A stretch of 64,000 nt of DNA from Rebecca billardiae RCC1528 (lineage: Eukaryota; Protista; Haptophyta), in NCBI GenBank assembly GCA_965240325.2, contig OZ251233.1, positions 1,426,001 to 1,490,000 of the forward strand, read 5' to 3'. Shown here one piece after another: positions 1-64,000 of this stretch. The stretch's first letter is position 1; the number at the start of each line of letters is the position of its first letter. The position numbers were made by a program, and so were the translations under genes. The notes beneath the pieces were generated by a model that made no database searches, was not told where the DNA came from, and worked only from the letters and a program-made list of their open reading frames with translations.

Positions 1-3000
1 GCGCGATGCGTCCACGCCAAGCTCGGCCGCCAAACGCTCCGAGGTGCGCACCGACACAGCCGCGAACGCTGCCGCCGACATGTCGAGCTGCAGAAGCGCG
101 TACGACTCGGACTCAAAGCGTGGCGGCGGCGAGGGCGAGGGCGGCGGCGGCGGCGGCGAGGGCGGCGTGTGCGAACGGACCGGCTCGACAACAGGCACGC
201 CCAGCGCGCGCGACAGCTCCGCGAGGTCGGTCGGCGAATCAGGCGTGGCTCCCGGCGTCAACGCCGTCACCGCGTCCACGACCGCATCGCCCGACGCCGA
301 GTCCGACCGTACCGTGATCACCACGTCGAGCAAGCCGCTCCCTGTCTCCAGAGTGCGCTCCACCGCGAGCTGGCTCGCGTCGACACCCAGCTGAGCCGCA
401 AGCGCTGCCAGCACGCTCTCCGTCGCGCCGTCGAACTGCACGCTCGTCACGTTCAGCGTCAACGCCACGTACTGCACACTGCCGTCCGACCCAGGCGGCG
501 GCGACGGCGGCGACGGCGGCGGCGGTGGCGCTGACGGCGCAGCGGGCGGCGAGGGCGGTGGCGACGGCAGCGATGGCGGCGACGGTGGCGGCGACGGCGG
601 CACGTGCGCGTGTGGCGACGTCAGCACAGGCACGCCCAGACTCGCCGACAGCTCCTCCAGGCTCGCAGGCGAAGCCTCCGTCGCGCCGGGCGTGAGCGCG
701 GCCACAGGATCGACCACCGCCACCTCGTCCAAAAGCGGCGATGTCGTCAGCTTGAACACGACCGACACACTGCCGTCCGTGTTCGTCCCCACCGACTCGA
801 CGACCACGCGCTCCGGAGCGATGCCCAGCTCGGCCGCGATGGCCGTGCGCACGGCGTCGCTCGCCGCCGTGAACTCGGCCTCGCTCACATCCAGCGTGAG
901 CGAGACGTACTGGTTGCTCACGATGCTGCTGCCACCGCCCGGCGGCGGCGACGGCGGAAGCGGTGGCGGCGGCGGAGCAGACGGCGGCATGTGAGCCGTC
1001 GGCGCGCCCTGCACCACCACGCCAAGCGCCGCCGAAAGCTCGGCCAGGCTCGACGGCGAAGTCGAGGTGGCGCCTGGCGTCAGAACGCTCACGACGTCCA
1101 CGCCAGACTCGCCCGCTACCGTGTCCGTCGTCACCTTGATCACCACAGAGACGCCGCCGTCCACGGCCACGCTCGTCTCGACGCTCACGCGCGAACCGTC
1201 CACGCCAAGCTGAGCCGCAACCGCGGACAGCACGCTGGCTTGGGCAGACGCAAACGCCGACTCGGTCGTGTCGAGCACCAGCGTCACGTACTGCTCGCTC
1301 GAGAAGTCCGGCGGCGGGTACGGCGGCGGTGATGGTGCGACCGGCGGAGCCGAGGGCGGCACGTGCGTGCGCGGCACCGCGCGCACAGGCACGCCCAGAG
1401 CCGTCGACAAAGCGCCCAGACTCGTAGGAGACGATGGCGTCGCGCCCGGCGTGAGCAAAGCGGCCACGTCCAAGACGGGCTCGCCAGCCGACACGTCGCT
1501 CGTCACCTTCACAACCACGCCCAGCAAACCGCCGCCGCCGTCAAGCACAGCCTCGATGCTCACGCGCGATGCGTCCACGCCAAGCTCGGCCGCCAAACGC
1601 TCCGAGGTGCGCACCGACACAGCCGCGAACGCTGCCGCCGACATGTCGAGCTGCAGAAGCGCGTACGACTCGGGCTCAAAGCGTGGCGGCGGCGAGGGCG
1701 AGGGCGGCGGCGGCGGCGGCGAGGGCGGCGTGTGCGAACGGACCGGCTCGACCACAGGCACGCCCAGCGCGCGCGACAGCTCCGCGAGGTCGGTCGGCGA
1801 GTCAGGCGTGGCTCCCGGCGTCAACGCCGTCACCGCGTCCACGACCGCATCGCCCGACGCCGAGTCCGACCGTACCGTGATCACCACGTCGAGCAAGCCG
1901 CTCCCTGTCTCCAGAGTGCGCTCCACCGCGAGCTGGCTCGCGTCGACACCCAGCTGAGCCGCAAGCGCTGCCAGCACGCTCTCCGTCGCGCCGTCGAACT
2001 GCACGCTCGTCACGTTCAGCGTCAACGCCACGTACTGCACACTGCCGTCCGACCCAGGCGGCGACGACGGCGGCGACGGCGGCGGCGGTGGCGCTGACGG
2101 CGCAGCGGGCGGCGAGGGCGGTGGCGACGGCAGCGATGGCGGCGACGGTGGCGGCGACGGCGGCACGTGCGCGTGTGGCGACGTCACCACAGGCACGCCC
2201 AGACTCGCCGACAGCTCCTCCAGGCTCGCAGGCGAAGCCTCCGTCGCGCCTGGCGTGAGCGCGGCCACAGGATCGACCACCGCCACTTCGTCCAAAAGCG
2301 GCGATGTCGTCAGCTTGAACACGACCGACACACTGCCGTCCGTGTTCGTCCCCACCGACTCGACGACCACGCGCTCCGGAGCGATGCCCAGCTCGGCCGC
2401 GATGGCCGTGCGCACGGCGTTGCTCGCCGCCGTGAACTCGGCCTCGCTCACATCCAGCGTGAGCGAGACGTACTGGTTGCTCACGATGCTGCTGCCACCG
2501 CCCGGCGGCGGCGACGGCGGAAGCGGTGGCGGCGGCGGAGCAGACGGCGGCATGTGAGCCGTCGGCGCGCCCTGCACCACCACGCCAAGCGCCGCCGAAA
2601 GCTCGGCCAGGCTCGACGGCGAAGTCGAGGTGGCGCCTGGCGTCAGAACGCTCACGACGTCCACGCCAGACTCGCCCGCTACCGTGTCCGTCGTCACCTT
2701 GATCACCACAGAGACGCCGCCGTCCACGGCCACGCTCGTCTCGACGCTCACGCGCGAACCGTCCACGCCAAGCTGAGCCGCAACCGCGGACAGCACGCTG
2801 GCTTGGGCAGACGCAAACGCCGACTCGGTCGTGTCGAGCACCAGCGTCACGTACTGCTCGCTCGAGAAGTCCGGCGGCGGGTACGGCGGCGGTGATGGTG
2901 CGACCGGCGGAGCCGAGGGCGGCACGTGCGTGCGCGGCACCGCGCGCACAGGCACGCCCAGAGCCGTCGACAAAGCGCCCAGACTCGTAGGAGACGATGG

Positions 3001-6000
3001 CGTCGCGCCCGGCGTGAGCAAAGCGGCCACGTCCAAGACGGGCTCGCCAGCCGACACGTCGCTCGTCACCTTCACAACCACGCCCAGCAAACCGCCGCCG
3101 CCGTCAAGCACAGCCTCGATGCTCACGCGCGATGCGTCCACGCCAAGCTCGGCCGCCAAACGCTCCGAGGTGCGCACCGACACAGCCGCGAACGCTGCCG
3201 CCGACATGTCGAGCTGCAGAAGCGCGTACGACTCGGACTCAAAGCGTGGCGGCGGCGAGGGCGAGGGCGGCGGCGGCGGCGGCGAGGGCGGCGTGTGCGA
3301 ACGGACCGGCTCGACCACAGGCACGCCCAGCGCGCGCGACAGCTCCGCGAGGTCGGTCGGCGAGTCAGGCGTGGCCCCCGGCGTCAACGCCGTCACCGCG
3401 TCCACGCCCGCATCGCCCGACGCCGAGTCCGACCGTACCGTGATCACCACGTCGAGCAAGCCGCTCCCTGTCTCCAGAGTGCGCTCCACCGCGAGCTGGC
3501 TCGCGTCGACACCCAGCTGAGCCGCAAGCGCTGCCAGCACGCTCTCCGTCGCGCCGTCGAACTGCGCGCTCGTCACGTTCAGCGTCAACGCCACGTACTG
3601 CACACTGCCGTCCGACCCAGGCGGCGGCGACGGCGGCGACGGCGGCGGCGGTGGCGCTGACGGCGCAGCGGGCGGCGAGGGCGGTGGCGACGGCAGCGAT
3701 GGCGGCGACGGTGGCGGCGACGGCGGCACGTGCGCGTGTGGCGACGTCAGGACAGACACGCCCAGACTCGCCGACAGCTCCTCCAGGCTCGCAGGCGAAG
3801 CCTCCGTCGCGCCGGGCGTCAGCACGCCCACCGGGTCCACCACGGGCACCTCGCCCAGAAGCGGCGATGTCGTCAGCTTGAACGCAACCGACACACTGCC
3901 GTCCGTGTTCGTCCCCACCGACTCGACGACCACGCGCTCCGGAGCGATGCCCAGCTCGGCCGCGATGGCCGTGCGCACGGCGTCGCTCGCCGCCGTGAAC
4001 TCGGCCTCGCTCACATCCAGCGTGAGCGAGACGTACTGGTTGCTCACGATGCTGCTGTCACCGCCCGGTGGCGGCGACGGCGGAAGCGGTGGCGGCGGCG
4101 GAGCAGACGGCGGCATGTGAGCCGTCGGCGCGCCCTGCACCACCACGCCAAGCGCCGCCGAAAGCTCGGCCAGGCTCGACGGCGAAGTCGAGGTGGCGCC
4201 TGGCGTCAGAACGCTCACGACGTCCACGCCAGACTCGCCCGCTACCGTATCCGTCGTCACCTTGATCACCACAGAGACGCCGCCGTCCACGGCCACGCTC
4301 GTCTCGACGCTCACGCGCGAACCGTCCACGCCAAGTTGAGCCGCAACCGCGGACAGCACGCTGGCTTGGGCAGACGCAAACGCCGACTCGGTCGTGTCGA
4401 GCACCAGCGTCACGTACTGCTCGCTCGAGAAGTCCGGCGGCGGGTACGGCGGCGGTGATGGTGCGACCGGCGGAGCCGAGGGCGGCACGTGCGTGCGCGG
4501 CACCGCGCGCACAGGCACGCCCAGAGCCGTCGACAAAGCGCCCAGACTCGTAGGAGACGATGGCGTCGCGCCCGGCGTGAGCAAAGCGGCCACGTCCAAG
4601 ACGGGCTCGCCAGCCGACACGTCGCTCGTCACCTTCACAACCACGCCCAGCAAACCGCCGCCGCCGTCAAGCACAGCCTCGATGCTCACGCGCGATGCGT
4701 CCACGCCAAGCTCGGCCGCCAAACGCTCCGAGGTGCGCACCGACACAGCCGCGAACGCTGCCGCCGACATGTCGAGCTGCAGAAGCGCGTACGACTCGGA
4801 CTCAAAGCGTGGCGGCGGCGAGGGCGAGGGCGGCGGCGGCGGCGGCGAGGGCGGCGTGTGCGAACGGACCGGCTCGACCACAGGCACGCCCAGCGCGCGC
4901 GACAGCTCCGCGAGGTCGGTCGGCGAATCAGGCGTGGCTCCCGGCGTCAACGCCGTCACCGCGTCCACGCCCGCATCGCCCGACGCCGAGTCCGACCGTA
5001 CCGTGATCACCACGTCGAGCAAGCCGCTCCCTGTCTCCAGAGTGCGCTCCACCGCGAGCTGGCTCGCGTCGACACCCAGCTGAGCCGCAAGCGCTGCCAG
5101 CACGCTCTCCGTCGCGCCGTCGAACTGCGCGCTCGTCACGTTCAGCGTCAACGCCACGTACTGCACACTGCCGTCCGACCCAGGCGGCGGCGACGGCGGC
5201 GACGGCGGCGGCGGTGGCGCTGACGGCGCAGCGGGCGGCGAGGGCGGTGGCGACGGCAGCGATGGCGGCGACGGTGGCGGCGACGGCGGCACGTGCGCGT
5301 GTGGCGACGTCAGGACAGACACGCCCAGACTCGCCGACAGCTCCTCCAGGCTCGCAGGCGAAGCCTCCGTCGCGCCGGGCGTCAGCACGCCCACCGGGTC
5401 CACCACGGGCACCTCGCCCAGAAGCGGCGATGTCGTCAGCTTGAACGCAACCGACACACTGCCGTCCGTGTTCGTCCCCACCGACTCGACGACCACGCGC
5501 TCCGGAGCGATGCCCAGCTCGGCCGCGATGGCCGTGCGCACGGCGTCGCTCGCCGCCGTGAACTCGGCCTCGCTCACATCCAGCGTGAGCGAGACGTACT
5601 GGTTGCTCACGATGCTGCTGCCACCGCCCGGTGGCGGCGACGGCGGAAGCGGTGGCGGCGGCGGAGCAGACGGCGGCATGTGAGCCGTCGGCGCGCCCTG
5701 CACCACCACGCCAAGCGCCGCCGAAAGCTCGGCCAGGCTCGACGGCGAAGTCGAGGTGGCGCCTGGCGTCAGAACGCTCACGACGTCCACGCCAGACTCG
5801 CCCGCTACCGTGTCCGTCGTCACCTTGATCACCACAGAGACGCCGCCGTCCACGGCCACGCTCGTCTCGACGCTCACGCGCGAACCGTCCACGCCAAGCT
5901 GAGCCGCAACCGCGGACAGCACGCTGGCTTGGGCAGACGCAAACGCCGACTCGGTCGTGTCGAGCACCAGCGTCACGTACTGCTCGCTCGAGAAGTCCGG

Positions 6001-6419
6001 CGGCGGGTACGGCGGCGGTGATGGTGCGACCGGCGGAGCCGAGGGCGGCACGTGCGTGCGCGGCACCGCGCGCACAGGCACGCCCAGAGCCGTCGACAAA
6101 GCGCCCAGACTCGTAGGAGACGATGGCGTCGCGCCCGGCGTGAGCAAAGCGGCCACGTCCAAGACGGGCTCGCCAGCCGACACGTCGCTCGTCACCTTCA
6201 CAACCACGCCCAGCAAACCGCCGCCGCCGTCAAGCACAGCCTCGATGCTCACGCGCGATACGTCCACGCCAAGCTCGGCCGCCAAACGCTCCGAGGTGCG
6301 CACCGACACAGCCGCGAACGCTGCCGCCGACATGTCGAGCTGCAGAAGCGCGTACGACTCGGACTCAAAGCGTGGCGGCGGCGAGGGCGAGGGCGGCGGC
6401 GGCGGCGGCGAGGGCGGCG
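1..6419 (-). repeat. Four-plus tandem 1563-bp (521-aa) units with modules E-F-C-D
   Basis: Equivalent ORFs at 604, 2167, 3730, 5293 and 6856 (period 1563). Module starts: E SYALLQLDMSAAAF, F EQYVTLVLDTTESAF. C and D are shared with the 1692-bp unit. Confidence 0.95.
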
Positions 6420-9400
6420 TGTGCGAACGGACCGGCTCGACAACAGGCACGCCCAGCGCGCGCGACAGCTCCGCGAGGTCGGTCGGCGAGTCAGGCGTGG
6501 CACCCGGCGTCAACGCCGTCACCGCGTCCACGACCGCATCGCCCGACGCCGAGTCCGACCGTACCGTGATCACCACGTCGAGCAAGCCGCTCCCTGTCTC
6601 CAGAGTGCGCTCCACCGCGAGCTGGCTCGCGTCGACACCCAGCTGAGCCGCAAGCGCTGCCAGCACGCTCTCCGTCGCGCCGTCGAACTGCGCGCTCGTC
6701 ACGTTCAGCGTCAACGCCACGTACTGCACACTGCCGTCCGACCCAGGCGGCGGCGACGGCGGCGACGGCGGCGGCGGTGGCGCTGACGGCGCAGCGGGCG
6801 GCGAGGGCGGTGGCGACGGCAGCGATGGCGGCGACGGTGGCGGCGACGGCGGCACGTGCGCGTGTGGCGACGTCAGCACAGACACGCCCAGACTCGCCGA
6901 CAGCTCCTCCAGGCTCGCAGGCGAAGCCTCCGTCGCGCCGGGCGTCAGCACGCCCACCGGGTCCACCACGGGCACCTCGCCCAGAAGCGGCGATGTCGTC
7001 AGCTTGAACGCAACCGACACACTGCCGTCCGTGTTCGTCCCCACCGACTCGACGACCACGCGCTCCGGAGCGATGCCCAGCTCGGCCGCGATGGCCGTGC
7101 GCACGGCGTCGCTCGCCGCCGTGAACTCGGCCTCGCTCACATCCAGCGTGAGCGAGACGTACTGGTTGCTCACGATGCTGCTGCCACCGCCCGGCGGCGG
7201 CGACGGCGGAAGCGGTGGCGACGGCGGCGACGGCGGAGGCATCGGCAGGGGCGATGGTGGATCAGGTGGCGACGGCGGGCTCGACGGTGCCGGCGGCGGC
7301 GAAGGCGGCACGTGTGCGCGGGCTGCCCCCGCCAACGGCACGCCCAGCTGCGCGGACAGCTCCTCAAGGCTCGACGTCGACCCGTCTGTGCCGCCAGGCG
7401 TGAGCACGGACACAGGCTCCACCACGGTCTCGCCCTCTGCCGTCGTCAGCGTGAATACCACCTCGAGGACGCCGTCCTCGCCCTCGGTCGTCCCACTCAC
7501 GCTCAGGCGGTCCGCGTGCACGCCAAGCTCGGCCGCGAGCGCATCGAGCAAGGCTGCACTCGCCGCGTCGAAGTCGTCCGCGCTCATCTCCACGCTCAGC
7601 ACGAATGGCGACTCGAGATCAGCCGGAGGCAGCGGCGGCGACGGCGGCGGCGACGGCGGCGTGCGGCTTGACGGGTCGTCCACCACAGGCACGCCCAAAA
7701 TCGTCGACAGCTCCGCAAGGCTCGAAGGCGACGTCGGAGATACGCCGGGCGTGAGCGCCGACACGGCCTGCACGGGCTCCTCGCCCGCATCCGCGTCCGT
7801 CGTGACGCGGATGGACACGGCGATGGTGCCGTCCGCGTTCGTCGTCACACCAGCGAGACTCAGCCGCGACGCGTCCACGCCCAGCTGAGCAGCCAGAGCA
7901 CTCAGCATGTCGCCGCTCTCCGGCACGAACTCCGCCGCAGACATGTCCAGCGTCAGCGCGAACACCGAGCTGCCCGTCGCGGGCGGAGGCGACGGCGGCG
8001 CGGGCGGTGGATCGGGCGGCGACGGCGGAGGCGATGGCGGCGGGCGACGAGGCGGCGACGGCGGCGGGCTGCGCATCGGCGAAGGCGGCGGCGGCGGCGG
8101 CGAGGGCGGCGTGTGCGAACGGACCGGCTCGACAACAGGCACGCCCAGCGCGCGCGACAGCTCCGCGAGGTCGGTCGGCGAGTCAGGCGTGGCACCCGGC
8201 GTCAACGCCGTCACCGCGTCCACAACAACATCTCCCGACGCCGAGTCCGACCGTACCGTGATCACCACGTCGAGCAAGCCGCTCCCTGTCTCCAGAGTGC
8301 GCTCCACCGCGAGCTGGCTCGCGTCGACACCCAGCTGAGCCGCAAGCGCTGCCAGCACGCTCTCCGTCGCGCCGTCGAACTGCGCGCTCGTCACGTTCAG
8401 CGTCAACGCCACGTACTGCACACTGCCGTCCGACCCAGGCGGCGGCGACGGCGGTGACGGCGGCGGCGGTGGCGGTGACGGCGCAGCGGGCGGCGAGGGC
8501 GGTGGCGACGGCAGCGATGGCGGCGACGGTGGCGGCGACGGCGGCACGTGCGCGTGTGGCGACGTGACCACAGACACGCCCAGACTCGCCGACAGCTCCT
8601 CCAGGCTCGCAGGCGAAGCCTCCGTCGCGCCGGGCGTCAGCACGCCCACCGGGTCCACCACGGGCACCTCGCCCAGAAGCGGCGATGTCGTCAGCTTGAA
8701 CGCAACCGACACACTGCCGTCCGTGTTCGTCCCCACCGACTCGACGACCACGCGCTCCGGAGCGATGCCCAGCTCGGCCGCGATGGCCGTGCGCACGGCG
8801 TCGCTCGCCGCCGTGAACTCGGCCTCGCTCACATCCAGCGTGAGCGAGACGTACTGGTTGCTCACGATGCTGCTGCCACCGCCCGGCGGCGGCGACGGCG
8901 GAAGCGGTGGCGACGGCGGCGACGGCGGAGGCATCGGCAGGGGCGATGGTGGATCAGGTGGCGACGGCGGGCTCGACGGTGCCGGCGGCGGCGAAGGCGG
9001 CACGTGTGCGCGGGCTGCCCCCGCCAACGGCACGCCCAGCTGCGCGGACAGCTCCTCAAGGCTCGACGTCGACCCGTCTGTGCCGCCAGGCGTGAGCACG
9101 GACACAGGCTCCACCACGGTCTCGCCCTCTGCCGTCGTCAGCGTGAATACCACCTCGAGGACGCCGTCCTCGCCCTCGGTCGTCCCACTCACGCTCAGGC
9201 GGTCCGCGTGCACGCCAAGCTCGGCCGCGAGCGCATCGAGCAAGGCTGCACTCGCCGCGTCGAAGTCGTCCGCGCTCATCTCCACGCTCAGCACGAATGG
9301 CGACTCGAGATCAGCCGGAGGCAGCGGCGGCGACGGCGGCGGCGACGGCGGCGTGCGGCTCGACGGGTCCTCCACCACAGGCACGCCCAAAATCGTCGAC

Positions 9401-12400
9401 AGCTCCGCAAGGCTCGAAGGCGACGTCGGAGATACGCCGGGCGTGAGCGCCGACACGGCCTGCACGGGCTCCTCGCCCGCATCCGCGTCCGTCGTGACGC
9501 GGATGGACACGGCGATGGTGCCGTCCGCGTTCGTCGTCACACCAGCGAGACTCAGCCGCGACGCGTCCACGCCCAGCTGAGCAGCCAGAGCACTCAGCAT
9601 GTCGCCGCTCTCCGGCACGAACTCCGCCGCAGACATGTCCAGCGTCAGCGCGAACACCGAGCTGCCCGTCGCGGGCGGAGGCGACGGCGGCGCGGGCGGT
9701 GGATCGGGCGGCGACGGCGGAGGCGATGGCGGCGGGCGACGAGGCGGCGACGGCGGCGGGCTGCGCATCGGCGAAGGCGGCGGCGGAGGCGGCGAGGGCG
9801 GCGTGTGCGAACGGACCGGCTCGACCACAGGCACGCCCAGCGCGCGCGACAGCTCCGCGAGGTCGGTCGGCGAGTCAGGCGTGGCACCCGGCGTCAACGC
9901 CGTCACCGCGTCCACAACAACATCTCCCGACGTCGAGTCCGTCCGCACCGTGATCACCACGTCGAGCAAGCCACTCCCTGTCTCCACGGTGCGCTCCACC
10001 GCGAGCTGGCTCGCGTCGACACCCAGCTGAGCCGCAAGCGCTGCCAGCACGCTCTCCGTCGCGCCGTCGAACTGCGCGCTCGTCACGTTCAGCGTCAACG
10101 CCACGTACTGCACACTGCCGTCCGACCCAGGCGGCGACGACGGCGGCGACGGCGGCGGCGGTGGCGCTGAAGGGGGAGCGGGCGGCGAGGGCGGTGGCGA
10201 CGGCAGCGATGGCGGCGACGGTGGCGGCGACGGCGGCACGTGCGCGTGTGGCGACGTCACTACAGACACGCCCAGACTCGCCGACAGCTCCTCCAGGCTC
10301 GCAGGCGAAGCCTCCGTCGCGCCAGGCGTCAGCACGCCCACCGGGTCCACCACGGGCACCTCGCCCAGAAGCGGCGATGTCGTCAGCTTGAACTCAACCG
10401 ACACACTGCCGTCCGTGTTCGTCCCCACCGACTCGACGACCACGCGCTCCGGAGCGATGCCCAGCTCGGCCGCGATGGCCGTGCGCACGGCGTCGCTCGC
10501 CGCCGTGAACTCGGCCTCGCTCACATCCAGCGTGAGCGAGACGTACTGGTTGCTCACGATGCTGCTGCCACCGCCCGGCGGCGGCGACGGCGGAAGCGGT
10601 GGCGACGGCGGCGACGGCGGAGGCATCGGCAGGGGCAATGGTGGATCAGGTGGCGACGGCGGGCTCGACGGTGCCGGCGGCGGCGAAGGCGGCACGTGTG
10701 CGCGGGCTGCCCCCGCCAACGGCACGCCCAGCTGCGCGGACAGCTCCTCAAGGCTCGACGTCGACCCGTCTGTGCCGCCAGGCGTGAGCACGGACACAGG
10801 CTCCACCACGGTCTCGCCCTCTGCCGTCGTCAGCGTGAATACCACCTCGAGGACGCCGTCCTCGCCCTCGGTCGTCCCACTCACGCTCAGGCGGTCCGCG
10901 TGCACGCCAAGCTCGGCCGCGAGCGCATCGAGCAAGGCTGCACTCGCCGCGTCGAAGTCGTCCGCGCTCATCTCCACGCTCAGCACGAATGGCGACTCGA
11001 GATCAGCCGGAGGCAGCGGCGGCGACGGCGGCGGCGACGGCGGCGTGCGGCTCGACGGGTCCTCCACCACAGGCACGCCCAAAATCGTCGACAGCTCCGC
11101 AAGGCTCGAAGGCGACGTCGGAGATACGCCGGGCGTGAGCGCCGACACGGCCTGCACGGGCTCCTCGCCCGCATCCGCGTCCGTCGTGACGCGGATGGAC
11201 ACGGCGATGGTGCCGTCCGCGTTCGTCGTCACACCAGCGAGACTCAGCCGCGACGCGTCCACGCCCAGCTGAGCAGCCAGAGCACTCAGCATGTCGCCGC
11301 TCTCCGGCACGAACTCCGCCGCAGACATGTCCAGCGTCAGCGCGAACACCGAGCTGCCCGTCGCGGGCGGAGGCGACGGCGGCGCGGGCGGTGGATCGGG
11401 CGGCGACGGCGGAGGCGATGGCGGCGGGCGACGAGGCGGCGACGGCGGCGGGCTGCGCATCGGCGAAGGCGGCGGCGGAGGCGGCGAGGGCGGCGTGTGC
11501 GAACGGACCGGCTCGACCACAGGCACGCCCAGCGCGCGCGACAGCTCCGCGAGGTCGGTCGGCGAATCAGGCGTGGCACCCGGCGTCAACGCCGTCACCG
11601 CGTCCACAACAACATCTCCCGACGCCGAAACCGTCCGCACCGTGATCACCACGTCGAGCAAGCCGCTCCCTGTCTCCACGGTGCGCTCCACAGCGAGCTG
11701 GCTCGCGTCGACACCCAGCTGAGCCGCAAGCGCTGCCAGCACGCTCTCCGTCGCGCCGTCGAACTGCGCGCTCGTCACGTTCAGCGTCAACGCCACGTAC
11801 TGCACACTGCCGTCCGACCCAGGCGGCGGCGACGGCGGTGACGGCGGCGGCGGTGGCGCTGACGGCGCAGCGGGCGGCGAGCGCGGTGGCGACGGCAGCG
11901 ATGGCGGCGACGGTGGCGGCGACGGCGGCACGTGCGCGTGTGGCGACGTCAGCACAGACACGCCCAGACTCGCCGACAGCTCCTCCAGGCTCGCAGGCGA
12001 AGCCTCCGTCGCGCCGGGCGTCAGCACGCCCACCGGGTCCACCGCGGGCACCTCGCCCAGAAGCGGCGATGTCGTCAGCTTGAACGCGACCGACACACTG
12101 CCGTCCGTGTTCGTCCCCACCGACTCGACGACCACGCGCTCCGGAGCGATGCCCAGCTCGGCCGCGATGGCCGTGCGCACGGCGTCGCTCGCCGCCGTGA
12201 ACTCGGCCTCGCTCACATCCAGCGTGAGCGAGACGTACTGGTTGCTCACGATGCTGCTGCCACCGCCCGGCGGCGGCGACGGCGGAAGCGGTGGCGACGG
12301 CGGCGACGGCGGAGGCATCGGCAGGGGCAATGGTGGATCAGGTGGCGACGGCGGGCTCGACGGTGCCGGCGGCGGCGAAGGCGGCACGTGTGCGCGGGCT

Positions 12401-15400
12401 GCCCCCGCCAACGGCACGCCCAGCTGCGCGGACAGCTCCTCAAGGCTCGACGTCGACCCGTCTGTGCCGCCAGGCGTGAGCACGGACACAGGCTCCACCA
12501 CGGTCTCGCCCTCTGCCGTCGTCAGCGTGAATACCACCTCGAGGACGCCGTCCTCGCCCTCGGTCGTCCCACTCACGCTCAGGCGGTCCGCGTGCACGCC
12601 AAGCTCGGCCGCGAGCGCATCGAGCAAGGCTGCACTCGCCGCGTCGAAGTCGTCCGCGCTCATCTCCACGCTCAGCACGAATGGCGACTCGAGATCAGCC
12701 GGAGGCAGCGGCGGCGACGGCGGCGGCGACGGCGGCGTGCGGCTCGACGGGTCCTCCACCACAGGCACGCCCAAAATCGTCGACAGCTCCGCAAGGCTCG
12801 AAGGCGACGTCGGAGATACGCCGGGCGTGAGCGCCGACACGGCCTGCACGGGCTCCTCGCCCGCATCCGCGTCCGTCGTGACGCGGATGGACACGGCGAT
12901 GGTGCCGTCCGCGTTCGTCGTCACACCAGCGAGACTCAGCCGCGACGCGTCCACGCCCAGCTGAGCAGCCAGAGCACTCAGCATGTCGCCGCTCTCCGGC
13001 ACGAACTCCGCCGCAGACATGTCCAGCGTCAGCGCGAACACCGAGCTGCCCGTCGCGGGCGGAGGCGACGGCGGCGCGGGCGGTGGATCGGGCGGCGACG
13101 GCGGAGGCGATGGCGGCGGGCGACGAGGCGGCGACGGCGGCGGGCTGCGCATCGGCGAAGGCGGCGGCGGAGGCGGCGAGGGCGGCGTGTGCGAACGGAC
13201 CGGCTCGACCACAGGCACGCCCAGCGCGCGCGACAGCTCCGCGAGGTCGGTCGGCGAGTCAGGCGTGGCACCCGGCGTCAACGCCGTCACCGCGTCCACA
13301 ACAACATCTCCCGACGTCGAGTCCGTCCGCACCGTGATCACCACGTCGAGCAAGCCACTCCCTGTCTCCACGGTGCGCTCCACCGCGAGCTGGCTCGCGT
13401 CGACACCCAGCTGAGCCGCAAGCGCTGCCAGCACGCTCTCCGTCGCGCCGTCGAACTGCGCGCTCGTCACGTTCAGCGTCAACGCCACGTACTGCACACT
13501 GCCGTCCGACCCAGGCGGCGACGACGGCGGCGACGGCGGCGGCGGTGGCGCTGAAGGGGGAGCGGGCGGCGAGGGCGGTGGCGACGGCAGCGATGGCGGC
13601 GACGGTGGCGGCGACGGCGGCACGTGCGCGTGTGGCGACGTCACTACAGACACGCCCAGACTCGCCGACAGCTCCTCCAGGCTCGCAGGCGAAGCCTCCG
13701 TCGCGCCAGGCGTCAGCACGCCCACCGGGTCCACCACGGGCACCTCGCCCAGAAGCGGCGATGTCGTCAGCTTGAACTCAACCGACACACTGCCGTCCGT
13801 GTTCGTCCCCACCGACTCGACGACCACGCGCTCCGGAGCGATGCCCAGCTCGGCCGCGATGGCCGTGCGCACGGCGTCGCTCGCCGCCGTGAACTCGGCC
13901 TCGCTCACATCCAGCGTGAGCGAGACGTACTGGTTGCTCACGATGCTGCTGCCACCGCCCGGCGGCGGCGACGGCGGAAGCGGTGGCGACGGCGGCGACG
14001 GCGGAGGCATCGGCAGGGGCAATGGTGGATCAGGTGGCGACGGCGGGCTCGACGGTGCCGGCGGCGGCGAAGGCGGCACGTGTGCGCGGGCTGCCCCCGC
14101 CAACGGCACGCCCAGCTGCGCGGACAGCTCCTCAAGGCTCGACGTCGACCCGTCTGTGCCGCCAGGCGTGAGCACGGACACAGGCTCCACCACGGTCTCG
14201 CCCGCTGCCGTCGTCAGCGTGAATACCACCTCGAGGACGCCGTCCTCGCCCTCGGTCGTCCCACTCACGCTCAGGCGGTCCGCGTGCACGCCAAGCTCGG
14301 CCGCGAGCGCATCGAGCAAGGCTGCACTCGCCGCGTCGAAGTCGTCCGCGCTCATCTCCACGCTCAGCACGAATGGCGACTCGAGATCAGCCGGAGGCAG
14401 CGGCGGCGACGGCGGCGGCGACGGCGGCGTGCGGCTCGACGGGTCCTCCACCACAGGCACGCCCAAAATCGTCGACAGCTCCGCAAGGCTCGAAGGCGAC
14501 GTCGGAGATACGCCGGGCGTGAGCGCCGACACGGCCTGCACGGGCTCCTCGCCCGCATCCGCGTCCGTCGTGACGCGGATGGACACGGCGATGGTGCCGT
14601 CCGCGTTCGTCGTCACACCAGCGAGACTCAGCCGCGACGCGTCCACGCCCAGCTGAGCAGCCAGAGCACTCAGCATGTCGCCGCTCTCCGGCACGAACTC
14701 CGCCGCAGACATGTCCAGCGTCAGCGCGAACACCGAGCTGCCCGTCGCGGGCGGAGGCGACGGCGGCGCGGGCGGTGGATCGGGCGGCGACGGCGGAGGC
14801 GATGGCGGCGGGCAACGAGGCGGCGACGGCGGCGGGCTGCGCATCGGCGAAGGCGGCGGCGGAGGCGGCGAGGGCGGCGTGTGCGAACGGACCGGCTCGA
14901 CCACAGGCACGCCCAGCGCGCGCGACAGCTCCGCGAGGTCGGTCGGCGAATCAGGCGTGGCACCCGGCGTCAACGCCGTCACCGCGTCCACAACAACATC
15001 TCCCGACGTCGAGTCCGTCCGCACCGTGATCACCACGTCGAGCAAGCCACTCCCTGTCTCCACGGTGCGCTCCACCGCGAGCTGGCTCGCGTCGACACCC
15101 AGCTGAGCCGCAAGCGCTGCCAGCACGCTCTCCGTCGCGCCGTCGAACTGCGCGCTCGTCACGTTCAGCGTCAACGCCACGTACTGCACACTGCCGCCCG
15201 ACCCAGGCGGCGGCGACGGCGGTGACGGCGGCGGCGGTGGCGCTGACGGCGCAGCGGGCGGCGAGGGCGGTGGCGACGGCAGCGATGGCGGCGACGGTGG
15301 CGGCGACGGCGGCACGTGCGCGTGTGGCGACGTCAGCACAGACACGCCCAGACTCGCCGACAGCTCCTCCAGGCTCGCAGGCGAAGCCTCCGTCGCGCCG

Positions 15401-18400
15401 GGCGTCAGCACGCCCACCGGGTCCACCACGGGCACCTCGCCCAGAAGCGGCGATGTCGTCAGCTTGAACGCAACCGACACACTGCCGTCCGTGTTCGTCC
15501 CCACCGACTCGACGACCACGCGCTCCGGAGCGATGCCCAGCTCGGCCGCGATGGCCGTGCGCACGGCGTCGCTCGCCGCCGTGAACTCGGCCTCGCTCAC
15601 ATCCAGCGTGAGCGAGACGTACTGGTTGCTCACGATGCTGCTGCCACCGCCCGGCGGCGGCGACGGCGGAAGCGGTGGCGACAGCGGCGACGGCGGAGGC
15701 ATCGGCAGGGGCGATGGTGGATCAGGTGGCGACGGCGGGCTCGACGGTGCCGGCGGCGGCGAAGGCGGCACGTGTGCGCGGGCTGCCCCCGCCAACGGCA
15801 CGCCCAGCTGCGCGGACAGCTCCTCAAGGCTCGACGTCGACCCGTCTGTGCCGCCAGGCGTGAGCACGGACACAGGCTCCACCACGGCCTCGCCCTCTGC
15901 CGTCGTCAGCGTGAATACCACCTCGAGGACGCCGTCCTCGCCCTCGGTCGTCCCACTCACGCTCAGGCGGTCCGCGTGCACGCCAAGCTCGGCCGCGAGC
16001 GCATCGAGCAAGGCTGCACTCGCCGCGTCGAAGTCGTCCGCGCTCATCTCCACGCTCAGCACGAATGGCGACTCGAGATCAGCCGGAGGCAGCGGCGGCG
16101 ACGGCGGCGGCGACGGCGGCGTGCGGCTCGACGGGTCCTCCACCACAGGCACGCCCAAAATCGTCGACAGCTCCGCAAGGCTCGAAGGCGACGTCGGAGA
16201 TACGCCGGGCGTGAGCGCCGACACGGCCTGCACGGGCTCCTCGCCCGCATCCGCGTCCGTCGTGACGCGGATGGACACGGCGATGGTGCCGTCCGCGTTC
16301 GTCGTCACACCAGCGAGACTCAGCCGCGACGCGTCCACGCCCAGCTGAGCAGCCAGAGCACTCAGCATGTCGCCGCTCTCCGGCACGAACTCCGCCGCAG
16401 ACATGTCCAGCGTCAGCGCGAACACCGAGCTGCCCGTCGCGGGCGGAGGCGACGGCGGCGCGGGCGGTGGATCGGGCGGCGACGGCGGAGGCGATGGCGG
16501 CGGGCGACGAGGCGGCGGCGGTGGCATGCTGGGCAGTGGTGGCGGTAGAGGCGGCGACGAGCTGGGTGGCTGCGGTGGCGGCGCCGGCGGAAGCGGGGGG
16601 GGCAACGGCTCGGTGCGTGGCGGAGGCGGCTGGTGGGGCGGCGCGCTTGGAGGCGGTCGCGGTGGCGACGTGGGCGGTGGCCGCGGGGGCTGGCTCGGCG
16701 GCGGCGGTGGCGGCGGAGACGGCGGCGGAGACGGTGGCGCAGGCGGCGGCAGGGGCTCCGTGCGTGGCGGAGGCGGCGGTGAGGGCGGTGGGCTCGGCAG
16801 TGGGCGCGGCGGTGGGCTTGGCGGTGGCACGGGTGGCGCGGCAGGCGGCACTGGTGGTGGTGAGTCCGGGGTCGCAGGAGGCGGCGACCAAGGCGGGGGC
16901 ATCGGAGGCGGTGAGGGCGGAGGGGCCGGCGGTGGGGCCGGCGGCAGACGCGGCGGCGGTGGGCGGGGAGGCAGGCCGGGTGGCGGGCTCGGTGGCGGCG
17001 AAGGTGGGGGCCTTGGCGGTGGAGGAGAGGGTGGTGGGGTTGGCGGTTGGATTGGCGGCGGTGACGGCGGCGGAGACGGCGGCGGGCTTGGCGGTGGGTT
17101 CGGCGGCGGGCTAGGGGGCGGGCTTGGCGGTGGAGGTGACGGCGGAGGGCTCGGTGGCGGGCTCGGCGGTGGGCTCGGTGGCGGGCTCGGCGGTGGTGAT
17201 GGCGGCGAAATGGGCGGCGGGCTCGGCGGAGGGCTTGGCGGTGGGCTGGGCGGCGGGACTGGCGGTGGCTTGGGCGGTGGGCTCGGTGGTGGCTTGGGCG
17301 GTGGGCTCGGTGGCGGCGATGGCGGCGGGCTCGGCGGCGGGCTCGGCGGCGGTGATGGTGGTGGACTCGGCGGTGGTGATGGCGGCGGGCTGGGTGGCGG
17401 TGATGGTGGCGGGCTCGGCGGCGGCGAGGGCGGGGGGCTCGGCGGCGGGCTTGGAGGTGGGCTGGGCGGCGGCGAGGGCGGTGGGCTAGGCGGCGGTGAG
17501 GGTGGTGGGCTTGGTGGTGGGCTTGGCGGTGGCGAAGGAGGCGGACTCGGCGGCGGAGATGGCGGGGGGCTCGGCGGTGGGCTTGGTGGCGGCGACGGTG
17601 GTGGGCTGGGCGGCGGGCTCGGCGGTGGCGACGGCGGTGGGCTCGGTGGCGGGCTCGGCGGCGGGCTGGGTGGCGGGCTCGGCGGTGGTGACGGCGGTGG
17701 CGATGGCGGCGGACTAGGTGGCGGTGACGGCGGCGGACTGGGTGGCGGGCTGGGCGGTGGTGATGGCGGTGGGCTCGGCGGCGGTGATGGCGGCGGGCTC
17801 GGCGGCGGCGACGGCGGTGGGCTCGGCGGTGGTGAAGGCGGCGGGCTCGGTGGTGGCGACGGCGGTGGGGACGGCGGCGGGCTCGGTGGTGGGCTAGGCG
17901 GCGGGCTCGGCGGCGGTGAGGGCGGCGGGCTCGGCGGTGGGCTGGGCGGCGGGCTTGGAGGCGGTGACGGTGGCGGGCTCGGAGGCGGGCTCGGCGGCGG
18001 GCTAGGCGGTGGCGACGGTGGTGGCGAGGGCGGTGGGCTGGGCGGTGGGCTGGGCGGTGGGCTCGGCGGCGGTGAAGGTGGCGGTGAGGGCGGCGGTGAG
18101 GGCGGTGGGCTCGGAGGTGGACTGGGCGGCGGGCTCGGCGGTGGCGAGGGCGGTGGCGACGGCGGCGGCACCGGCGGCGGGCTGGGCGGCGGACTTGGCG
18201 GCGGGCTCGGCGGCGGTGAAGGCGGCGGTGAGGGCGGCGGTGAGGGCGGCGGTGAGGGCGGTGGGCTCGGAGGTGGGCTGGGCGGCGGGCTCGGGGGTGG
18301 CGACGGTGGTGGCGAGGGCGGTGGGCTCGGAGGCGGGCTCGGCGGCGGGCTCGGCGGCGGCGAGGGCGGCGGTGAGGGCGGCGGCGAGGGCGGCGGTGAA

Positions 18401-21400
18401 GGCGGTGGGCTGGGAGGTGGGCTCGGCGGTGGGCTCGGCGGTGGGCTCGGCGGTGGCGACGGTGGTGGCGAGGGCGGTGGGCTCGGAGGCGGGCTGGGTG
18501 GTGGGCTCGGCGGCGGTGAAGGTGGCGGTGAGGGCGGCGGTGAGGGCGGTGGGCTCGGCGGCGGGCTCGGCGGCGGGCTTGGCGGCGGGCTCGGCGGCGG
18601 TGAGGGCGGCGGTGAAGGCGGTGGGCTGGGAGGTGGGCTCGGCGGTGGGCTCGGCGGTGGGCTCGGGGGTGGCGACGGTGGTGGTGACGGCGGTGGCGAG
18701 GGCGGTGGGCTCGGCGGTGGGCTCGGCGGCGGTGAGGGCGGCGGTGAGGGCGGCGGTGAGGGCGGTGGGCTCGGAGGTGGGCTGGGCGGCGGGCTCGGGG
18801 GTGGCGACGGTGGTGGCGAGGGCGGTGGGCTCGGAGGCGGGCTCGGCGGCGGGCTCGGCGGCGGCGAGGGCGGCGGGCTCGGCGGCGGTGAGGGCGGCGG
18901 TGAAGGCGGTGGGCTGGGAGGTGGGCTCGGCGGTGGGCTCGGCGGTGGGCTCGGCGGTGGCGACGGTGGTGGTGACGGCGGTGGGCTCGGCGGTGGGCTC
19001 GGCGGCGGTGAGGGCGGCGGTGAGGGCGGCGGTGAAGGCGGTGGGCTGGGAGGTGGGCTTGGCGGTGGGCTTGGCGGTGGGCTCGGCGGTGGCGACGGTG
19101 GTGGCGAGGGCGGTGGGCTGGGCGGCGGGCTGGGTGGTGGGCTCGGCGGCGGGGAAGGTGGTGGTGAGGGCGGCGGTGAGGGCGGTGGGCTCGGCGGCGG
19201 GCTCGGCGGCGGGCTTGGCGGCGGTGAGGGCGGCGGTGAAGGCGGTGGGCTGGGAGGTGGGCTCGGCGGTGGGCTCGGCGGTGGGCTCGGTGGTGGCGAC
19301 GGTGGTGGCGACGGCGGTGGGCTCGGAGGCGGGCTCGGCGGCGGGCTCGGCGGCGGCGAGGGCGGCGGCGAGGGCGGCGGTGAGGGCGGCGGGCTCGGAG
19401 GCGGGCTCGGAGGCGGGCTCGGCGGTGGCGAGGGCGGTGGCGAGGGCGGTGGGCTCGGCGGTGGGGTGGGAGGCGGACTGGGCGGCGGTGAAGGCGGCGG
19501 TGAGGGCGGCGGTGAGGGCGGTGGGCTGGGTGGCGGGCTGGGTGGCGGCCTTGGCGGCGGCGACGGCGGCGGCGACGGGGGCGGGCTTGGCGGCGGGCTC
19601 GGTGGTGGCGATGGTGGTGGGCTCGGTGGAGGGCTCGGCGGTGGGCTCGGTGGTGGTGATGGTGGCGGGCTTGGTGGCGGGCTGGGCGGCGGGCTGGGCG
19701 GCGGGCTGGGTGGTGGGGATGGCGGCGGCGGCGATGGAGGAGGACTCGGCGGTGGGCTTGGCGGTGGGCTGGGGGGCGGACTCGGTGGTGGTGATGGTGG
19801 CGGAGATGGCGGTGGGCTGGGCGGCGGTCTGGGCGGCGGGCTCGGTGGCGGGCTGGGTGGTGGTGATGGCGGTGGGCTCGGTGGTGGCGACGGTGGCGGG
19901 CTCGGTGGTGGGCTCGGTGGTGGCGGGCTCGGCGGTGGGCTCGGCGGTGGGCTCGGCGGTGGCGACGGGGGCGGGCTCGGCGGCGGGCTGGGTGGTGGCG
20001 ATGGTGGCGGGCTTGGTGGTGGGCTTGGCGGTGGGCTCGGTGGTGGCGATGGTGGTGGGCTTGGCGGTGGGCTGGGTGGCGGGGACGGCGGCGGGCTCGG
20101 CGGTGGCGAGGGCGGCGGTGGCGACGGGGGGGGGCTGGGCGGTGGGCTCGGCGGTGGCGATGGTGGCGGGCTCGGTGGCGGGCTCGGCGGGGGGCTGGGC
20201 GGCGGGCTGGGTGGCGGAGACGGCGGTGGGCTCGGCGGAGGGCTGGGCGGTGGTGATGGCGGCGGGCTCGGTGGTGGCGATGGTGGCGGGCTCGGTGGTG
20301 GGCTCGGAGGTGGCGGGCTCGGTGGCGGGCTTGGCGGTGGAGAGGGTGGTGGCGACGGCGGCGGGCTTGGCGGAGGGCTCGGTGGTGGGGACGGCGGTGG
20401 ACTCGGCGGTGGGCTGGGTGGCGGGCTCGGCGGTGGGCTCGGCGGTGGCGACGGCGGCGGGCTGGGTGGTGGGCTCGGTGGCGGGGACGGCGGCGGGCTC
20501 GGCGGTGGCGAGGGCGGTGGTGGCGATGGAGGTGGGCTGGGCGGCGGGCTCGGCGGTGGCGATGGTGGTGGGCTCGGTGGCGGGCTGGGCGGAGGGCTGG
20601 GCGGAGGGCTCGGCGGTGGGCTCGGCGGCGGTGACGGTGGCGGAGACGGTGGTGGACTCGGCGGCGGGCTCGGCGGCGGAGGTGACGGTGGTGGGCTCGG
20701 TGGAGGGCTCGGTGGTGGCGACGGTGGTGGTGATGGCGGCGGGCTCGGTGGTGGCGACGGTGGTGGGCTCGGTGGTGGGCTCGGTGGTGGCGGGCTCGGC
20801 GGTGGGCTCGGCGGTGGGCTCGGCGGTGGCGACGGGGGCGGGCTCGGCGGCGGGCTTGGTGGTGGTGATGGTGGTGGGCTCGGTGGCGGGCTCGGCGGTG
20901 GGCTCGGCGGTGGCGATGGTGGCGGGCTTGGTGGTGGGCTGGGTGGCGGGGACGGCGGCGGGCTCGGCGGTGGCGAGGGTGGCGGTGGCGACGGAGGTGG
21001 GCTGGGCGGTGGGCTCGGCGGTGGCGATGGTGGCGGGCTCGGTGGCGGGCTCGGCGGAGGGCTCGGCGGCGGGCTGGGCGGCGGGCTCGGTGGCGGAGAC
21101 GGCGGTGGAGACGGTGGCGGGCTGGGCGGCGGGCTCGGTGGTGGCGATGGTGGCGGGCTCGGTGGTGGGCTCGGAGGCGGCGGGCTCGGTGGAGGGCTTG
21201 GCGGTGGGGAGGGCGGTGGCGACGGCGGCGGGCTTGGCGGCGGGCTCGGCGGCGGTGAGGGCGGCGGTGAAGGCGGTGGGCTGGGTGGCGGGCTCGGCGG
21301 TGGGGTCGGCGGTGGCGACGGCGGTGGGCTTGGTGGTGGGCTCGGTGGCGGGGACGGCGGCGGGCTCGGCGGTGGCGAGGGCGGCGGTGGCGATGGAGGT

Positions 21401-24099
21401 GGGCTGGGCGGCGGGCTCGGCGGTGGCGATGGTGGTGGGCTCGGTGGCGGGCTGGGCGGAGGACTCGGAGGAGGGCTCGGCGGTGGGCTCGGCGGCGGTG
21501 ACGGTGGCGGAGACGGTGGTGGACTCGGCGGCGGGCTCGGCGGCGGAGGCGACGGTGGTGGGCTCGGTGGAGGGCTCGGTGGTGGCGACGGTGGTGGCGA
21601 TGGCGGCGGGCTCGGTGGTGGCGACGGTGGTGGGCTCGGTGGTGGGCTCGGTGGTGGCGGGCTCGGCGGTGGGCTCGGCGGTGGGCTCGGCGGCGGCGAT
21701 GGTGGCGGGCTCGGCGGTGGGCTCGGTGGCGGGGAGGGCGGTGGGCTCGGAGGCGGGCTGGGTGGCGGGCTGGGTGGCGGGCTCGGTGGCGGCGATGGTG
21801 GCGGGCTAGGCGGTGGTGGCGACGGTGGCGGGCTCGGCGGCGGGCTCGGCGGCGGGCTGGGAGGTGGGCTGGGAGGCGGGCTCGGGGGCGGCGACGGCGG
21901 TGGGCTCGGTGGCGGGCGTGGTGGCGGGCTGGGCGGTGGGCTTGGTGGCGGGCTCGGTGGAGGTGGCGACGGTGGCGGGCTCGGCGGCGGGCTCGGCGGC
22001 GGCGACGGAGGTGGGCTCGGAGGCGGGCTGGGCGGCGGAGCGGGCGGTGGGCTCGGCGGCGGGCTCGGCGGCGGTGGTGAGGGTGGAGGACTAGGCGGCG
22101 GCGATGGCGGCGGGCTAGGCGGCGGGCTGGGCGGCGGCGGCGAGGGTGGCGGGCTCGGCGGCGGTGAAGGCGGTGGACTGGGCGGCGGCGAGGGCGGTGG
22201 GCTGGGCGGTGGCGGGCTCGGCGGTGGCTTCGGCGGTGGAGGCGATGGCGGGGGGCTCGGCGGGGGGCTGGGAGGCGGCGACGGCGGCGGGCTCGGCGGT
22301 GGAGACGGTGGCGGGCTTGGTGGCGGGCTGGGCGGCGGCGATGGCGGCGGGCTCGGCGGTGGAGGGGACGGCGGCGGACTCGGCGGTGGGCTGGGTGGCG
22401 GCGACGGCGGCGGGCTGGGCGGCGGAGGTGACGGTGGCGGGCTCGGCGGCGGGCTGGGCGGCGGGCTAGGTGGCGGGCTGGGCGGTGGTGACGGCGGTGG
22501 GCTGGGCGGCGGGCTGGGCGGCGGGGACGGCGGCGGGCTGGGCGGCGGGCTGGGCGGCGGGCTGGGCGGTGGAGCGGGCGGTGATGGGCTCGGCGGCGGG
22601 CTCGGCGGCGGGCTCGGGGGTGGTGGGGACGGCGGCGGGCTCGGTGGCGGCGAGGGTGGAGGCGAAGGCGGCGGGCTCGGAGGCGGGCTCGGAGGCGGCG
22701 ACGGTGGCGGGCTCGGAGGCGGGCTCGGCGGCGGGCTCGGCGGCGGTGACGGTGGCGGGCTCGGAGGCGGGCTCGGAGGCGGGCTCGGAGGCGGTGACGG
22801 TGGCGGACTTGGAGGTGGGCTTGGAGGCGGAGGCGACGGGGGCGGACTGGGAGGCGGCGAGGGTGGCGGGCTCGGCGGCGGCGAAGGCGGCGGGCTCGGC
22901 GGTGGCGAGGGCGGCGGGCTCGGAGGCGGAGGCGACGGGGGCGGGCTCGGAGGCGGCGAGGGAGGCGGGCTCGGCGGTGGCGAGGGCGGCGGGCTAGGCG
23001 GCGGCGATGGTGGCGGGCTCGGCGGCGGCGAAGGCGGTGGGCTGGGCGGCGGGCTGGGCGGCGGACCGGGCGGTGGTGACGGCGGCGGGCTGGGCGGTGG
23101 CGACGGCGGCGGGCTGGGTGGCGGGCTGGGCGGCGGCGACGGCGGCGGGCTGGGCGGCGGGCTGGGCGGCGGGCTGGGCGGTGGGGCGGGAGGTGATGGA
23201 GTCGGCGGCGGGCTCGGCGGCGGGCGCGGGGGCGGTGGGGACGGCGGCGGGCTTGGAGGCGGCGAGGGTGGAGGCGAAGGTGGCGGGCTCGGAGGCGGGC
23301 TCGGAGGCGGTGACGGTGGCGGGTTCGGAGGCGGGCTCGGAGGCGGGCTCGGAGGCGGCGAGGGAGGTGATGGGGTCGGCGGCGGGCTCGGCGGCGGGCT
23401 CGGGGGTGGTGGGGACGGCGGCGGGCTCGGAGGCGGCGAGGGTGGAGGCGAAGGTGGCGGGCTCGGAGGCGGGCTCGGAGGCGGCGAGGGAGGCGGGCTG
23501 GGCGGGGGCGAGGGCGGCGGGCTCGGCGGCGGGCTCGGCGGCGGGCTCGGTGGCGGGAACGGCGGCGGGCTCGGCGGTGGGAAGGGCTTGGCGAAATCCC
23601 ACGGGCAGCTCGAGATGGGCGTGGTGGGGTAGTATTCCGTCCCATCCGTGATGGTGTTGATCGTGAGTATTCTGTCCTTGGTGCCATCCACGATCGTACA
23701 CATGGTGAAGCCACCGCCTTGGGCGGTGTCATCGAAGGTGCCTAAAGATAATACCTCGTCCGTCGCGCCGCCGCCACACCCGGACTCGTACGCGACTGCG
23801 ACCGAGTCGTCGCCGTCCATTGCATCCACGACGATGTTTGACAATCCATCCGTGTCGCGCAGATTCTGCACGTAGGCGTCTGTGGGCAGGTCCTTGTCGA
23901 TGAGGTAGGTGCATTCGCCAGCGTTCAACCGCTGATTTCGCAGCGAGTTGGCGGTCCCATACGAGCCTGCGCCAGACGTGGGCACCGTATACACCTGTAT
24001 GGTGTCGAGCTGAATGCACCCGCCGTTGGAGCACACGCGCATGTACGAGTTGACGCCGTTCGGGTCAAAGTAGACGACCGAAAGGAAAAGCGTACCCAT
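1..24099 (-). CDS. Giant (>8,033 aa, 3' end beyond window) proline-rich surface/extracellular glycoprotein: LTD-like head + (SPPP)n stalk + >=40 tandem SEA-like modules
   Basis: ATG at 24099-24097 (MGTLFLSVVYFDPNGVNSYMRVCSNGG...), with an in-frame stop ~35 nt upstream. The ORF track lists no minus ORF in this frame, which fits an ORF with no stop before position 1. Both repeat periods (1692 and 1563 bp) are multiples of 3. The translation is protein-like (globular modules with Pro-rich linkers), whereas the other frames give Arg/Gly/Ala shadows. Confidence 0.92.
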   Translation of the reverse strand, partial: MGTLFLSVVYFDPNGVNSYMRVCSNGGCIQLDTIQVYTVPTSGAGSYGTANSLRNQRLNAGECTYLIDKDLPTDAYVQNLRDTDGLSNIVVDAMDGDDSVAVAYESGCGGGATDEVLSLGTFDDTAQGGGFTMCTIVDGTKDRILTINTITDGTEYYPTTPISSCPWDFAKPFPPPSPPPFPPPSPPPSPPPSPPPSPPPSPPPSPPPSPPPSPPPSPPPSPPPSPPPSPPPPSPPPSPPPTPSPPSPPPSPPPSPPPNPPPSPPPSPPPSPPPSPPPSPPPSPPPSPPPPRPPPSPPPTPSPPAPPPSPPPSPPPSPPPSPPPSPPPSPPPSPPPSPPPSPPPGPPPSPPPSPPPSPPPSPPPSPPPSPPPSPPPSPPPSPPPSPPPSPPPPSPPPSPPPSPPPSPPPSPPPSPPPSPPPSPPPPSPPPSPPPSPPPSPPPSPPPSPPPSPPPSPPPSPPPSPPPSPPPSPPPSPPPSPPPSPPPSPPPSPPPPSPPPSPPPSPSPPAPPPSPPPSPPPSPPPSPPPSPPPSPPPSPPPSPPPSPPPSPPPSPPPSPPPPSPPPSPPPSPPPSPPPSPPPPSPPPSPPPSPPPSPPPSPPPSPPPSPPPSPPPSPPPSPPPPKPPPSPPPPSPPPSPPPSPPPSPPPSPPPSPPPPSPPPSPPPSPPPSPPPSPPPPSPPPSPPPAPPPSPPPSPPPSPPPSPPPSPPPSPPPPSPPPSPPPSPPPRPPPSPPPSPPPSPPPSPPPSPPPSPPPSPPPSPPPPSPPPSPPPSPPPSPPPSPPPSPPPSPPPSPPPSPPPSPPPSPPPSPPPSPPPPSPPPSPPPSPPPSPPPSPPPSPPPSPPPSPPPSPPPPSPPPSPPPSPPPSPPPSPPPSPPPSPPPSPPPSPPPSPPPSPPPSPPPSPPPPSPPPSPPPSPPPSPPPSPPPSPPPTPPPSPPPSPPPSPPPSPPPSPPPSPPPSPPPSPPPSPPPSPPPPSPPPSPPPSPPPSPPPSPPPSPPPSPPPSPPPSPPPSPPPSPPPSPPPSPPPSPPPSPPPSPPPPSPPPSPPPSPPPSPPPSPPPSPPPSPPPSPPPSPPPSPPPSPPPSPPPSPPPSPPPSPPPSPPPPSPPPSPPPSPPPSPPPSPPPSPPPSPPPSPPPSPPPPSPPPSPPPSPPPSPPPSPPPSPPPSPPPSPPPSPPPSPPPSPPPSPPPSPPPPSPPPSPPPSPPPSPPPSPPPSPPPSPPPSPPPSPPPSPPPSPPPSPPPSPPPSPPPSPPPSPPPSPPPPSPPPSPPPSPPPSPPPSPPPSPPPSPPPSPPPSPPPSPPPSPPPSPPPSPPPSPPPSPPPSPPPPSPPPSPPPSPPPSPPPSPPPSPPPSPPPSPPPSPPPSPPPSPPPSPPPSPPPSPPPSPPPSPPPPSPPPSPPPSPPPSPPPSPPPSPPPSPPPRPPPSPPPSPPPSPPPSPPPSPPPSPPPSPPPSPPPPSPPPSPPPSPPPSPPPSPPPSPPPSPPPSPPPSPPPSPPPSPPPSPPPSPPPSPPPRPPPSPPPSPPPSPPPSPPPSPPPSPPPTPPPSPPPSPPPSPPPSPPPSPPPSPPPSPPPSPPPSPPPSPPPSPPPSPPPSPPPSPPPSPPPSPPPSPPPSPPPSPPPSPPPSPPPSPPPSPPPSPPPSPPPSPPPSPPPSPPPSPPPSPPPSPPPSPPPSPPPSPPPSPPPSPPPSPPPSPPPSPPPSPPPSPPPSPPPSPPPSPPPSPPPSPPPSPPPSPPPSPPPSPPPSPPPSPPPSPPPSPPPSPPPSPPPSPPPSPPPSPPPSPPPSPPPSPPPSPPPSPPPSPPPSPPPSPPPSPPPSPPPSPPPSPPPSPPPSPPPSPPPSPPPSPPPSPPPSPPPSPPPSPPPSPPPSPPPSPPPSPPPSPPPSPPPSPPPSPPPSPPPSPPPSPPPSPPPSPPPSPPPSPPPSPPPSPPPSPPPSPPPSPPPSPPPSPPPSPPPSPPPSPPPSPPPSPPPVPPPSPPPSPPPSPPPSPPPSPPPSPPPSPPPSPPPSPPPSPPPSPPPSPPPSPPPSPPPSPPPSPPPSPPPSPPPSPPPSPPPSPPPSPPPSPPPSPPPSPPPSPPPSPPPSPPPSPPPSPPPSPPPSPPPSPPPSPPPSPPPSPPPSPPPSPPPSPPPSPPPSPPPSPPPSPPPSPPPSPPPSPPPSPPPSPPPSPPPSPPPSPPPSPPPSPPPSPPPSPPPSPPPSPPPSPPPSPPPSPPPSPPPSPPPSPPPSPPPSPPPSPPPSPPPSPPPSPPPSPPPSPPPSPPPKPPPSPPPKPPPVPPPSPPPSPPPSPPPISPPSPPPSPPPSPPPSPPPSPPPSPPPPSPPPSPPPNPPPSPPPSPPPSPPPIQPPTPPPSPPPPRPPPSPPPSPPPGLPPRPPPPRLPPAPPPAPPPSPPPMPPPWSPPPATPDSPPPVPPAAPPVPPPSPPPRPLPSPPPSPPPPPRTEPLPPPAPPSPPPSPPPPPPPSQPPRPPPTSPPRPPPSAPPHQPPPPRTEPLPPPLPPAPPPQPPSSSPPLPPPLPSMPPPPPRRPPPSPPPSPPDPPPAPPSPPPATGSSVFALTLDMSAAEFVPESGDMLSALAAQLGVDASRLSLAGVTTNADGTIAVSIRVTTDADAGEEPVQAVSALTPGVSPTSPSSLAELSTILGVPVVEDPSSRTPPSPPPSPPLPPADLESPFVLSVEMSADDFDAASAALLDALAAELGVHADRLSVSGTTEGEDGVLEVVFTLTTAEGEAVVEPVSVLTPGGTDGSTSSLEELSAQLGVPLAGAARAHVPPSPPPAPSSPPSPPDPPSPLPMPPPSPLSPPLPPSPPPGGGSSIVSNQYVSLTLDVSEAEFTAASDAVRTAIAAELGIAPERVVVESVGTNTDGSVSVAFKLTTSPLLGEVPVVDPVGVLTPGATEASPASLEELSASLGVSVLTSPHAHVPPSPPPSPPSLPSPPPSPPAAPSAPPPPPSPPSPPPGSGGSVQYVALTLNVTSAQFDGATESVLAALAAQLGVDASQLAVERTVETGSGLLDVVITVRTDSTSGDVVVDAVTALTPGATPDSPTDLAELSRALGVPVVEPVRSHTPPSPPPPPPSPMRSPPPSPPRCPPPSPPPSPPDPPPAPPSPPPATGSSVFALTLDMSAAEFVPESGDMLSALAAQLGVDASRLSLAGVTTNADGTIAVSIRVTTDADAGEEPVQAVSALTPGVSPTSPSSLAELSTILGVPVVEDPSSRTPPSPPPSPPLPPADLESPFVLSVEMSADDFDAASAALLDALAAELGVHADRLSVSGTTEGEDGVLEVVFTLTTAAGETVVEPVSVLTPGGTDGSTSSLEELSAQLGVPLAGAARAHVPPSPPPAPSSPPSPPDPPLPLPMPPPSPPSPPLPPSPPPGGGSSIVSNQYVSLTLDVSEAEFTAASDAVRTAIAAELGIAPERVVVESVGTNTDGSVSVEFKLTTSPLLGEVPVVDPVGVLTPGATEASPASLEELSASLGVSVVTSPHAHVPPSPPPSPPSLPSPPPSPPAPPSAPPPPPSPPSSPPGSDGSVQYVALTLNVTSAQFDGATESVLAALAAQLGVDASQLAVERTVETGSGLLDVVITVRTDSTSGDVVVDAVTALTPGATPDSPTDLAELSRALGVPVVEPVRSHTPPSPPPPPPSPMRSPPPSPPRRPPPSPPPSPPDPPPAPPSPPPATGSSVFALTLDMSAAEFVPESGDMLSALAAQLGVDASRLSLAGVTTNADGTIAVSIRVTTDADAGEEPVQAVSALTPGVSPTSPSSLAELSTILGVPVVEDPSSRTPPSPPPSPPLPPADLESPFVLSVEMSADDFDAASAALLDALAAELGVHADRLSVSGTTEGEDGVLEVVFTLTTAEGETVVEPVSVLTPGGTDGSTSSLEELSAQLGVPLAGAARAHVPPSPPPAPSSPPSPPDPPLPLPMPPPSPPSPPLPPSPPPGGGSSIVSNQYVSLTLDVSEAEFTAASDAVRTAIAAELGIAPERVVVESVGTNTDGSVSVAFKLTTSPLLGEVPAVDPVGVLTPGATEASPASLEELSASLGVSVLTSPHAHVPPSPPPSPPSLPSPPRSPPAAPSAPPPPPSPPSPPPGSDGSVQYVALTLNVTSAQFDGATESVLAALAAQLGVDASQLAVERTVETGSGLLDVVITVRTVSASGDVVVDAVTALTPGATPDSPTDLAELSRALGVPVVEPVRSHTPPSPPPPPPSPMRSPPPSPPRRPPPSPPPSPPDPPPAPPSPPPATGSSVFALTLDMSAAEFVPESGDMLSALAAQLGVDASRLSLAGVTTNADGTIAVSIRVTTDADAGEEPVQAVSALTPGVSPTSPSSLAELSTILGVPVVEDPSSRTPPSPPPSPPLPPADLESPFVLSVEMSADDFDAASAALLDALAAELGVHADRLSVSGTTEGEDGVLEVVFTLTTAEGETVVEPVSVLTPGGTDGSTSSLEELSAQLGVPLAGAARAHVPPSPPPAPSSPPSPPDPPLPLPMPPPSPPSPPLPPSPPPGGGSSIVSNQYVSLTLDVSEAEFTAASDAVRTAIAAELGIAPERVVVESVGTNTDGSVSVEFKLTTSPLLGEVPVVDPVGVLTPGATEASPASLEELSASLGVSVVTSPHAHVPPSPPPSPPSLPSPPPSPPAPPSAPPPPPSPPSSPPGSDGSVQYVALTLNVTSAQFDGATESVLAALAAQLGVDASQLAVERTVETGSGLLDVVITVRTDSTSGDVVVDAVTALTPGATPDSPTDLAELSRALGVPVVEPVRSHTPPSPPPPPPSPMRSPPPSPPRRPPPSPPPSPPDPPPAPPSPPPATGSSVFALTLDMSAAEFVPESGDMLSALAAQLGVDASRLSLAGVTTNADGTIAVSIRVTTDADAGEEPVQAVSALTPGVSPTSPSSLAELSTILGVPVVEDPSSRTPPSPPPSPPLPPADLESPFVLSVEMSADDFDAASAALLDALAAELGVHADRLSVSGTTEGEDGVLEVVFTLTTAEGETVVEPVSVLTPGGTDGSTSSLEELSAQLGVPLAGAARAHVPPSPPPAPSSPPSPPDPPSPLPMPPPSPPSPPLPPSPPPGGGSSIVSNQYVSLTLDVSEAEFTAASDAVRTAIAAELGIAPERVVVESVGTNTDGSVSVAFKLTTSPLLGEVPVVDPVGVLTPGATEASPASLEELSASLGVSVVTSPHAHVPPSPPPSPPSLPSPPPSPPAAPSPPPPPPSPPSPPPGSDGSVQYVALTLNVTSAQFDGATESVLAALAAQLGVDASQLAVERTLETGSGLLDVVITVRSDSASGDVVVDAVTALTPGATPDSPTDLAELSRALGVPVVEPVRSHTPPSPPPPPPSPMRSPPPSPPRRPPPSPPPSPPDPPPAPPSPPPATGSSVFALTLDMSAAEFVPESGDMLSALAAQLGVDASRLSLAGVTTNADGTIAVSIRVTTDADAGEEPVQAVSALTPGVSPTSPSSLAELSTILGVPVVDDPSSRTPPSPPPSPPLPPADLESPFVLSVEMSADDFDAASAALLDALAAELGVHADRLSVSGTTEGEDGVLEVVFTLTTAEGETVVEPVSVLTPGGTDGSTSSLEELSAQLGVPLAGAARAHVPPSPPPAPSSPPSPPDPPSPLPMPPPSPPSPPLPPSPPPGGGSSIVSNQYVSLTLDVSEAEFTAASDAVRTAIAAELGIAPERVVVESVGTNTDGSVSVAFKLTTSPLLGEVPVVDPVGVLTPGATEASPASLEELSASLGVSVLTSPHAHVPPSPPPSPPSLPSPPPSPPAAPSAPPPPPSPPSPPPGSDGSVQYVALTLNVTSAQFDGATESVLAALAAQLGVDASQLAVERTLETGSGLLDVVITVRSDSASGDAVVDAVTALTPGATPDSPTDLAELSRALGVPVVEPVRSHTPPSPPPPPPSPSPPPRFESESYALLQLDMSAAAFAAVSVRTSERLAAELGVDVSRVSIEAVLDGGGGLLGVVVKVTSDVSAGEPVLDVAALLTPGATPSSPTSLGALSTALGVPVRAVPRTHVPPSAPPVAPSPPPYPPPDFSSEQYVTLVLDTTESAFASAQASVLSAVAAQLGVDGSRVSVETSVAVDGGVSVVIKVTTDTVAGESGVDVVSVLTPGATSTSPSSLAELSAALGVVVQGAPTAHMPPSAPPPPPLPPSPPPGGGSSIVSNQYVSLTLDVSEAEFTAASDAVRTAIAAELGIAPERVVVESVGTNTDGSVSVAFKLTTSPLLGEVPVVDPVGVLTPGATEASPASLEELSASLGVSVLTSPHAHVPPSPPPSPPSLPSPPPSPPAAPSAPPPPPSPPSPPPGSDGSVQYVALTLNVTSAQFDGATESVLAALAAQLGVDASQLAVERTLETGSGLLDVVITVRSDSASGDAGVDAVTALTPGATPDSPTDLAELSRALGVPVVEPVRSHTPPSPPPPPPSPSPPPRFESESYALLQLDMSAAAFAAVSVRTSERLAAELGVDASRVSIEAVLDGGGGLLGVVVKVTSDVSAGEPVLDVAALLTPGATPSSPTSLGALSTALGVPVRAVPRTHVPPSAPPVAPSPPPYPPPDFSSEQYVTLVLDTTESAFASAQASVLSAVAAQLGVDGSRVSVETSVAVDGGVSVVIKVTTDTVAGESGVDVVSVLTPGATSTSPSSLAELSAALGVVVQGAPTAHMPPSAPPPPPLPPSPPPGGDSSIVSNQYVSLTLDVSEAEFTAASDAVRTAIAAELGIAPERVVVESVGTNTDGSVSVAFKLTTSPLLGEVPVVDPVGVLTPGATEASPASLEELSASLGVSVLTSPHAHVPPSPPPSPPSLPSPPPSPPAAPSAPPPPPSPPSPPPGSDGSVQYVALTLNVTSAQFDGATESVLAALAAQLGVDASQLAVERTLETGSGLLDVVITVRSDSASGDAGVDAVTALTPGATPDSPTDLAELSRALGVPVVEPVRSHTPPSPPPPPPSPSPPPRFESESYALLQLDMSAAAFAAVSVRTSERLAAELGVDASRVSIEAVLDGGGGLLGVVVKVTSDVSAGEPVLDVAALLTPGATPSSPTSLGALSTALGVPVRAVPRTHVPPSAPPVAPSPPPYPPPDFSSEQYVTLVLDTTESAFASAQASVLSAVAAQLGVDGSRVSVETSVAVDGGVSVVIKVTTDTVAGESGVDVVSVLTPGATSTSPSSLAELSAALGVVVQGAPTAHMPPSAPPPPPLPPSPPPGGGSSIVSNQYVSLTLDVSEAEFTAASNAVRTAIAAELGIAPERVVVESVGTNTDGSVSVVFKLTTSPLLDEVAVVDPVAALTPGATEASPASLEELSASLGVPVVTSPHAHVPPSPPPSPPSLPSPPPSPPAAPSAPPPPPSPPSSPPGSDGSVQYVALTLNVTSVQFDGATESVLAALAAQLGVDASQLAVERTLETGSGLLDVVITVRSDSASGDAVVDAVTALTPGATPDSPTDLAELSRALGVPVVEPVRSHTPPSPPPPPPSPSPPPRFEPESYALLQLDMSAAAFAAVSVRTSERLAAELGVDASRVSIEAVLDGGGGLLGVVVKVTSDVSAGEPVLDVAALLTPGATPSSPTSLGALSTALGVPVRAVPRTHVPPSAPPVAPSPPPYPPPDFSSEQYVTLVLDTTESAFASAQASVLSAVAAQLGVDGSRVSVETSVAVDGGVSVVIKVTTDTVAGESGVDVVSVLTPGATSTSPSSLAELSAALGVVVQGAPTAHMPPSAPPPPPLPPSPPPGGGSSIVSNQYVSLTLDVSEAEFTAASDAVRTAIAAELGIAPERVVVESVGTNTDGSVSVVFKLTTSPLLDEVAVVDPVAALTPGATEASPASLEELSASLGVPVLTSPHAHVPPSPPPSPPSLPSPPPSPPAAPSAPPPPPSPPSPPPGSDGSVQYVALTLNVTSVQFDGATESVLAALAAQLGVDASQLAVERTLETGSGLLDVVITVRSDSASGDAVVDAVTALTPGATPDSPTDLAELSRALGVPVVEPVRSHTPPSPPPPPPSPSPPPRFESESYALLQLDMSAAAFAAVSVRTSERLAAELGVDASR
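6420..16440 (-). repeat. Six tandem 1692-bp (564-aa) units, each with four ~95-aa modules A-B-C-D
   Basis: Equivalent ORF-track entries recur at 6856, 8548, 10240, 11932, 13624 and 15316 (period 1692). Module starts: A SSVFALTLDMSAAEF, B PFVLSVEMSADDF, C NQYVSLTLDVSEAEF, D QYVALTLNVTSAQF. Confidence 0.95.
16450..23585 (-). repeat. (Ser-Pro-Pro-Pro)n coding tandem repeat, extensin/pherophorin-like HRGP stalk (~2,370 aa; nearly pure SPPP from ~16950 to 23585)
   Basis: The plus strand reads (GGGL/GGGD/GGGE)n, the offset antisense of CCN CCN CCN AGC/TCN = PPPS. Synonymous third positions vary while the Pro/Ser pattern is kept. Confidence 0.95.
23585..24099 (-). other. N-terminal ~170-aa globular domain, lamin-tail-domain (LTD)-like
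   Basis: The pattern LFLSVVYFD...YMRVC...IQLDTIQVY...LNAGECTYLI...MDGDDSVAVAY resembles the LTD of extracellular proteins (LFISEY...IEIYN...L.PGE.YVI...FNGDDAV.L). Recognised by eye. Confidence 0.45.
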
Positions 24100-24865
24100 G
24101 GCGAGCCTCGCGCGACCTCGCTCGCGCGCTCGTCACGCGGCGCAGAAGCGCGGCAGGCTGCTGCCCGGCACTGCCTGCTCAGCAGGGGGTGCTCACGAGC
24201 AGCTTTCCAGAGCTTTCAGCCGTTGGTGGCCCTCCAGCGCGGAAGCGGGTGGGAACTGCCCAGGCCGCTCAATATTTTGCAGTTGGTTCAGGAAGGCAGG
24301 ATTCGTCAGTTTTCTATCATAGGCGGGACACTAATCCATAATCAAAACAGATCATATGGGGGTATCAAAAAGCTAAAATGTTTCCTCATGTGGGTAATAC
24401 GGGTTTTCATCGCGTACTAATTAGGAATCCGGCGTGGACGTCGCCGTTGATAATCTCCGCCCCGGTGGCGCCTGCGCTCAGTGGGCAGACACCCGCATCA
24501 ACCTGGCGAATTCGGCGCGGCGCGATAGCGGCTGTGTTACCGACAGGTCGCCGCTCGGCAGTGGCACTCGCCCGCCCGCCGCCGTGCACGGCGGCCGGGC
24601 CGCTCGCGCCGTGCGCTCCTGTGGCCGTCGACTCCGGGCTACGGAGGCGGCGCGGGGCGCGAGCCGTCGCAGGGCCATATGACGCCCCTCTCTGCGTCGC
24701 GCGCCTTCCTCGGCCTCGCATCATCCGCGCCTGGAAGCAGCACGCGCGTGCGCGCCACCGCAGAAAAGAAGCAGCGCAGGCCTGCGCTTCCGTGTGACGG
24801 CCGGGCGCGCGGCCGCGCGCGCCGCCATCATTATTTTTATAATACTGTATCGTCAAGCAATCGTC
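24100..24865. promoter_or_regulatory. Probable bidirectional promoter region between the giant HRGP gene and the glycosyltransferase gene
   Basis: 766-bp gap between two divergent ATGs, with a markedly AT-richer stretch at ~24270-24430 in otherwise GC-rich DNA. Confidence 0.45.
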
Positions 24866-27397
24866 ATGGATGGCGAAGCCGTTGAAGCCAGGAGGCGCAC
24901 ACGTTGCGCGCGCGCGTGCGTGCTCGCGTGCGTGCTCGCGGGGACGGGCTGCACCCGTGTCGCAGCTCAGGTCGCCCCCGAGGCTGCTGGCCCGCCCGTG
25001 CCGACCTCTGCCTGCCCTCTCTTCTTCGAGACGTGTGGCGACTTTGCGGAGCAACGCGTCGCGCTCACCACCGGTGCGCGCCGCACCGCGCGCGCCCGAT
25101 CCGGGCCGCGCCCCCTCGGCTGCGCGCGCGCGCCGGTGTGACACGTGCGTTCGCGCGTGCTCGCGCCGCCCGCAGGCCTGCTCCTCGCGCGCATCACGCA
25201 TCGCGTCGCCGCGCTGCCCGCTCTGGGCGCGCACGCGCTGCCGTTTGACGCCCTTTACGAGACCGACGCTTCCGTCGCGAGGCTCGCGGCGCTCGGCGTG
25301 CGCGCCGTCCGTGCGGGGGCCGTGCGACGGCCGCCGGATCTCGCGCTCCACCGTGTGCGCCGGACCAAGCAGCCTGCGTCCTCGTACGAGCAGCGATTCG
25401 GCCGCGCGGCCGGCGAGTGCGAGCCGATCGCGCTCGACTGCCCGTACCTCGCGCTGCTCCTCGGCGGGAACTCGAGCTTGCGCTCGCTGTACTGGCAGAT
25501 CGACGCCGCGCTCGTGCCGTCGGCGCTCGTCGCGAAGCACGCGCGCCAGATCGAGCACGTGCTGACCGCGCGTGCCAGGCGCCGCGCCGGCGGCGCGGAC
25601 CCGGTGGGTCCCGGGTTTGTGGCGCTGCACGTGCGCAGCAAGCTCTCGCCGGGTGCGGCGGCGACGCCGGCGCTGGGCTGCCGGCCGCGGACGGATGTGA
25701 CGAGGGCAGGGGCCGCGTGCGAGCCCAACGTGGAGCTGATGCACAACGTCTTCGCCATCGAGCGCGTGCCGCGCAACAGCACCGTCTACATTGCGGGCGA
25801 AGCCGCCGAGGCCATGCTCCGCGCGTCGCGCGCGGCGTGGGACGCGCTGCGCTCGCGGTACGACCTGGTCGCGCCGCGCTCGACGTGGGTCTCGTGGGGC
25901 GACGAGGGCGGCGGGGGGCGCGGCGCCGAGGCGCTGCAGGATCTGCGCGACGCCGTCGACTACGTGGTGTGCTCGCGCGCCGCGCTCCTCATCGGCAGCT
26001 CCAAGTCCAACCTGGCTGCGCTCCTGCTGCTGCGCCGCGAGTATGCGCGGCAGCAGCCGTCCGAGGGCGAGCGCCCGCCGTCCGCGGGCGCTCTTCCCAG
26101 CAGCGGCGGCCCGTGGGCGCCCACCGACTTCCGGTACGACGGCGAGGACGCGATGCCGCTCGAGAGCGCGCTGTTCAGCCCGGCGGCGTCCAGGCGGCGC
26201 CTGCTGCGCGCCGAGCTGCGCACGTGGGCCTTTGTCGCGTCGGACGCGACGCCCGAGTACGACGCTCTGGTGCGCACGGCCGTGCTCTCGGCGCTGCGGC
26301 AGACGACGCTCTCGCCCGTCTGCCTGTTCCTCGGCTCGCGCACGAGCGCGCTGGCGCGCTGGCTCGAGGCGCAGGACGTCGTCCTGCTGTACCACACGCC
26401 GCTCTGGGCGCCCTTCGTGTGCCAGGCGACGCACGCGGCGAAGAGCCAGGCTCTCGCCAACAAACGGTCGCCCAACTTTGCCTCGTACGAGCGTCTGCTC
26501 GCGACCTTCTCGCGCGTCGACCTGCCCGTGCTCGGCTTCGTGCAGCCGTTCGTGCTGTACTCGGACACGGACGTGCTGTTCATGCGCACGCCCGTGCTCG
26601 CCGACTTCGGGCCGCCGCCCAGGTACTTCACAATCGGCATCGAGGGCAACCTGAAGCAGCGGGTGTGCAACTTGGCGGGGGCCTTCCTGTACACCGACCA
26701 CGCCAAGGGGCTGTCGAGCAAGCAGTGCGCGAACAAGTGGGAGCAGGTGGGCAACCTGGGCGTGATGCTGATGCACGTGCCCGAGATGCGGCGCACGCAC
26801 CAGCGCTTCGTCGCGCACACCTTCACCAACGAGAGCGTGCACCGCGACGGGCTGATGTTCGTCATGGGGCCGGCCGACCAGGGCGCTTACAACGGCTTCT
26901 ACCTCGGGCACGCGCTGGTCAGGACCGCGCCCGTCTTCAACTGGAAGCCGTACTGGGGCGCAGCCAAGCCGTCGGTGTCGGTGGCGATCGTGCACTTCCA
27001 CGGGCCGAAGCCGCACGACTTCGAGCACGCGCACGCGAAGCTGAGCAAGCTCGCTGGCGCCAAGACGGTGGTGCAGGCGCTCAAGCTGATCAAGTGGGAC
27101 ACGCTGATGAAAGGGGATGGCGTCACGCCCAAGGTGCTCTGGCCGCTCGTGAAGCGCTGCTTCAAGCGCAACCCGGGAACGCTCGGCGGCGTGGACACGT
27201 GCTATGACTTCGTCAAGCGGTGGTATCTGTACCGGCAGGCGGATAAGAACGCCAAAGCGGAGCTGTTGCCCGGCAGCCTGCTCCCGGCCTCGGCCGACCC
27301 ACCGCATGCCGCGGCGACAAAGCATCAGTGCCCACGATCGGCGCCTCCCTTGCCGCTGCCTGGCTTCACGGTGGGCATCGACGACGAGGCAGCATAG
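24866..27397 (+). CDS. Two-domain glycosyltransferase: O-fucosyltransferase-like (GT-B) + GT8-like (GT-A); exons 24866-25073, 25176-27397
   Basis: A GT-AG intron at 25074-25175 joins the frames in phase 1. N-terminal basic + hydrophobic anchor (RRRTRCARACVLACVLAG). O-FucT-like motifs: CGDFAEQRVALTTGLLLARITHRVAALP, FVALHVR, VYIAGE, DYVVCSRAALLIGSSKSNL. GT8-like motifs: YSDTDVLF (DxD), NLGVMLM, DQGAYN, FNWKPYW, IVHFHGPKP. Confidence 0.85.
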
Positions 27398-27601
27398 CAG
27401 CGTCGTCGTCACTTTCGCTGCCCATGATTCATGAAGCCGTCGCCGATGTAAGTACCATACTACCACGCACGACGGCGGCGCGACGCCATCGTCGTCGCGC
27501 CTTCTCGGTAGTTGATCGGCTTTGGAGTTGTGACTGTCTTGATGTGAGTAATTTTGGGCGGCGCCAGTCGCCACCGCCGCCACGTGGTTCGCCATCGCGT
27601 A

Positions 27602-29612
27602 ATGACGACGAGGCTGGCGTGCTCCGCTCTCGTGCTGACGCTCGGCGCGGCCCACGCGCACGCTGGGCCGTCACGGCCCGTGGCGCGATCGCGCGTCCTC
27701 TCCGCGCCTGCCACGCGCGGCGCGGTGGCGGTGCACATGGCCGAATCGATGCCGTCGTTGCGCGCGCTCGCGGCCAACACGACAAGCATGCAGCGCGCCA
27801 TGAGCAAGCTGCCAGACCTGCCTGCCAAGGTGGTGGGCGCGGCGCTGGTGGCCTCGTTTGCCGGGCTGGGCGCGGCACTGATCCCGGAGGCCATCGGCGT
27901 GACCGCCTTCTCCGCGGGTGTTGGTGGCTTTGGCGGCGTCGGCGGCACGTTTGCGCGCAGGGTGCGCGCGCCGCGCGCGCGCGCCGCCGCGCGCGCGCGC
28001 CGTCGCGCCGTCCGACGCGCGCGCTCGCGGCGGCGCCGCCCCCCCGCGCCCCCGCGCGCTCGCGCAGGTGTGGTCCGCCCGGCAGACCGCCGCGACGAGC
28101 GCGCTCGCCGAGCTCCTCCTCGAGCAGGGCGTGCGCAACGTGACCGAGCAGCAGATCGACCAAGTCGCCGAGGCGCTCGGCGTGCCCTCGGCCTTCTTCT
28201 CGGAGCAGAAGGCGGACGTGTACGCGGCGTTCCTCGAGGACCTAGTGGCGGAGGCGGAGGTGCAGGTCGCCGAGGTCACCGAGCTCCAGCAGCTGCGCGC
28301 CGTCCTCAAGCTCTCGTGGCCCGCGGTCGGCGCGACGCACGTTGAGAGCGGGCTGCGGCTGACGGCCGGGCGGCCGGCGGCGGCGCTCCCGCGCGACTCG
28401 CCGGCGTGGGAGCGGCTGAAGAAGCTCGTGTTCCTCACGGACTGCGTGCTCGCCGAGCAGCCGCGCGGCGCCGGCGGCGCGGCCCCTACCGCCGCCGCCG
28501 CGCCGCCGCCGCCGCCGAACGCCGCGGCGGCCGCGCTGCGCTCGCTCGAGCGCCGCACGTCGGTCCGCACACTCGTCGGCCGCGCCGTGCGCTCGGCGCG
28601 CGCGCGGCTCGAGCCGGGCGCTGCGGCGGCGCCGGCGGAGGGCGGCGGCGCGGGCGTGGCGGAGCTGTGGTCGGCGCTCGAGCTCTCGCCCGAGGAGGGC
28701 CGCGCGCTCTCGCGCTCCACCGCCCTGCCCTTCTACGAGCGCGCGCTCGAGTCGGCGATCACGAGGCTCGGGCCCGCCACCGCGCGCACGCTTGCAAAGG
28801 TGCGGCGCGCGCTGCAGCTCGACCTCTCCGACACGCTGGACAGCCACCGCGACGCGTTCGGCCGCGTGGTGGACAAGGTGCTCGTGAGCGGCAAGATGCA
28901 GGAGGACGATCTCGCCATGCTCGACGCCATCGGAGAAGCGTGCGCGCCGCGCCGGCCGCGCGCGCCGCCGCCGCGCGCGCGGCCGCCCCTCCCTCAGCTG
29001 CGCTGCGTGCCCCGCGCCGCGCCCCCCTCTCCTCTCGGCTCTGCCCGCCCTCTGCGCGCGCAGGCTCTCCCTGCGGCAGACGGAGACGCAGCCCATCATC
29101 GTCGCGCGCACGCAGCCCTTGTACGCGCGCGAGGCGGCGCAGACGCTCGGCCGCGTCATCTCCGAGCCGGGCGCGCGCGCTCTCTCTCTCTGGGGCTCGC
29201 TCGCCGTCCGCCAAAAAGAGCTGAGCCTTTCCAACGCGGCGGCCGACCAGTGTGTCGCGGCCGAGATGAGCAGGCTCGGCGCGCCGCTGAGCGAGCGGCT
29301 CGCGGGCGCGGCCGCGGGGAGTGACACGGCGGAGCTGCTCGACGCGGCGCGCGCGCTCCTCGAGTGGTCGCGCGCGATGGCGCGCTTCGTCGCGTCCTTC
29401 CGGACGGACAAGCTGAGCGATGAGGGCGACCTCGGCGCGCTCGCGCGGACCTACCTCGGCGGCGCGATGGGCGCGGTGGGCGGGCGCACGGCGGACGCGA
29501 TGATCACGCGGCTCTCCGAGGCGGTCTCGCAGCAGGCGATCAGCGCGGCGGACGTGCGCGCGCTCGCGGACCTGCTACAAGCCACTGCGCCAACAGACCT
29601 AGCCGACCCGCT

Positions 29613-29653
<41 letters not shown>

Positions 29654-30238
29654 TGGCACCGCCGCCGGTGGCGACGGCGCCGCCCGCCGCCGACGCGGGC
29701 GCGGCGCAGCGCCTTCGCGACGAGCTGGACAAGGCGTGCGGCAGCGGCGGGGACGAGGCGATGGCGGTGCGCGCAGCCTCGCGCGCTGTGCGCCACACAC
29801 TCCCGCCACGCGCCCGCGCCTTCGCACGCGCCGGACTCCTCCCCCCGGACTCTCACCAGGCTCGCCCTCGCGCCACTGCCGCACGCTCGCGCGCCGCGCG
29901 CGCAGGCGGCGCGGCGCATCGAGCAGGAGGCCAACCTCCCGCCCGAGCTCTGCGCGAAGATGCGCCTCGACGCGTTCTACGAGGCGGTCGTGGAGATGTC
30001 CGAGGAGCCGGCGATGAGCGTCGACAAGCTCGAGGGCCTCGTCCGGCTGACGAGCCGGCTCGGGCTGACGGCGGCGCAGCTGCGCGAGCTGCAAGCCGCG
30101 ACAGGCGCGTGCGATGCCCTCGTGCTGCGCGCGCGCGCCGCGTCGGCGGACGGCGCGGCCGAGGACGGGGGGACCGACGCCGCTGTGGCCGGCCGCCTCG
30201 ATAGCGCGCGCGCAGCTCTGCTTGGCGAGTCTGAGTGA
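27602..30238 (+). CDS. Plastid-targeted Tic110-like envelope protein; exons 27602-27961, 28068-28939, 29064-29766, 29906-30238
   Basis: Signal peptide (MTTRLACSALVLTLGAAHA) plus transit-like peptide, then two Gly/Ala-rich TM helices and a helical domain with Tic110-like segments (DVYAAFLEDLV...EVTELQQLRAVLKL...THVESGLRL...LKKLVFLTDCVL). Three GT-AG introns restore one frame. Confidence 0.6.
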
Positions 30239-30517
30239 GCCAGACCCAGGGCCACCGTGCTGGCGGCCGGAGCTGGTCGGCCCGCGTGACCAGTTCTGCT
30301 CGATGGCGACGCAGTCTGAAGGTGTCGAGGAGACAGGCAGCAGGCTTCTGATGAGGAGGAATGATCGACGCGAGAGAATTCAGAATGCATCCGCAGATAT
30401 TTTCTTGGGCGGGCAGCCCTTCTTGCTGGAGAGCTTTTCAGTTTCACGCCCGCCAGCTTTTGCGTTTTGACTGTTACGGGATTCACGCCCGCGCAGCACG
30501 GCCCCGGCCTGGCCGCA

Positions 30518-32876
30518 ATGATGGCGGCCAACGAGGAGGCGGCGAACGATGACTTCATGGATGTCTTCGACATGCTGGGCGACGAGTTCTTCTCGCTCGA
30601 CCTGCCCGGCGGCGGGAAGACAAAGATCGACGACGACGTCGCGCGCAAGACGCTCGCCGCGCAGCGCCGCGCGCAGCAGCTCGAGTACGAGNNNNNNNNN
30701 NNNNNNNNNNNNNNNNNNNNNNNNNNNNNNNNNNNNNNNNNNNNNNNNNNNNNNNNNNNNNNNNNNNNNNNNNNNNNNNNNNNNNNNNNNNGAGGAGGCG
30801 CTGCTGATCGAGGTCAGAAAGCTGCAGTCGCTCGCCAAGACCGAGGCGGTCGTGCGCAAGCAGAACGAGCTGGAGGAGCGCGAGCGCAAGGAGCGCGAGA
30901 AGCGGAAGCGCACGGAGGAGGAGGAGCGCCGGCGCAAGCACCTCGAGAAGGAGCACGCGCTCGTCGAGGCCGAGAAGCGCCAGGCGGCCGAGTGGGCGAA
31001 GAAGCAGAAGGAGGCGGAGCAGCGGACCGCCGAGATCGAGAAGCAGAAGCAGGCGGTGATCGAGCGCGAGCGGCGCGAGCGGCAGCGCACGCTGGTGATC
31101 GCGCGCGAGAAGCAGCAGCAGATCGCCGCCAAGGCCATCCGCGAGAAGAAGCGCCAGGCCGAGATCAAGCGGCAGCTCGACGAGCAGAAGCAGGCGTCTC
31201 TGCTCGCGCGGCTCGACGAGAAGCGGCAGGCGCGGCTCGAGGCGAACCACAAGAAGGCGGAGGTGGCGGCGAGGCGCGTGGAGCAGGTGCGTGCGCAGCA
31301 CGCCGCGCGCCCGCCCGCGCGCCCGCGCGCGAGCACGACGCCCCTCATCCCCACGCGCCCCACCCACGCCGCCGCCGGCCGCGGCCGCGCCCGCGCCGCT
31401 CGGGCGGTGCTGCACCAGGCATGGCTCAACCGCAAGCAGCAGCTGGAGGTGGCGGAGAAAGAGTTCCACATGAAGCACGAGCAGCAGGAGCAGCGACTAC
31501 AGAAGCTCGCCGAGGACAAGGAGGCCTCCTTCGCCGCGCGCAAGCAAGAGGTGCGCCGCCGCTCGCGCACGGCGAGCGCGCGCGGCGAGTGCGCGGCGCG
31601 GCGCGGCGCGGCGCGGCGCGCGCGCTCGCTCACGCGCGCGCATGCCGGCCGGCGCGCGCCGAACGCCGCCGGCGGCGCGGCGGGCGCGCAGGCGGAGAAG
31701 AAGCGCGAGTACATCGGGCGCGTGCTCAACCAGCAGGCCGAGCGCGAGGACGAGGTCAAGCGCTCCATCACCGAGAAGGACGAGAAGCGCAGCGCGCGGC
31801 AGCAGGCCGCGTCCGAGGTGCGCGAGAAAGGGCTGCGCGAGCATCGCGTGATCACGCAGGTGCAGCAGCACGAGGCGCGCGAGCGCGTGCTCTCGGCGCT
31901 GAACGCGCGGATGGCGGCGGTGAAGGAGCTCGAGTCGAAGTGGGGCGAGAAGGACGAGCGCACCAACAAGCTGCTCGAGGAGCGCGAGAAGCTCGCCGAG
32001 CAGCGCCGCGCGCTCTTTGCCCTGCTCGCGCGCGAGCGGCAGACGGTCGCCAACACGATGGAGCGCTCAAAGGTGACCAAAAAGTTCGAGCTGCCGCTGC
32101 ACATCCGCAAGGGCGTGACCGACCCGGCGCTCAAGATGGTGCTGGACAAGGCGGACCCGAAGGAGACGGGAGTGCTCACGCTGGTGCGCGCGTGCGCGCG
32201 CGCACGAAGCCGACACAAGCTGTCCCGTCCCGACGGCTGCGCGCGGCGACGGCTCGCTGCGCGCGCAGCAGAGGCAGCGAGCGCGCCGCACAGCGGACCC
32301 TCATGCGGCCTCGCGCCCTGCGCCGCCCCCGTCCGCCGCGCCCGTCCGCCGCGCGCCGCAGACCGCCCTCAACGACGTGCTCAGCGAGATCGACCCTGCG
32401 CTGCTCACGAAGGCGAGGGCCGGGTCGCCGTCGTCGACGGTGCGCGCGCGCGCCCCGCGCCACTCAGTGAGCGCGGGCATGCGCGGGCATGCGCGCGCGC
32501 GCGCGCGGCGCGCGAGCGCTGCGATTCACACGCGCCGCCGTGGCGGTACGCTCGTGCGCCGCGCGCGCGCGCGCAGGACCGCGGCTCTTCGCCGCCGCCG
32601 GGCGAGCTGCAGCGCATGCAGCGCGTCTTCAGCAAGATGGACCACGACGCAGACGGCACGATCGATTATTCCGAGTTTGCGCAGATCACCAAAAAGCTGA
32701 TGCGGCAGACGGGGCACTCTGCGCCCTCCGAGCGATGGCTCAAAGCGGCCTTCGAGTCCGCGGACACCGATGGCTCGGGGCAAATCGGCTTCGACGAGTT
32801 TGTCGCGACACAGTCGCAGTTCAACGGCAGCAGCCCCGGCGATAAGAAGCAACGGCAGAAATCATCAACGCGCTGA
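30518..32876 (+). CDS. Coiled-coil protein with C-terminal EF-hands (spans assembly gap); introns 31287-31418, 31551-31691, 32184-32361, 32440-32576
   Basis: Long E/K/R/Q-rich heptad region. EF-hand loops DKADPKETGVLT, DHDADGTIDYSEF and DTDGSGQIGFDEF. GT-AG boundaries are frame-consistent. Confidence 0.8.
30692..30791. other. Assembly gap (100 N)
   Basis: Run of exactly 100 N inside a coding exon; the apparent frameshift across it is an artefact. Confidence 0.99.
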
Positions 32877-33080
32877 CACGGTCTGCCGTGAACCGCGGGC
32901 CGCCCGGACTCGGTCTGCGGAGGGCCGGAGGCTCGGACCGCGCCCCTGCCGCCCCCCTGCGTCTGAGCAGTTGAATAATTGATGCGCCGCTGCTGATGAT
33001 GCATCACTGCGATGACGATTGACGCGCGACAAAACTATATGATGATGCTGATCGGACGAGTTCTATCCGAATCAGATCGG

Positions 33081-33082
<2 letters not shown>

Positions 33083-33118
<36 letters not shown>

Positions 33119-33146
33119 ATTCGGTTACGTATATATATATATATAT
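33083..33146. repeat. (TA)n microsatellites between convergent genes
   Basis: Two (TA)n runs are directly visible. Confidence 0.95.
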
Positions 33147-33251
33147 TAATTCGGCGGTACCATGATGCTATCTTTCTCACGATGTCAAGACGTACAGTGG
33201 AATGAATACTCCCGTATATGTATGACAAGATCATCATATATATTGAGACTA

Positions 33252-33878
33252 TTAAATGTGCAGCACCTTGAGCAGCTTGTCGTATTCGGCCATCGTCTTG
33301 AGCAGGGCCTTGCGCGTCTTCTCGAGGTACGCCTTCGAGTTCTGGTCAGGGACGCCCGCGTTCCCGCTCGGGTCGGCGAAGATGGTACTGTACGCCAGCA
33401 AATCCGTGTCTCGCAGCCCCTGCACCACGTCCTGCGAGAGCTCGACCAGCTCCTCGACGTCGACGTACTCATACTTTGGGTCGGCGAGCACGCCCTTGCG
33501 CACCTTCGTGAGCGTCTTCTCGATGGCCAGGAGGGGGCTCGACACGCCGACGGTGCCGATGACGCGGCGCACCGCGTCACCATCAAAGTCGGTGTCGCCA
33601 TCAGCCTTCGTGATCTTCGTCCAGTCGCGGATGAGCCGCTGCATCTCGTCGCGGCCGGCGCGCAGCTGCGCAAAGTAGGACGCCGGGTCGTCAGGGTCGC
33701 CGTCGGGCTTCCAGGCGGGCTCCGGTGACCGCAGCGCGGCTGCATGCGCCGGCGCCGAGCTGGCTGCGCCCGCCGCGCACCCAGCAAGGCCGACGAACGA
33801 GCGTCGCGTGAACGCCGACGAGCGCGAGGTGGACACCGACAACACCACCGCCATCGCGGCCGGAAGGAAGGCCGGCAT
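33252..33878 (-). CDS. Thylakoid lumen protein with Tat signal, possibly PsbQ-like helical bundle
   Basis: Signal-peptide-like start (MPAFLPAAMAVVLSVS), twin-arginine motif (TRRSFVGLAGCAAGAA) and AxA cleavage site (AHA), then a helical mature domain (DGDAVRRVIGTVGVSSPL). Confidence 0.7.
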   Translation of the reverse strand: MPAFLPAAMAVVLSVSTSRSSAFTRRSFVGLAGCAAGAASSAPAHAAALRSPEPAWKPDGDPDDPASYFAQLRAGRDEMQRLIRDWTKITKADGDTDFDGDAVRRVIGTVGVSSPLLAIEKTLTKVRKGVLADPKYEYVDVEELVELSQDVVQGLRDTDLLAYSTIFADPSGNAGVPDQNSKAYLEKTRKALLKTMAEYDKLLKVLHI

Positions 33879-34150
33879 GCTGCTGGGCGCGCTCGCCGAA
33901 GTCCGGGGCCGGAGGCGTGGCAGTCCGAAAGCCCGCCGCCCCGCCCCGGCCCCGGCCGGCGCGGCGTGGTGCGGCCTTCGCGGGGGCGAACCAGGAGGGC
34001 GCTGCTTCCCTCTGCGCACTATGACCTGCTTAGCAGCGCACCGTTGCCTCGCTTCACTCTGCCAGGCTCCGTGGCGATGCCGCGCTGGCCGCGGCGCCAT
34101 CAGCCCAGCAGAAGGACTCTCCCCGCCGCATCATTGAAGCTCTTAAAAGA

Positions 34151-36431
34151 TCACTGGCGGAGCTCGGCGCGCGCGATCGCCTCGCACGCCATGCCGTCGG
34201 TGCACACGGCGAGCTTGAGATCATCCGCCTCGACCGCGAGCTGCACGCTGCCCTCGAGCCCGGCCGCCGCGCCGATAGAGCCGGGCGCGGGCGCGAGGAG
34301 CCGCGCGGCGCTGAGCTCGTCCACGACGCCGAGCAGCTCGCCCGCTGCCGGCCGCTCCACGCCGTGGCGCGCGCACGCGCCCGCGTGGCGCGCGAGCACG
34401 TCCGCCACGCGCACGGCCGTGCGGCCGCAGCGCTCGGCCTCGAGCAGCGCGCACACGAGCAGGAGCTGGCCGTGGAGGCCGAGGCTGCGCATCGCTCGGA
34501 CGGGGAGCGACTGGTGCAGCTGCTTGATCGCGGCGTTGATGTCCTCGATCGTCACGCGCGCGGCCGGGGGCTCCTCGGCGCGCGGCGCGCCGGCCCCCGC
34601 GCGCGGCGTGCTGAGCGTTGCCTCGGCGCCGCCGCCCGCGCGCGCGGCTGTGCGCGCCTCGGCGATCTCGGTCGCGCGGCGGCAGATCTCCAGGTTGCGC
34701 CGCACGTCGCCCGACACGGCGGCCACCTTGCGACACGCCAGCTCCAGCCCCGAGCCCTCGAACACCGCCAGATCGCCCAGCCGCGCGCGCAGGATCTGCG
34801 AGAGCTCGGGCAGCGCGTACGGCAGGAAGGGCACGCGCGCCAGCCCCATGCGCGAGTTGAGCCGCGGCAGCAGCCGCTCGGGCAGGTCCATCGTGTTCGA
34901 GATGCCGACGAGCGCGACCTGCGCGTGCGCGCGCGAGGACCACTCGAACAGGTTGTACAGCACGCCCTGCGCGCGCGCGGCGGGCGGCGCCGGGCGCGAG
35001 GCGCGCCGGCGGCGGCGAGATGTCGGCGGCGGGCGCGGCACCCATGGAGCCTCGGGAGCGCTCGCGCGGCGCGGGCGCGACCGCTCGCGCGGCGCGGCCG
35101 CCGGCGCGGGCGCGGGCGCGCGCCTGGTTCTTCGTGACCAGGTAGTCCAGCTCGTCCACGATCAGCACCGTGCACTGCCGCCGCTTCCGCTTCGTCGGCG
35201 CCCTCGCCGTGGCGAAGTGCGCATCCAGCATGTGCATCGCCTTGGTCGGCGAGAGCGACTGCCGCTTCCCGGAAAGTACCTCCCACAGGAGGGTGTACGC
35301 GTGCGTGGGCACGGGCAGCCGCATGCCGTTGATCTCGGCGCAGGCGAACGGCGGCAGCGTGCCCGCGCGCTCCTCGCCGCGCAGCACGCGGCACACCTGC
35401 GCGGACAGAGAGAGGCGCGGCGCCACGCGCCGCACGCGCGCGCGCGTGAGCGACGCTGTCGAGCGGCGCGCGCGCGCGCGAGCGGCCGCGCACGCGCGGC
35501 GCGGCACCTCGTGCACGGTGGCCGTCTTGCCCGTGCCCGGCACGCCGGAGACGTAGAGCGGCGAGCTCGCGCCGCCCTCCGCGATCGCGCTGCGCATCCA
35601 CGCCATGATCGTCTCGCGCTGCTCCTCGCGGCACGGCAGCCGCGCGGGCGGCGCGTTGAGCAGCAGGCACGCGCGCGCCTCAGCAAACGGGTTCTGCGCG
35701 CGCCGGCCGGTGAGGAGTGGCGCCTGCTTGCGGGGCGCCTTGTCGGCGGCGGCGCCGCGCGGCGCAGCGGACGGGTCGGAGAGCAGCGGCAGCTCGGCGA
35801 GCGCGTGCTCGCCGAACGCGTCCGCGCCCGCGCTCGAGGCGAGCGGCCGGATGTCGTGCGTCGTCGTGTTGTAGCTCGCGCGGCACACAAACGTGGTCTC
35901 CGCCTCGTCCTCGGCGCCGTCGTCGGCCGGCTGCGCGGCCCACGAGCGGAACGCGTCCCAGTCGAGCACCGCGCACTTGCTCTGCACCGCGTCCAGCGGG
36001 TTGTCGTCCGTGTGCGTCGACTCGAAGACTTCCCGCCGGTGGTGCCGCCGCAGACGACCCGTGCGCGTGTGCTCCGGGAGGTAGTACCAGCGCCCCTCGA
36101 GGTGCTTCTCGCCCGCGCCGTCCTCCCACAGCGCCTCTATGCGCGCGACAAAGTCCTGCGCGGCCGGCGCGGCGCCACCCGCGCGGGCTCGGCGCTGGGG
36201 CGCGAGCCGGTCGCGCGCGCGGGCGCGCATGCGCGGGCGCGCGGCTGCTGCGCGCACCTGCTCGAAGCCGTCGCACGCCTTGAGGAGCACCGTGTCGCCG
36301 AGGCGGTAGTGCTCGCCGTCGATCTGGAAGGCCGAGTACCCCGTCTCGCCGCGCACGCGGTAGCGCGCGGCGCCGACCCACTGGGGCTCGCGCGACGCCG
36401 CGCCAGCCTCGCCACGCTTGCTCGCGGGCAT
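34151..36431 (-). CDS. ORC1: Origin recognition complex subunit 1 (BAH + AAA+ + winged helix); introns 36156-36257, 35397-35507, 34967-35123 (GC-AG)
   Basis: BAH domain (YRLGDTVLL...FVARIEALWE...GRWYYLPEHT...REVFES), LPCRE, Walker A YVSGVPGTGKT, EINGMRL, Walker B LIVDELDYL, VLYNLFEW, GISNTMDLPERLLPRLNSRMG, VAAVSGDVRRNLEICRRA. Confidence 0.95.
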
Positions 36432-37535
36432 ACTGTATTTGGCGCGAAGAAGGTCGGACCGCGAGCCAGCCCGGACCAAGGAGGCACCGCCCGGCCCGCG
36501 CGCCGGACCGGGAGGTTTGGCGGGAAAACTACCGCGCTTTCAATCGGAGGGGGGCGGAGGGGGCGAGCTGGGCGAGGGCTCTTGATCATCACAGAGGAAC
36601 TGGTTTGTGCCCCGGCTTCGACTCCGGGTGGGCAGCGCCCGGGCTCGTCGCCCCCACGCACCTCGCCGCACCTCGCCCGTACTGTGAGCTCAGAGTCCCG
36701 GCGTCATCGCCGGATCATCCGTCGGGGTGGATGCCGGGCAAGTAGACACCGGCTAGAAGGGCATGCGCCGCGTCGGCACGCTGTCATCCGTCGTCTCTGC
36801 CACCTTGTCCTCGACGCACGGTCTGCACGGCAGTAAAACGCGACAGCTTGCACGTGCTGCCCGTTGCACGCCCGAAATAGGTGTGTGTGTGCGTGCTGAC
36901 GCCGCTGGAGTAGCGCGCAGCGCTTTGTCCCTGGTAGAGAAGAGCCGAGCGGCTGATGCGTCCTGTTGCTGCTCTCCGATTTCTATTTTGAACCGTGCAC
37001 GTGATGACGATCGGCATCCGATGGCTCAGGCTGCCCTGTTGCTCACGGTGTGGCTTACAGGCTGTCGCGAGAGGGATGAGAGGGCTAATCGGCTGGATGG
37101 GGGGTATGGGGCGATGCTAGGGCCTCTCTAGCGACGCCCAGGCCCGACAGCAGGCGCGTGGCGTTGCGCTCATTGCTATTTCAAGCGGCCATCGGCCGGG
37201 CGGTCGATGCGGGTGGACAACCTTTCCTGAATTCCTGAATCCCCTTTTTGGGGGGCTGCCCTGTTCATCGTCAACCTTTCTCTCACGATGGTCCTTTGCT
37301 CTCACCGCCGCTCCCGGCAAACGCCGAGGCAAAAGTCGAACCAACTCTACCGATAGGTCGTATGATTTTAAGGCTTATACAACTACGACTCCTCAAACTT
37401 AAGGATATGCTCGCAACCCACAAAAAGTACCTTCTCGAATCTCGAGGCTCATAATATCTCGATCTCAGTCCAATTTGGAAGGAGATAGTAGTGAGCTCCA
37501 GCACTTTACGGTTGAGCACGTCAATATGATGAGCA

Positions 37536-40086
37536 ATGATGCCGGGATTACCCATACCGGCATCCGAGGAACCAGACAGACCCTGTCGAACGACACCTCC
37601 TCGATCACGCTCCCAACCCCCAGTCCACCGGCCGTGTCCGATGGTTACCGCGCTTCCTGCTCAAGGCGTCATAGAGGACACCGAGGAGGGTCGCGGCGTC
37701 AACGCAAGCGACGACACACTCGAAGTGGAAGTCCAAGATGAGAACCTCGACGGTGAGGCCGGCTGTGAGCTCGGCCGTGCGAGCGCTCACGCGTCCAAGG
37801 GTGGCCAATCGGCGCGACGTACGTGGTCGCAGGCAGAGGACGACAAGTTGAAGGAGGTGCGCCCCGCGCCCGAGCGCGGGTGTCTCACGCGTGCGCGGTG
37901 CGCGTCTTCTCCCGGCGACCCGTCCCAGGCGGCAGGCCGCGCGCGCACGCCGCCCAAGATGCGCCCGCGCGATCGATGCGCAGATGCGCAAAGGGGGGAT
38001 GCATCGTGCACGCGCGCGACCCCCGAAGAGGGGGTGTCGCCGACGCGCCCGTCCCCGCGGACCTGATGCCTCTACAGATAGTCGGACGCTTCGGCGCGAA
38101 GCAGTGGGCGCTCATTGCCGAGCACATGGGTGAGAGGCGGCGTGAGAGGCGGCGCGCGTGCGTGGCAAGCTCCCTCCCCAACGCGGAGGCCCTCGCCCAT
38201 CGGCCGGTCACGGACGCCCACTCGCGCGCCACTCGCGCCCAAAACACTCGCGCCGTCCGCACCACGCAGGCACCCGCAAGGACTGGCAGTGCCGTGAGCG
38301 CTGGCTCAACCACCTCGGCCCCGCCGTCAAGAAAGGCGAGTGGTCGGCAGAGGAGGACCAGGAGCTGCTGCGGGCCGTCGAGCAGTTCGGCCAGGTGTGC
38401 GCGCCGCCGCCACAGCCACTACGCGCCCCAGCCGGTCCGGGCCGAGCCAACCTGGCGGGCAAGCGGCACCGAGAGTCTTGCGCGTTCCACCGTGCAGCGC
38501 GCGCGGCGCTCACGCCTGCCTCGCGCCGCGCGCACGTGCGCGCGCGTCCGCCGCCCGCCGCCCGCGCGCGCCAACAGCGATGGTCGCGCATCCGGCTTGA
38601 GCTGCCGGGGCGCACGGGGCACGCGGTCAAGAACCGCTTCCACTCGCTCAAGCGGCGCATGGTCAACCTGCACGGCTTGAATGGCCCGCTCGTGCCGGCC
38701 ACGCCGCTGCTCGGCGGGGGCGGCGCCACCGCCGGTGAGGCCCTGGCGCCCTTGCCGCCCGGTCTGGGCGCGGTGGGCGTGGCAGGTTCGTACGCGCCTG
38801 GCGCGGGCGCAGAAGCGCAGCGGCTGGGCGCCGCGGGCACGGCGCGCTCCGCTGCCGTCGTCCCGAGCGGCGCTGCCACCAGCGCGGCACCGGACTCGTC
38901 CGAGCTGGCGGCCCTGCTGAGGCAGCAGCAGCAGCTGGCTGGGCTGCTGTCTGACGCGCTCTCGCCGCAGGTGCCCGGGCTGCCAGCGCAGATGCAGCTC
39001 TTCGCCGCGCCGGGGCAGCAGCGATGTGGCTACGGCCTCGCGCGCGCCGCTCAGCAGCCTGCCGGAGCAGCGCCTCAGCTGATCGCCCAGCAGCCGCCGC
39101 CGCCGTACGCATACGCGGCGCCACACCAGGCAGCGGCGCAGCAGCAGCTCAGCGCGCTGCCCTCGCGCCGCGTGCCGAGCGCGCAGCCGCAGCGGCCGAT
39201 CAACTTGCGCATCCTCGACACCGAGACTGGCGGCGGGGAGGCGCGCGTCGCGCCATTCGCGCCGCAGGCACTGCACGCGGGCGCAGCGCAGGCCGGGGCG
39301 CTCATCATGCCCACCTCAGTCACGAACGCGGCGAGGGTGCGCGCCGGTTCGCAGCCATCCGCCTACCCGCTGCCGAGCAGCCGCGGCGCGCTCAGCGCCG
39401 CCGGGGGTGCCCACGGTAGCCTCGACAACCTCGCGGCCGCGGCCGTGCAGCACGCCGCGCACACCCGGGTGGCGGACGCCGGCATGGGCGGCGCAGACGG
39501 CGCCGCCGACGAGGAAGACCTGCAACTGCAGCAGCCGCTGCGCTCGCTCTCGACGCGCACGCAGCTCAACCTGCTTGGCTACCCGTTGCCAGCGCCCCCG
39601 ATGGACGGCGGCGAGGGTGCTCGCGTCGGCGGGCCCGGCAGTGGCGGTGGTGGGAGCGGCCACCACGCCAGCGGGCTCCGCCCGTCGCACACGGCGTTGC
39701 ACCTGTTGCCGCAGGCGCACGCGTACGGCCACCCGGTGGGCCCAGACTGCGAGCTGCCGCAGCCGCCGCGGCCACGCACGCTCAGCTCAGGCCAGCCGGC
39801 GCCGTCAAGCGCGGGCGCGGGAGAGCCGCCGCAGCCGACGCATGGGTCATCGCTCGCGCCGTTTCCCGGCCACGACCACGACCCATTCGCCGATGGGCAG
39901 AAGCAGCGGATCTTGGACCTCTCGTCGCAGCTGCTGGTGCTCGCGGCGATGGACGAGAAGCGCGAGCGCGCGGAGCTGCTCGACAGCGTGCTTGGCGAGC
40001 TGCGTGCAACGGCACTGCAGCAGCCAGCAGCCGCGTGCCTGCCCGCCACGAGCCTCGGCCTGGGGCTCAGGGGTGGGCCAAGCTAG
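37536..40086 (+). CDS. R2R3-MYB transcription factor (start uncertain); introns 37857-38077, 38130-38269, 38395-38577
   Basis: Spliced repeats read RRTWSQAEDDKLKE|IVGRFGAKQWALIAEHMG|TRKDWQCRERWLNHLGPAVKKGEWSAEEDQELLRAVEQFGQ|RWSRIRLELPGRTGHAVKNRFHSL, followed by a long Q/P/A-rich low-complexity region. Confidence 0.9.
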
Positions 40087-41036
40087 CAGTGGTCCCAGCG
40101 CTTCAACGCGTACGTCGGCGTATCGGACGACGATCGTCACTGTTGGCATATAGATCTTAGTACGTAAGTCGGTCAGCATCCGTCCGACTTGACGGTCCGC
40201 CTCAGACTCGGGCAGCCGCCCGTCAGCAGTCACGGTCAGTGGCAAGTGCTGCCGCGCCGTAGGCGGGCCGCGTTAGAGTCCCCGCTGAACTGCGCCTGCG
40301 GCATTACTCACTCAGCGCTGCTATTATAATATATATATTAAAATATTAACTAATTTATTTACTGGTAACACACAGTGGCGGTCTGACAGTGCGGCCCGGA
40401 GTCCGGACGCCATCTGAATATAATCTACCGAGACGCGTGCGCGACTAGGCCCGGCGGCCCGACCCCGACTCCCGAGCCCGACGGGCGGCCGCCAGACCCG
40501 AGACCGACGAGGCCCCGCCATAATTCATATTCCTAAACTCCCGGGCCGACTCCGATCGGAGTCGGACCGCGCCGCGCCGTGGCTGACGTGGGCGTGGCCC
40601 ACCACTCATCAGCCTGATCACGGTGATCAGCCGCAGGCTATTGTACTCCGGAGTCCGGTGAGACCGGGTCGGGCGGTGGGACTCGAATAACGACGTTTCA
40701 ATTACGCGCGGGGCGGTTATGGCCGCATCTGAATGAAATTATTATATTATTAAACTGCGCGCCGCGCCAAGCTGCCCACTCTGCCGACTCTGCGCGGCTG
40801 ACCGAGCGGTGTGAGAAACACTCTACGGTCCGAGCCGATTCGGCGGGACCGACGGGCGCGGGGCGGGCCTACCGTCCGCCGCCATACCGCCATTCAGCAA
40901 GGGTATAAATATGATCTGATATCTAGATCCGCTGCTGCTAATAATCTGCTGACATTCCGGCCGTGTCCGTCGGTGAACATGAGGCGCGCGTGACGCGGCC
41001 TGCGCTGGCCAAATTGAACGTGTCGGTGGCGCCGCG

Positions 41037-41717
41037 TCACGCGGCAGTCAGTGGAGCCGTCAGATGTGGCGAGGCGCGCGGGGTGCAAACGATGTAAATC
41101 GCAATGAACACGAGTACCACGTGAAGCGAAATGATCGTGAGGAACGGCGATGCAGCCATCCATGCTTTGGGGTGATTACCATCCTCGAGGAAAATGACAG
41201 TGCTGTTTGCAACGGATCCGATGATGTCGAGCACTGTGATGCCGAAGCTGTAGCCCTCGATCGAGTGCGTGCGGAGGAAGATGATAAATTGCGGGAAGAA
41301 CCCCGCGGCAAAACAGCCCGCCGGGAAGAACTCGCCCAGCGTCTCCACGAACTCCTCGGGGACGAGTCGGAAGAGGAGGCTGATGCCGAGTCCGAGCAAA
41401 ACCGACCCAGCAAAGATGAGAGGTGCGAGCTGCCACACGCGGGACTTGGAGCTGTGGTCGTACACAATCATCTGCGCCTCTATCGTCGCCGAGAGGCTGA
41501 CGAAGGCGGCCATCGAAGCGATCAGCCAGAACGATTCGTGGCCGGTATAAAGCGCGGCACCGTAAACTATGGAGCCGAAGTGCCATAAGAGGATGAGGCT
41601 CACGGAGAGGCCCTCCGTGGACCTGCGCCGCGCGTTCAGTACTGCTTGTGGAGCCTGCAGCGATGCGAAGCATGCAGCACCGATCGACCCGCACACCGCC
41701 AACGCCACTTTCTCCAT
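41037..41717 (-). CDS. PQ-loop repeat membrane transporter (226 aa)
   Basis: Two PQ-loop motifs (LQAPQAVLNARRRSTEGLS; FFPQFIIFLRTHSIEGYS) and ~7 hydrophobic helices. Confidence 0.9.
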   Translation of the reverse strand: MEKVALAVCGSIGAACFASLQAPQAVLNARRRSTEGLSVSLILLWHFGSIVYGAALYTGHESFWLIASMAAFVSLSATIEAQMIVYDHSSKSRVWQLAPLIFAGSVLLGLGISLLFRLVPEEFVETLGEFFPAGCFAAGFFPQFIIFLRTHSIEGYSFGITVLDIIGSVANSTVIFLEDGNHPKAWMAASPFLTIISLHVVLVFIAIYIVCTPRASPHLTAPLTAA

Positions 41718-41959
41718 GGTGTGCGGTGGCCGTGGACTCGTGGAGAGAATCTATCTTGTGTGTCCGTTGGCGCCTTGAGGCGGACGCGAACGCACCGGTT
41801 CGGAGGCCCGCGCTTATTATCAGAGAGCCTGATGTAGTAACGTGTGGGTAGGGTATCATAATAGTGCAGAGTTTCATAGTCATATGATAGTCGTACGGTA
41901 GATAGTCGTAGTTGAATAACCGTCATATTCATCCGAGGACGCGGAGCCCGCCACGCAGC

Positions 41960-42829
41960 ATGGCGTCGGCTCACGCTGCCGGCCTGCCCTTCGCGCAGGT
42001 GCTGATCGACGCGGTTGTGGCGGGTTGTACGCAGGCCTTCGAGGACGAGGGGATGGGTGCCGAGCTGCCCGTGCTCCATCGCCTATTCCTCGACAAGATG
42101 GCCGCGACTCTGAGCGCGCCGGGCGCGACCGAGCGTCGGGTGCTCACGGCAGCGAGCGGCGTCGGCCCAGCGGCAGACGGCGGCCGCGCGGCCGCAGACG
42201 ACGACGATCGCGCCGCCGACGTCGCCGGCCCAGTCGATCGTTTGCTGCACCCGTCGGGGATCGTGCCCCGCGTCGACAACGTGATGGCGCACGCCAACCT
42301 CGGCTGCCAGGTCGAGCTCGCTCAGGTCGCGCGCGGCGCGCTCAACGTGGTCTACGTGCCGACGCGGCACGCGGCGCTGAGCATGTACTTCCTGCGGCCC
42401 AAGGGCGCGGTGCAGCTGTACGCCTCGGGCAAGCTGGTGTGCACGGGCGCGCGCTCCGAGGCCGACGCGGGGACGATCGCGCGCAAGTGCGCCGCGATCG
42501 TCAAGCGGCTCGGCTGCGAAGGGGCGAACCTGCAGGCGTTCAAGGTGACCAACATGTTTGCGTCGTGCGAGCTCTCGTTCGAGCTGCGGCTGTCGCACCT
42601 GGCGCAGGCCCTGGGCGCGGAGGCGGAGTACAACCCGGAGCGCGCGCCCAAGCTGACGTGGCACAGGCGCGCCGAGCCGCCCGTCGTCTTCGAGATCTCC
42701 GCCAAGGGGCACGTCGGCCTCTCGGGCACGACAAGGGAGGCGGACTTCAGCACCGCGCTGGAGGGCGCGTTCCCGACGCTGCGCGCGTACGCGCTCGCGC
42801 GCGACGTGGCGCAGCCGGCGGCGGCGTGA
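41960..42829 (+). CDS. Divergent TBP-like factor with N-terminal TFIIA-large-subunit-like helical domain (289 aa, intronless)
   Basis: Both TBP saddle repeats are present (HPSGIVPRVDNVMAHANLGC...YASGKLVCTGARSE...ARKCAAIVKRLG...FKVTNMFASCEL.F.LRL...EYNPE). The N-terminus FAQVLIDAVVAGCTQAFEDEGMGAELPVLHRLFLDKM matches the TFIIA alpha/Toa1 N-terminal helices. Confidence 0.88.
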   Translation: MASAHAAGLPFAQVLIDAVVAGCTQAFEDEGMGAELPVLHRLFLDKMAATLSAPGATERRVLTAASGVGPAADGGRAAADDDDRAADVAGPVDRLLHPSGIVPRVDNVMAHANLGCQVELAQVARGALNVVYVPTRHAALSMYFLRPKGAVQLYASGKLVCTGARSEADAGTIARKCAAIVKRLGCEGANLQAFKVTNMFASCELSFELRLSHLAQALGAEAEYNPERAPKLTWHRRAEPPVVFEISAKGHVGLSGTTREADFSTALEGAFPTLRAYALARDVAQPAAA

Positions 42830-43220
42830 GCGGCGACGCGCTCGACGCGGCGGTGGCGCGCTGGAGCGATGGCCGAGCAGGCGCGGCGTGCGCGCGCCCC
42901 GGCGTTGGCGTCACCCGCGGAGCCAGCGGCCGGTCGGTGCTTTTTCCCGCTGGAGGCCCGAGTGACGACCGAGGCCTGAACGTGCGCTCGGGCGCCCGGC
43001 CCCCCCGGACCCGGCCAACACACGGCCGGACCCAGACAGCTTTCGCCTTTCAGACTTGCAAGCTCGGTCCAGACGCGCGGTGACGACGACGAACGCTGCC
43101 ACTGGGGTGAACCGTACTGGCCCGGAATGTTTCGTCTGGCCGTAATCGGGGCCAGCGACGGCGACAAGCCGATGCACCAGGGGAACTCGCTGTGAGACCC
43201 AGTCCACGCCTGGAGGCAGC

Positions 43221-44246
43221 ATGGCCGGTGCCCCCGATTCCGTGGCGCTTCTGCTCTTCTTCCTGTTCTGGTACGTGGGGAATGCCTTCTACAACCAGTA
43301 CAACACGCAGGCGCTCGCCGCCGTCGGCGGCAAGCACGGCGGTCTCACCATGACGGTGTCCACGATGCAGCTCGGCGTGTGCACATTGTACGCGCTCGTC
43401 CTGTGGCTGGTCCGCCTCAACCCGATCAAGCTCTTCGGGCTGCAGCTGCCGGAGAAGATGTCGATCCCGAAGATCACGATGAAGGACCTCATCGCCACGC
43501 TGCCCGTCGGCTTCTGCTCCGCCGCCGCGCACTCGGCGGGCGTGTTCTGCCTCGGCGCCGATCCGCTGTTCGGCCAGATCGTCAAGGCGGGCGAGCCCGT
43601 CATGTCGGCGGGCGTGAACACGGTCTTCTATGGCAAGGCGCCGTCGAAGGCCAAGTTCGTCTGCCTGATCTTCATCGTCGCCGGCGTTGCCTTCGCCAGC
43701 TTGAAGAAGGGCGCGGACGGCGCGTACGCACTCAAGTTTGACGAGCGCGCGCTGCTCTTCGGCATGATCGGCAACACGTTCGCCGCGTTCAAGGGCTCGG
43801 AGAACAAGAAGCTGATGGAGACGAAGGGCATCAAGGACCGCTTCGCCGGCGTCGCCAACCAGTTCGCCGTGACCGAGGTCCTGGCCTTCCTCATCTCTCT
43901 GCCGGTCATGTTCTTGACCGAGGGCGCAAAGTTCGGCAAGTTCTGCGAGCTGATGACCACCAACCGCGACCTGCAGATCGGCCTCGCCATCTCCGGCATG
44001 TCGTTCTACCTGTACAACGAGCTGGCGACCATGACGATCAAGTCGACGGGCGCCGTCACCTCCTCGGTCGCCAACACGGCCAAGCGCGTGATCGTGATGG
44101 TTTATATGGCCGCCGTCACGGGCAAGGCGCTCACCGAGGAGCAGAAGATCGGCGCGGCGGTTGCGATCGGCTTCGTGCTCGTGTACTCGGTCATCGATGA
44201 CATCGTCAAGGCGATGTCGGGCGGGGACAAGAAGAAGAAGCAGTGA
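43221..44246 (+). CDS. Triose-phosphate/phosphate translocator family protein (341 aa), no N-terminal presequence
   Basis: TPT motifs FWYVGNAFYNQYN, FGQIVKAGEPVMSA, FYLYNELA, VTSSVANTAKRVIV and GAAVAIGFVLVYS; C-terminal KKKKQ. Confidence 0.93.
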   Translation: MAGAPDSVALLLFFLFWYVGNAFYNQYNTQALAAVGGKHGGLTMTVSTMQLGVCTLYALVLWLVRLNPIKLFGLQLPEKMSIPKITMKDLIATLPVGFCSAAAHSAGVFCLGADPLFGQIVKAGEPVMSAGVNTVFYGKAPSKAKFVCLIFIVAGVAFASLKKGADGAYALKFDERALLFGMIGNTFAAFKGSENKKLMETKGIKDRFAGVANQFAVTEVLAFLISLPVMFLTEGAKFGKFCELMTTNRDLQIGLAISGMSFYLYNELATMTIKSTGAVTSSVANTAKRVIVMVYMAAVTGKALTEEQKIGAAVAIGFVLVYSVIDDIVKAMSGGDKKKKQ

Positions 44247-47055
44247 GCACGAGGCGGGGTCTCGTCGGAGGGCGGGCGAGTGCTCGTGGGGTCGCGCGCA
44301 CGCGGCACATCCTCGACCGCGGGCGCCATCGCGGCGGCATCGTCGCGATGCCGCCGGCTTGCGCGTGCAGCTGTGAGCCAGCCCAGCGCTGCTGAGCCGT
44401 CGTTTGTCGTTACGGGGCTTGGCGGTGGCAGCGGCTGGGCCTGGGTCTGCGGCGCGGGCACTCGACCGGGCATCTGCGCCTGCGGCCAGACTGTCAGTTG
44501 GCGCTGCAGTTGAGCGGCCCGGGCTGAGGACACGGTGTGCCCGCAGCCCTGCCAGCCCAACAGCCCAAGCGAGTGCCGTAAGCGTTCTGAGCTCAGCAAT
44601 ATCATCAGCATGCCTAGTCATCTGATTGCATGATATAGATGGCACGGCTGAGCTCAGATTCGTCGGACCCGGGAGTCCCTCAGGAACTCGCGCGCCGGCG
44701 GAGTCTGTCAGACGACCGTAGTGACTTCCCGGAGTCGTATAGCTACCCGGCGGCCGGGCCGCCGCCCGCCACCCGGGTCAGAACCGTTATTAGAACCGTA
44801 GAGTACTGCTGAGTTATATATATATACTGAGTCTCAGAGTGACTGAGAGCTTGACGAGACGAGAGTGCTGAGTGACGCCTTACTCTAAGAGTCCGCCAGA
44901 TAACTAGTCAGCAGTGATGAGTGATATAGCCGATATAAGGCCCCGGATTACGGTTTAATAGTCGTAATTATAGTTTAGCCACTGCTGATTGGTACGCGGT
45001 CCGCCGGGCGCCGCCTCGCCCTCGGTGACTGAGTCTGAGCCGTGGTGACGACGACTCGGGTAGAGCGCCGGCTTACGACTGTCCGCTGACTCACTCAGAC
45101 CTGACGGCGCGGCCTCCGCGTGGCCCGTCGTTCACGAGTCCGCGTCCGGGCCGCGCAGATCACACGTCATCCTTTCTGCCTTTCAAGAATAAGCCGGCGG
45201 CCCGGAGCGGGGCTCGTCTGACTCACTGACTGATTCTTCGATATCGGATATGATGATGATATAGATCTATCGACGACTGCCGCACACGTACGGTGGTCAG
45301 GCCATGACAGACTGTCATTGGTACTGATAACTAGTCGGAGTGAGTCATCAGACTCATCAGAGTGAGTACTACTAGTGCCGGCGCGGCCACTGCTGGGGCG
45401 TCGCCGTCGCGGGCGGCCATCGCGGCGCTGCTTGGGCCCGCCTCGGGACTCGGGCCCGCCGGTCGAGACGGCACTTTTAAGACGCTGGTGTCGGGTGCAC
45501 CTCGAGCTACTGGCTATTGCTATATATAGGCTTCGCTGCGCAGCCCGTGACGCCGCCTCATCACGCACGGCGTGTCGTCGCCGTCCCGGGCGACCGGCGG
45601 GCCGAGTCCTGGCGCATCCCGCGGCCCGCCGTCCGTGGCTCCGATGAGCCGCACGCGCCGCGTGCTATTGATGCCAGCCTGCCACTGAAATGACTGATGA
45701 GCCCGCTCGCGGCGCTCGCGCATCAGATTCGGTTACGACTCCGACTTTAAGCAGATCCGCGGACACCGAACGATTCGGAACGAAGTCGAAGTCGGTATGT
45801 GCGGCTCGGCGTCGTCGCGCAGACCCGAACTCGCATGCGCCGCAGTCCACGGCCGGCGCCCGGGGTGGCGCCCGGCCGGGGAGTCACAATCACCGGCGGC
45901 CGGAGCAGACGGGCGGAGTGTGACGAGTGTCAGTGTCAGTAGCAGTGAGCGGAGCGGTCGCCGGTCTGATGATGAGGCGGAGCCCCTCGGCCTCGCGGAC
46001 CGGACGACCCGTAAGCCGTACACATACCGATACTGCTACTCTTAGTCGTAGTCGTAGCCGCTGATGAGTCAGTGAGGCTGCCGAACTAGCAGTAACTGAC
46101 TGCTAGTGACTGACTGAGTCCGCGACCCGGTGCTTGGCCATATGTATATTCGCCATGAGCGTAGGCTTCGCGGCGGGCTCATCTCCGGGCTGGGTCGACA
46201 GGCAGCCACCAGCGGTTCATGGCGGCCGCACGGAGCGTCGGAGCCGCGCGCCCTACTAGCTGTGCGCCTAGCTAGCTAGCTGATGCGGCCACCTTTAGTT
46301 CCAGGTCTGAGTGAGTTGCCCGGGCCTGCTCACGCGCCTCGGTGGCTCAGGGCGCTGAACGCGGCTTGACACTGTCTGCTATCTAGGCATTGAGTCATTT
46401 GTTAGTCTAGCTAGTAGCTACCGGCGTCCGCCTAATAAGCTGACGCGTGGCATCACTATCACTCATGACATATGGTCTACCGGTACACTAGCTAGTAGCT
46501 ACCCTCCGTCAGCAATCAGCCTAGTTCTTCCGGCCACAACACGTCCACGCGATGCCATGACGCGCGACGTGCGGCGGCGCCAAGCCTCTCTGGTGCTGAC
46601 TGCTGATGGATGGATGGCGCATGACGCGCGACATGCGGCCGGGCGTCAAGCTGCCGTGCCCGTGATGAGACTGACTGACTCCATATCAAGCACGCGTGAC
46701 GCGGGCGATCGGGCGAGATGGCTGTCGTAGGCGCTGTTCATAACATTGTGCGCCTTGGTCTGCGCTCGTTCGCCCGACTCGTCGCGCTGAACTCGCTCAC
46801 CTCACACCTGCCAGTCGCGCGCATGACACACTACTGACACGCTTGCAGGAGTACCGAGTGTGGGCTCCAGTTTAATGCTTCGACAGCCAGAAGCAACCTA
46901 CGGTTGGGGATGAGCATGCCCGCCAAGGCCTGTTGCGCGCACGCCTGGCGACAGGAGGGGGGGCACCCGAACACGTCCCGCCTCCCTGACCGGCCTTCCC
47001 GTGCGTGGCGACATCCAAGGGTCGCGACTCTTGCACGCACATGAGTCGGTGACAC

Positions 47056-48125
47056 CAAGGGTGGTCAGGGTCGCCGACTCCAGCGGAGCCCGGCGCCGGA
47101 ACTTCACTCCCAGATCTTTGGAGCGGAGCGGCGCGCGGGGCCGCCGCCGCTGTGGCGGGCCGCTCGGGGCGTGCACGGCGTGGGCTCGTGCGGCCGCTGC
47201 CGCGCACGCCGAGTGATCTGGCGCGGGCTCGCGGCTTGTTGATGGCCTCGCGCGCCGCAGCGCGCCGCGCGCCTTGCCTGGCTTCGCCGTTCTCGCGCCT
47301 CGGCCACCGTGCACGCATGCGACGCCAAACCGCAAGCTCGGCACACCTCTGAGCCGAGCGTGCAGGTGCCTTGCGCAACGCGACGCGGGCATTGCCGCCG
47401 GGCGATGTAGTCGTAGTGTGAGCACGCGCCGTGAAGCCTCAGCGCGGATCGAGAGCAATGAAATGTTGCTGCTTACGCGCGTGGACCGTCTGTTCGCTGA
47501 CCACTGCTCAAAGCTTGACGACTGACTCTCTTGCCGGGGCAATCGTCACGTCGCATCGTCACGCAAGGCCCACACGCACGTCGTGATGACGTATGTCTTC
47601 TTGGCTATAGCGCTCGACTAGTCTTCACGAGTCTCAGCGTCGCGATCGCCCTTCGTTGAACGGACATGTCCATCGGAGGTTGGTGCGCCAGCAGTTGTCG
47701 ACAGCTGACCGAGGCGTCAAAGACACTCTCGGTCCGCGTTGACGCTTCACGGCGCGCGCTCACACTACGACTACATCGCCCGGCGGCAATGCCCGCGTCA
47801 CGTCGCGCAAGGCACCTGCACGCTCGGCTCAGAGGTGTGCCGAGCTTGCGGTTTGGCGTCGCATGCGTGCACGGTGGCCGAGGCGCGAGAACGGCGAAGC
47901 CAGGCAAGGCGCGCGGCGCGCTGCGGCGCGCGAGGCCATCAACAAGCCGCGAGCCCGCGCCAGATCACTCGGCGTGCGCGGCAGCGGCCGCACGAGCCCA
48001 CGCCGTGCACGCCCCGAGCGGCCCGCCACAGCGGCGGCGGCCCCGCGCGCCGCTCCGCTCCAAAGATCTGGGAGTGAAGTTCCGGCGCCGGGCTCCGCTG
48101 GAGTCGGCGACCCTGACCACCCTTG
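47056..48125. mobile_element. Non-autonomous foldback MITE, probably P superfamily (400-bp TIRs, 7-bp TSD)
   Basis: Arms 47056-47455 and 47726-48125 are near-perfect inverted repeats with termini CAAGGG...CCCTTG. Direct repeat GTGACAC at 47049-47055 and 48126-48132. 270-bp non-coding spacer. Confidence 0.88.
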
Positions 48126-48542
48126 GTGACACATTGAACATGGTCCGCCTCCGCCGTTCGTCACCCGGTGTTTGGCCCTCCACTCATTATTCAGTCATTC
48201 TATGATTTCACAAATACGCCGTTCCATAGTAGTAAAGTATGTTACGACAAACAATTATGGTAGGTTTGAAGCAGATGAGTTGTCAATCAACGAGATACTC
48301 ATGTCATGATCATTATCATGATCATATCTGAGATCGCGTGCTCACCCGCGCGGAAAATTAATTTCAGTACTATAGTTTCGTAATATTGACGACGCGCGAC
48401 GACGTCGAAGCGCCATTTAGGCTCGCTGTCGTACGTCTCCGCTAGTCCGCTCGCCAGTGGCAGGCGAGTCTCGCCGGGGCAAGGGCCGTCGTAGCCGGGG
48501 TAGCTCTGGGCCAGGGAGTCGGCCACGGGAACTCGTGGAGTC

Positions 48543-51256
48543 ATGTCAACGCCAGTGGCGCCGTGGCCGCGTCGCCCGTCTGCTCTCGACGCGGAGACGG
48601 AGCGCGTCGTCGATTCCAACTCCCGCCTCTCGGACTGGGAGGTGTTCGAGGACGTGCGCCCCGCCGAGCTCACGCCCTGGGGCCGCTTCAAGGATGCCAA
48701 CGTCGAGGCGAGCTACCGCCGCGATCTGCGCGCGTCGCTGACGCTCGGGCTGATCCGCGTCAGCGTGTTCATCTCGTCCCTCGCGGCGTTGATTCACGTG
48801 GTTTCGATCACGCGGAACAGGGGCGCCATCTCGCTCTACGACCTGGTCGGCCTGATCTTCATCGGCTGGACCGTCCTCTTTGTCGCGCTCGTACACGCGG
48901 CGCGCCGCACGACGCGCGTGCCTCTCGACCTGATCGAGGCGGCGGCGGTCGTGTGGTTCACGACGGTGCTGGCCAAGCTCACGACGCTCTTCCCGTCGCG
49001 GCTCGACGCGCTCGAGGCGGGCACCCTGGACTCCGCCGAGGGCCCGCCCGCCCTCGGCATCCTGCTGCGCGCGTGCACCGTGATGATCATCTCCACGCTG
49101 TTCACGACGCTGCAGCTGCCGCACGCCGTGTGCCTCTACCTGTGCGCGGTGGTGGCGACGGCGGCGGGCGAGGTGCTGCTGCCGATGACGCACTCGTCAA
49201 CCGCGATGCAGGACCTCGGCCTCGTCGTCCTCCTCTCCTTCGCCGTCTCCGGCGCCACGCTCCACCGGCACCGCGTCGAGAGGCAGGAGTGGCACCACCG
49301 GCACGCAATCATCTCCGCGGCCAGGGAGTGGCGCGCGACCAAGCGCGCGGAGCTCGAGGCGCTGGCGCGCGCGCACGAGGCGGAGGTGGCGACGCAGGCG
49401 CGCGCCAAGTTGATCCGCGTCGTGATGCACGACCTGCGCTCGCCGCTGCTCGCCGTGCGCAACATGGCCGACGCGCTCGCCGACCTCGCGCCCGACACGC
49501 GGCTGGCCGACCCGTTCGTGCGGCGGTGCACGAGCGCGCTGCACACGTGCACGACGCTGATGGAGCAGATCGTGAGCGACATGCTCGACTTCGAGCGGAT
49601 CGACTCGGGGCGCATGTCCCTCGCCCGCGCCCCCTTCGCCATCGCGCAGCTCCTCTCCGACGCCGAGCTCGCCTTCGCCTCGCTCGCCGGCTCGCAGGGT
49701 GTCGAGCTCACCTTTGAGCCGCTGCCGCCCGAGCTCGCCTCGGCCGTGCTCGTCGGCGACGAGCGCCGGCTGCTGCAGTGCCTGAGCAACGGGCTGAGCA
49801 ACGCGAGCAAGGCGCGCGCGCGCGCGCGGCGCGCGGCGCAGCCGGCGCGGCCACGCGTCGCACTGCGCCCCCGCTCCACGCCGACCGCACAGCGCGCGCA
49901 TGCGCTCACCACCACCACCCGTCGCTGCGGCCCCGCTGCATCCGCTACCCCGTCGGCGTGCGCGCGCACGCAGTTCACGGAGCGTGGCGGCCAGATCCAC
50001 GTGCACGTCACGTCGGGCGAGCGACGCACCTCTGCGTCCGGCGACGTGCTCGAGTGCGTCGTGATCTCTGTCGAGGACGACGGGATCGGCCTCGCACCCG
50101 ACGAGCTCATGCTGCTGCGCTCGGGCGACGTTTTCCAGCAGGTGCGCGGCGCGGCGCGCGCGGCAGAGCGACTCGGGCGGACGGAGAGTGCATGCTGCGT
50201 GCATGTGTGTTTGCTCAGTACATCCATGTCTGCTGCTCGGTGGGGCGGGGCATCCGGGCACGCTGCGCTGGCGCTGCTAGGCATCGCGGCCTGCGCGCGC
50301 GCACAAGCACGTTGTCGCGCCTCGCCTCATCACCACTCGCGCGCGCGGTGCCCATGTCGCGCGTGCCACCGGCGCGGCGGCAGGTGGGCCGGGGCCAGCT
50401 GCAGGGCAACGGCGGCACCGGGCTCGGCCTCAACATCGTGCGGCAGATCCTGCTGCTGCACGACGACTCGCAGCTGCACATGAGCTCCGACGGGCTCGGC
50501 TGCGGCACTCGCTTCCAGATGCGGCTCTACTTGCCGAGCGCTGGGGGGAACGAGGCGGCGCAGGTGCGCTCGCGGTACATGTCTGCCAAGACGCTGGCGC
50601 TCGCGAGCGAGGGCGAGGCGACGCGCCTCGCGAGGGAGGACTCCTCGCGCGCGTCGTCGCGCAGAGACTCGTCGCGCAGGGGCTCGACGCGCGCGACGCC
50701 TTCTGCCGGCGCGTCGCCCGCCGTCGGCGCGCGGCCCGTGCGCGCCGTGCTGCACAGCCTTGACAAAGGCGACGCCGGGCCTGCCGACGGGCCCGCGGGG
50801 CCGGCCGCACCCGGCGGGCGCGCGGTGGCCTGCTTGCACGTCGAGGACGACCTGATGCTGCAGATGACGCTGGGGGTGCGGCTCTTCGGCGCGCCGGGCA
50901 TCGAGTGCGACGTGGCGGGCGACGGGCGCGAGGCGCTCGAGCTCGTCGCGCGCCGCGCCGCCGAGGGCCGCCCCGCGTACGACCTGGTGGTGCTGGACAA
51001 CCAGATGCCGCACATGGGCGGCGTGGCGGCGGCGAGGGAGCTGCGCGCGGGCGGCTTCGGCGGCACGATCATCGGCATGACCGGCGACCCCGTCGGCAGC
51101 CCGGACCGCGAGGAGTTCGCGGCGGCCGGCCTGACGCACTGCGTGGACAAGACCCCCGACGGGATGGCCATCATCGCCGACGAGATCCAGCAGCGGCTCG
51201 TCGCCATCGGGCTCGCGCTGCCGGCACCGACGCCGCTGGGGCCGGCAGCGGAATGA
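48543..51256 (+). CDS. Membrane-bound hybrid sensor histidine kinase (TM sensor-HisKA-HATPase-receiver); introns 49812-49973 (GC-AG), 50142-50383
   Basis: ~6 TM helices; H-box VMHDLRSPL; N-box CLSNGLSNASK|FT; G1 VEDDGIGL; G2 GGTGLGLNIV; receiver HVEDD...LDNQMP...GMTG...DK. Confidence 0.93.
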
Positions 51257-51924
51257 CGTGTGCGGCGGGCCGTACGGGCGAGCGGGCACCAGGCTGCCTG
51301 CCATCCGCATCATGCCAGGTGCCTGGGCAACGGTCCGCAGCCGTGCCGGCCATGCCCAGGCGTCCAAGTCGTCCGGCATCCCATTAACGCACGCGGTGCC
51401 ACCTCTGACAACTACTACTATCGTGAACTACCGCTGCCCAGCCCCGGCCACAGACGACTACTAGCTATTGGAGCTGAGCAGGTTCACAACTGCTGACCGG
51501 ATGCTAAGACCCGCAATGTGAATGAGTCAATCATCAGCAATGACCTCGTCACAGCAATATAATAATGCGGCCTGTCGCCTATTGGGAGAGCGGGCCCGGG
51601 GTAGCGGACTCGCGGTGGGCCGTGCTGCCGCAATCTGTCAGTGTCTGTGCAACGGTACAGCGATTCGCCCGCGGACTGCCGCAGTACTACAGCATGAGTG
51701 TCTGACGACTGGTTGGCGAGTGCGTCACACCACGTTCCGGATGCCTCGCACCAGGATTCTGACGCGCGTTCGGACTCGGAGCCGGCCCACAGACCGAGTT
51801 CAGGTCGGTCGTGCACGGACCCTCGGGCCGCGCTGCGTCAGCGTGCGCGCTGGACCGCGTGGTGCGGTGGTGCCAACCACCATATTGGCGCGCGAATTCG
51901 AGCATGCGAAATATCTTGCATAGA

Positions 51925-52570
51925 CGACAGTCGCCTGTCGGCTTTGGGTCGCGCGGAGCAGTGAGTGCGACCGCGCGCCAAGCGCCCAGCTGCAGCGCGC
52001 CGCGTCACGGCCTCAACTGGCCAATGCAGCCGCATCTGGTCCCATGAGCCTAGCAATGGACTGAGGCTCCGATTCTGCCGAGCGCGAACTCGTGCATAGA
52101 CCGAGACAATAGTCGGCTGTCGGCTTTGGTCCGCGCGGAGCAGTGAGTGCGACCGCGCGCCAAGCGCCCAGCTGCGCAACGGCCTCAACGAATGCAACTA
52201 TCTGGTCCCGCAAGCAAGGCCAAGCAGCGGTCGGTCGACCGAGGCTCATTCCGAACCGCACCGGCACCCTTCGTGAAACATTGCGGCGGTCGAGCGATTG
52301 GCAGGGGCGTGGCCGCATCGTATCGAGTGCACGTCGCGCTCAGGCGTCTGCTCACTGCACACGCGCTGTGTTCGCGCAGCTCGAGCACTGTGCCTCGTCG
52401 TTCGCGACCGCAGGTCCGTGACTGTCGTTCGTTGCACTCCGTGAAACGCGCGCACGAGGGGTTCTTGAGACGCGCCGAGCGGCAAGTAGGCGGTCGACCA
52501 GTCGTGCAGGGGCGTGACCGCATCATCTTTCGCGCGTGTCGCGCTCAGGCGCCTGCTCACTCCGCACGTA
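51925..52570. repeat. Degenerate direct duplications, possible TE remnant
   Basis: A ~70-bp block (GTCGGCTTTGG...GCGCGGAGCAGTGAGTGCGACCGCGCGCCAAGCGCCCAGCTGC) occurs at ~51935 and ~52118. A second diverged pair (GCAGGGGCGTG.CCGCATC...GTCGCGCTCAGGCG.CTGCTCACT) occurs at ~52301 and ~52506. Confidence 0.6.
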
Positions 52571-54359
52571 CTGTGTCACCGCGCGGCTTGGCGGTCTGTG
52601 CGGAGACGTGCGGTGATTGGTTGATTGATGCCGCGGATCGTGACATCGGCCGGCTAGCGGCGAGCTCGGCGGGCGAGAGACGCAATCAGAGCTTGGCGCG
52701 AGGCAAGAAGCGCGCGACGGCCATGCACTGCGCCGCGGACGCGCCTCCCCCCGACGGGCATCGTGGCCACAGCAGCCCGGGTGCGCGCCTCACGGCGGAG
52801 CCCTGCGGCGGCTGCGGCTTGAGGAGCTGCATGCGGCCCCGTTGCGCTCGAGACGCGTCGCGACACGACTCGGGGCGATGGCCGACGCGACGGGAGTGGT
52901 GGGTTTGGCAGTCCGCGGCGGTTATCGCGTTATGACTGCCGCGTCGCTGCTCCGCCGCCGCCCGTGCCCCTCCCCGCTAGGTGGGCGTATACCTGGCCGG
53001 ACGCGGGCTCGGCGCTCGCAGCGGCATCGCCGGAGTGACCGCACGGTGACGAGATGTGAGTCGGAAGCAGCTCGCCTTTGCGGCGCGGGTACCAAGCGGA
53101 AAGTGAGCGTACCTGCAGGAGGGCCGACCCTCGGCGTGACAGGCGCACCTTCGGGGCCGGTCAGGGCAGCCCACGTCGTGCAGCCGACCGCTTCCGCCGC
53201 GACTGCCCCCCGGCGCACCCTGCCCCGGCCGACGCCTGAGCACAGCGGCCCCGCCCGGGCCCGGGGCCCCCGGGCGGCAGGCCGCGGCGGCGCCGGCACA
53301 CTCACGGACAGCCAGCGGCGCTCCTCCGCCTCCTTCGCTCCCCGTTCCTCGTTGTCCCCCCCTGGCGTGGTGCGCGTGCATCACGCTCGAACTCTCACGA
53401 TGCTGCTTCGGCGTCCTTCTGCGGCGGCATCCGACGGTCGTGCGCACTGCGAGGCGGAGCGCGAGGTGCTGGGCACTGCCGTCCGTCGTGCTCCCTCCTC
53501 CTCATGGCCCACTGCTTTACTCGAGGGGAACGCTCAGCGCCTTCTGCTTCTCTCATCCGCTCGTGCGCGACCACGCTTGTGCTGGGTGTCCTTCTGAGGC
53601 GTCCGGTGGCCGGGCGCACATCGGGGACGCACATCGGGGTGGTAAGTGAGGTGCCGGTGCGCTGCCGTCCGTCGTGCGCGCTCCTCGCTCATCTCCACCT
53701 GCTTCGCTCGAGCGTGGGCGCGCTCGGCGCTGTCTGCCTCGCTCGCGCGCGAGCGCATTTTGGCGCTGGACGAGACTCGTGCGCATCCATGCTGCTTCTG
53801 CGTCCATCGGCAGCGTCCGGCGGCTGGGCGCACGGCGGGGCGGCGCCAGCGGGCGTGTGTCGGGCACGCTCCACGCTCCTCACCAGCTGCTGCGCGCTCG
53901 CGGGGGCGTACTCAACAACACGCTCCTCACCAGCTGCTGCGCGCTCGCGGGGGCGCGCTCAACAACACCTTCTGCCCTTCGTCCGAGCTGGAGCGCATGT
54001 CGGCGGCGCGGGCAGTGAGCGCACACATGCTACTTCGGCGTCCCGTTCTCGGCCATCTGTTGGGCGGCCGGCGGGGCGGCGCGTGAGGTGTCGTTGCGCT
54101 GTCGTCCGTCGGGCACACTCGTCGCTCATCACCTTCTACTTCGCTTGAGCGGAACCGCGCGCTTCATCACCTTCGATCTGCCCCCCGCTCGAGCGAGCGC
54201 GCTTCTTCGGCGCGGGCCCCTCGGGGCGCAACAGCGGAGCCGCGCGCGCTCCGCGTGTTCGCGCTCGCCGCACGCCGCTGCCGCGCTGCAAGCACGCCGC
54301 CGCCACTCGCCGCCGCACGACTCACCCTTCTCTACAGCTCGCCGTCGCTCACTCGCGCG

Positions 54360-54436
54360 TCTATCTGTCTATCTATCTGTCTATCTATCTGTCTATCTGT
54401 CTATCTGTCTATCTGTCTATCTGTCTATCTGTCTAT
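54360..54436. repeat. (CTAT/CTGT)n tetranucleotide microsatellite
   Basis: Directly visible. Confidence 0.95.
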
Positions 54437-54489
54437 CCCTCGCGCGCGCGCCGATCATCATGCGCCGATCATCGTGTGCGCACCCTATC

Positions 54490-55095
54490 TTCTCCGCGCG
54501 TCACTTGCGCCTATCTCATCTCCGCGCGTTACTTGCGCCTACTATCTACTTCTCCGCGCGTTACTTGCGCCTGTCTCCGCGCGTCACTTGCGCCTATCTA
54601 CTTCTCCGCGCGTTACTTGCGCCTACTATATCTACTTCCCCACGCGTTACTTGCGCCTGTCTCCGCGCGTCACTTGCGCCTATACCTCCTCCGCGCGTTA
54701 CTTGCGCCTATACTATCTACTTCTCCGCGCGTTACTTGCGCCTGTCTCCGCGCGTTACTTGCGCCTACTATATCTTCTCCGCGCGTTTACTTGCGCCTAT
54801 CTTCTCCGCGCGTTACTTGCGCCTGTCTCCGCGCGTTACTTGCGCCTACTATATCTTCTCCGCGCGTTACTTGCGCCTATCTTCTCCGCGCGTTACTTGC
54901 GCCTGTCTCCGCGCGTTACTTGCGCCTACTATATCTTCTCCGCGCGTTTACTTGCGCCTATCTTCTCCGCGCGTTACTTGCGCCTGTCTCCGCGCGTTAC
55001 TTGCGCCTACTATATCTTCTCCGCGCGTTACTTGCGCCTATCTTCTCCGCGCGTTACTTGCGCCTATCTCCTCCGCGCGTTACTTGCGCCTATGT
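54490..55095. repeat. Minisatellite, ~22 copies of core CTCCGCGCGTTACTTGCGCCT with short variable linkers
   Basis: Directly visible tandem array inside the split-direct-repeat element. Confidence 0.92.
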
Positions 55096-57867
55096 CCTCC
55101 GCGCCTATCGTCTCCGCGCGCATCTTCTCCGCGCGTCACTCGCACCTGTCTTCTCATGCGCGCGCGCCGATCATCATCATGTGCGCGCGCCGATCATCAC
55201 TTCGTGCTCAGCGTAACCATCGCATCATCATCCGGGTGCCGAGCGTGCCATCATCGCACACACCTTTCGGCGCGCTTACATGGGCGTACGTGGTGTCTGT
55301 GGCCGGGGCGTGGGGGACGACGTCGTCGGCGGGCTGGCGTTGATACCCGCGCGCGCCGATCATCATTCGTGCTCCGCGCAACCATCATCATCATTCGGGT
55401 GCCGAGTGCGCCATCCTCGCGCGCACCTTTCGGCGCGCTTACATGGGTGTACGTGGTGTCTGTGGCCGGGGTGTCGGGGACGACGTTGTCGGCGGGCCGG
55501 CGTTGATACCTGCGCCGCGTGGCGGCTCTGGCGGATGCAGCTCTCGCCGGTCGGCTGCCACTGCAGCGGGGCGCGCGCGCTGCTGGGCGTTTTCGGGCGC
55601 GAAAAGCGACGTGGCCCGCTGGCCACCTGCGGCGCTTTCACCTGGCCTTGGTCTTCCTCGCTCGTCACCTTCTGCGTCGCTCGAGCGCGCACGCGCTCAT
55701 CGTCGTCAATCACCTCCTGTCTATCGCTCGAACCGCTGCTTTCCGTTCCGTTCCGTTTCTACGCGCGTTCCTTTCCTCACGCCGAGCGTGCCTGGCCCTT
55801 CCCGCCACGCGCCACGCGTTCCTCTCCCATTCCTGTGCCATCTTCCTCACTCATCACCTCCTGCTTCGCTCGAGCGCTCGAACGTGGTCGCGTTCATCGT
55901 CAATCGCCTTGTGCCTCTCGCGCGAGCCGTTGCGGCGAATTCGTCACGCGCGCGCATGGTCATGCGCGCGCGCCGATCATCGCGTGACGATCATCATGCG
56001 CGCGCACCGACCAGCGCCGATCATCATGCGCGCGCGCCGTCATGCGCGCGCGCCGAGTATCATGCGCCGTTTATCATGCGCGCGCTCCGATCCGCCCGCG
56101 CGTGCACCGCTCATCGTGCGCGCGCACCGATCGTCATTCGTGCGCCGCACGGCCATCACCATTCGCGCACCGTGCGCGTCACCTCGCACGCCCCTTTTCG
56201 GCGCGCTTTCACGGGCGCTCGTGCGGTCTGCAGGCGCGTGGTTGACGACGTTGTCGGCAAGCCGACGTCGATACCTGCGCCTCATGTCGGCTCGGGTGTG
56301 TTCCGCGACGGCTCGGGCGCATGCGCTCTCGCCGGCCGGCGGCGGCGGCGGCGGTGCGCGCGTGCTGCTGGGCGGTTTCGTCGGGCAAGTGGACGGCGTG
56401 GCCTGCGGGTCACCTGCAGCGCTTCGCCTGGCCTGTGCCGGCGCGCGACGACGGGCGGGTTACGCCAGTGGTCCTGTGGTCCGCCGGTCGCTGCGGGCTC
56501 TCGGCGACCTCTGGCAGGGGCTGAGCGCTGGGGGGGAGGGGGGGGGGGCACCCAGTCCGCCGCTCCGCGGCCTCACACCGGCGGCGTGCGGCGTGGTGGT
56601 GGGCAGGGCGCTGCGCCTCTGGGGGTCGGGGCCGGGCCTGGCCTCGGCCGCGCCGGCCGACGCCGGCCACGCCGGCGTGGCGCCTGGCGCTGCGCCTCTT
56701 TGGGCGGGCGCTGCCTCGCCGCCCTGCCCCCCCCCGTGGCGACTGGCGGCCCCAGGCAACCCCTGCATCCGCCTATCGTAAACACCGGATCGCCAGAAGG
56801 AGCGCGACGCGCGCGCGGTTATGGGGCGATGGCCGACGCGACGGGAGTGGTGGGTTTGGCAGTCCGCGGCGGTTATCGCGTTATGACTGCCGCGTCGCTG
56901 CTCCGCCGCCGCCCGTGCCCCTCCCCGCTAGGTGGGCGTATACCTGGCCGGACGCGGGCTCGGCGCTCGCAGCGGCATCGCCGGAGTGACCGCACGGTGA
57001 CGAGATGTGAGTCGGAAGCAGCTCGCCTTTGCGGCGCGGGTACCAAGCGGAAAGTGAGCGTACCTGCAGGAGGGCCGACCCTCGGCGTGACAGGCGCACC
57101 TTCGGGGCCGGTCAGGGCAGCCCACGTCGTGCAGCCGACCGCTTCCGCCGCGACTGCCCCCCGGCGCACCCTGCCCCGGCCGACGCCTGAGCACAGCGGC
57201 CCCGCCCGGGCCCGGGGCCCCCGGGCGGCAGGCCGCGGCGGCGCCGGCACACTCACGGACAGCCAGCGGCGCTCCTCCGCCTCCCGCCCGCCCTCCCTGG
57301 CGTGGGATCGCCGCGCTGGGGTGGGTGCGGCTTGAGTCAGCGTCCACGGGGGGGGCGATGTGCTGCCGGGCGGGCGCTGCCTCGCCGCCCTGCCCCCCCC
57401 CGTGGCGACTGGCGGCCCCAGGCAACCCCTGCATCCGCCTATCGTAAACACCGGATCGCCAGAAGGAGCGCGACGCGCGCGCGGTCATCAGCTCTCAAAG
57501 AGCTGGCGAGCTTGGGCTTCGTATATGTATTCTGCTTCTCTTTGATGCGCCTCTTCGATTTTCGCGTAATGCGGTCCGGTGCCGTCTCGATTGTTGGCGG
57601 TTCACATTCCAATCGTTTTCGTTTGCGCCCGATCTCTGGCTGCTCGAATCCTCGTCAAGAATTCGAATCGTGTATCTGAAACGCGACATTTTTCTAGTAG
57701 AAGTCGAAGTTTGTAAATAACGAGGCCAGCCGATATCCGGACAAACTCCTTGGACCAGTATGCGCCGCCATCGTGATTCGCGCTCGCGGGTTTGGTACAC
57801 GGGCCCTCCGGGCCCGCATTATATTATAACGTACCGCGCGCGCGAAATCGTCGCCGCCATCGGCATC

Positions 57868-57871
<4 letters not shown>

Positions 57872-57961
<90 letters not shown>
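57872..57961. repeat. (AT)n microsatellite, ~45 units
   Basis: Directly visible. Confidence 0.98.
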
Positions 57962-57963
<2 letters not shown>

Positions 57964-58183
57964 GATGATCGAATGCTGACGAATGCCGGCGGAGGCGGAA
58001 TGGCATCATCAGTGATGATCAACTACTATCAGCAAGCGTCACGGGCGCGCCGTGGCCACTTGGCACTTCTGATATATCGATGGGATGATGGGGTGACTGA
58101 CTCGCGTGATCGGATTGCTTGGCCGTGCTCGGACGAGCAGGCACCTTTTCCGCTGCAGGGAGACCGCGGGTTCGAGGCACGTC

Positions 58184-58839
58184 TCAGAGCTTGACCGTGC
58201 ACACGTTGTCGTCGCCGCTGCTGCAGCCCATGTCCAGCCCTTCGGAATGGTCGAACGAGTTGGAGCCGAGGTAGGGGTTGCTCGTCGTCCACCAGATCAC
58301 GCTGCCCTGCGGCGGGCGGGAGCGGCGGAGGGGCGGAGCGGGCGCGGCAAGAGTTGGGGCCCGCGCGTACGCGCGCGCGCGCCGCTCGCCTGCTCCCTCG
58401 CTGCCCGCCTCACGCGCGAGGCAGGCGCGGCGGCTCTGCGCGCCGCGCCGTGACCGGGCCGCACCATATCGTCCGCCGTAAACTCCGCCTGCCGGCGCCC
58501 GCGGCGAGGCAGCCGCGATGCGCGGCCGGATGCCAGGGCGCGAGGCACGACGCCAGTCAGCGCACGGTGCGCGTGCGGCGTCACCCGTGCCCGCGCCTCG
58601 CGCGCACGCGGACGCGCGCGCACGAGGCAATCGGTCACGCCGGTGGCAAAGCCGTTGGACTCGACGGTGTAATTGTAGTCGTTGCCCGGGTCGAGGTTGT
58701 GGGGCGCGGCTTTTGTGAAGCGACCAGAGCCGTAGCAGTCGTACTCCCCGCCCTTGGTGAGCGTATAGTGCTCCGTCGACCACTCGGCCACCTTGATGAA
58801 CACTTGTGTGGAGCGCGCGCTGTTGGACGGCGCCGCCAT
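58184..58839 (-). CDS. Small (120 aa) aegerolysin/Cry34-like beta-sandwich protein; exons 58624-58839, 58465-58488, 58184-58306
   Basis: Two GT-AG introns and a 24-nt microexon give ...GRFTKAAPHNLDPGNDYNYTVESNGFATGVTDCL|AEFTADDM|GSVIWWTTSNPYLGSNSFDHSEGLDMGCSSGDDNVCTVKL. ES.GF.TG and W..PY.GSN are typical of this fold family. Confidence 0.7.
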
Positions 58840-58964
58840 CGTGCCCACGGTGCCAACGGTCCGAAAATCCGAAAGCCCGCGGAAAGGGGCGGGCGGCCGG
58901 ACGCGGGGCCGCCGCCCGCGGCGGAACGATGGCGGCCGCCGCCCTGAGTTGAGCGCTGCTTGGG

Positions 58965-59837
58965 ATGCGGCGTGGCCCGCCAGGCCTGAACGGGCTGTCG
59001 ACGGTGTGCGCGCTGCAGGCAGGCGCCGACGGTCCCTCCTGCCTCCTGCTCCTCGGCGACGCGAGCAACGCCCTGGCTATCGCCGCGGCAGGTCGGGCAC
59101 CCATTGCGCCACCGGGTGCCGCCGCGCACACCGAGGTGTGCGTCTCGCACATCGTGTGCGTCGCTGACGCGAGGCCAGCCCGCGAGATACAGCGCGCCAT
59201 CGAGGGCTCGACGACGCGCGCACCTCGCCTTGCTGTGTGCGCCATGTCCGACTGGAAGCGGCCGGACGAGTGCGTCGTCATCCACGAGGAGCTCGCGGAG
59301 CCCCTCGCCGCCGTCGCGGCGTCGGTGCGCGCGACGCCGCCCCCGGACATGCCCGCCACGGCCGAGCGCGGCGTGCTCGTCCATTGCACGCGCGGGCACA
59401 ATCGCTCGCCCGCGCTCGTCCTCGCGGCGCTCGTCCAGCTGGGCTGCTCGCTGCGCGACGCCTACCGGCTGCTCATGCGCGCGCGGCCCGACTGCGACCC
59501 ACTGCCTGCGTACCGCGCCGGGCTGCGCGCCTTCGAGCTGGCCTTGCGCGGTGGGTCGACGGTCTCGCCGGACGAGCTCTTCGCGATGCACATCTCGCAG
59601 CTGATGCAGCTCTCGCGCAATGGCGCGCTGCCCAGCGAAGCCTCCGACGAGTACTTTGGCGACGACGCCGACCCGCTCGAGGTGGCGCTGGACGCGCGCG
59701 ACAGCGCGGTGGACGCGCTCCTCGCCGAGCGGCGACTGCCGCCGCTGAGCGGGAGCGCGCCGACTATCGTGGTGTCCGGCGAGTACCTCAGGCTAGGCGC
59801 ACAGAGCGGGCCTGGTCAACATCAGCCAGGCATCTAA
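58965..59837 (+). CDS. Dual-specificity protein phosphatase-like
   Basis: Catalytic signature VLVHCTRGHNRS (HCxxGxxRS), followed by ALVLAALVQLGCSLRDAYRLLMRARP; upstream LLLGD...VSHIVCVA. Confidence 0.88.
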   Translation: MRRGPPGLNGLSTVCALQAGADGPSCLLLLGDASNALAIAAAGRAPIAPPGAAAHTEVCVSHIVCVADARPAREIQRAIEGSTTRAPRLAVCAMSDWKRPDECVVIHEELAEPLAAVAASVRATPPPDMPATAERGVLVHCTRGHNRSPALVLAALVQLGCSLRDAYRLLMRARPDCDPLPAYRAGLRAFELALRGGSTVSPDELFAMHISQLMQLSRNGALPSEASDEYFGDDADPLEVALDARDSAVDALLAERRLPPLSGSAPTIVVSGEYLRLGAQSGPGQHQPGI

Positions 59838-61047
59838 CTTCCGGCATCATCCGGAGCGAAGCGGGGTCTGCTGAATCAGCAGCCAGCAGCAGTACCAGGT
59901 AGATGAGTACAGTAGGCGCAGCAGTAGGCTGAGTAGTGAGTAGCGCGCCTCCGCGCATCACGCGCTGCCGCCTGAGCCCCTGACGACAGACACGCATCAT
60001 CATCAGCACTGCTTCATTGGACGGACGGACGTATTCGCGTCGTAGATCAGATCATCGTCGTAGTCGTCAATGATGATGATCGACGATGATGACGATGCTA
60101 TATAGCTGCGCGCGCTGATGAGGATAGATATGATGATGACACTGGCGCCACGCGACTGCTGAGTCTGCTGACTATGCGCGAGCTGATGCTACGCGACGAC
60201 GACTACGACGACGAGGCCTCTTCGAGCTCAGCGCGCTCGCCTTGGACGTTAGGTCGCAGAATGTGGTGCGGATCCTCTGCTGTTCGCGTGCACGAACGCG
60301 AGCGCTGCATTGCTCACACGTTGGGACCGCTGCGGCCTAGGCTCACGATGGCGCGAGGGGCGCTGGTGACAAGCGCGTGCGGGTGGCACGTGGTCATCTT
60401 CATCTCTAGCTGAAGCTCGTGCGCACATGCGCACCTGGCGTTGAGCGCAGCAAGCACCATCACCTTCACCTCAGCAGCGGTCGTTAGGGATGCCGCCTCG
60501 AGTTCGCACACCGCCAGCCACAGTCGGCAGATGTCCTCACGCGTGAGCTGCGGCTGCTGCGGTGCCTGAGCAGCATTGGTGCAGGCCGCGGACCGAGGCC
60601 GAGCCACGGCGGCGGCACTTGAGGCGCGGGAGTGCTACGTGACTGTTGTGTCCGAGTAGCGGCGCCGAAGGCGAAGTCCGCCGCGAGTGTAGTCACTCTC
60701 AGGTTGGCTCACTGGCCGCAGCGAAGGCAGCCTCACGCGGCAGCACGACTGTCGTCGACTCTCACGTTCTGTGACTCGACTGCGGTCGGATCACGGCTGT
60801 TCACAGATCAGTGGAGTTACAGTAGTGAGTCGTAGACATTCGATCGTCGTAGCTACGGAGTCTGGCAGGCCGCAGGCGACATCTGTGAGTCGTACTTCAA
60901 TAACTGCTGCGACGGAGAGACCGCGGCGGGCCCCAACTGCGTCGTTGATTCGATCTACGGAAAAGGCCCGCGCGCGCGCGGAACGCGGTCATCATCTCTC
61001 TCGTCTCTCTCTCTCTCTCTCTCTCTCGTATATCTCTCTGCTGCTCC

Positions 61048-62596
61048 AGCGTCCGGACTCCGGTCGGGAGGTGTCACCAAACCGAGCTCAGAATGAGGAG
61101 TGTACCGAGCTAAGCGGATGTACCATGGTACACTTTGGTACATAATTGGTACACGATTGGTACATGTTAGAGATGTACCAAGTGTACCAATAGTGTACCA
61201 ATGGTGTACCAATAGTGTACCAAAGTGTACCAACGCATCCTGACAATGTACCAAATGTCATTGGGTGTACCATGGTACACTTTGGTACCGATCCACATAG
61301 CACGTGTTGGTACATTACCTGATGTACCAACTCCTCCCAAATGTACCAACTCGTCCGAAGAATGTACCAATGTGTCCCAACGATGTACCAAATGTACCAT
61401 ACCATGTGTACCAACCGTCCCCCAATGTACCATCAATGTACCAACTTTTCATGAATGTACCAATATAGTGTACCATCGTCGGCGATTCAGACGGCTGGTA
61501 CACTTTCCTGGGTGTACCTGGTACACCCAGAATCCCTGGTACATCCTCACACAGTTTGTCCACGATGATCCGCAAATGACGATGGGCCTCCCAGCGCGCG
61601 TGTTCTAGCAGCCACGACGCGCACTCGGCGTAGCCAGCGTAAGCAGCACCACCAGGCGCGTACCCATCGAGACGGCGCTTGTAATTGGCAGCAGAGCTGC
61701 AACGCTGCGTGGCGTAGCGGTGCCACAGCTAGCGGGCGGGCGGAAGAAAACGCGAGCAGAGCGTGCGTCATCGTGTGGAAGGGGATCAGCAACCACGCCG
61801 CAGCGATGTTCGTGGCGGTCGAAGACGAGCGCCCCCACGACGAGCATCAGAGCCATGGATGGATGGACGGGCGCACCTTGACCTTCCCGGACGGCTGGTT
61901 CAGTAGATGGTACACTCGTGCCGGAGTTGGTACACTTTTGGTACACCCTGCTGGGCCGAGTTGGTACATTCAGCGGAAATTTGGTACACTTGGTACATTT
62001 TCAGGACGAGTTGGTACACTGTTGGTACACCCTGGACCAAGTTGGTACATTCCGCGGAAATTTGGTACACTTATTGGTACATTTTCAGGACGAGTTGGTA
62101 CATTTTTTGGTACACCCTGGGACAAGTTGGTACACTTTGGGGAGCAGTTGGTACATTATCAGGGAGGAGTTGGTACACTTGGTACACTTTTGTGTGCAAA
62201 CTGGTACTACATGGTTGGTACACGTTGGTACACTCATGAAATGTACCAAAGTGTACCATTTATGTACCAAAGTGTACATGGTACACCCAATGACATTTGG
62301 TACATTGTCAGGATGCGTTGGTACACTTTGGTACACTATTGGTACACTATTGGTACACTATTGGTACACTATTGGTACAGTATTATTGGTACACTTGGTA
62401 CATCTTTACATGTACCAATAGTGTACCAATAGTGTACCAATTATGTACCAAAGTGTACCATGGTACATCCGCTTAGCTCGGTACACTCCGGTTCTGAGCT
62501 CGCGGTTTGGTCGATCTACCCGACTCCGGTCAGCGGAAAACCCTCGGTGTGAGCTCGCACCTCGCAAGGTTTTCCGCTGACCGGAGTCCGGACGCT
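61048..62596. mobile_element. GTAC-rich foldback (inverted-repeat) element with dense subterminal TTGGTACAC/GTGTACCAA motifs
   Basis: Inner TIR GGAGTGTACCGAGCTAAGCGGATGTACCATGGTACACTTTGGTACATAATTGGTACAC from 61097 is mirrored ending at 62489. A degenerate outer IR extends to 61048/62596. GC-rich unique core at ~61560-61900. No clear TSD. Confidence 0.75.
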
Positions 62597-62693
62597 CCGA
62601 GGTCCGTCTCATGTCATACATCGCATCCGACGGGGCTCCGCACTGGCGCTTTCGCCCCCAGTAGTGGTATTTTGTAAGCCCCTTGATGATGAT

Positions 62694-62694
<1 letters not shown>

Positions 62695-62734
<40 letters not shown>
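62695..62734. repeat. (CT)n microsatellite (a second lies at ~60995-61027)
   Basis: Directly visible. Confidence 0.95.
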
Positions 62735-62737
<3 letters not shown>

Positions 62738-62954
62738 CGGATGACGATATCGATGATTCGACGCGCGGTTCAGACGCGCGCACGCGCGCGATATATTCTA
62801 CGACTACGACGACTGCCGCCACTGCTATGCACCTCGATTCTCGAACCGAGACAAAGTAGCCTGCGCTTGCGTCGTCATTCTCGTAGTATCCGAATTGTCT
62901 GTCCCACACGAGCGCGGCTTGCTGCGCCCGGATCCCCCATCGGATCATCAGGTC

Positions 62955-63815
62955 TCAGGTCTGCAGCTGCGCATCGTCGTTCGCAGCCGCCCCGCGCGCG
63001 GCAGCACCGGCTGCCTCGCCGGCTGCTCCAGCCGCTGCATTTGGCGTCGCGGCTGGCTGTCCGGCGTCGCGGCTCGAGAAGGAGCCAATCGGCGGCAGCG
63101 GCGAGGTGGCGGAGGACGAGCGGCCGGTGGTGGGCAGGCTGGGCGGCGGGCCCGGCAGCGCGGACGCGGCCGGCAGTGGCGCCGCCGCGACGGGCTGCGG
63201 CAGCGCCGACGCCGTGCCCTCGCGCGCCACCGGCGGCAGCGCCGCCGGCGGCGCGCGTCGGATGGTCGGGTCGACGGGCGGCAGCGTGGCCGAGCCCCTT
63301 CGGGTGTCTGCGAGCGTGGGCGGCTGCCGCACCGACTCGACCGGCCCGGCCGAGGCCGGCGCGGCCCGGCTTGTGTCGGCGCGCGCGGGCGCGGGCGTCA
63401 CCGCCGCCGCGCCGGGCGGCGGCGGCGCCGGGCGCACGCGCTCGGCAGGCGGCGGCGGCGGCGGCTGCTGCTGGCCGGCGGGCGCGGACGGCGGGCCGTC
63501 CGCCGAATCGTCCCCGGGCGCGACCTGCGTGCGAGAGCTCCTCTTCGGCGAGCGGCTGAATCCCTGCCCAGCGGACGGCCCGGCAGAGCCGTCGCCCGTC
63601 GTCGCGGCGGCGCCGCCGACCCCGGCCTCGTCCTCGTCCGAGACGCGCACCTCTTCGACCACGCGCTTGCGCCGCCACCAGCCGAAGGCGCACAGGGCGG
63701 CGCAGCACAGCAGCGCCGCGATGGTCAGTCCGACGGACAGCCCGACTATGCTGCCCGTGTCCAGGGCCGGCTCGCTCGCCCTGGCGGCCGTCGCGCCGGA
63801 GGGAGCGCTTCCACT

Positions 63816-63848
<33 letters not shown>

Positions 63849-64000
63849 GCCGCCGGAGCTTGACGCGTCGCCGTCCTCGCCGCCGCCCTCGTCCGTGCCG
63901 GCTGTGTCCGCCACCTGCACGGCCGCAAGCGGGACGCCGACGGCGAGCGCGAGCGCGGAGAGCGGCGTGTTGCGCACGATGGCGGCGACGTCGATGTCGA
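62955..64000 (-). CDS. 3' part of a type I single-pass membrane protein (5' end beyond window)
   Basis: The frame is open to the window edge. Acidic Gly/Asp linker, TM helix IVGLSVGLTIAALLCCAALCAFGWW, stop-transfer RRKR, then a Pro/Ala-rich cytoplasmic tail. Confidence 0.8.

Follow-up and report, generated by a model that had tools for sequence, protein, structure and literature searches.

Which kind of protein, if any, is encoded by a reading frame that remains open for 24 kb is the question raised by the minus strand of a 64,000-nt stretch of DNA (the window) from the haptophyte Rebecca billardiae RCC1528 (contig OZ251233.1, positions 1,426,001 to 1,490,000). Six-frame translation shows that the frame is open from position 24132, just past an in-frame TGA, to position 1, and that its first ATG, at 24099, is followed by 8,033 codons with 0 stops until the frame exits the window at its left edge (1–24099, minus strand). 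A single continuous minus-strand ORF of ~24 kb and >8,000 aa, as described in the initial annotation, is therefore borne out. The five other frames contain 18–203 stops each over the module region. The sequence has a GC content of 70–80%, which, like the predominance of Haptophyta among the Atlas clusters, points to a pavlovophyte haptophyte. The giant ORF contains no N, the sole gap of the window being located at 30692–30791. The window part of the protein has a mass of 785 kDa and a pI of 4.05, and is laid out as a 173-aa head, a 2,380-aa Ser/Pro stalk, 40 complete modules, and a truncated 41st module; each D module carries one N-glycosylation sequon, ten in total. With a probability of roughly 0.6, the ORF represents ~70%, from the N-terminus on, of a giant protein at the cell surface of a pavlovophyte alga, composed of a rod, a spacer of SEA modules, and a polycystin-1-like anchor.

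Because a stop-free repeat could yield a long frame by accident, selection was tested on the codons of the stalk, which comprises aa 174–2553 (23580–16441, minus strand). The regular Ser-Pro-Pro-Pro part (aa 174–2330; 17110–23580) consists of ~75% Pro and 24% Ser, and is followed by a degenerate Pro-rich end of ~220 aa (aa ~2331–2553; 16441–17109); the stalk is devoid of Tyr, and 1,772 Pro and 542 Ser residues are found in aa 171–2560. In 469 four-residue stalk units picked by Ser spacing alone, 1,407 of the 1,407 Pro codons tested begin with CC and show no change at positions 1 and 2, while the third positions of stalk Pro codons vary at 1.3–1.6 bits. The Ser codons of these units are of the AGY type in 303 cases and of the TCN type in 166, and these two codon sets are not connected by any single synonymous change. 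The 12-nt unit of the stalk occurs in 93 DNA variants, and the longest exact repeat within the stalk is 152 nt. Such synonymous divergence is the pattern of a conserved peptide under protein-level selection and not of a DNA satellite, and the giant ORF is confirmed as an intact frame under selection with the layout given above. An open antisense frame at 16349–23629 was taken to be a shadow of the stalk repeat rather than a gene.

Long Ser-Pro(n) repeats, as in extensins and algal hydroxyproline-rich glycoproteins (HRGPs), are represented in the stalk by 527 non-overlapping SPPP motifs; an SPPP stalk had been described in the initial annotation, with a slightly higher count (~550). We infer that the stalk is hydroxylated and glycosylated. 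Polyproline-II helices rise ~0.31 nm/residue and form free filaments, and a helix of 429 residues with a predicted length of 133 nm was measured at 146 nm (PMC11015965). At 0.31 nm/residue, the predicted polyproline-II rod would be 738 nm long, so the earlier estimate of ~0.7 micrometre holds arithmetically, with a rise that has been measured for such helices (PMC11015965, PMC11725842).

The stalk is followed by two arrays of modules on the same strand. An (ABCD)x6 array (6418–16440), with a 1,692-nt unit, comprises 24 SEA/ferredoxin-like modules separated by Pro/Ser linkers of 12–43 aa, and an (EFCD)x4 array (166–6372), with a 1,563-nt unit, comprises another 16, after which a 41st module of type E (1–120) is cut by the window edge. 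The 40 complete modules thus belong to six types (A and B, six copies each; C and D, ten each; E and F, four each), whose identity to type A is 43–50% and in which 21 columns are invariant throughout. The number of complete modules, their SPPP-type linkers, and their shared motifs agree with the initial annotation, but the modules are 105–113 aa long and not ~95 aa.

The AlphaFold model of the module, based on the six-type alignment, is confident (pLDDT 90) and displays a ferredoxin-like strand–helix–strand–strand–helix–helix arrangement; a ferredoxin-like α/β fold of ~100–120 aa is the hallmark of SEA and SEA-like (MAD) domains. In a wide structure search, the best matches were Nup54 (Z 10.5, rmsd 3.0, 94 aligned residues) and CELSR1 (Z 10.0), followed by MAD28 of CDH23 (Z 9.3), MAD12 of PCDH15 (Z 9.1), and IA-2 (Z 8.0), and these matches of Z 8–10.5 span 86–96 residues. 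Lower scores were obtained for the dystroglycan complex (7.7), Notch HD (6.9), and the MUC16 SEA domain (6.5). We take this set of matches to be divergent SEA domains; those ranking just below Nup54 are juxtamembrane SEA/MAD domains of surface receptors, in keeping with a protein of the cell surface. Foldseek returned the same names, all with E > 0.001, and Atlas adds KIAA0319, ALE2_N, and two clusters from haptophytes at TM 0.68–0.72. A module that is SEA-like and not disordered, as anticipated, is supported by both the confident model and the fold searches that lead to SEA/MAD domains. No module type matches the Pfam SEA family (PF01390) at E ≤ 10, the Atlas SEA cluster reaches just 0.80, and no family exceeds the cut-off in Pfam and NCBIfam scans of the modules. 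According to the model, the modules are SEA-like in fold, yet they lie outside Pfam SEA. The ferredoxin-like fold is common and the top match, Nup54, is intracellular, and the likeness in fold shows no function. Weak RecA, HTH, and lectin rows for the modules were dismissed as chance, given the ferredoxin-like model.

An invariant glycine in the modelled hairpin marks the position at which MUC1-type SEA domains cleave themselves, at a Gly-Ser bond between strands 2 and 3. This glycine is followed by a potential nucleophile in type C (G-S-V-S-V, ten copies) and type A (G-T-I-A-V, six copies), and is not followed by one in types B, D, E, and F; the modelled loop is ~5 residues long. SEA self-cleavage is driven by loop strain (PMC10327162). 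In a tentative proposal set out below, type C and A modules would possibly be pre-cleaved and serve as shedding points.

Taken as a MUC16-like and mastigoneme-like surface filament, which we infer to be the best reading, the protein may stretch or be shed under force. The hydroxylated and O-glycosylated Ser/Pro stalk would form a stiff polyproline-II rod of ~0.7 micrometre with a β-sandwich tip on it, and the at least 40 acidic modules and their linkers would form a beads-on-a-string spacer of ~0.5 micrometre, as do the tandem SEA repeats in MUC16. The calculated lengths of the rod (~740 nm), the linkers (~340 nm), and the modules (~160 nm, with 4 nm assumed for each) give a filament of ~1.2 micrometre, with a calculated extra reserve of ~1.4 micrometre if the modules unfold. 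Beyond the window, the chain would carry on into a putative channel-less polycystin-1-like base, for ~11,350 aa altogether, and the window ORF and this putative downstream base probably form one gene. The window part of the ORF itself contains no REJ module, GAIN/GPS site, or transmembrane helices, and no transmembrane-like segment is found in it (the best 19-aa hydropathy is 1.49). Binding to a surface, a glycan, or a partner would fall to the tip; the SEA-like modules would unfold singly under load so that the array buffers or releases it, and the polycystin-1-like base would anchor the filament and might signal a pull on it to the cytosol. The giant protein would then act as a hair or glycocalyx tether made of a single molecule, with an in-built shock absorber. 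A further-reaching proposal, in which a single chain of ~11,000 residues acts as a force sensor with a glycoproline rod, >40 SEA modules unfolding in a titin-like series (~1.4 micrometre of hidden length), and a channel-less polycystin-1 base, is tentative; if true, it would represent an algal convergence on the mechanics of MUC16 and adhesion receptors, with modules shuffled by linker crossovers.

Pavlovophyte algae bear fine hairs or a surface coat, and the giant protein, if expressed, is a candidate molecule for either. It would also exemplify, outside animals, dozens of SEA modules in a MUC16-like array, and would provide a natural polyprotein with which to ask whether SEA arrays act as shock absorbers. 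If joined to a polycystin-1-like base, it would be a membrane receptor, beyond a structural filament. No description of such a protein was found in the literature on Pavlovophyceae or haptophytes and polycystin.

The closest precedent is the Chlamydomonas protein MST3, which has 8,572 aa and forms the mastigoneme shaft, with its polyproline part seated on a PKD-like anchor (PMC11015965). Both proteins are single chains of >8,000 aa with a polyproline helix of hundreds of nanometres, and a polycystin-type membrane anchor would be common to both, provided that the downstream base belongs to the giant gene. Features that set MST3 apart are a signal peptide, C-type lectin domains, a PKD2-like channel domain, and 42 proline repeats in a pattern that serves as template for MST1; the giant protein instead has a plain Ser-Pro3 rod, 40 or more SEA-like modules, and a putative channel-less polycystin-1-like base. 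The proline motif of MST3 (PMC11015965) is absent from the stalk, and the PKD2-like channel domain is absent from the window part of the protein. The likeness to MST3 is offered as a precedent by analogy, and homology is not claimed.

In MUC16, a Ser/Thr-rich mucin region precedes tandem SEA modules that match PF01390. The giant protein resembles it in having a long N-terminal region, presumably O-glycosylated, that leads into dozens of SEA modules arranged in tandem, with Pro/Ser-rich spacers between them and signs of recent duplication. The two differ in the N-terminal region, which is a hydroxyproline-type rod in the giant protein, and in the modules, which share ~10% identity with those of MUC16 and do not match PF01390, so the architecture is likely shared by convergence. 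By analogy, the giant protein would combine the workings of MUC16 and MST3, and it belongs to neither family; among giant hydroxyproline-rich or mucin-type surface filaments, its distinctive feature is the long SEA array.

Plant extensins and algal HRGPs share the Ser-Pro(n) repeats, but the stalk lacks Tyr cross-linking motifs, and its rod greatly exceeds theirs in length and is fused to arrays of folded domains. TLP-4 is a glycofibril of tetrapeptide repeats (S-P-x-x in one reading) with a rise of 12.4 Å per repeat and a thick glycan coat (PMC11725842). Its tetrapeptide repeats are of a Ser-Pro(n) type like those of the stalk, a likeness alone that implies no link between TLP-4 and the giant protein; pure Ser-Pro3 rods of this length are nevertheless candidates for TLP-4-type tetrapeptide glycofibrils. 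The tip-link cadherins PCDH15 and CDH23 have the same module fold (Z 9.0–9.3), and in simulations force makes MAD12 of PCDH15 unroll and unfold (PMC11212938). These cadherins have one MAD per chain and use cadherin repeats as the spacer, whereas in the giant protein the SEA-like module itself is repeated.

Searches for relatives bear on how the chain ends. No match was obtained with the module alignment, with the E-F-C-D region among proteins of 1,100–3,500 aa, or in two metagenome scans, and no close homologue of the head or the modules was found in the public protein and metagenome collections searched; genes of this kind are easily missed. Nor did these searches yield any protein or contig in which the modules are linked to a polycystin-1-like base. 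The ABCD unit retrieved three weak matches, and clear modules are present in one alone, a metagenomic protein of 688 aa (P0001; L007:337-2403) in which Ser/Pro linkers flank two SEA-like modules and both the N-terminus and a C-terminal segment are hydrophobic. It is a distant relative with a small-scale version of the giant protein's design, and in this respect it speaks for the surface-filament reading. Plasmid and phage tblastn matches were noise, and a viral fold library gave no match at E ≤ 0.001. The combination in P0001 of modules and Pro linkers with just a simple hydrophobic tail favours an alternative in which the giant protein is a structural glycoprotein, secreted or with a simple anchor (mucilage, a scale tether, or a hair subunit), that ends soon past the window, is separate from any polycystin-1-like gene, and acts passively, as a mucin-like spacer that takes no part in signalling. 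We consider this alternative unlikely, and the anchored surface filament remains the preferred reading.

The head (23581–24099, minus strand) contains 6 Cys and is predicted to be all-β. The initial annotation had proposed a tip resembling a lamin tail domain (LTD), and in Atlas the head falls near LTD clusters at 0.85–0.87, and 10/10 of its best named matches belong to the LTD family or clan, all under the lead threshold of 0.9 (best score 0.87). In contrast, Pfam and NCBIfam scans of the head gave nothing above cut-off, including the lamin tail domain PF00932, and the single-sequence model has a pLDDT of 37, a quality at which a fold search is uninformative. By eye, the strand pattern resembles that of bacterial LTDs of secreted nucleases. 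The LTD identity of the head is retained as a lead only. A bacterial PKD-repeat protein, the lone weak match of the head among 1.84 billion representatives, was rejected as spurious.

The chief unexplained point about the giant protein is the missing signal peptide. Hydropathy reveals no classical signal peptide at the N-terminus, as had been noted before, and the best early hydrophobic stretch, of 9 aa, looks like the first strand of the head. A short upstream exon, which had been suggested as a remedy, is not favoured: between the in-frame stop and the ATG there is no YAG acceptor and only GAG acceptors are present, and no convincing hydrophobic exon occurs in the 1 kb upstream of the ATG. 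The nearest candidate for a distant signal-peptide exon, and a weak one, is a 36-aa ORF at 24724–24831 (minus strand) with a basic and then a briefly hydrophobic stretch. An AT-rich stretch at 24300–24400 (36–38% GC), 200–300 nt upstream of the ATG, is a candidate promoter by composition, and with no ATG between 24320 and 24099, the ATG of the ORF comes first after this stretch. Within the window, no transposon or repeat upstream was found that might have severed a signal-peptide exon. Logan contigs from two different runs both start exactly at 24840, beside an AT-rich, TATA-like stretch, and a search of the window revealed no further copy of this region.

The missing signal peptide and the lack of a canonical acceptor are what a non-exported or silent copy would display, that is, a recently inactivated member or an intracellular scaffold whose signal-peptide exon was lost or never present. 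The head is also missing from a library that draws on 15 billion proteins, in which neighbouring genes from this organism's DNA runs are present. However, 24 kb without a stop or frameshift and 0 replacements at 1,407 Pro codons speak against such a copy, as does the position of the ATG as the first after the AT-rich stretch, and short-read assemblies that break at the stalk may account for the absence of the head from the library. We regard a silent or non-exported copy as improbable and retain the surface filament.

The module array is young, as judged from its sequence. Copies of one module type are 94–100% identical in DNA (0–19 nt different), and all ten higher-order units are distinct (1–26 nt), with 1–23 differences among ABCD units and 6–26 among EFCD units. 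The longest exact repeat in the array is 1,874 nt, and similarity is graded along it. ABCD units 2 and 4 (11364–14748 and 7980–11364, minus strand) show 1 nt difference over 1,563 nt and adjacent units show 15–19, a near-identity that suggests duplication of two units together (3,384 nt). The final two C modules (601–2502, minus strand) differ at 13–19 nt from the other eight, so the array diverges towards its C-terminal end. The B–C and F–C junctions have ~35 nt before C in common, the D–A and D–E junctions ~26 nt after D, and the switch from ABCD to EFCD falls within Ser/Pro linkers, consistent with unequal crossover in the linkers as the process by which modules are shuffled. That the gene is real and its array inflated or misordered by assembly, as the 94–100% identity between copies might suggest, is very improbable, since every repeat unit is distinct, similarity is graded along the array, the longest exact repeats are 1,874 nt (array) and 152 nt (stalk), and independent Logan DNA contigs, none of which spans the ORF, match neighbouring stretches at 99.9–100%.

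The nearest neighbour is a 750-aa ORF (25145–27397, plus strand) that lies head-to-head with the giant gene at a distance of ~1 kb, and on which two DNA contigs agree. It has weak Pfam matches to O-FucT (E 0.006) and Glyco_transf_8/GT8 (E 0.003), both below the cut-off, and its product could glycosylate the giant protein, a proposal for which adjacency is the sole basis. Further along, the 100-N scaffold gap at 30692–30791 falls inside a charged, coiled-coil-like gene. The stretches 41040–44246 and 48543–50483 contain a PQ-loop transporter, a TBP-like factor with an N-terminal extension, a triose-phosphate-family transporter, and a histidine kinase.

Follow-up and report, generated by a model that had tools for sequence, protein, structure and literature searches.

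The contact between TBP and TFIIA is among the oldest and best-studied in eukaryotic transcription initiation. In TFIIA, the hairpin of the large subunit (TFIIA alpha/Toa1) pairs with the N-terminal hairpin of the small one (gamma/Toa2), and the two together make the TFIIA four-helix bundle. The TBP paralogue TRF2 of animals has even been called a subunit of TFIIA, so tightly are the two bound. The four-helix bundle projects away from TBP and the DNA, and also contacts activators (PMC10716077). TRF2 is described as restricted to animals (PMC4180970), and in dinoflagellates a TBP-like factor (TLF) is said to replace TBP (PMC5029490).

The window studied here (the whole stretch of 64,000 nucleotides that was analysed) contains a gene in which a TBP-like core is preceded by a two-helix hairpin resembling that of TFIIA alpha. 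The initial annotation had placed residues ~11-47, an Ala/Asp linker and a complete TBP core in one exon, and this arrangement was borne out by the ORF, by Pfam and by the AlphaFold2 model. The parts of the gene are the following:

41960..42829, + strand: whole predicted coding sequence, 289 amino acids plus stop, with no need for an intron (ORF reading, start-codon analysis, and the orthologues P0002-P0005, P0059 and P0060)
41969..42046, + strand: helix 1 of the TFIIA-alpha-like hairpin, residues 4-29, matching TFIIA Y..VI.DVI..VR..F (AlphaFold2, pLDDT about 90; hhalign; merged alignment)
42047..42061, + strand: inter-helix loop, residues 30-34, EGMGA, counterpart of TFIIA D-G-[VI]-D-E and shorter by one residue
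42062..42115, + strand: helix 2, residues 35-52, ELPVLHRLFLDKMAATLS, counterpart of TFIIA L..L..LW..KL, with Phe replacing the TFIIA Trp
42116..42244, + strand: disordered linker, residues 53-95 (pLDDT 24-41; alignment; highest dN of the three regions)
42245..42793, + strand: TBP-like core, residues 96-278, with repeat 1 at ~103-183 and repeat 2 at ~193-276 (Pfam, PDB alignment to plant TBP, invariant columns)

The coding sequence is one unbroken ORF on the + strand, from an ATG at 41960 to a stop codon that ends at 42829. This ATG is the first in frame, with an in-frame stop 17 codons upstream and no in-frame ATG upstream. It has A at -3 and G at +4, and the same purine(-3)/G(+4) context surrounds the equivalent ATG in five orthologous loci; 5' of the ATG, no sequence conservation was seen among the orthologous loci. 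Met32 is invariant among the orthologues and aligns, in the merged alignment, with the buried Val/Ile of the TFIIA G-[VI]-D-E loop. Since residues 9-31 are conserved at the protein level, without indels, and Met32 occupies this buried position, a start at Met32 is unlikely, and so is the case that the initial annotation had named against itself, translation from a downstream Met that excludes the hairpin. Note that the database gene call of the orthologue P0060 (L006:1139-2122) begins 21 codons early, with an overlap onto the 5' end of the divergent PQ-loop gene; P0060 has its conserved Met at L006:1202.

The gene stands between two transporter genes in the window:

41037..41717, - strand: PQ-loop transporter gene, head-to-head with the TBP-like gene (Pfam PF04193, E=7e-20; synteny)
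41718..41959, no strand: divergent intergenic region of 242 bp, shared with the PQ-loop gene (base composition)
43221..44246, + strand: downstream neighbour, a gene of the triose-phosphate/nucleotide-sugar transporter family (Pfam TPT, E=5.5e-54)

A head-to-head PQ-loop neighbour was also present at the four orthologous places with an identifiable neighbour (L001, L002/L003, L004/L005 and L006). In L002-L006 the start codons of the pair are 45-61 bp apart, forming a very compact, conserved bidirectional pair with no room for an upstream exon. In the window, the last 120 nt before the ATG at 41960 have 48% GC, compared with about 70% for the window, and 41718-41959 probably acts as a bidirectional promoter. 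Because the downstream genes differ in L004/L005 (an unknown 193-aa ORF, then an IBR/RING E3 ligase), synteny is kept on the upstream side only. As regards the rest of the window, near-identical ORFs among the decoys of the HMM searches recur every 1563 bp on the + strand at about 1200-6000 (starts at 1214, 2777, 4340 and 5903), and on the - strand in steps of 1563-1692 bp (48843, 50535, 53919, 55611, 57303, 58866, 60429, 61992 and 63555), which suggests that long tandem arrays, at about 1200-6000 (+) and about 48800-63600 (-), flank a gene-bearing middle. The interval 16000-24000 stands out from the rest of the window by its GC content of 0.78-0.81 and strongly positive GC skew (0.36-0.51).

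The identity of the C-terminal domain was clear from standard searches. Pfam TBP (PF00352) matched the 289-aa protein in two stretches with E=1e-33 (115 bits, against a cut-off of 22.9), and the two tandem TBP repeats that make the saddle are both present. The closest relatives of the core in the PDB were TBP chains from plant, yeast and human, which aligned with residues 83-277 at E about 1e-35, and the order of strands and helices in the AlphaFold2 model fits two TBP repeats. In human TBP, the phenylalanines that kink the TATA box are F193, F210, F284 and F301 (PMC3142196). The positions of these TATA-intercalating residues, taken from the alignment to plant TBP, are occupied by H137, Y154, A229 and S247 in the window protein, and none of the six orthologues has a Phe at any of them, the residues there being H, Y, S/A and T/S. 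The DNA-contacting Asn107 and Asn198 are kept and invariant in the alignment, as is much of the scaffold. A basic patch on helix H2 of the N-terminal lobe, together with the stirrup, is the signature of contact with TFIIA and regulators (PMC7221094); here R175-K176 and the stirrup R146-P147-x-G149 are invariant, the residue after R-K is Cys in place of Tyr, and there are differences at other basic positions. With all four TATA phenylalanines replaced, the protein falls with the TBP-related factors of TLF/TRF2 type and not with canonical TBP. As judged from its sequence, the core belongs with the TBP-related factors that do not recognise TATA, with a predicted TLF/TRF2-like function.

AlphaFold2 predicted two helices in the N-terminus, at residues 4-29 and 35-52, with a pLDDT of 75-80 in the full-length protein and of about 90 when 58 residues were folded alone (overall 75-92). 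They are followed by a disordered stretch at about residues 54-100 (pLDDT 24-41). The linker is rich in Ala and Asp, with DDDD at residues 80-83 inside an acidic patch at residues 80-87 (nt 42197-42220); its length and sequence vary among the orthologues, and every one of them has the acidic patch. The order of hairpin, variable spacer, acidic patch and globular C-terminal domain is thus the layout of the TFIIA large subunit, with the beta-barrel swapped for a TBP-like core. The C-terminal beta-barrel domain of TFIIA is absent, as PF03153 had no match across the 289 amino acids and the C-terminal two thirds are the TBP core. Therefore, the protein is not a TFIIA large subunit, and carries its alpha hairpin only.

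Standard searches with the N-terminus did not retrieve TFIIA. The Pfam TFIIA model (PF03153), which the initial annotation had named as a test that could refute it, gave no match at E<=10 with the full protein, with residues 1-100 or 1-50, or with five orthologous N-termini, and the TFIIA signal emerged solely with purpose-built profiles. The sole Pfam match among the N-termini was a stray one to DUF7692, in one member (E=0.13). Searches of the PDB with phmmer and with hmmsearch and the profile gave nothing at E<=10 with the N-terminus. When the N-terminal profile was run against 1.84 billion representatives, no TFIIA was found, just the orthologues and three low-complexity repeat proteins, which were rejected as spurious. 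In the ESM Atlas, the feature search with the hairpin gave nothing, and the shape search gave generic hairpins only.

Structure comparison was compatible with TFIIA. Foldseek of the hairpin against 350,542 PDB chains gave six matches only, none of them significant (E 7-9), and ranks 1, 2 and 4 were yeast Toa1 (1rm1_C, 1ytf_B and 5fyw_U), with an rmsd of 1.1-1.4 A and a probability of 0.41-0.44. VIA alignment to Toa1 gave Z scores of 5.6-5.7, with an rmsd of 1.6 A over 45 residues for 1ytf_B. The wide structural search with VIA returned generic helical hairpins with Z 6-7, and is uninformative for a hairpin of 58 residues. Since shape-only searches yield generic hairpins at similar or higher Z, the fold agrees with TFIIA and is no proof of it.

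To go beyond the Pfam model, profiles of the TFIIA N-terminus were built from human and yeast segments identical to PDB 1nvp_B and 1nh2_B (the TFIIA seed segments as a whole matched 1nvp_B, 1nh2_B and 1nh2_C), and extended with database fragments carrying PF03153 and with about 45 full-length environmental ORFs for the TFIIA large subunit, obtained in a metagenome scan seeded by the beta C-terminus and carrying both the alpha hairpin and the beta C-terminus. The query profile was the seven-sequence alignment of the orthologous hairpins, and the two were compared by hhalign, with these results:

human TFIIA alone: P=7e-4, probability 26%
3 TFIIA sequences: P=9e-6, probability 83%
14 TFIIA sequences: P=5.7e-7, probability 92%
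57 diverse TFIIA sequences: P=2.4e-8 over 49 aligned columns, probability 95%
only the 19 most diverged protist-like TFIIA sequences: P=4.4e-7, probability 93%

Thus, the P-value gained steadily with the diversity of TFIIA, which is the behaviour expected of true homologues. With the 14-sequence profile, the observed score was 34.9, compared to 12.6 for the reversed profile and to a mean of 8.4-9.0 (sd about 2, maximum 14.9) in 600 column permutations, a null that is lenient because shuffling destroys the helical periodicity. In support of these results, the TFIIA N-terminal HMM scored 7/7 hairpins above all of the ~850 six-frame decoys from the window and above 52 archaeal TBPs. Reciprocally, in a search of 4276 six-frame ORFs with the hairpin HMM, 24 of the top 25 were TFIIA hairpins, N-terminal as they should be (best E=0.0018), with individual HMMER E-values that were marginal (0.002-1). 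Statistically, hhalign's own calibration and the reciprocal ranking are the strongest of these results. Note that, taken singly, the sequences closest to the algal hairpin HMM were L020, L030, L037 and L038 (E 0.002-0.14), protist TFIIA large subunits from metagenome contigs with a GC of 0.39-0.42, whose unusual loop reads G-[IV]-P-P and not G-V-D-E.

In the merged alignment, the hydrophobic register of TFIIA is kept with one single-residue deletion, in the loop. The positions kept comprise the aromatic residue that opens helix 1, the [VIL][IL] pairs, R-[DE]-x-F, the acidic loop and L..L..[LI][WF]..K[LMV]. The window copy is without the conserved Arg of V-R-[DE], and the near-invariant TFIIA Trp is Phe. 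Both the proposed resemblance to the TFIIA alpha/Toa1 helices and its extent across the hydrophobic register were upheld, the former by hhalign, by the reciprocal HMM and by the top rank of Toa1 in Foldseek, to which the conservation in seven orthologues adds. Taking all the lines together, we consider it highly likely that the hairpin and the N-terminal helices of TFIIA alpha/Toa1 are homologues.

The initial annotation had also suggested looking for the architecture in other proteomes. Searches of 5.8 billion and 1.84 billion proteins revealed six further proteins with it (P0002-P0005, P0060 and the fragment P0059). Of these, P0004 comes from Pavlovales sp. CCMP2436 (Haptophyta, Pavlovophyceae), where it is listed as a hypothetical protein, and the named public orthologues are annotated just as TBP or hypothetical protein, so domain annotation misses the hairpin module entirely. 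Residues 9-52 align without any indel across the seven sequences. Among the other orthologues, dN was 0.09-0.35 for the hairpin, 0.02-0.21 for the core and 0.18-0.68 for the linker, so that the hairpin is close to the core and below the linker; dN/dS is of limited use here, because extreme GC3 bias depresses dS. Of all the hairpins in the set, that of the window copy has diverged most. The fusion is conserved in a pavlovophyte lineage, and appears to be restricted to a small algal lineage, since just two further 50%-identity clusters carry the hairpin among 1.84 billion representatives.

With the domain identities, the homology of the hairpin and the conservation of the fusion in this lineage as what is observed, we propose that the protein is a TBP-related factor of TLF/TRF2 type with a tethered TFIIA-alpha hairpin that binds the organism's TFIIA gamma, a reading that we favour as rather likely. 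The N-terminus would have arisen as a copy of the two-helix hairpin of TFIIA alpha/Toa1 and diverged since. The hairpin keeps a hydrophobic stripe that would stay unburied if it were isolated, and it should hence require a partner, for which gamma is the natural candidate; we infer that it binds the organism's TFIIA gamma or a gamma-containing protein. The acidic disordered tether of about 45 residues would then let the bundle sit as it does in TBP-TFIIA complexes. The association with TFIIA would be permanent and independent of concentration, giving a TBP paralogue that is always loaded with TFIIA and a covalent counterpart to the stable TRF2-TFIIA/ALF complex found in animals. Such a factor may work at promoters without a TATA box, or take part in the pre-initiation complex as an accessory bound to TFIIA.

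A bolder version of this proposal, which we hold to be unlikely, is that the TFIIA of pavlovophytes has been re-partitioned, with the alpha hairpin on the TBP paralogue and the beta barrel fused to gamma. If this were true, and there were no canonical alpha-beta gene, the complete four-helix bundle would form only on the TBP-like factor, TFIIA and the TBP paralogue would be one obligate two-chain machine, and a canonical TBP, should there be one, would have an alpha-less TFIIA as its partner. In the metagenome scan with the TFIIA beta C-terminus, none of the 80 matches most like human had a GC above 0.63 and no gamma-beta fusion was found; the scan gave canonical or fragmentary TFIIA large subunits only, from other organisms of lower GC. 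The eight ORFs of the scan without an alpha hairpin were plain C-terminal fragments of TFIIA, lacking a gamma domain.

The main functional rival of the favoured reading is sequestration. The hairpin would titrate TFIIA gamma away from the canonical large subunit, and the protein would be mainly a negative regulator, a sink for TFIIA that forms no productive initiation complex. Sequestration of TFIIA has been reported as the way in which animal TLF inhibits TATA promoters (PMC3142196), and the core described here is without the TATA-binding Phe residues. However, purifying selection acts on this core, whose dN is lower than the linker's, and many of its scaffold and stirrup residues are invariant, which would be needless for a pure decoy, and TRF2-TFIIA complexes occur at active promoters (PMC5006001); we find the sink distinctly unlikely. 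Another possibility, which we see as rather improbable, could be that a hairpin derived from TFIIA has lost the binding of gamma, and either forms homodimers, as four-helix bundles of the Rop type, or has a different partner, for instance an activator. Rop/Rom dimers were indeed among the six Foldseek matches, but they fitted much more poorly than Toa1 (rmsd 4.4-4.8 A and probability 0.08-0.11, against 1.1-1.6 A and 0.41-0.44). The change of Trp to Phe and the deletion in the loop alter the canonical surface, and the hairpin of Toa1 also binds activation domains (PMC10716077); yet the hydrophobic positions that are conserved in TFIIA are conserved here too.

The two other rivals deny the link with TFIIA or the hairpin itself. 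If amphipathic hairpins had come to look alike by chance or convergence, the N-terminus would be a lineage-specific extension unrelated to TFIIA. The empty results from the standard libraries and the large databases fit this, as do the generic hairpins that match the model equally by shape and the leniency of the permutation null. Against it, the hhalign P-value drops by more than 4 orders of magnitude as TFIIA diversity is added, and its final value of 2.4e-8 is still significant if multiplied by about 2e4 families; the reciprocal HMM placed TFIIA hairpins correctly in 24 of its top 25, and the top Foldseek match among 350,542 chains belongs to the known partner family of TBP. Chance or convergence is, in our judgement, very improbable. 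Even less credence, to the point of being extremely unlikely, is given to an artefact of the gene model, in which the hairpin is untranslated and the real protein starts at Met32 or downstream. Met32 is invariant and P0006 starts there, but P0006 is merely cut, lacking the first 31 residues because its contig ends (the gene starts at base 2). Moreover, residues 9-31 are conserved without indels in 7 sequences while the sequence 5' of the ATG is unconserved, the ATG at 41960 has a strong context and no in-frame ATG before it, and Met32 falls at the buried Val/Ile of TFIIA.

Under the favoured reading, a TBP-related factor with its own TFIIA-alpha hairpin, the natural fusion of this hairpin to a non-TATA TBP paralogue would add an independent line of evolutionary evidence that paralogues of this type function as TFIIA-bound units. 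It would be a "Rosetta-stone" linkage, in which a fusion reveals the interaction of partners that are encoded separately elsewhere, and would offer a simple system in which to study the role of the four-helix bundle when held beside a TBP-like saddle. The scope is narrow, a small algal class, and the function of the fusion is predicted. The components are well known, and in the literature on the TBP family and TFIIA we found no description of a natural TFIIA-TBP fusion, a natural fusion of two general transcription factors, in agreement with the initial annotation, which knew of no described example.

Compared with the known systems, the algal protein resembles the TFIIA large subunit (TFIIA alpha-beta/Toa1; PF03153) in the equal lengths of the helices, in the hydrophobic register and in the motifs, which are followed in both by a variable spacer with an acidic patch. 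It differs in having a TBP-like core instead of the beta-barrel that contacts TBP and DNA, and in a hairpin that is too diverged for the Pfam model, with a loop one residue shorter and a Phe for the Trp. Like metazoan TRF2/TLF/TBPL1, it is a TBP paralogue with about 35-40% identity to the TBP core and without the TATA-intercalating Phe residues, but metazoan TRF2 binds TFIIA non-covalently and has no TFIIA-derived segment. Orthology of the algal protein to metazoan TRF2 is unlikely, and the likeness that we claim is one of function, in the missing TATA Phe residues and the predicted association with TFIIA, not of membership. The TLF of the dinoflagellate Crypthecodinium cohnii is likewise a protist TBP homologue without the four Phe (PMC5029490), although no TFIIA-like N-terminal module has been reported for it. 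An engineered single-chain TFIIA, with gamma, alpha and beta in one chain, has been deposited as PDB 5m4s_A. In 1995, Stargell and Struhl reportedly fused TBP to Toa2 in yeast and thereby rescued a TFIIA-binding defect. Covalent linkage within the TBP-TFIIA module is thus compatible with function in these constructs; they are, however, laboratory-made, whereas the algal fusion is natural and conserved in its lineage, and joins only the alpha hairpin to a TBP paralogue.
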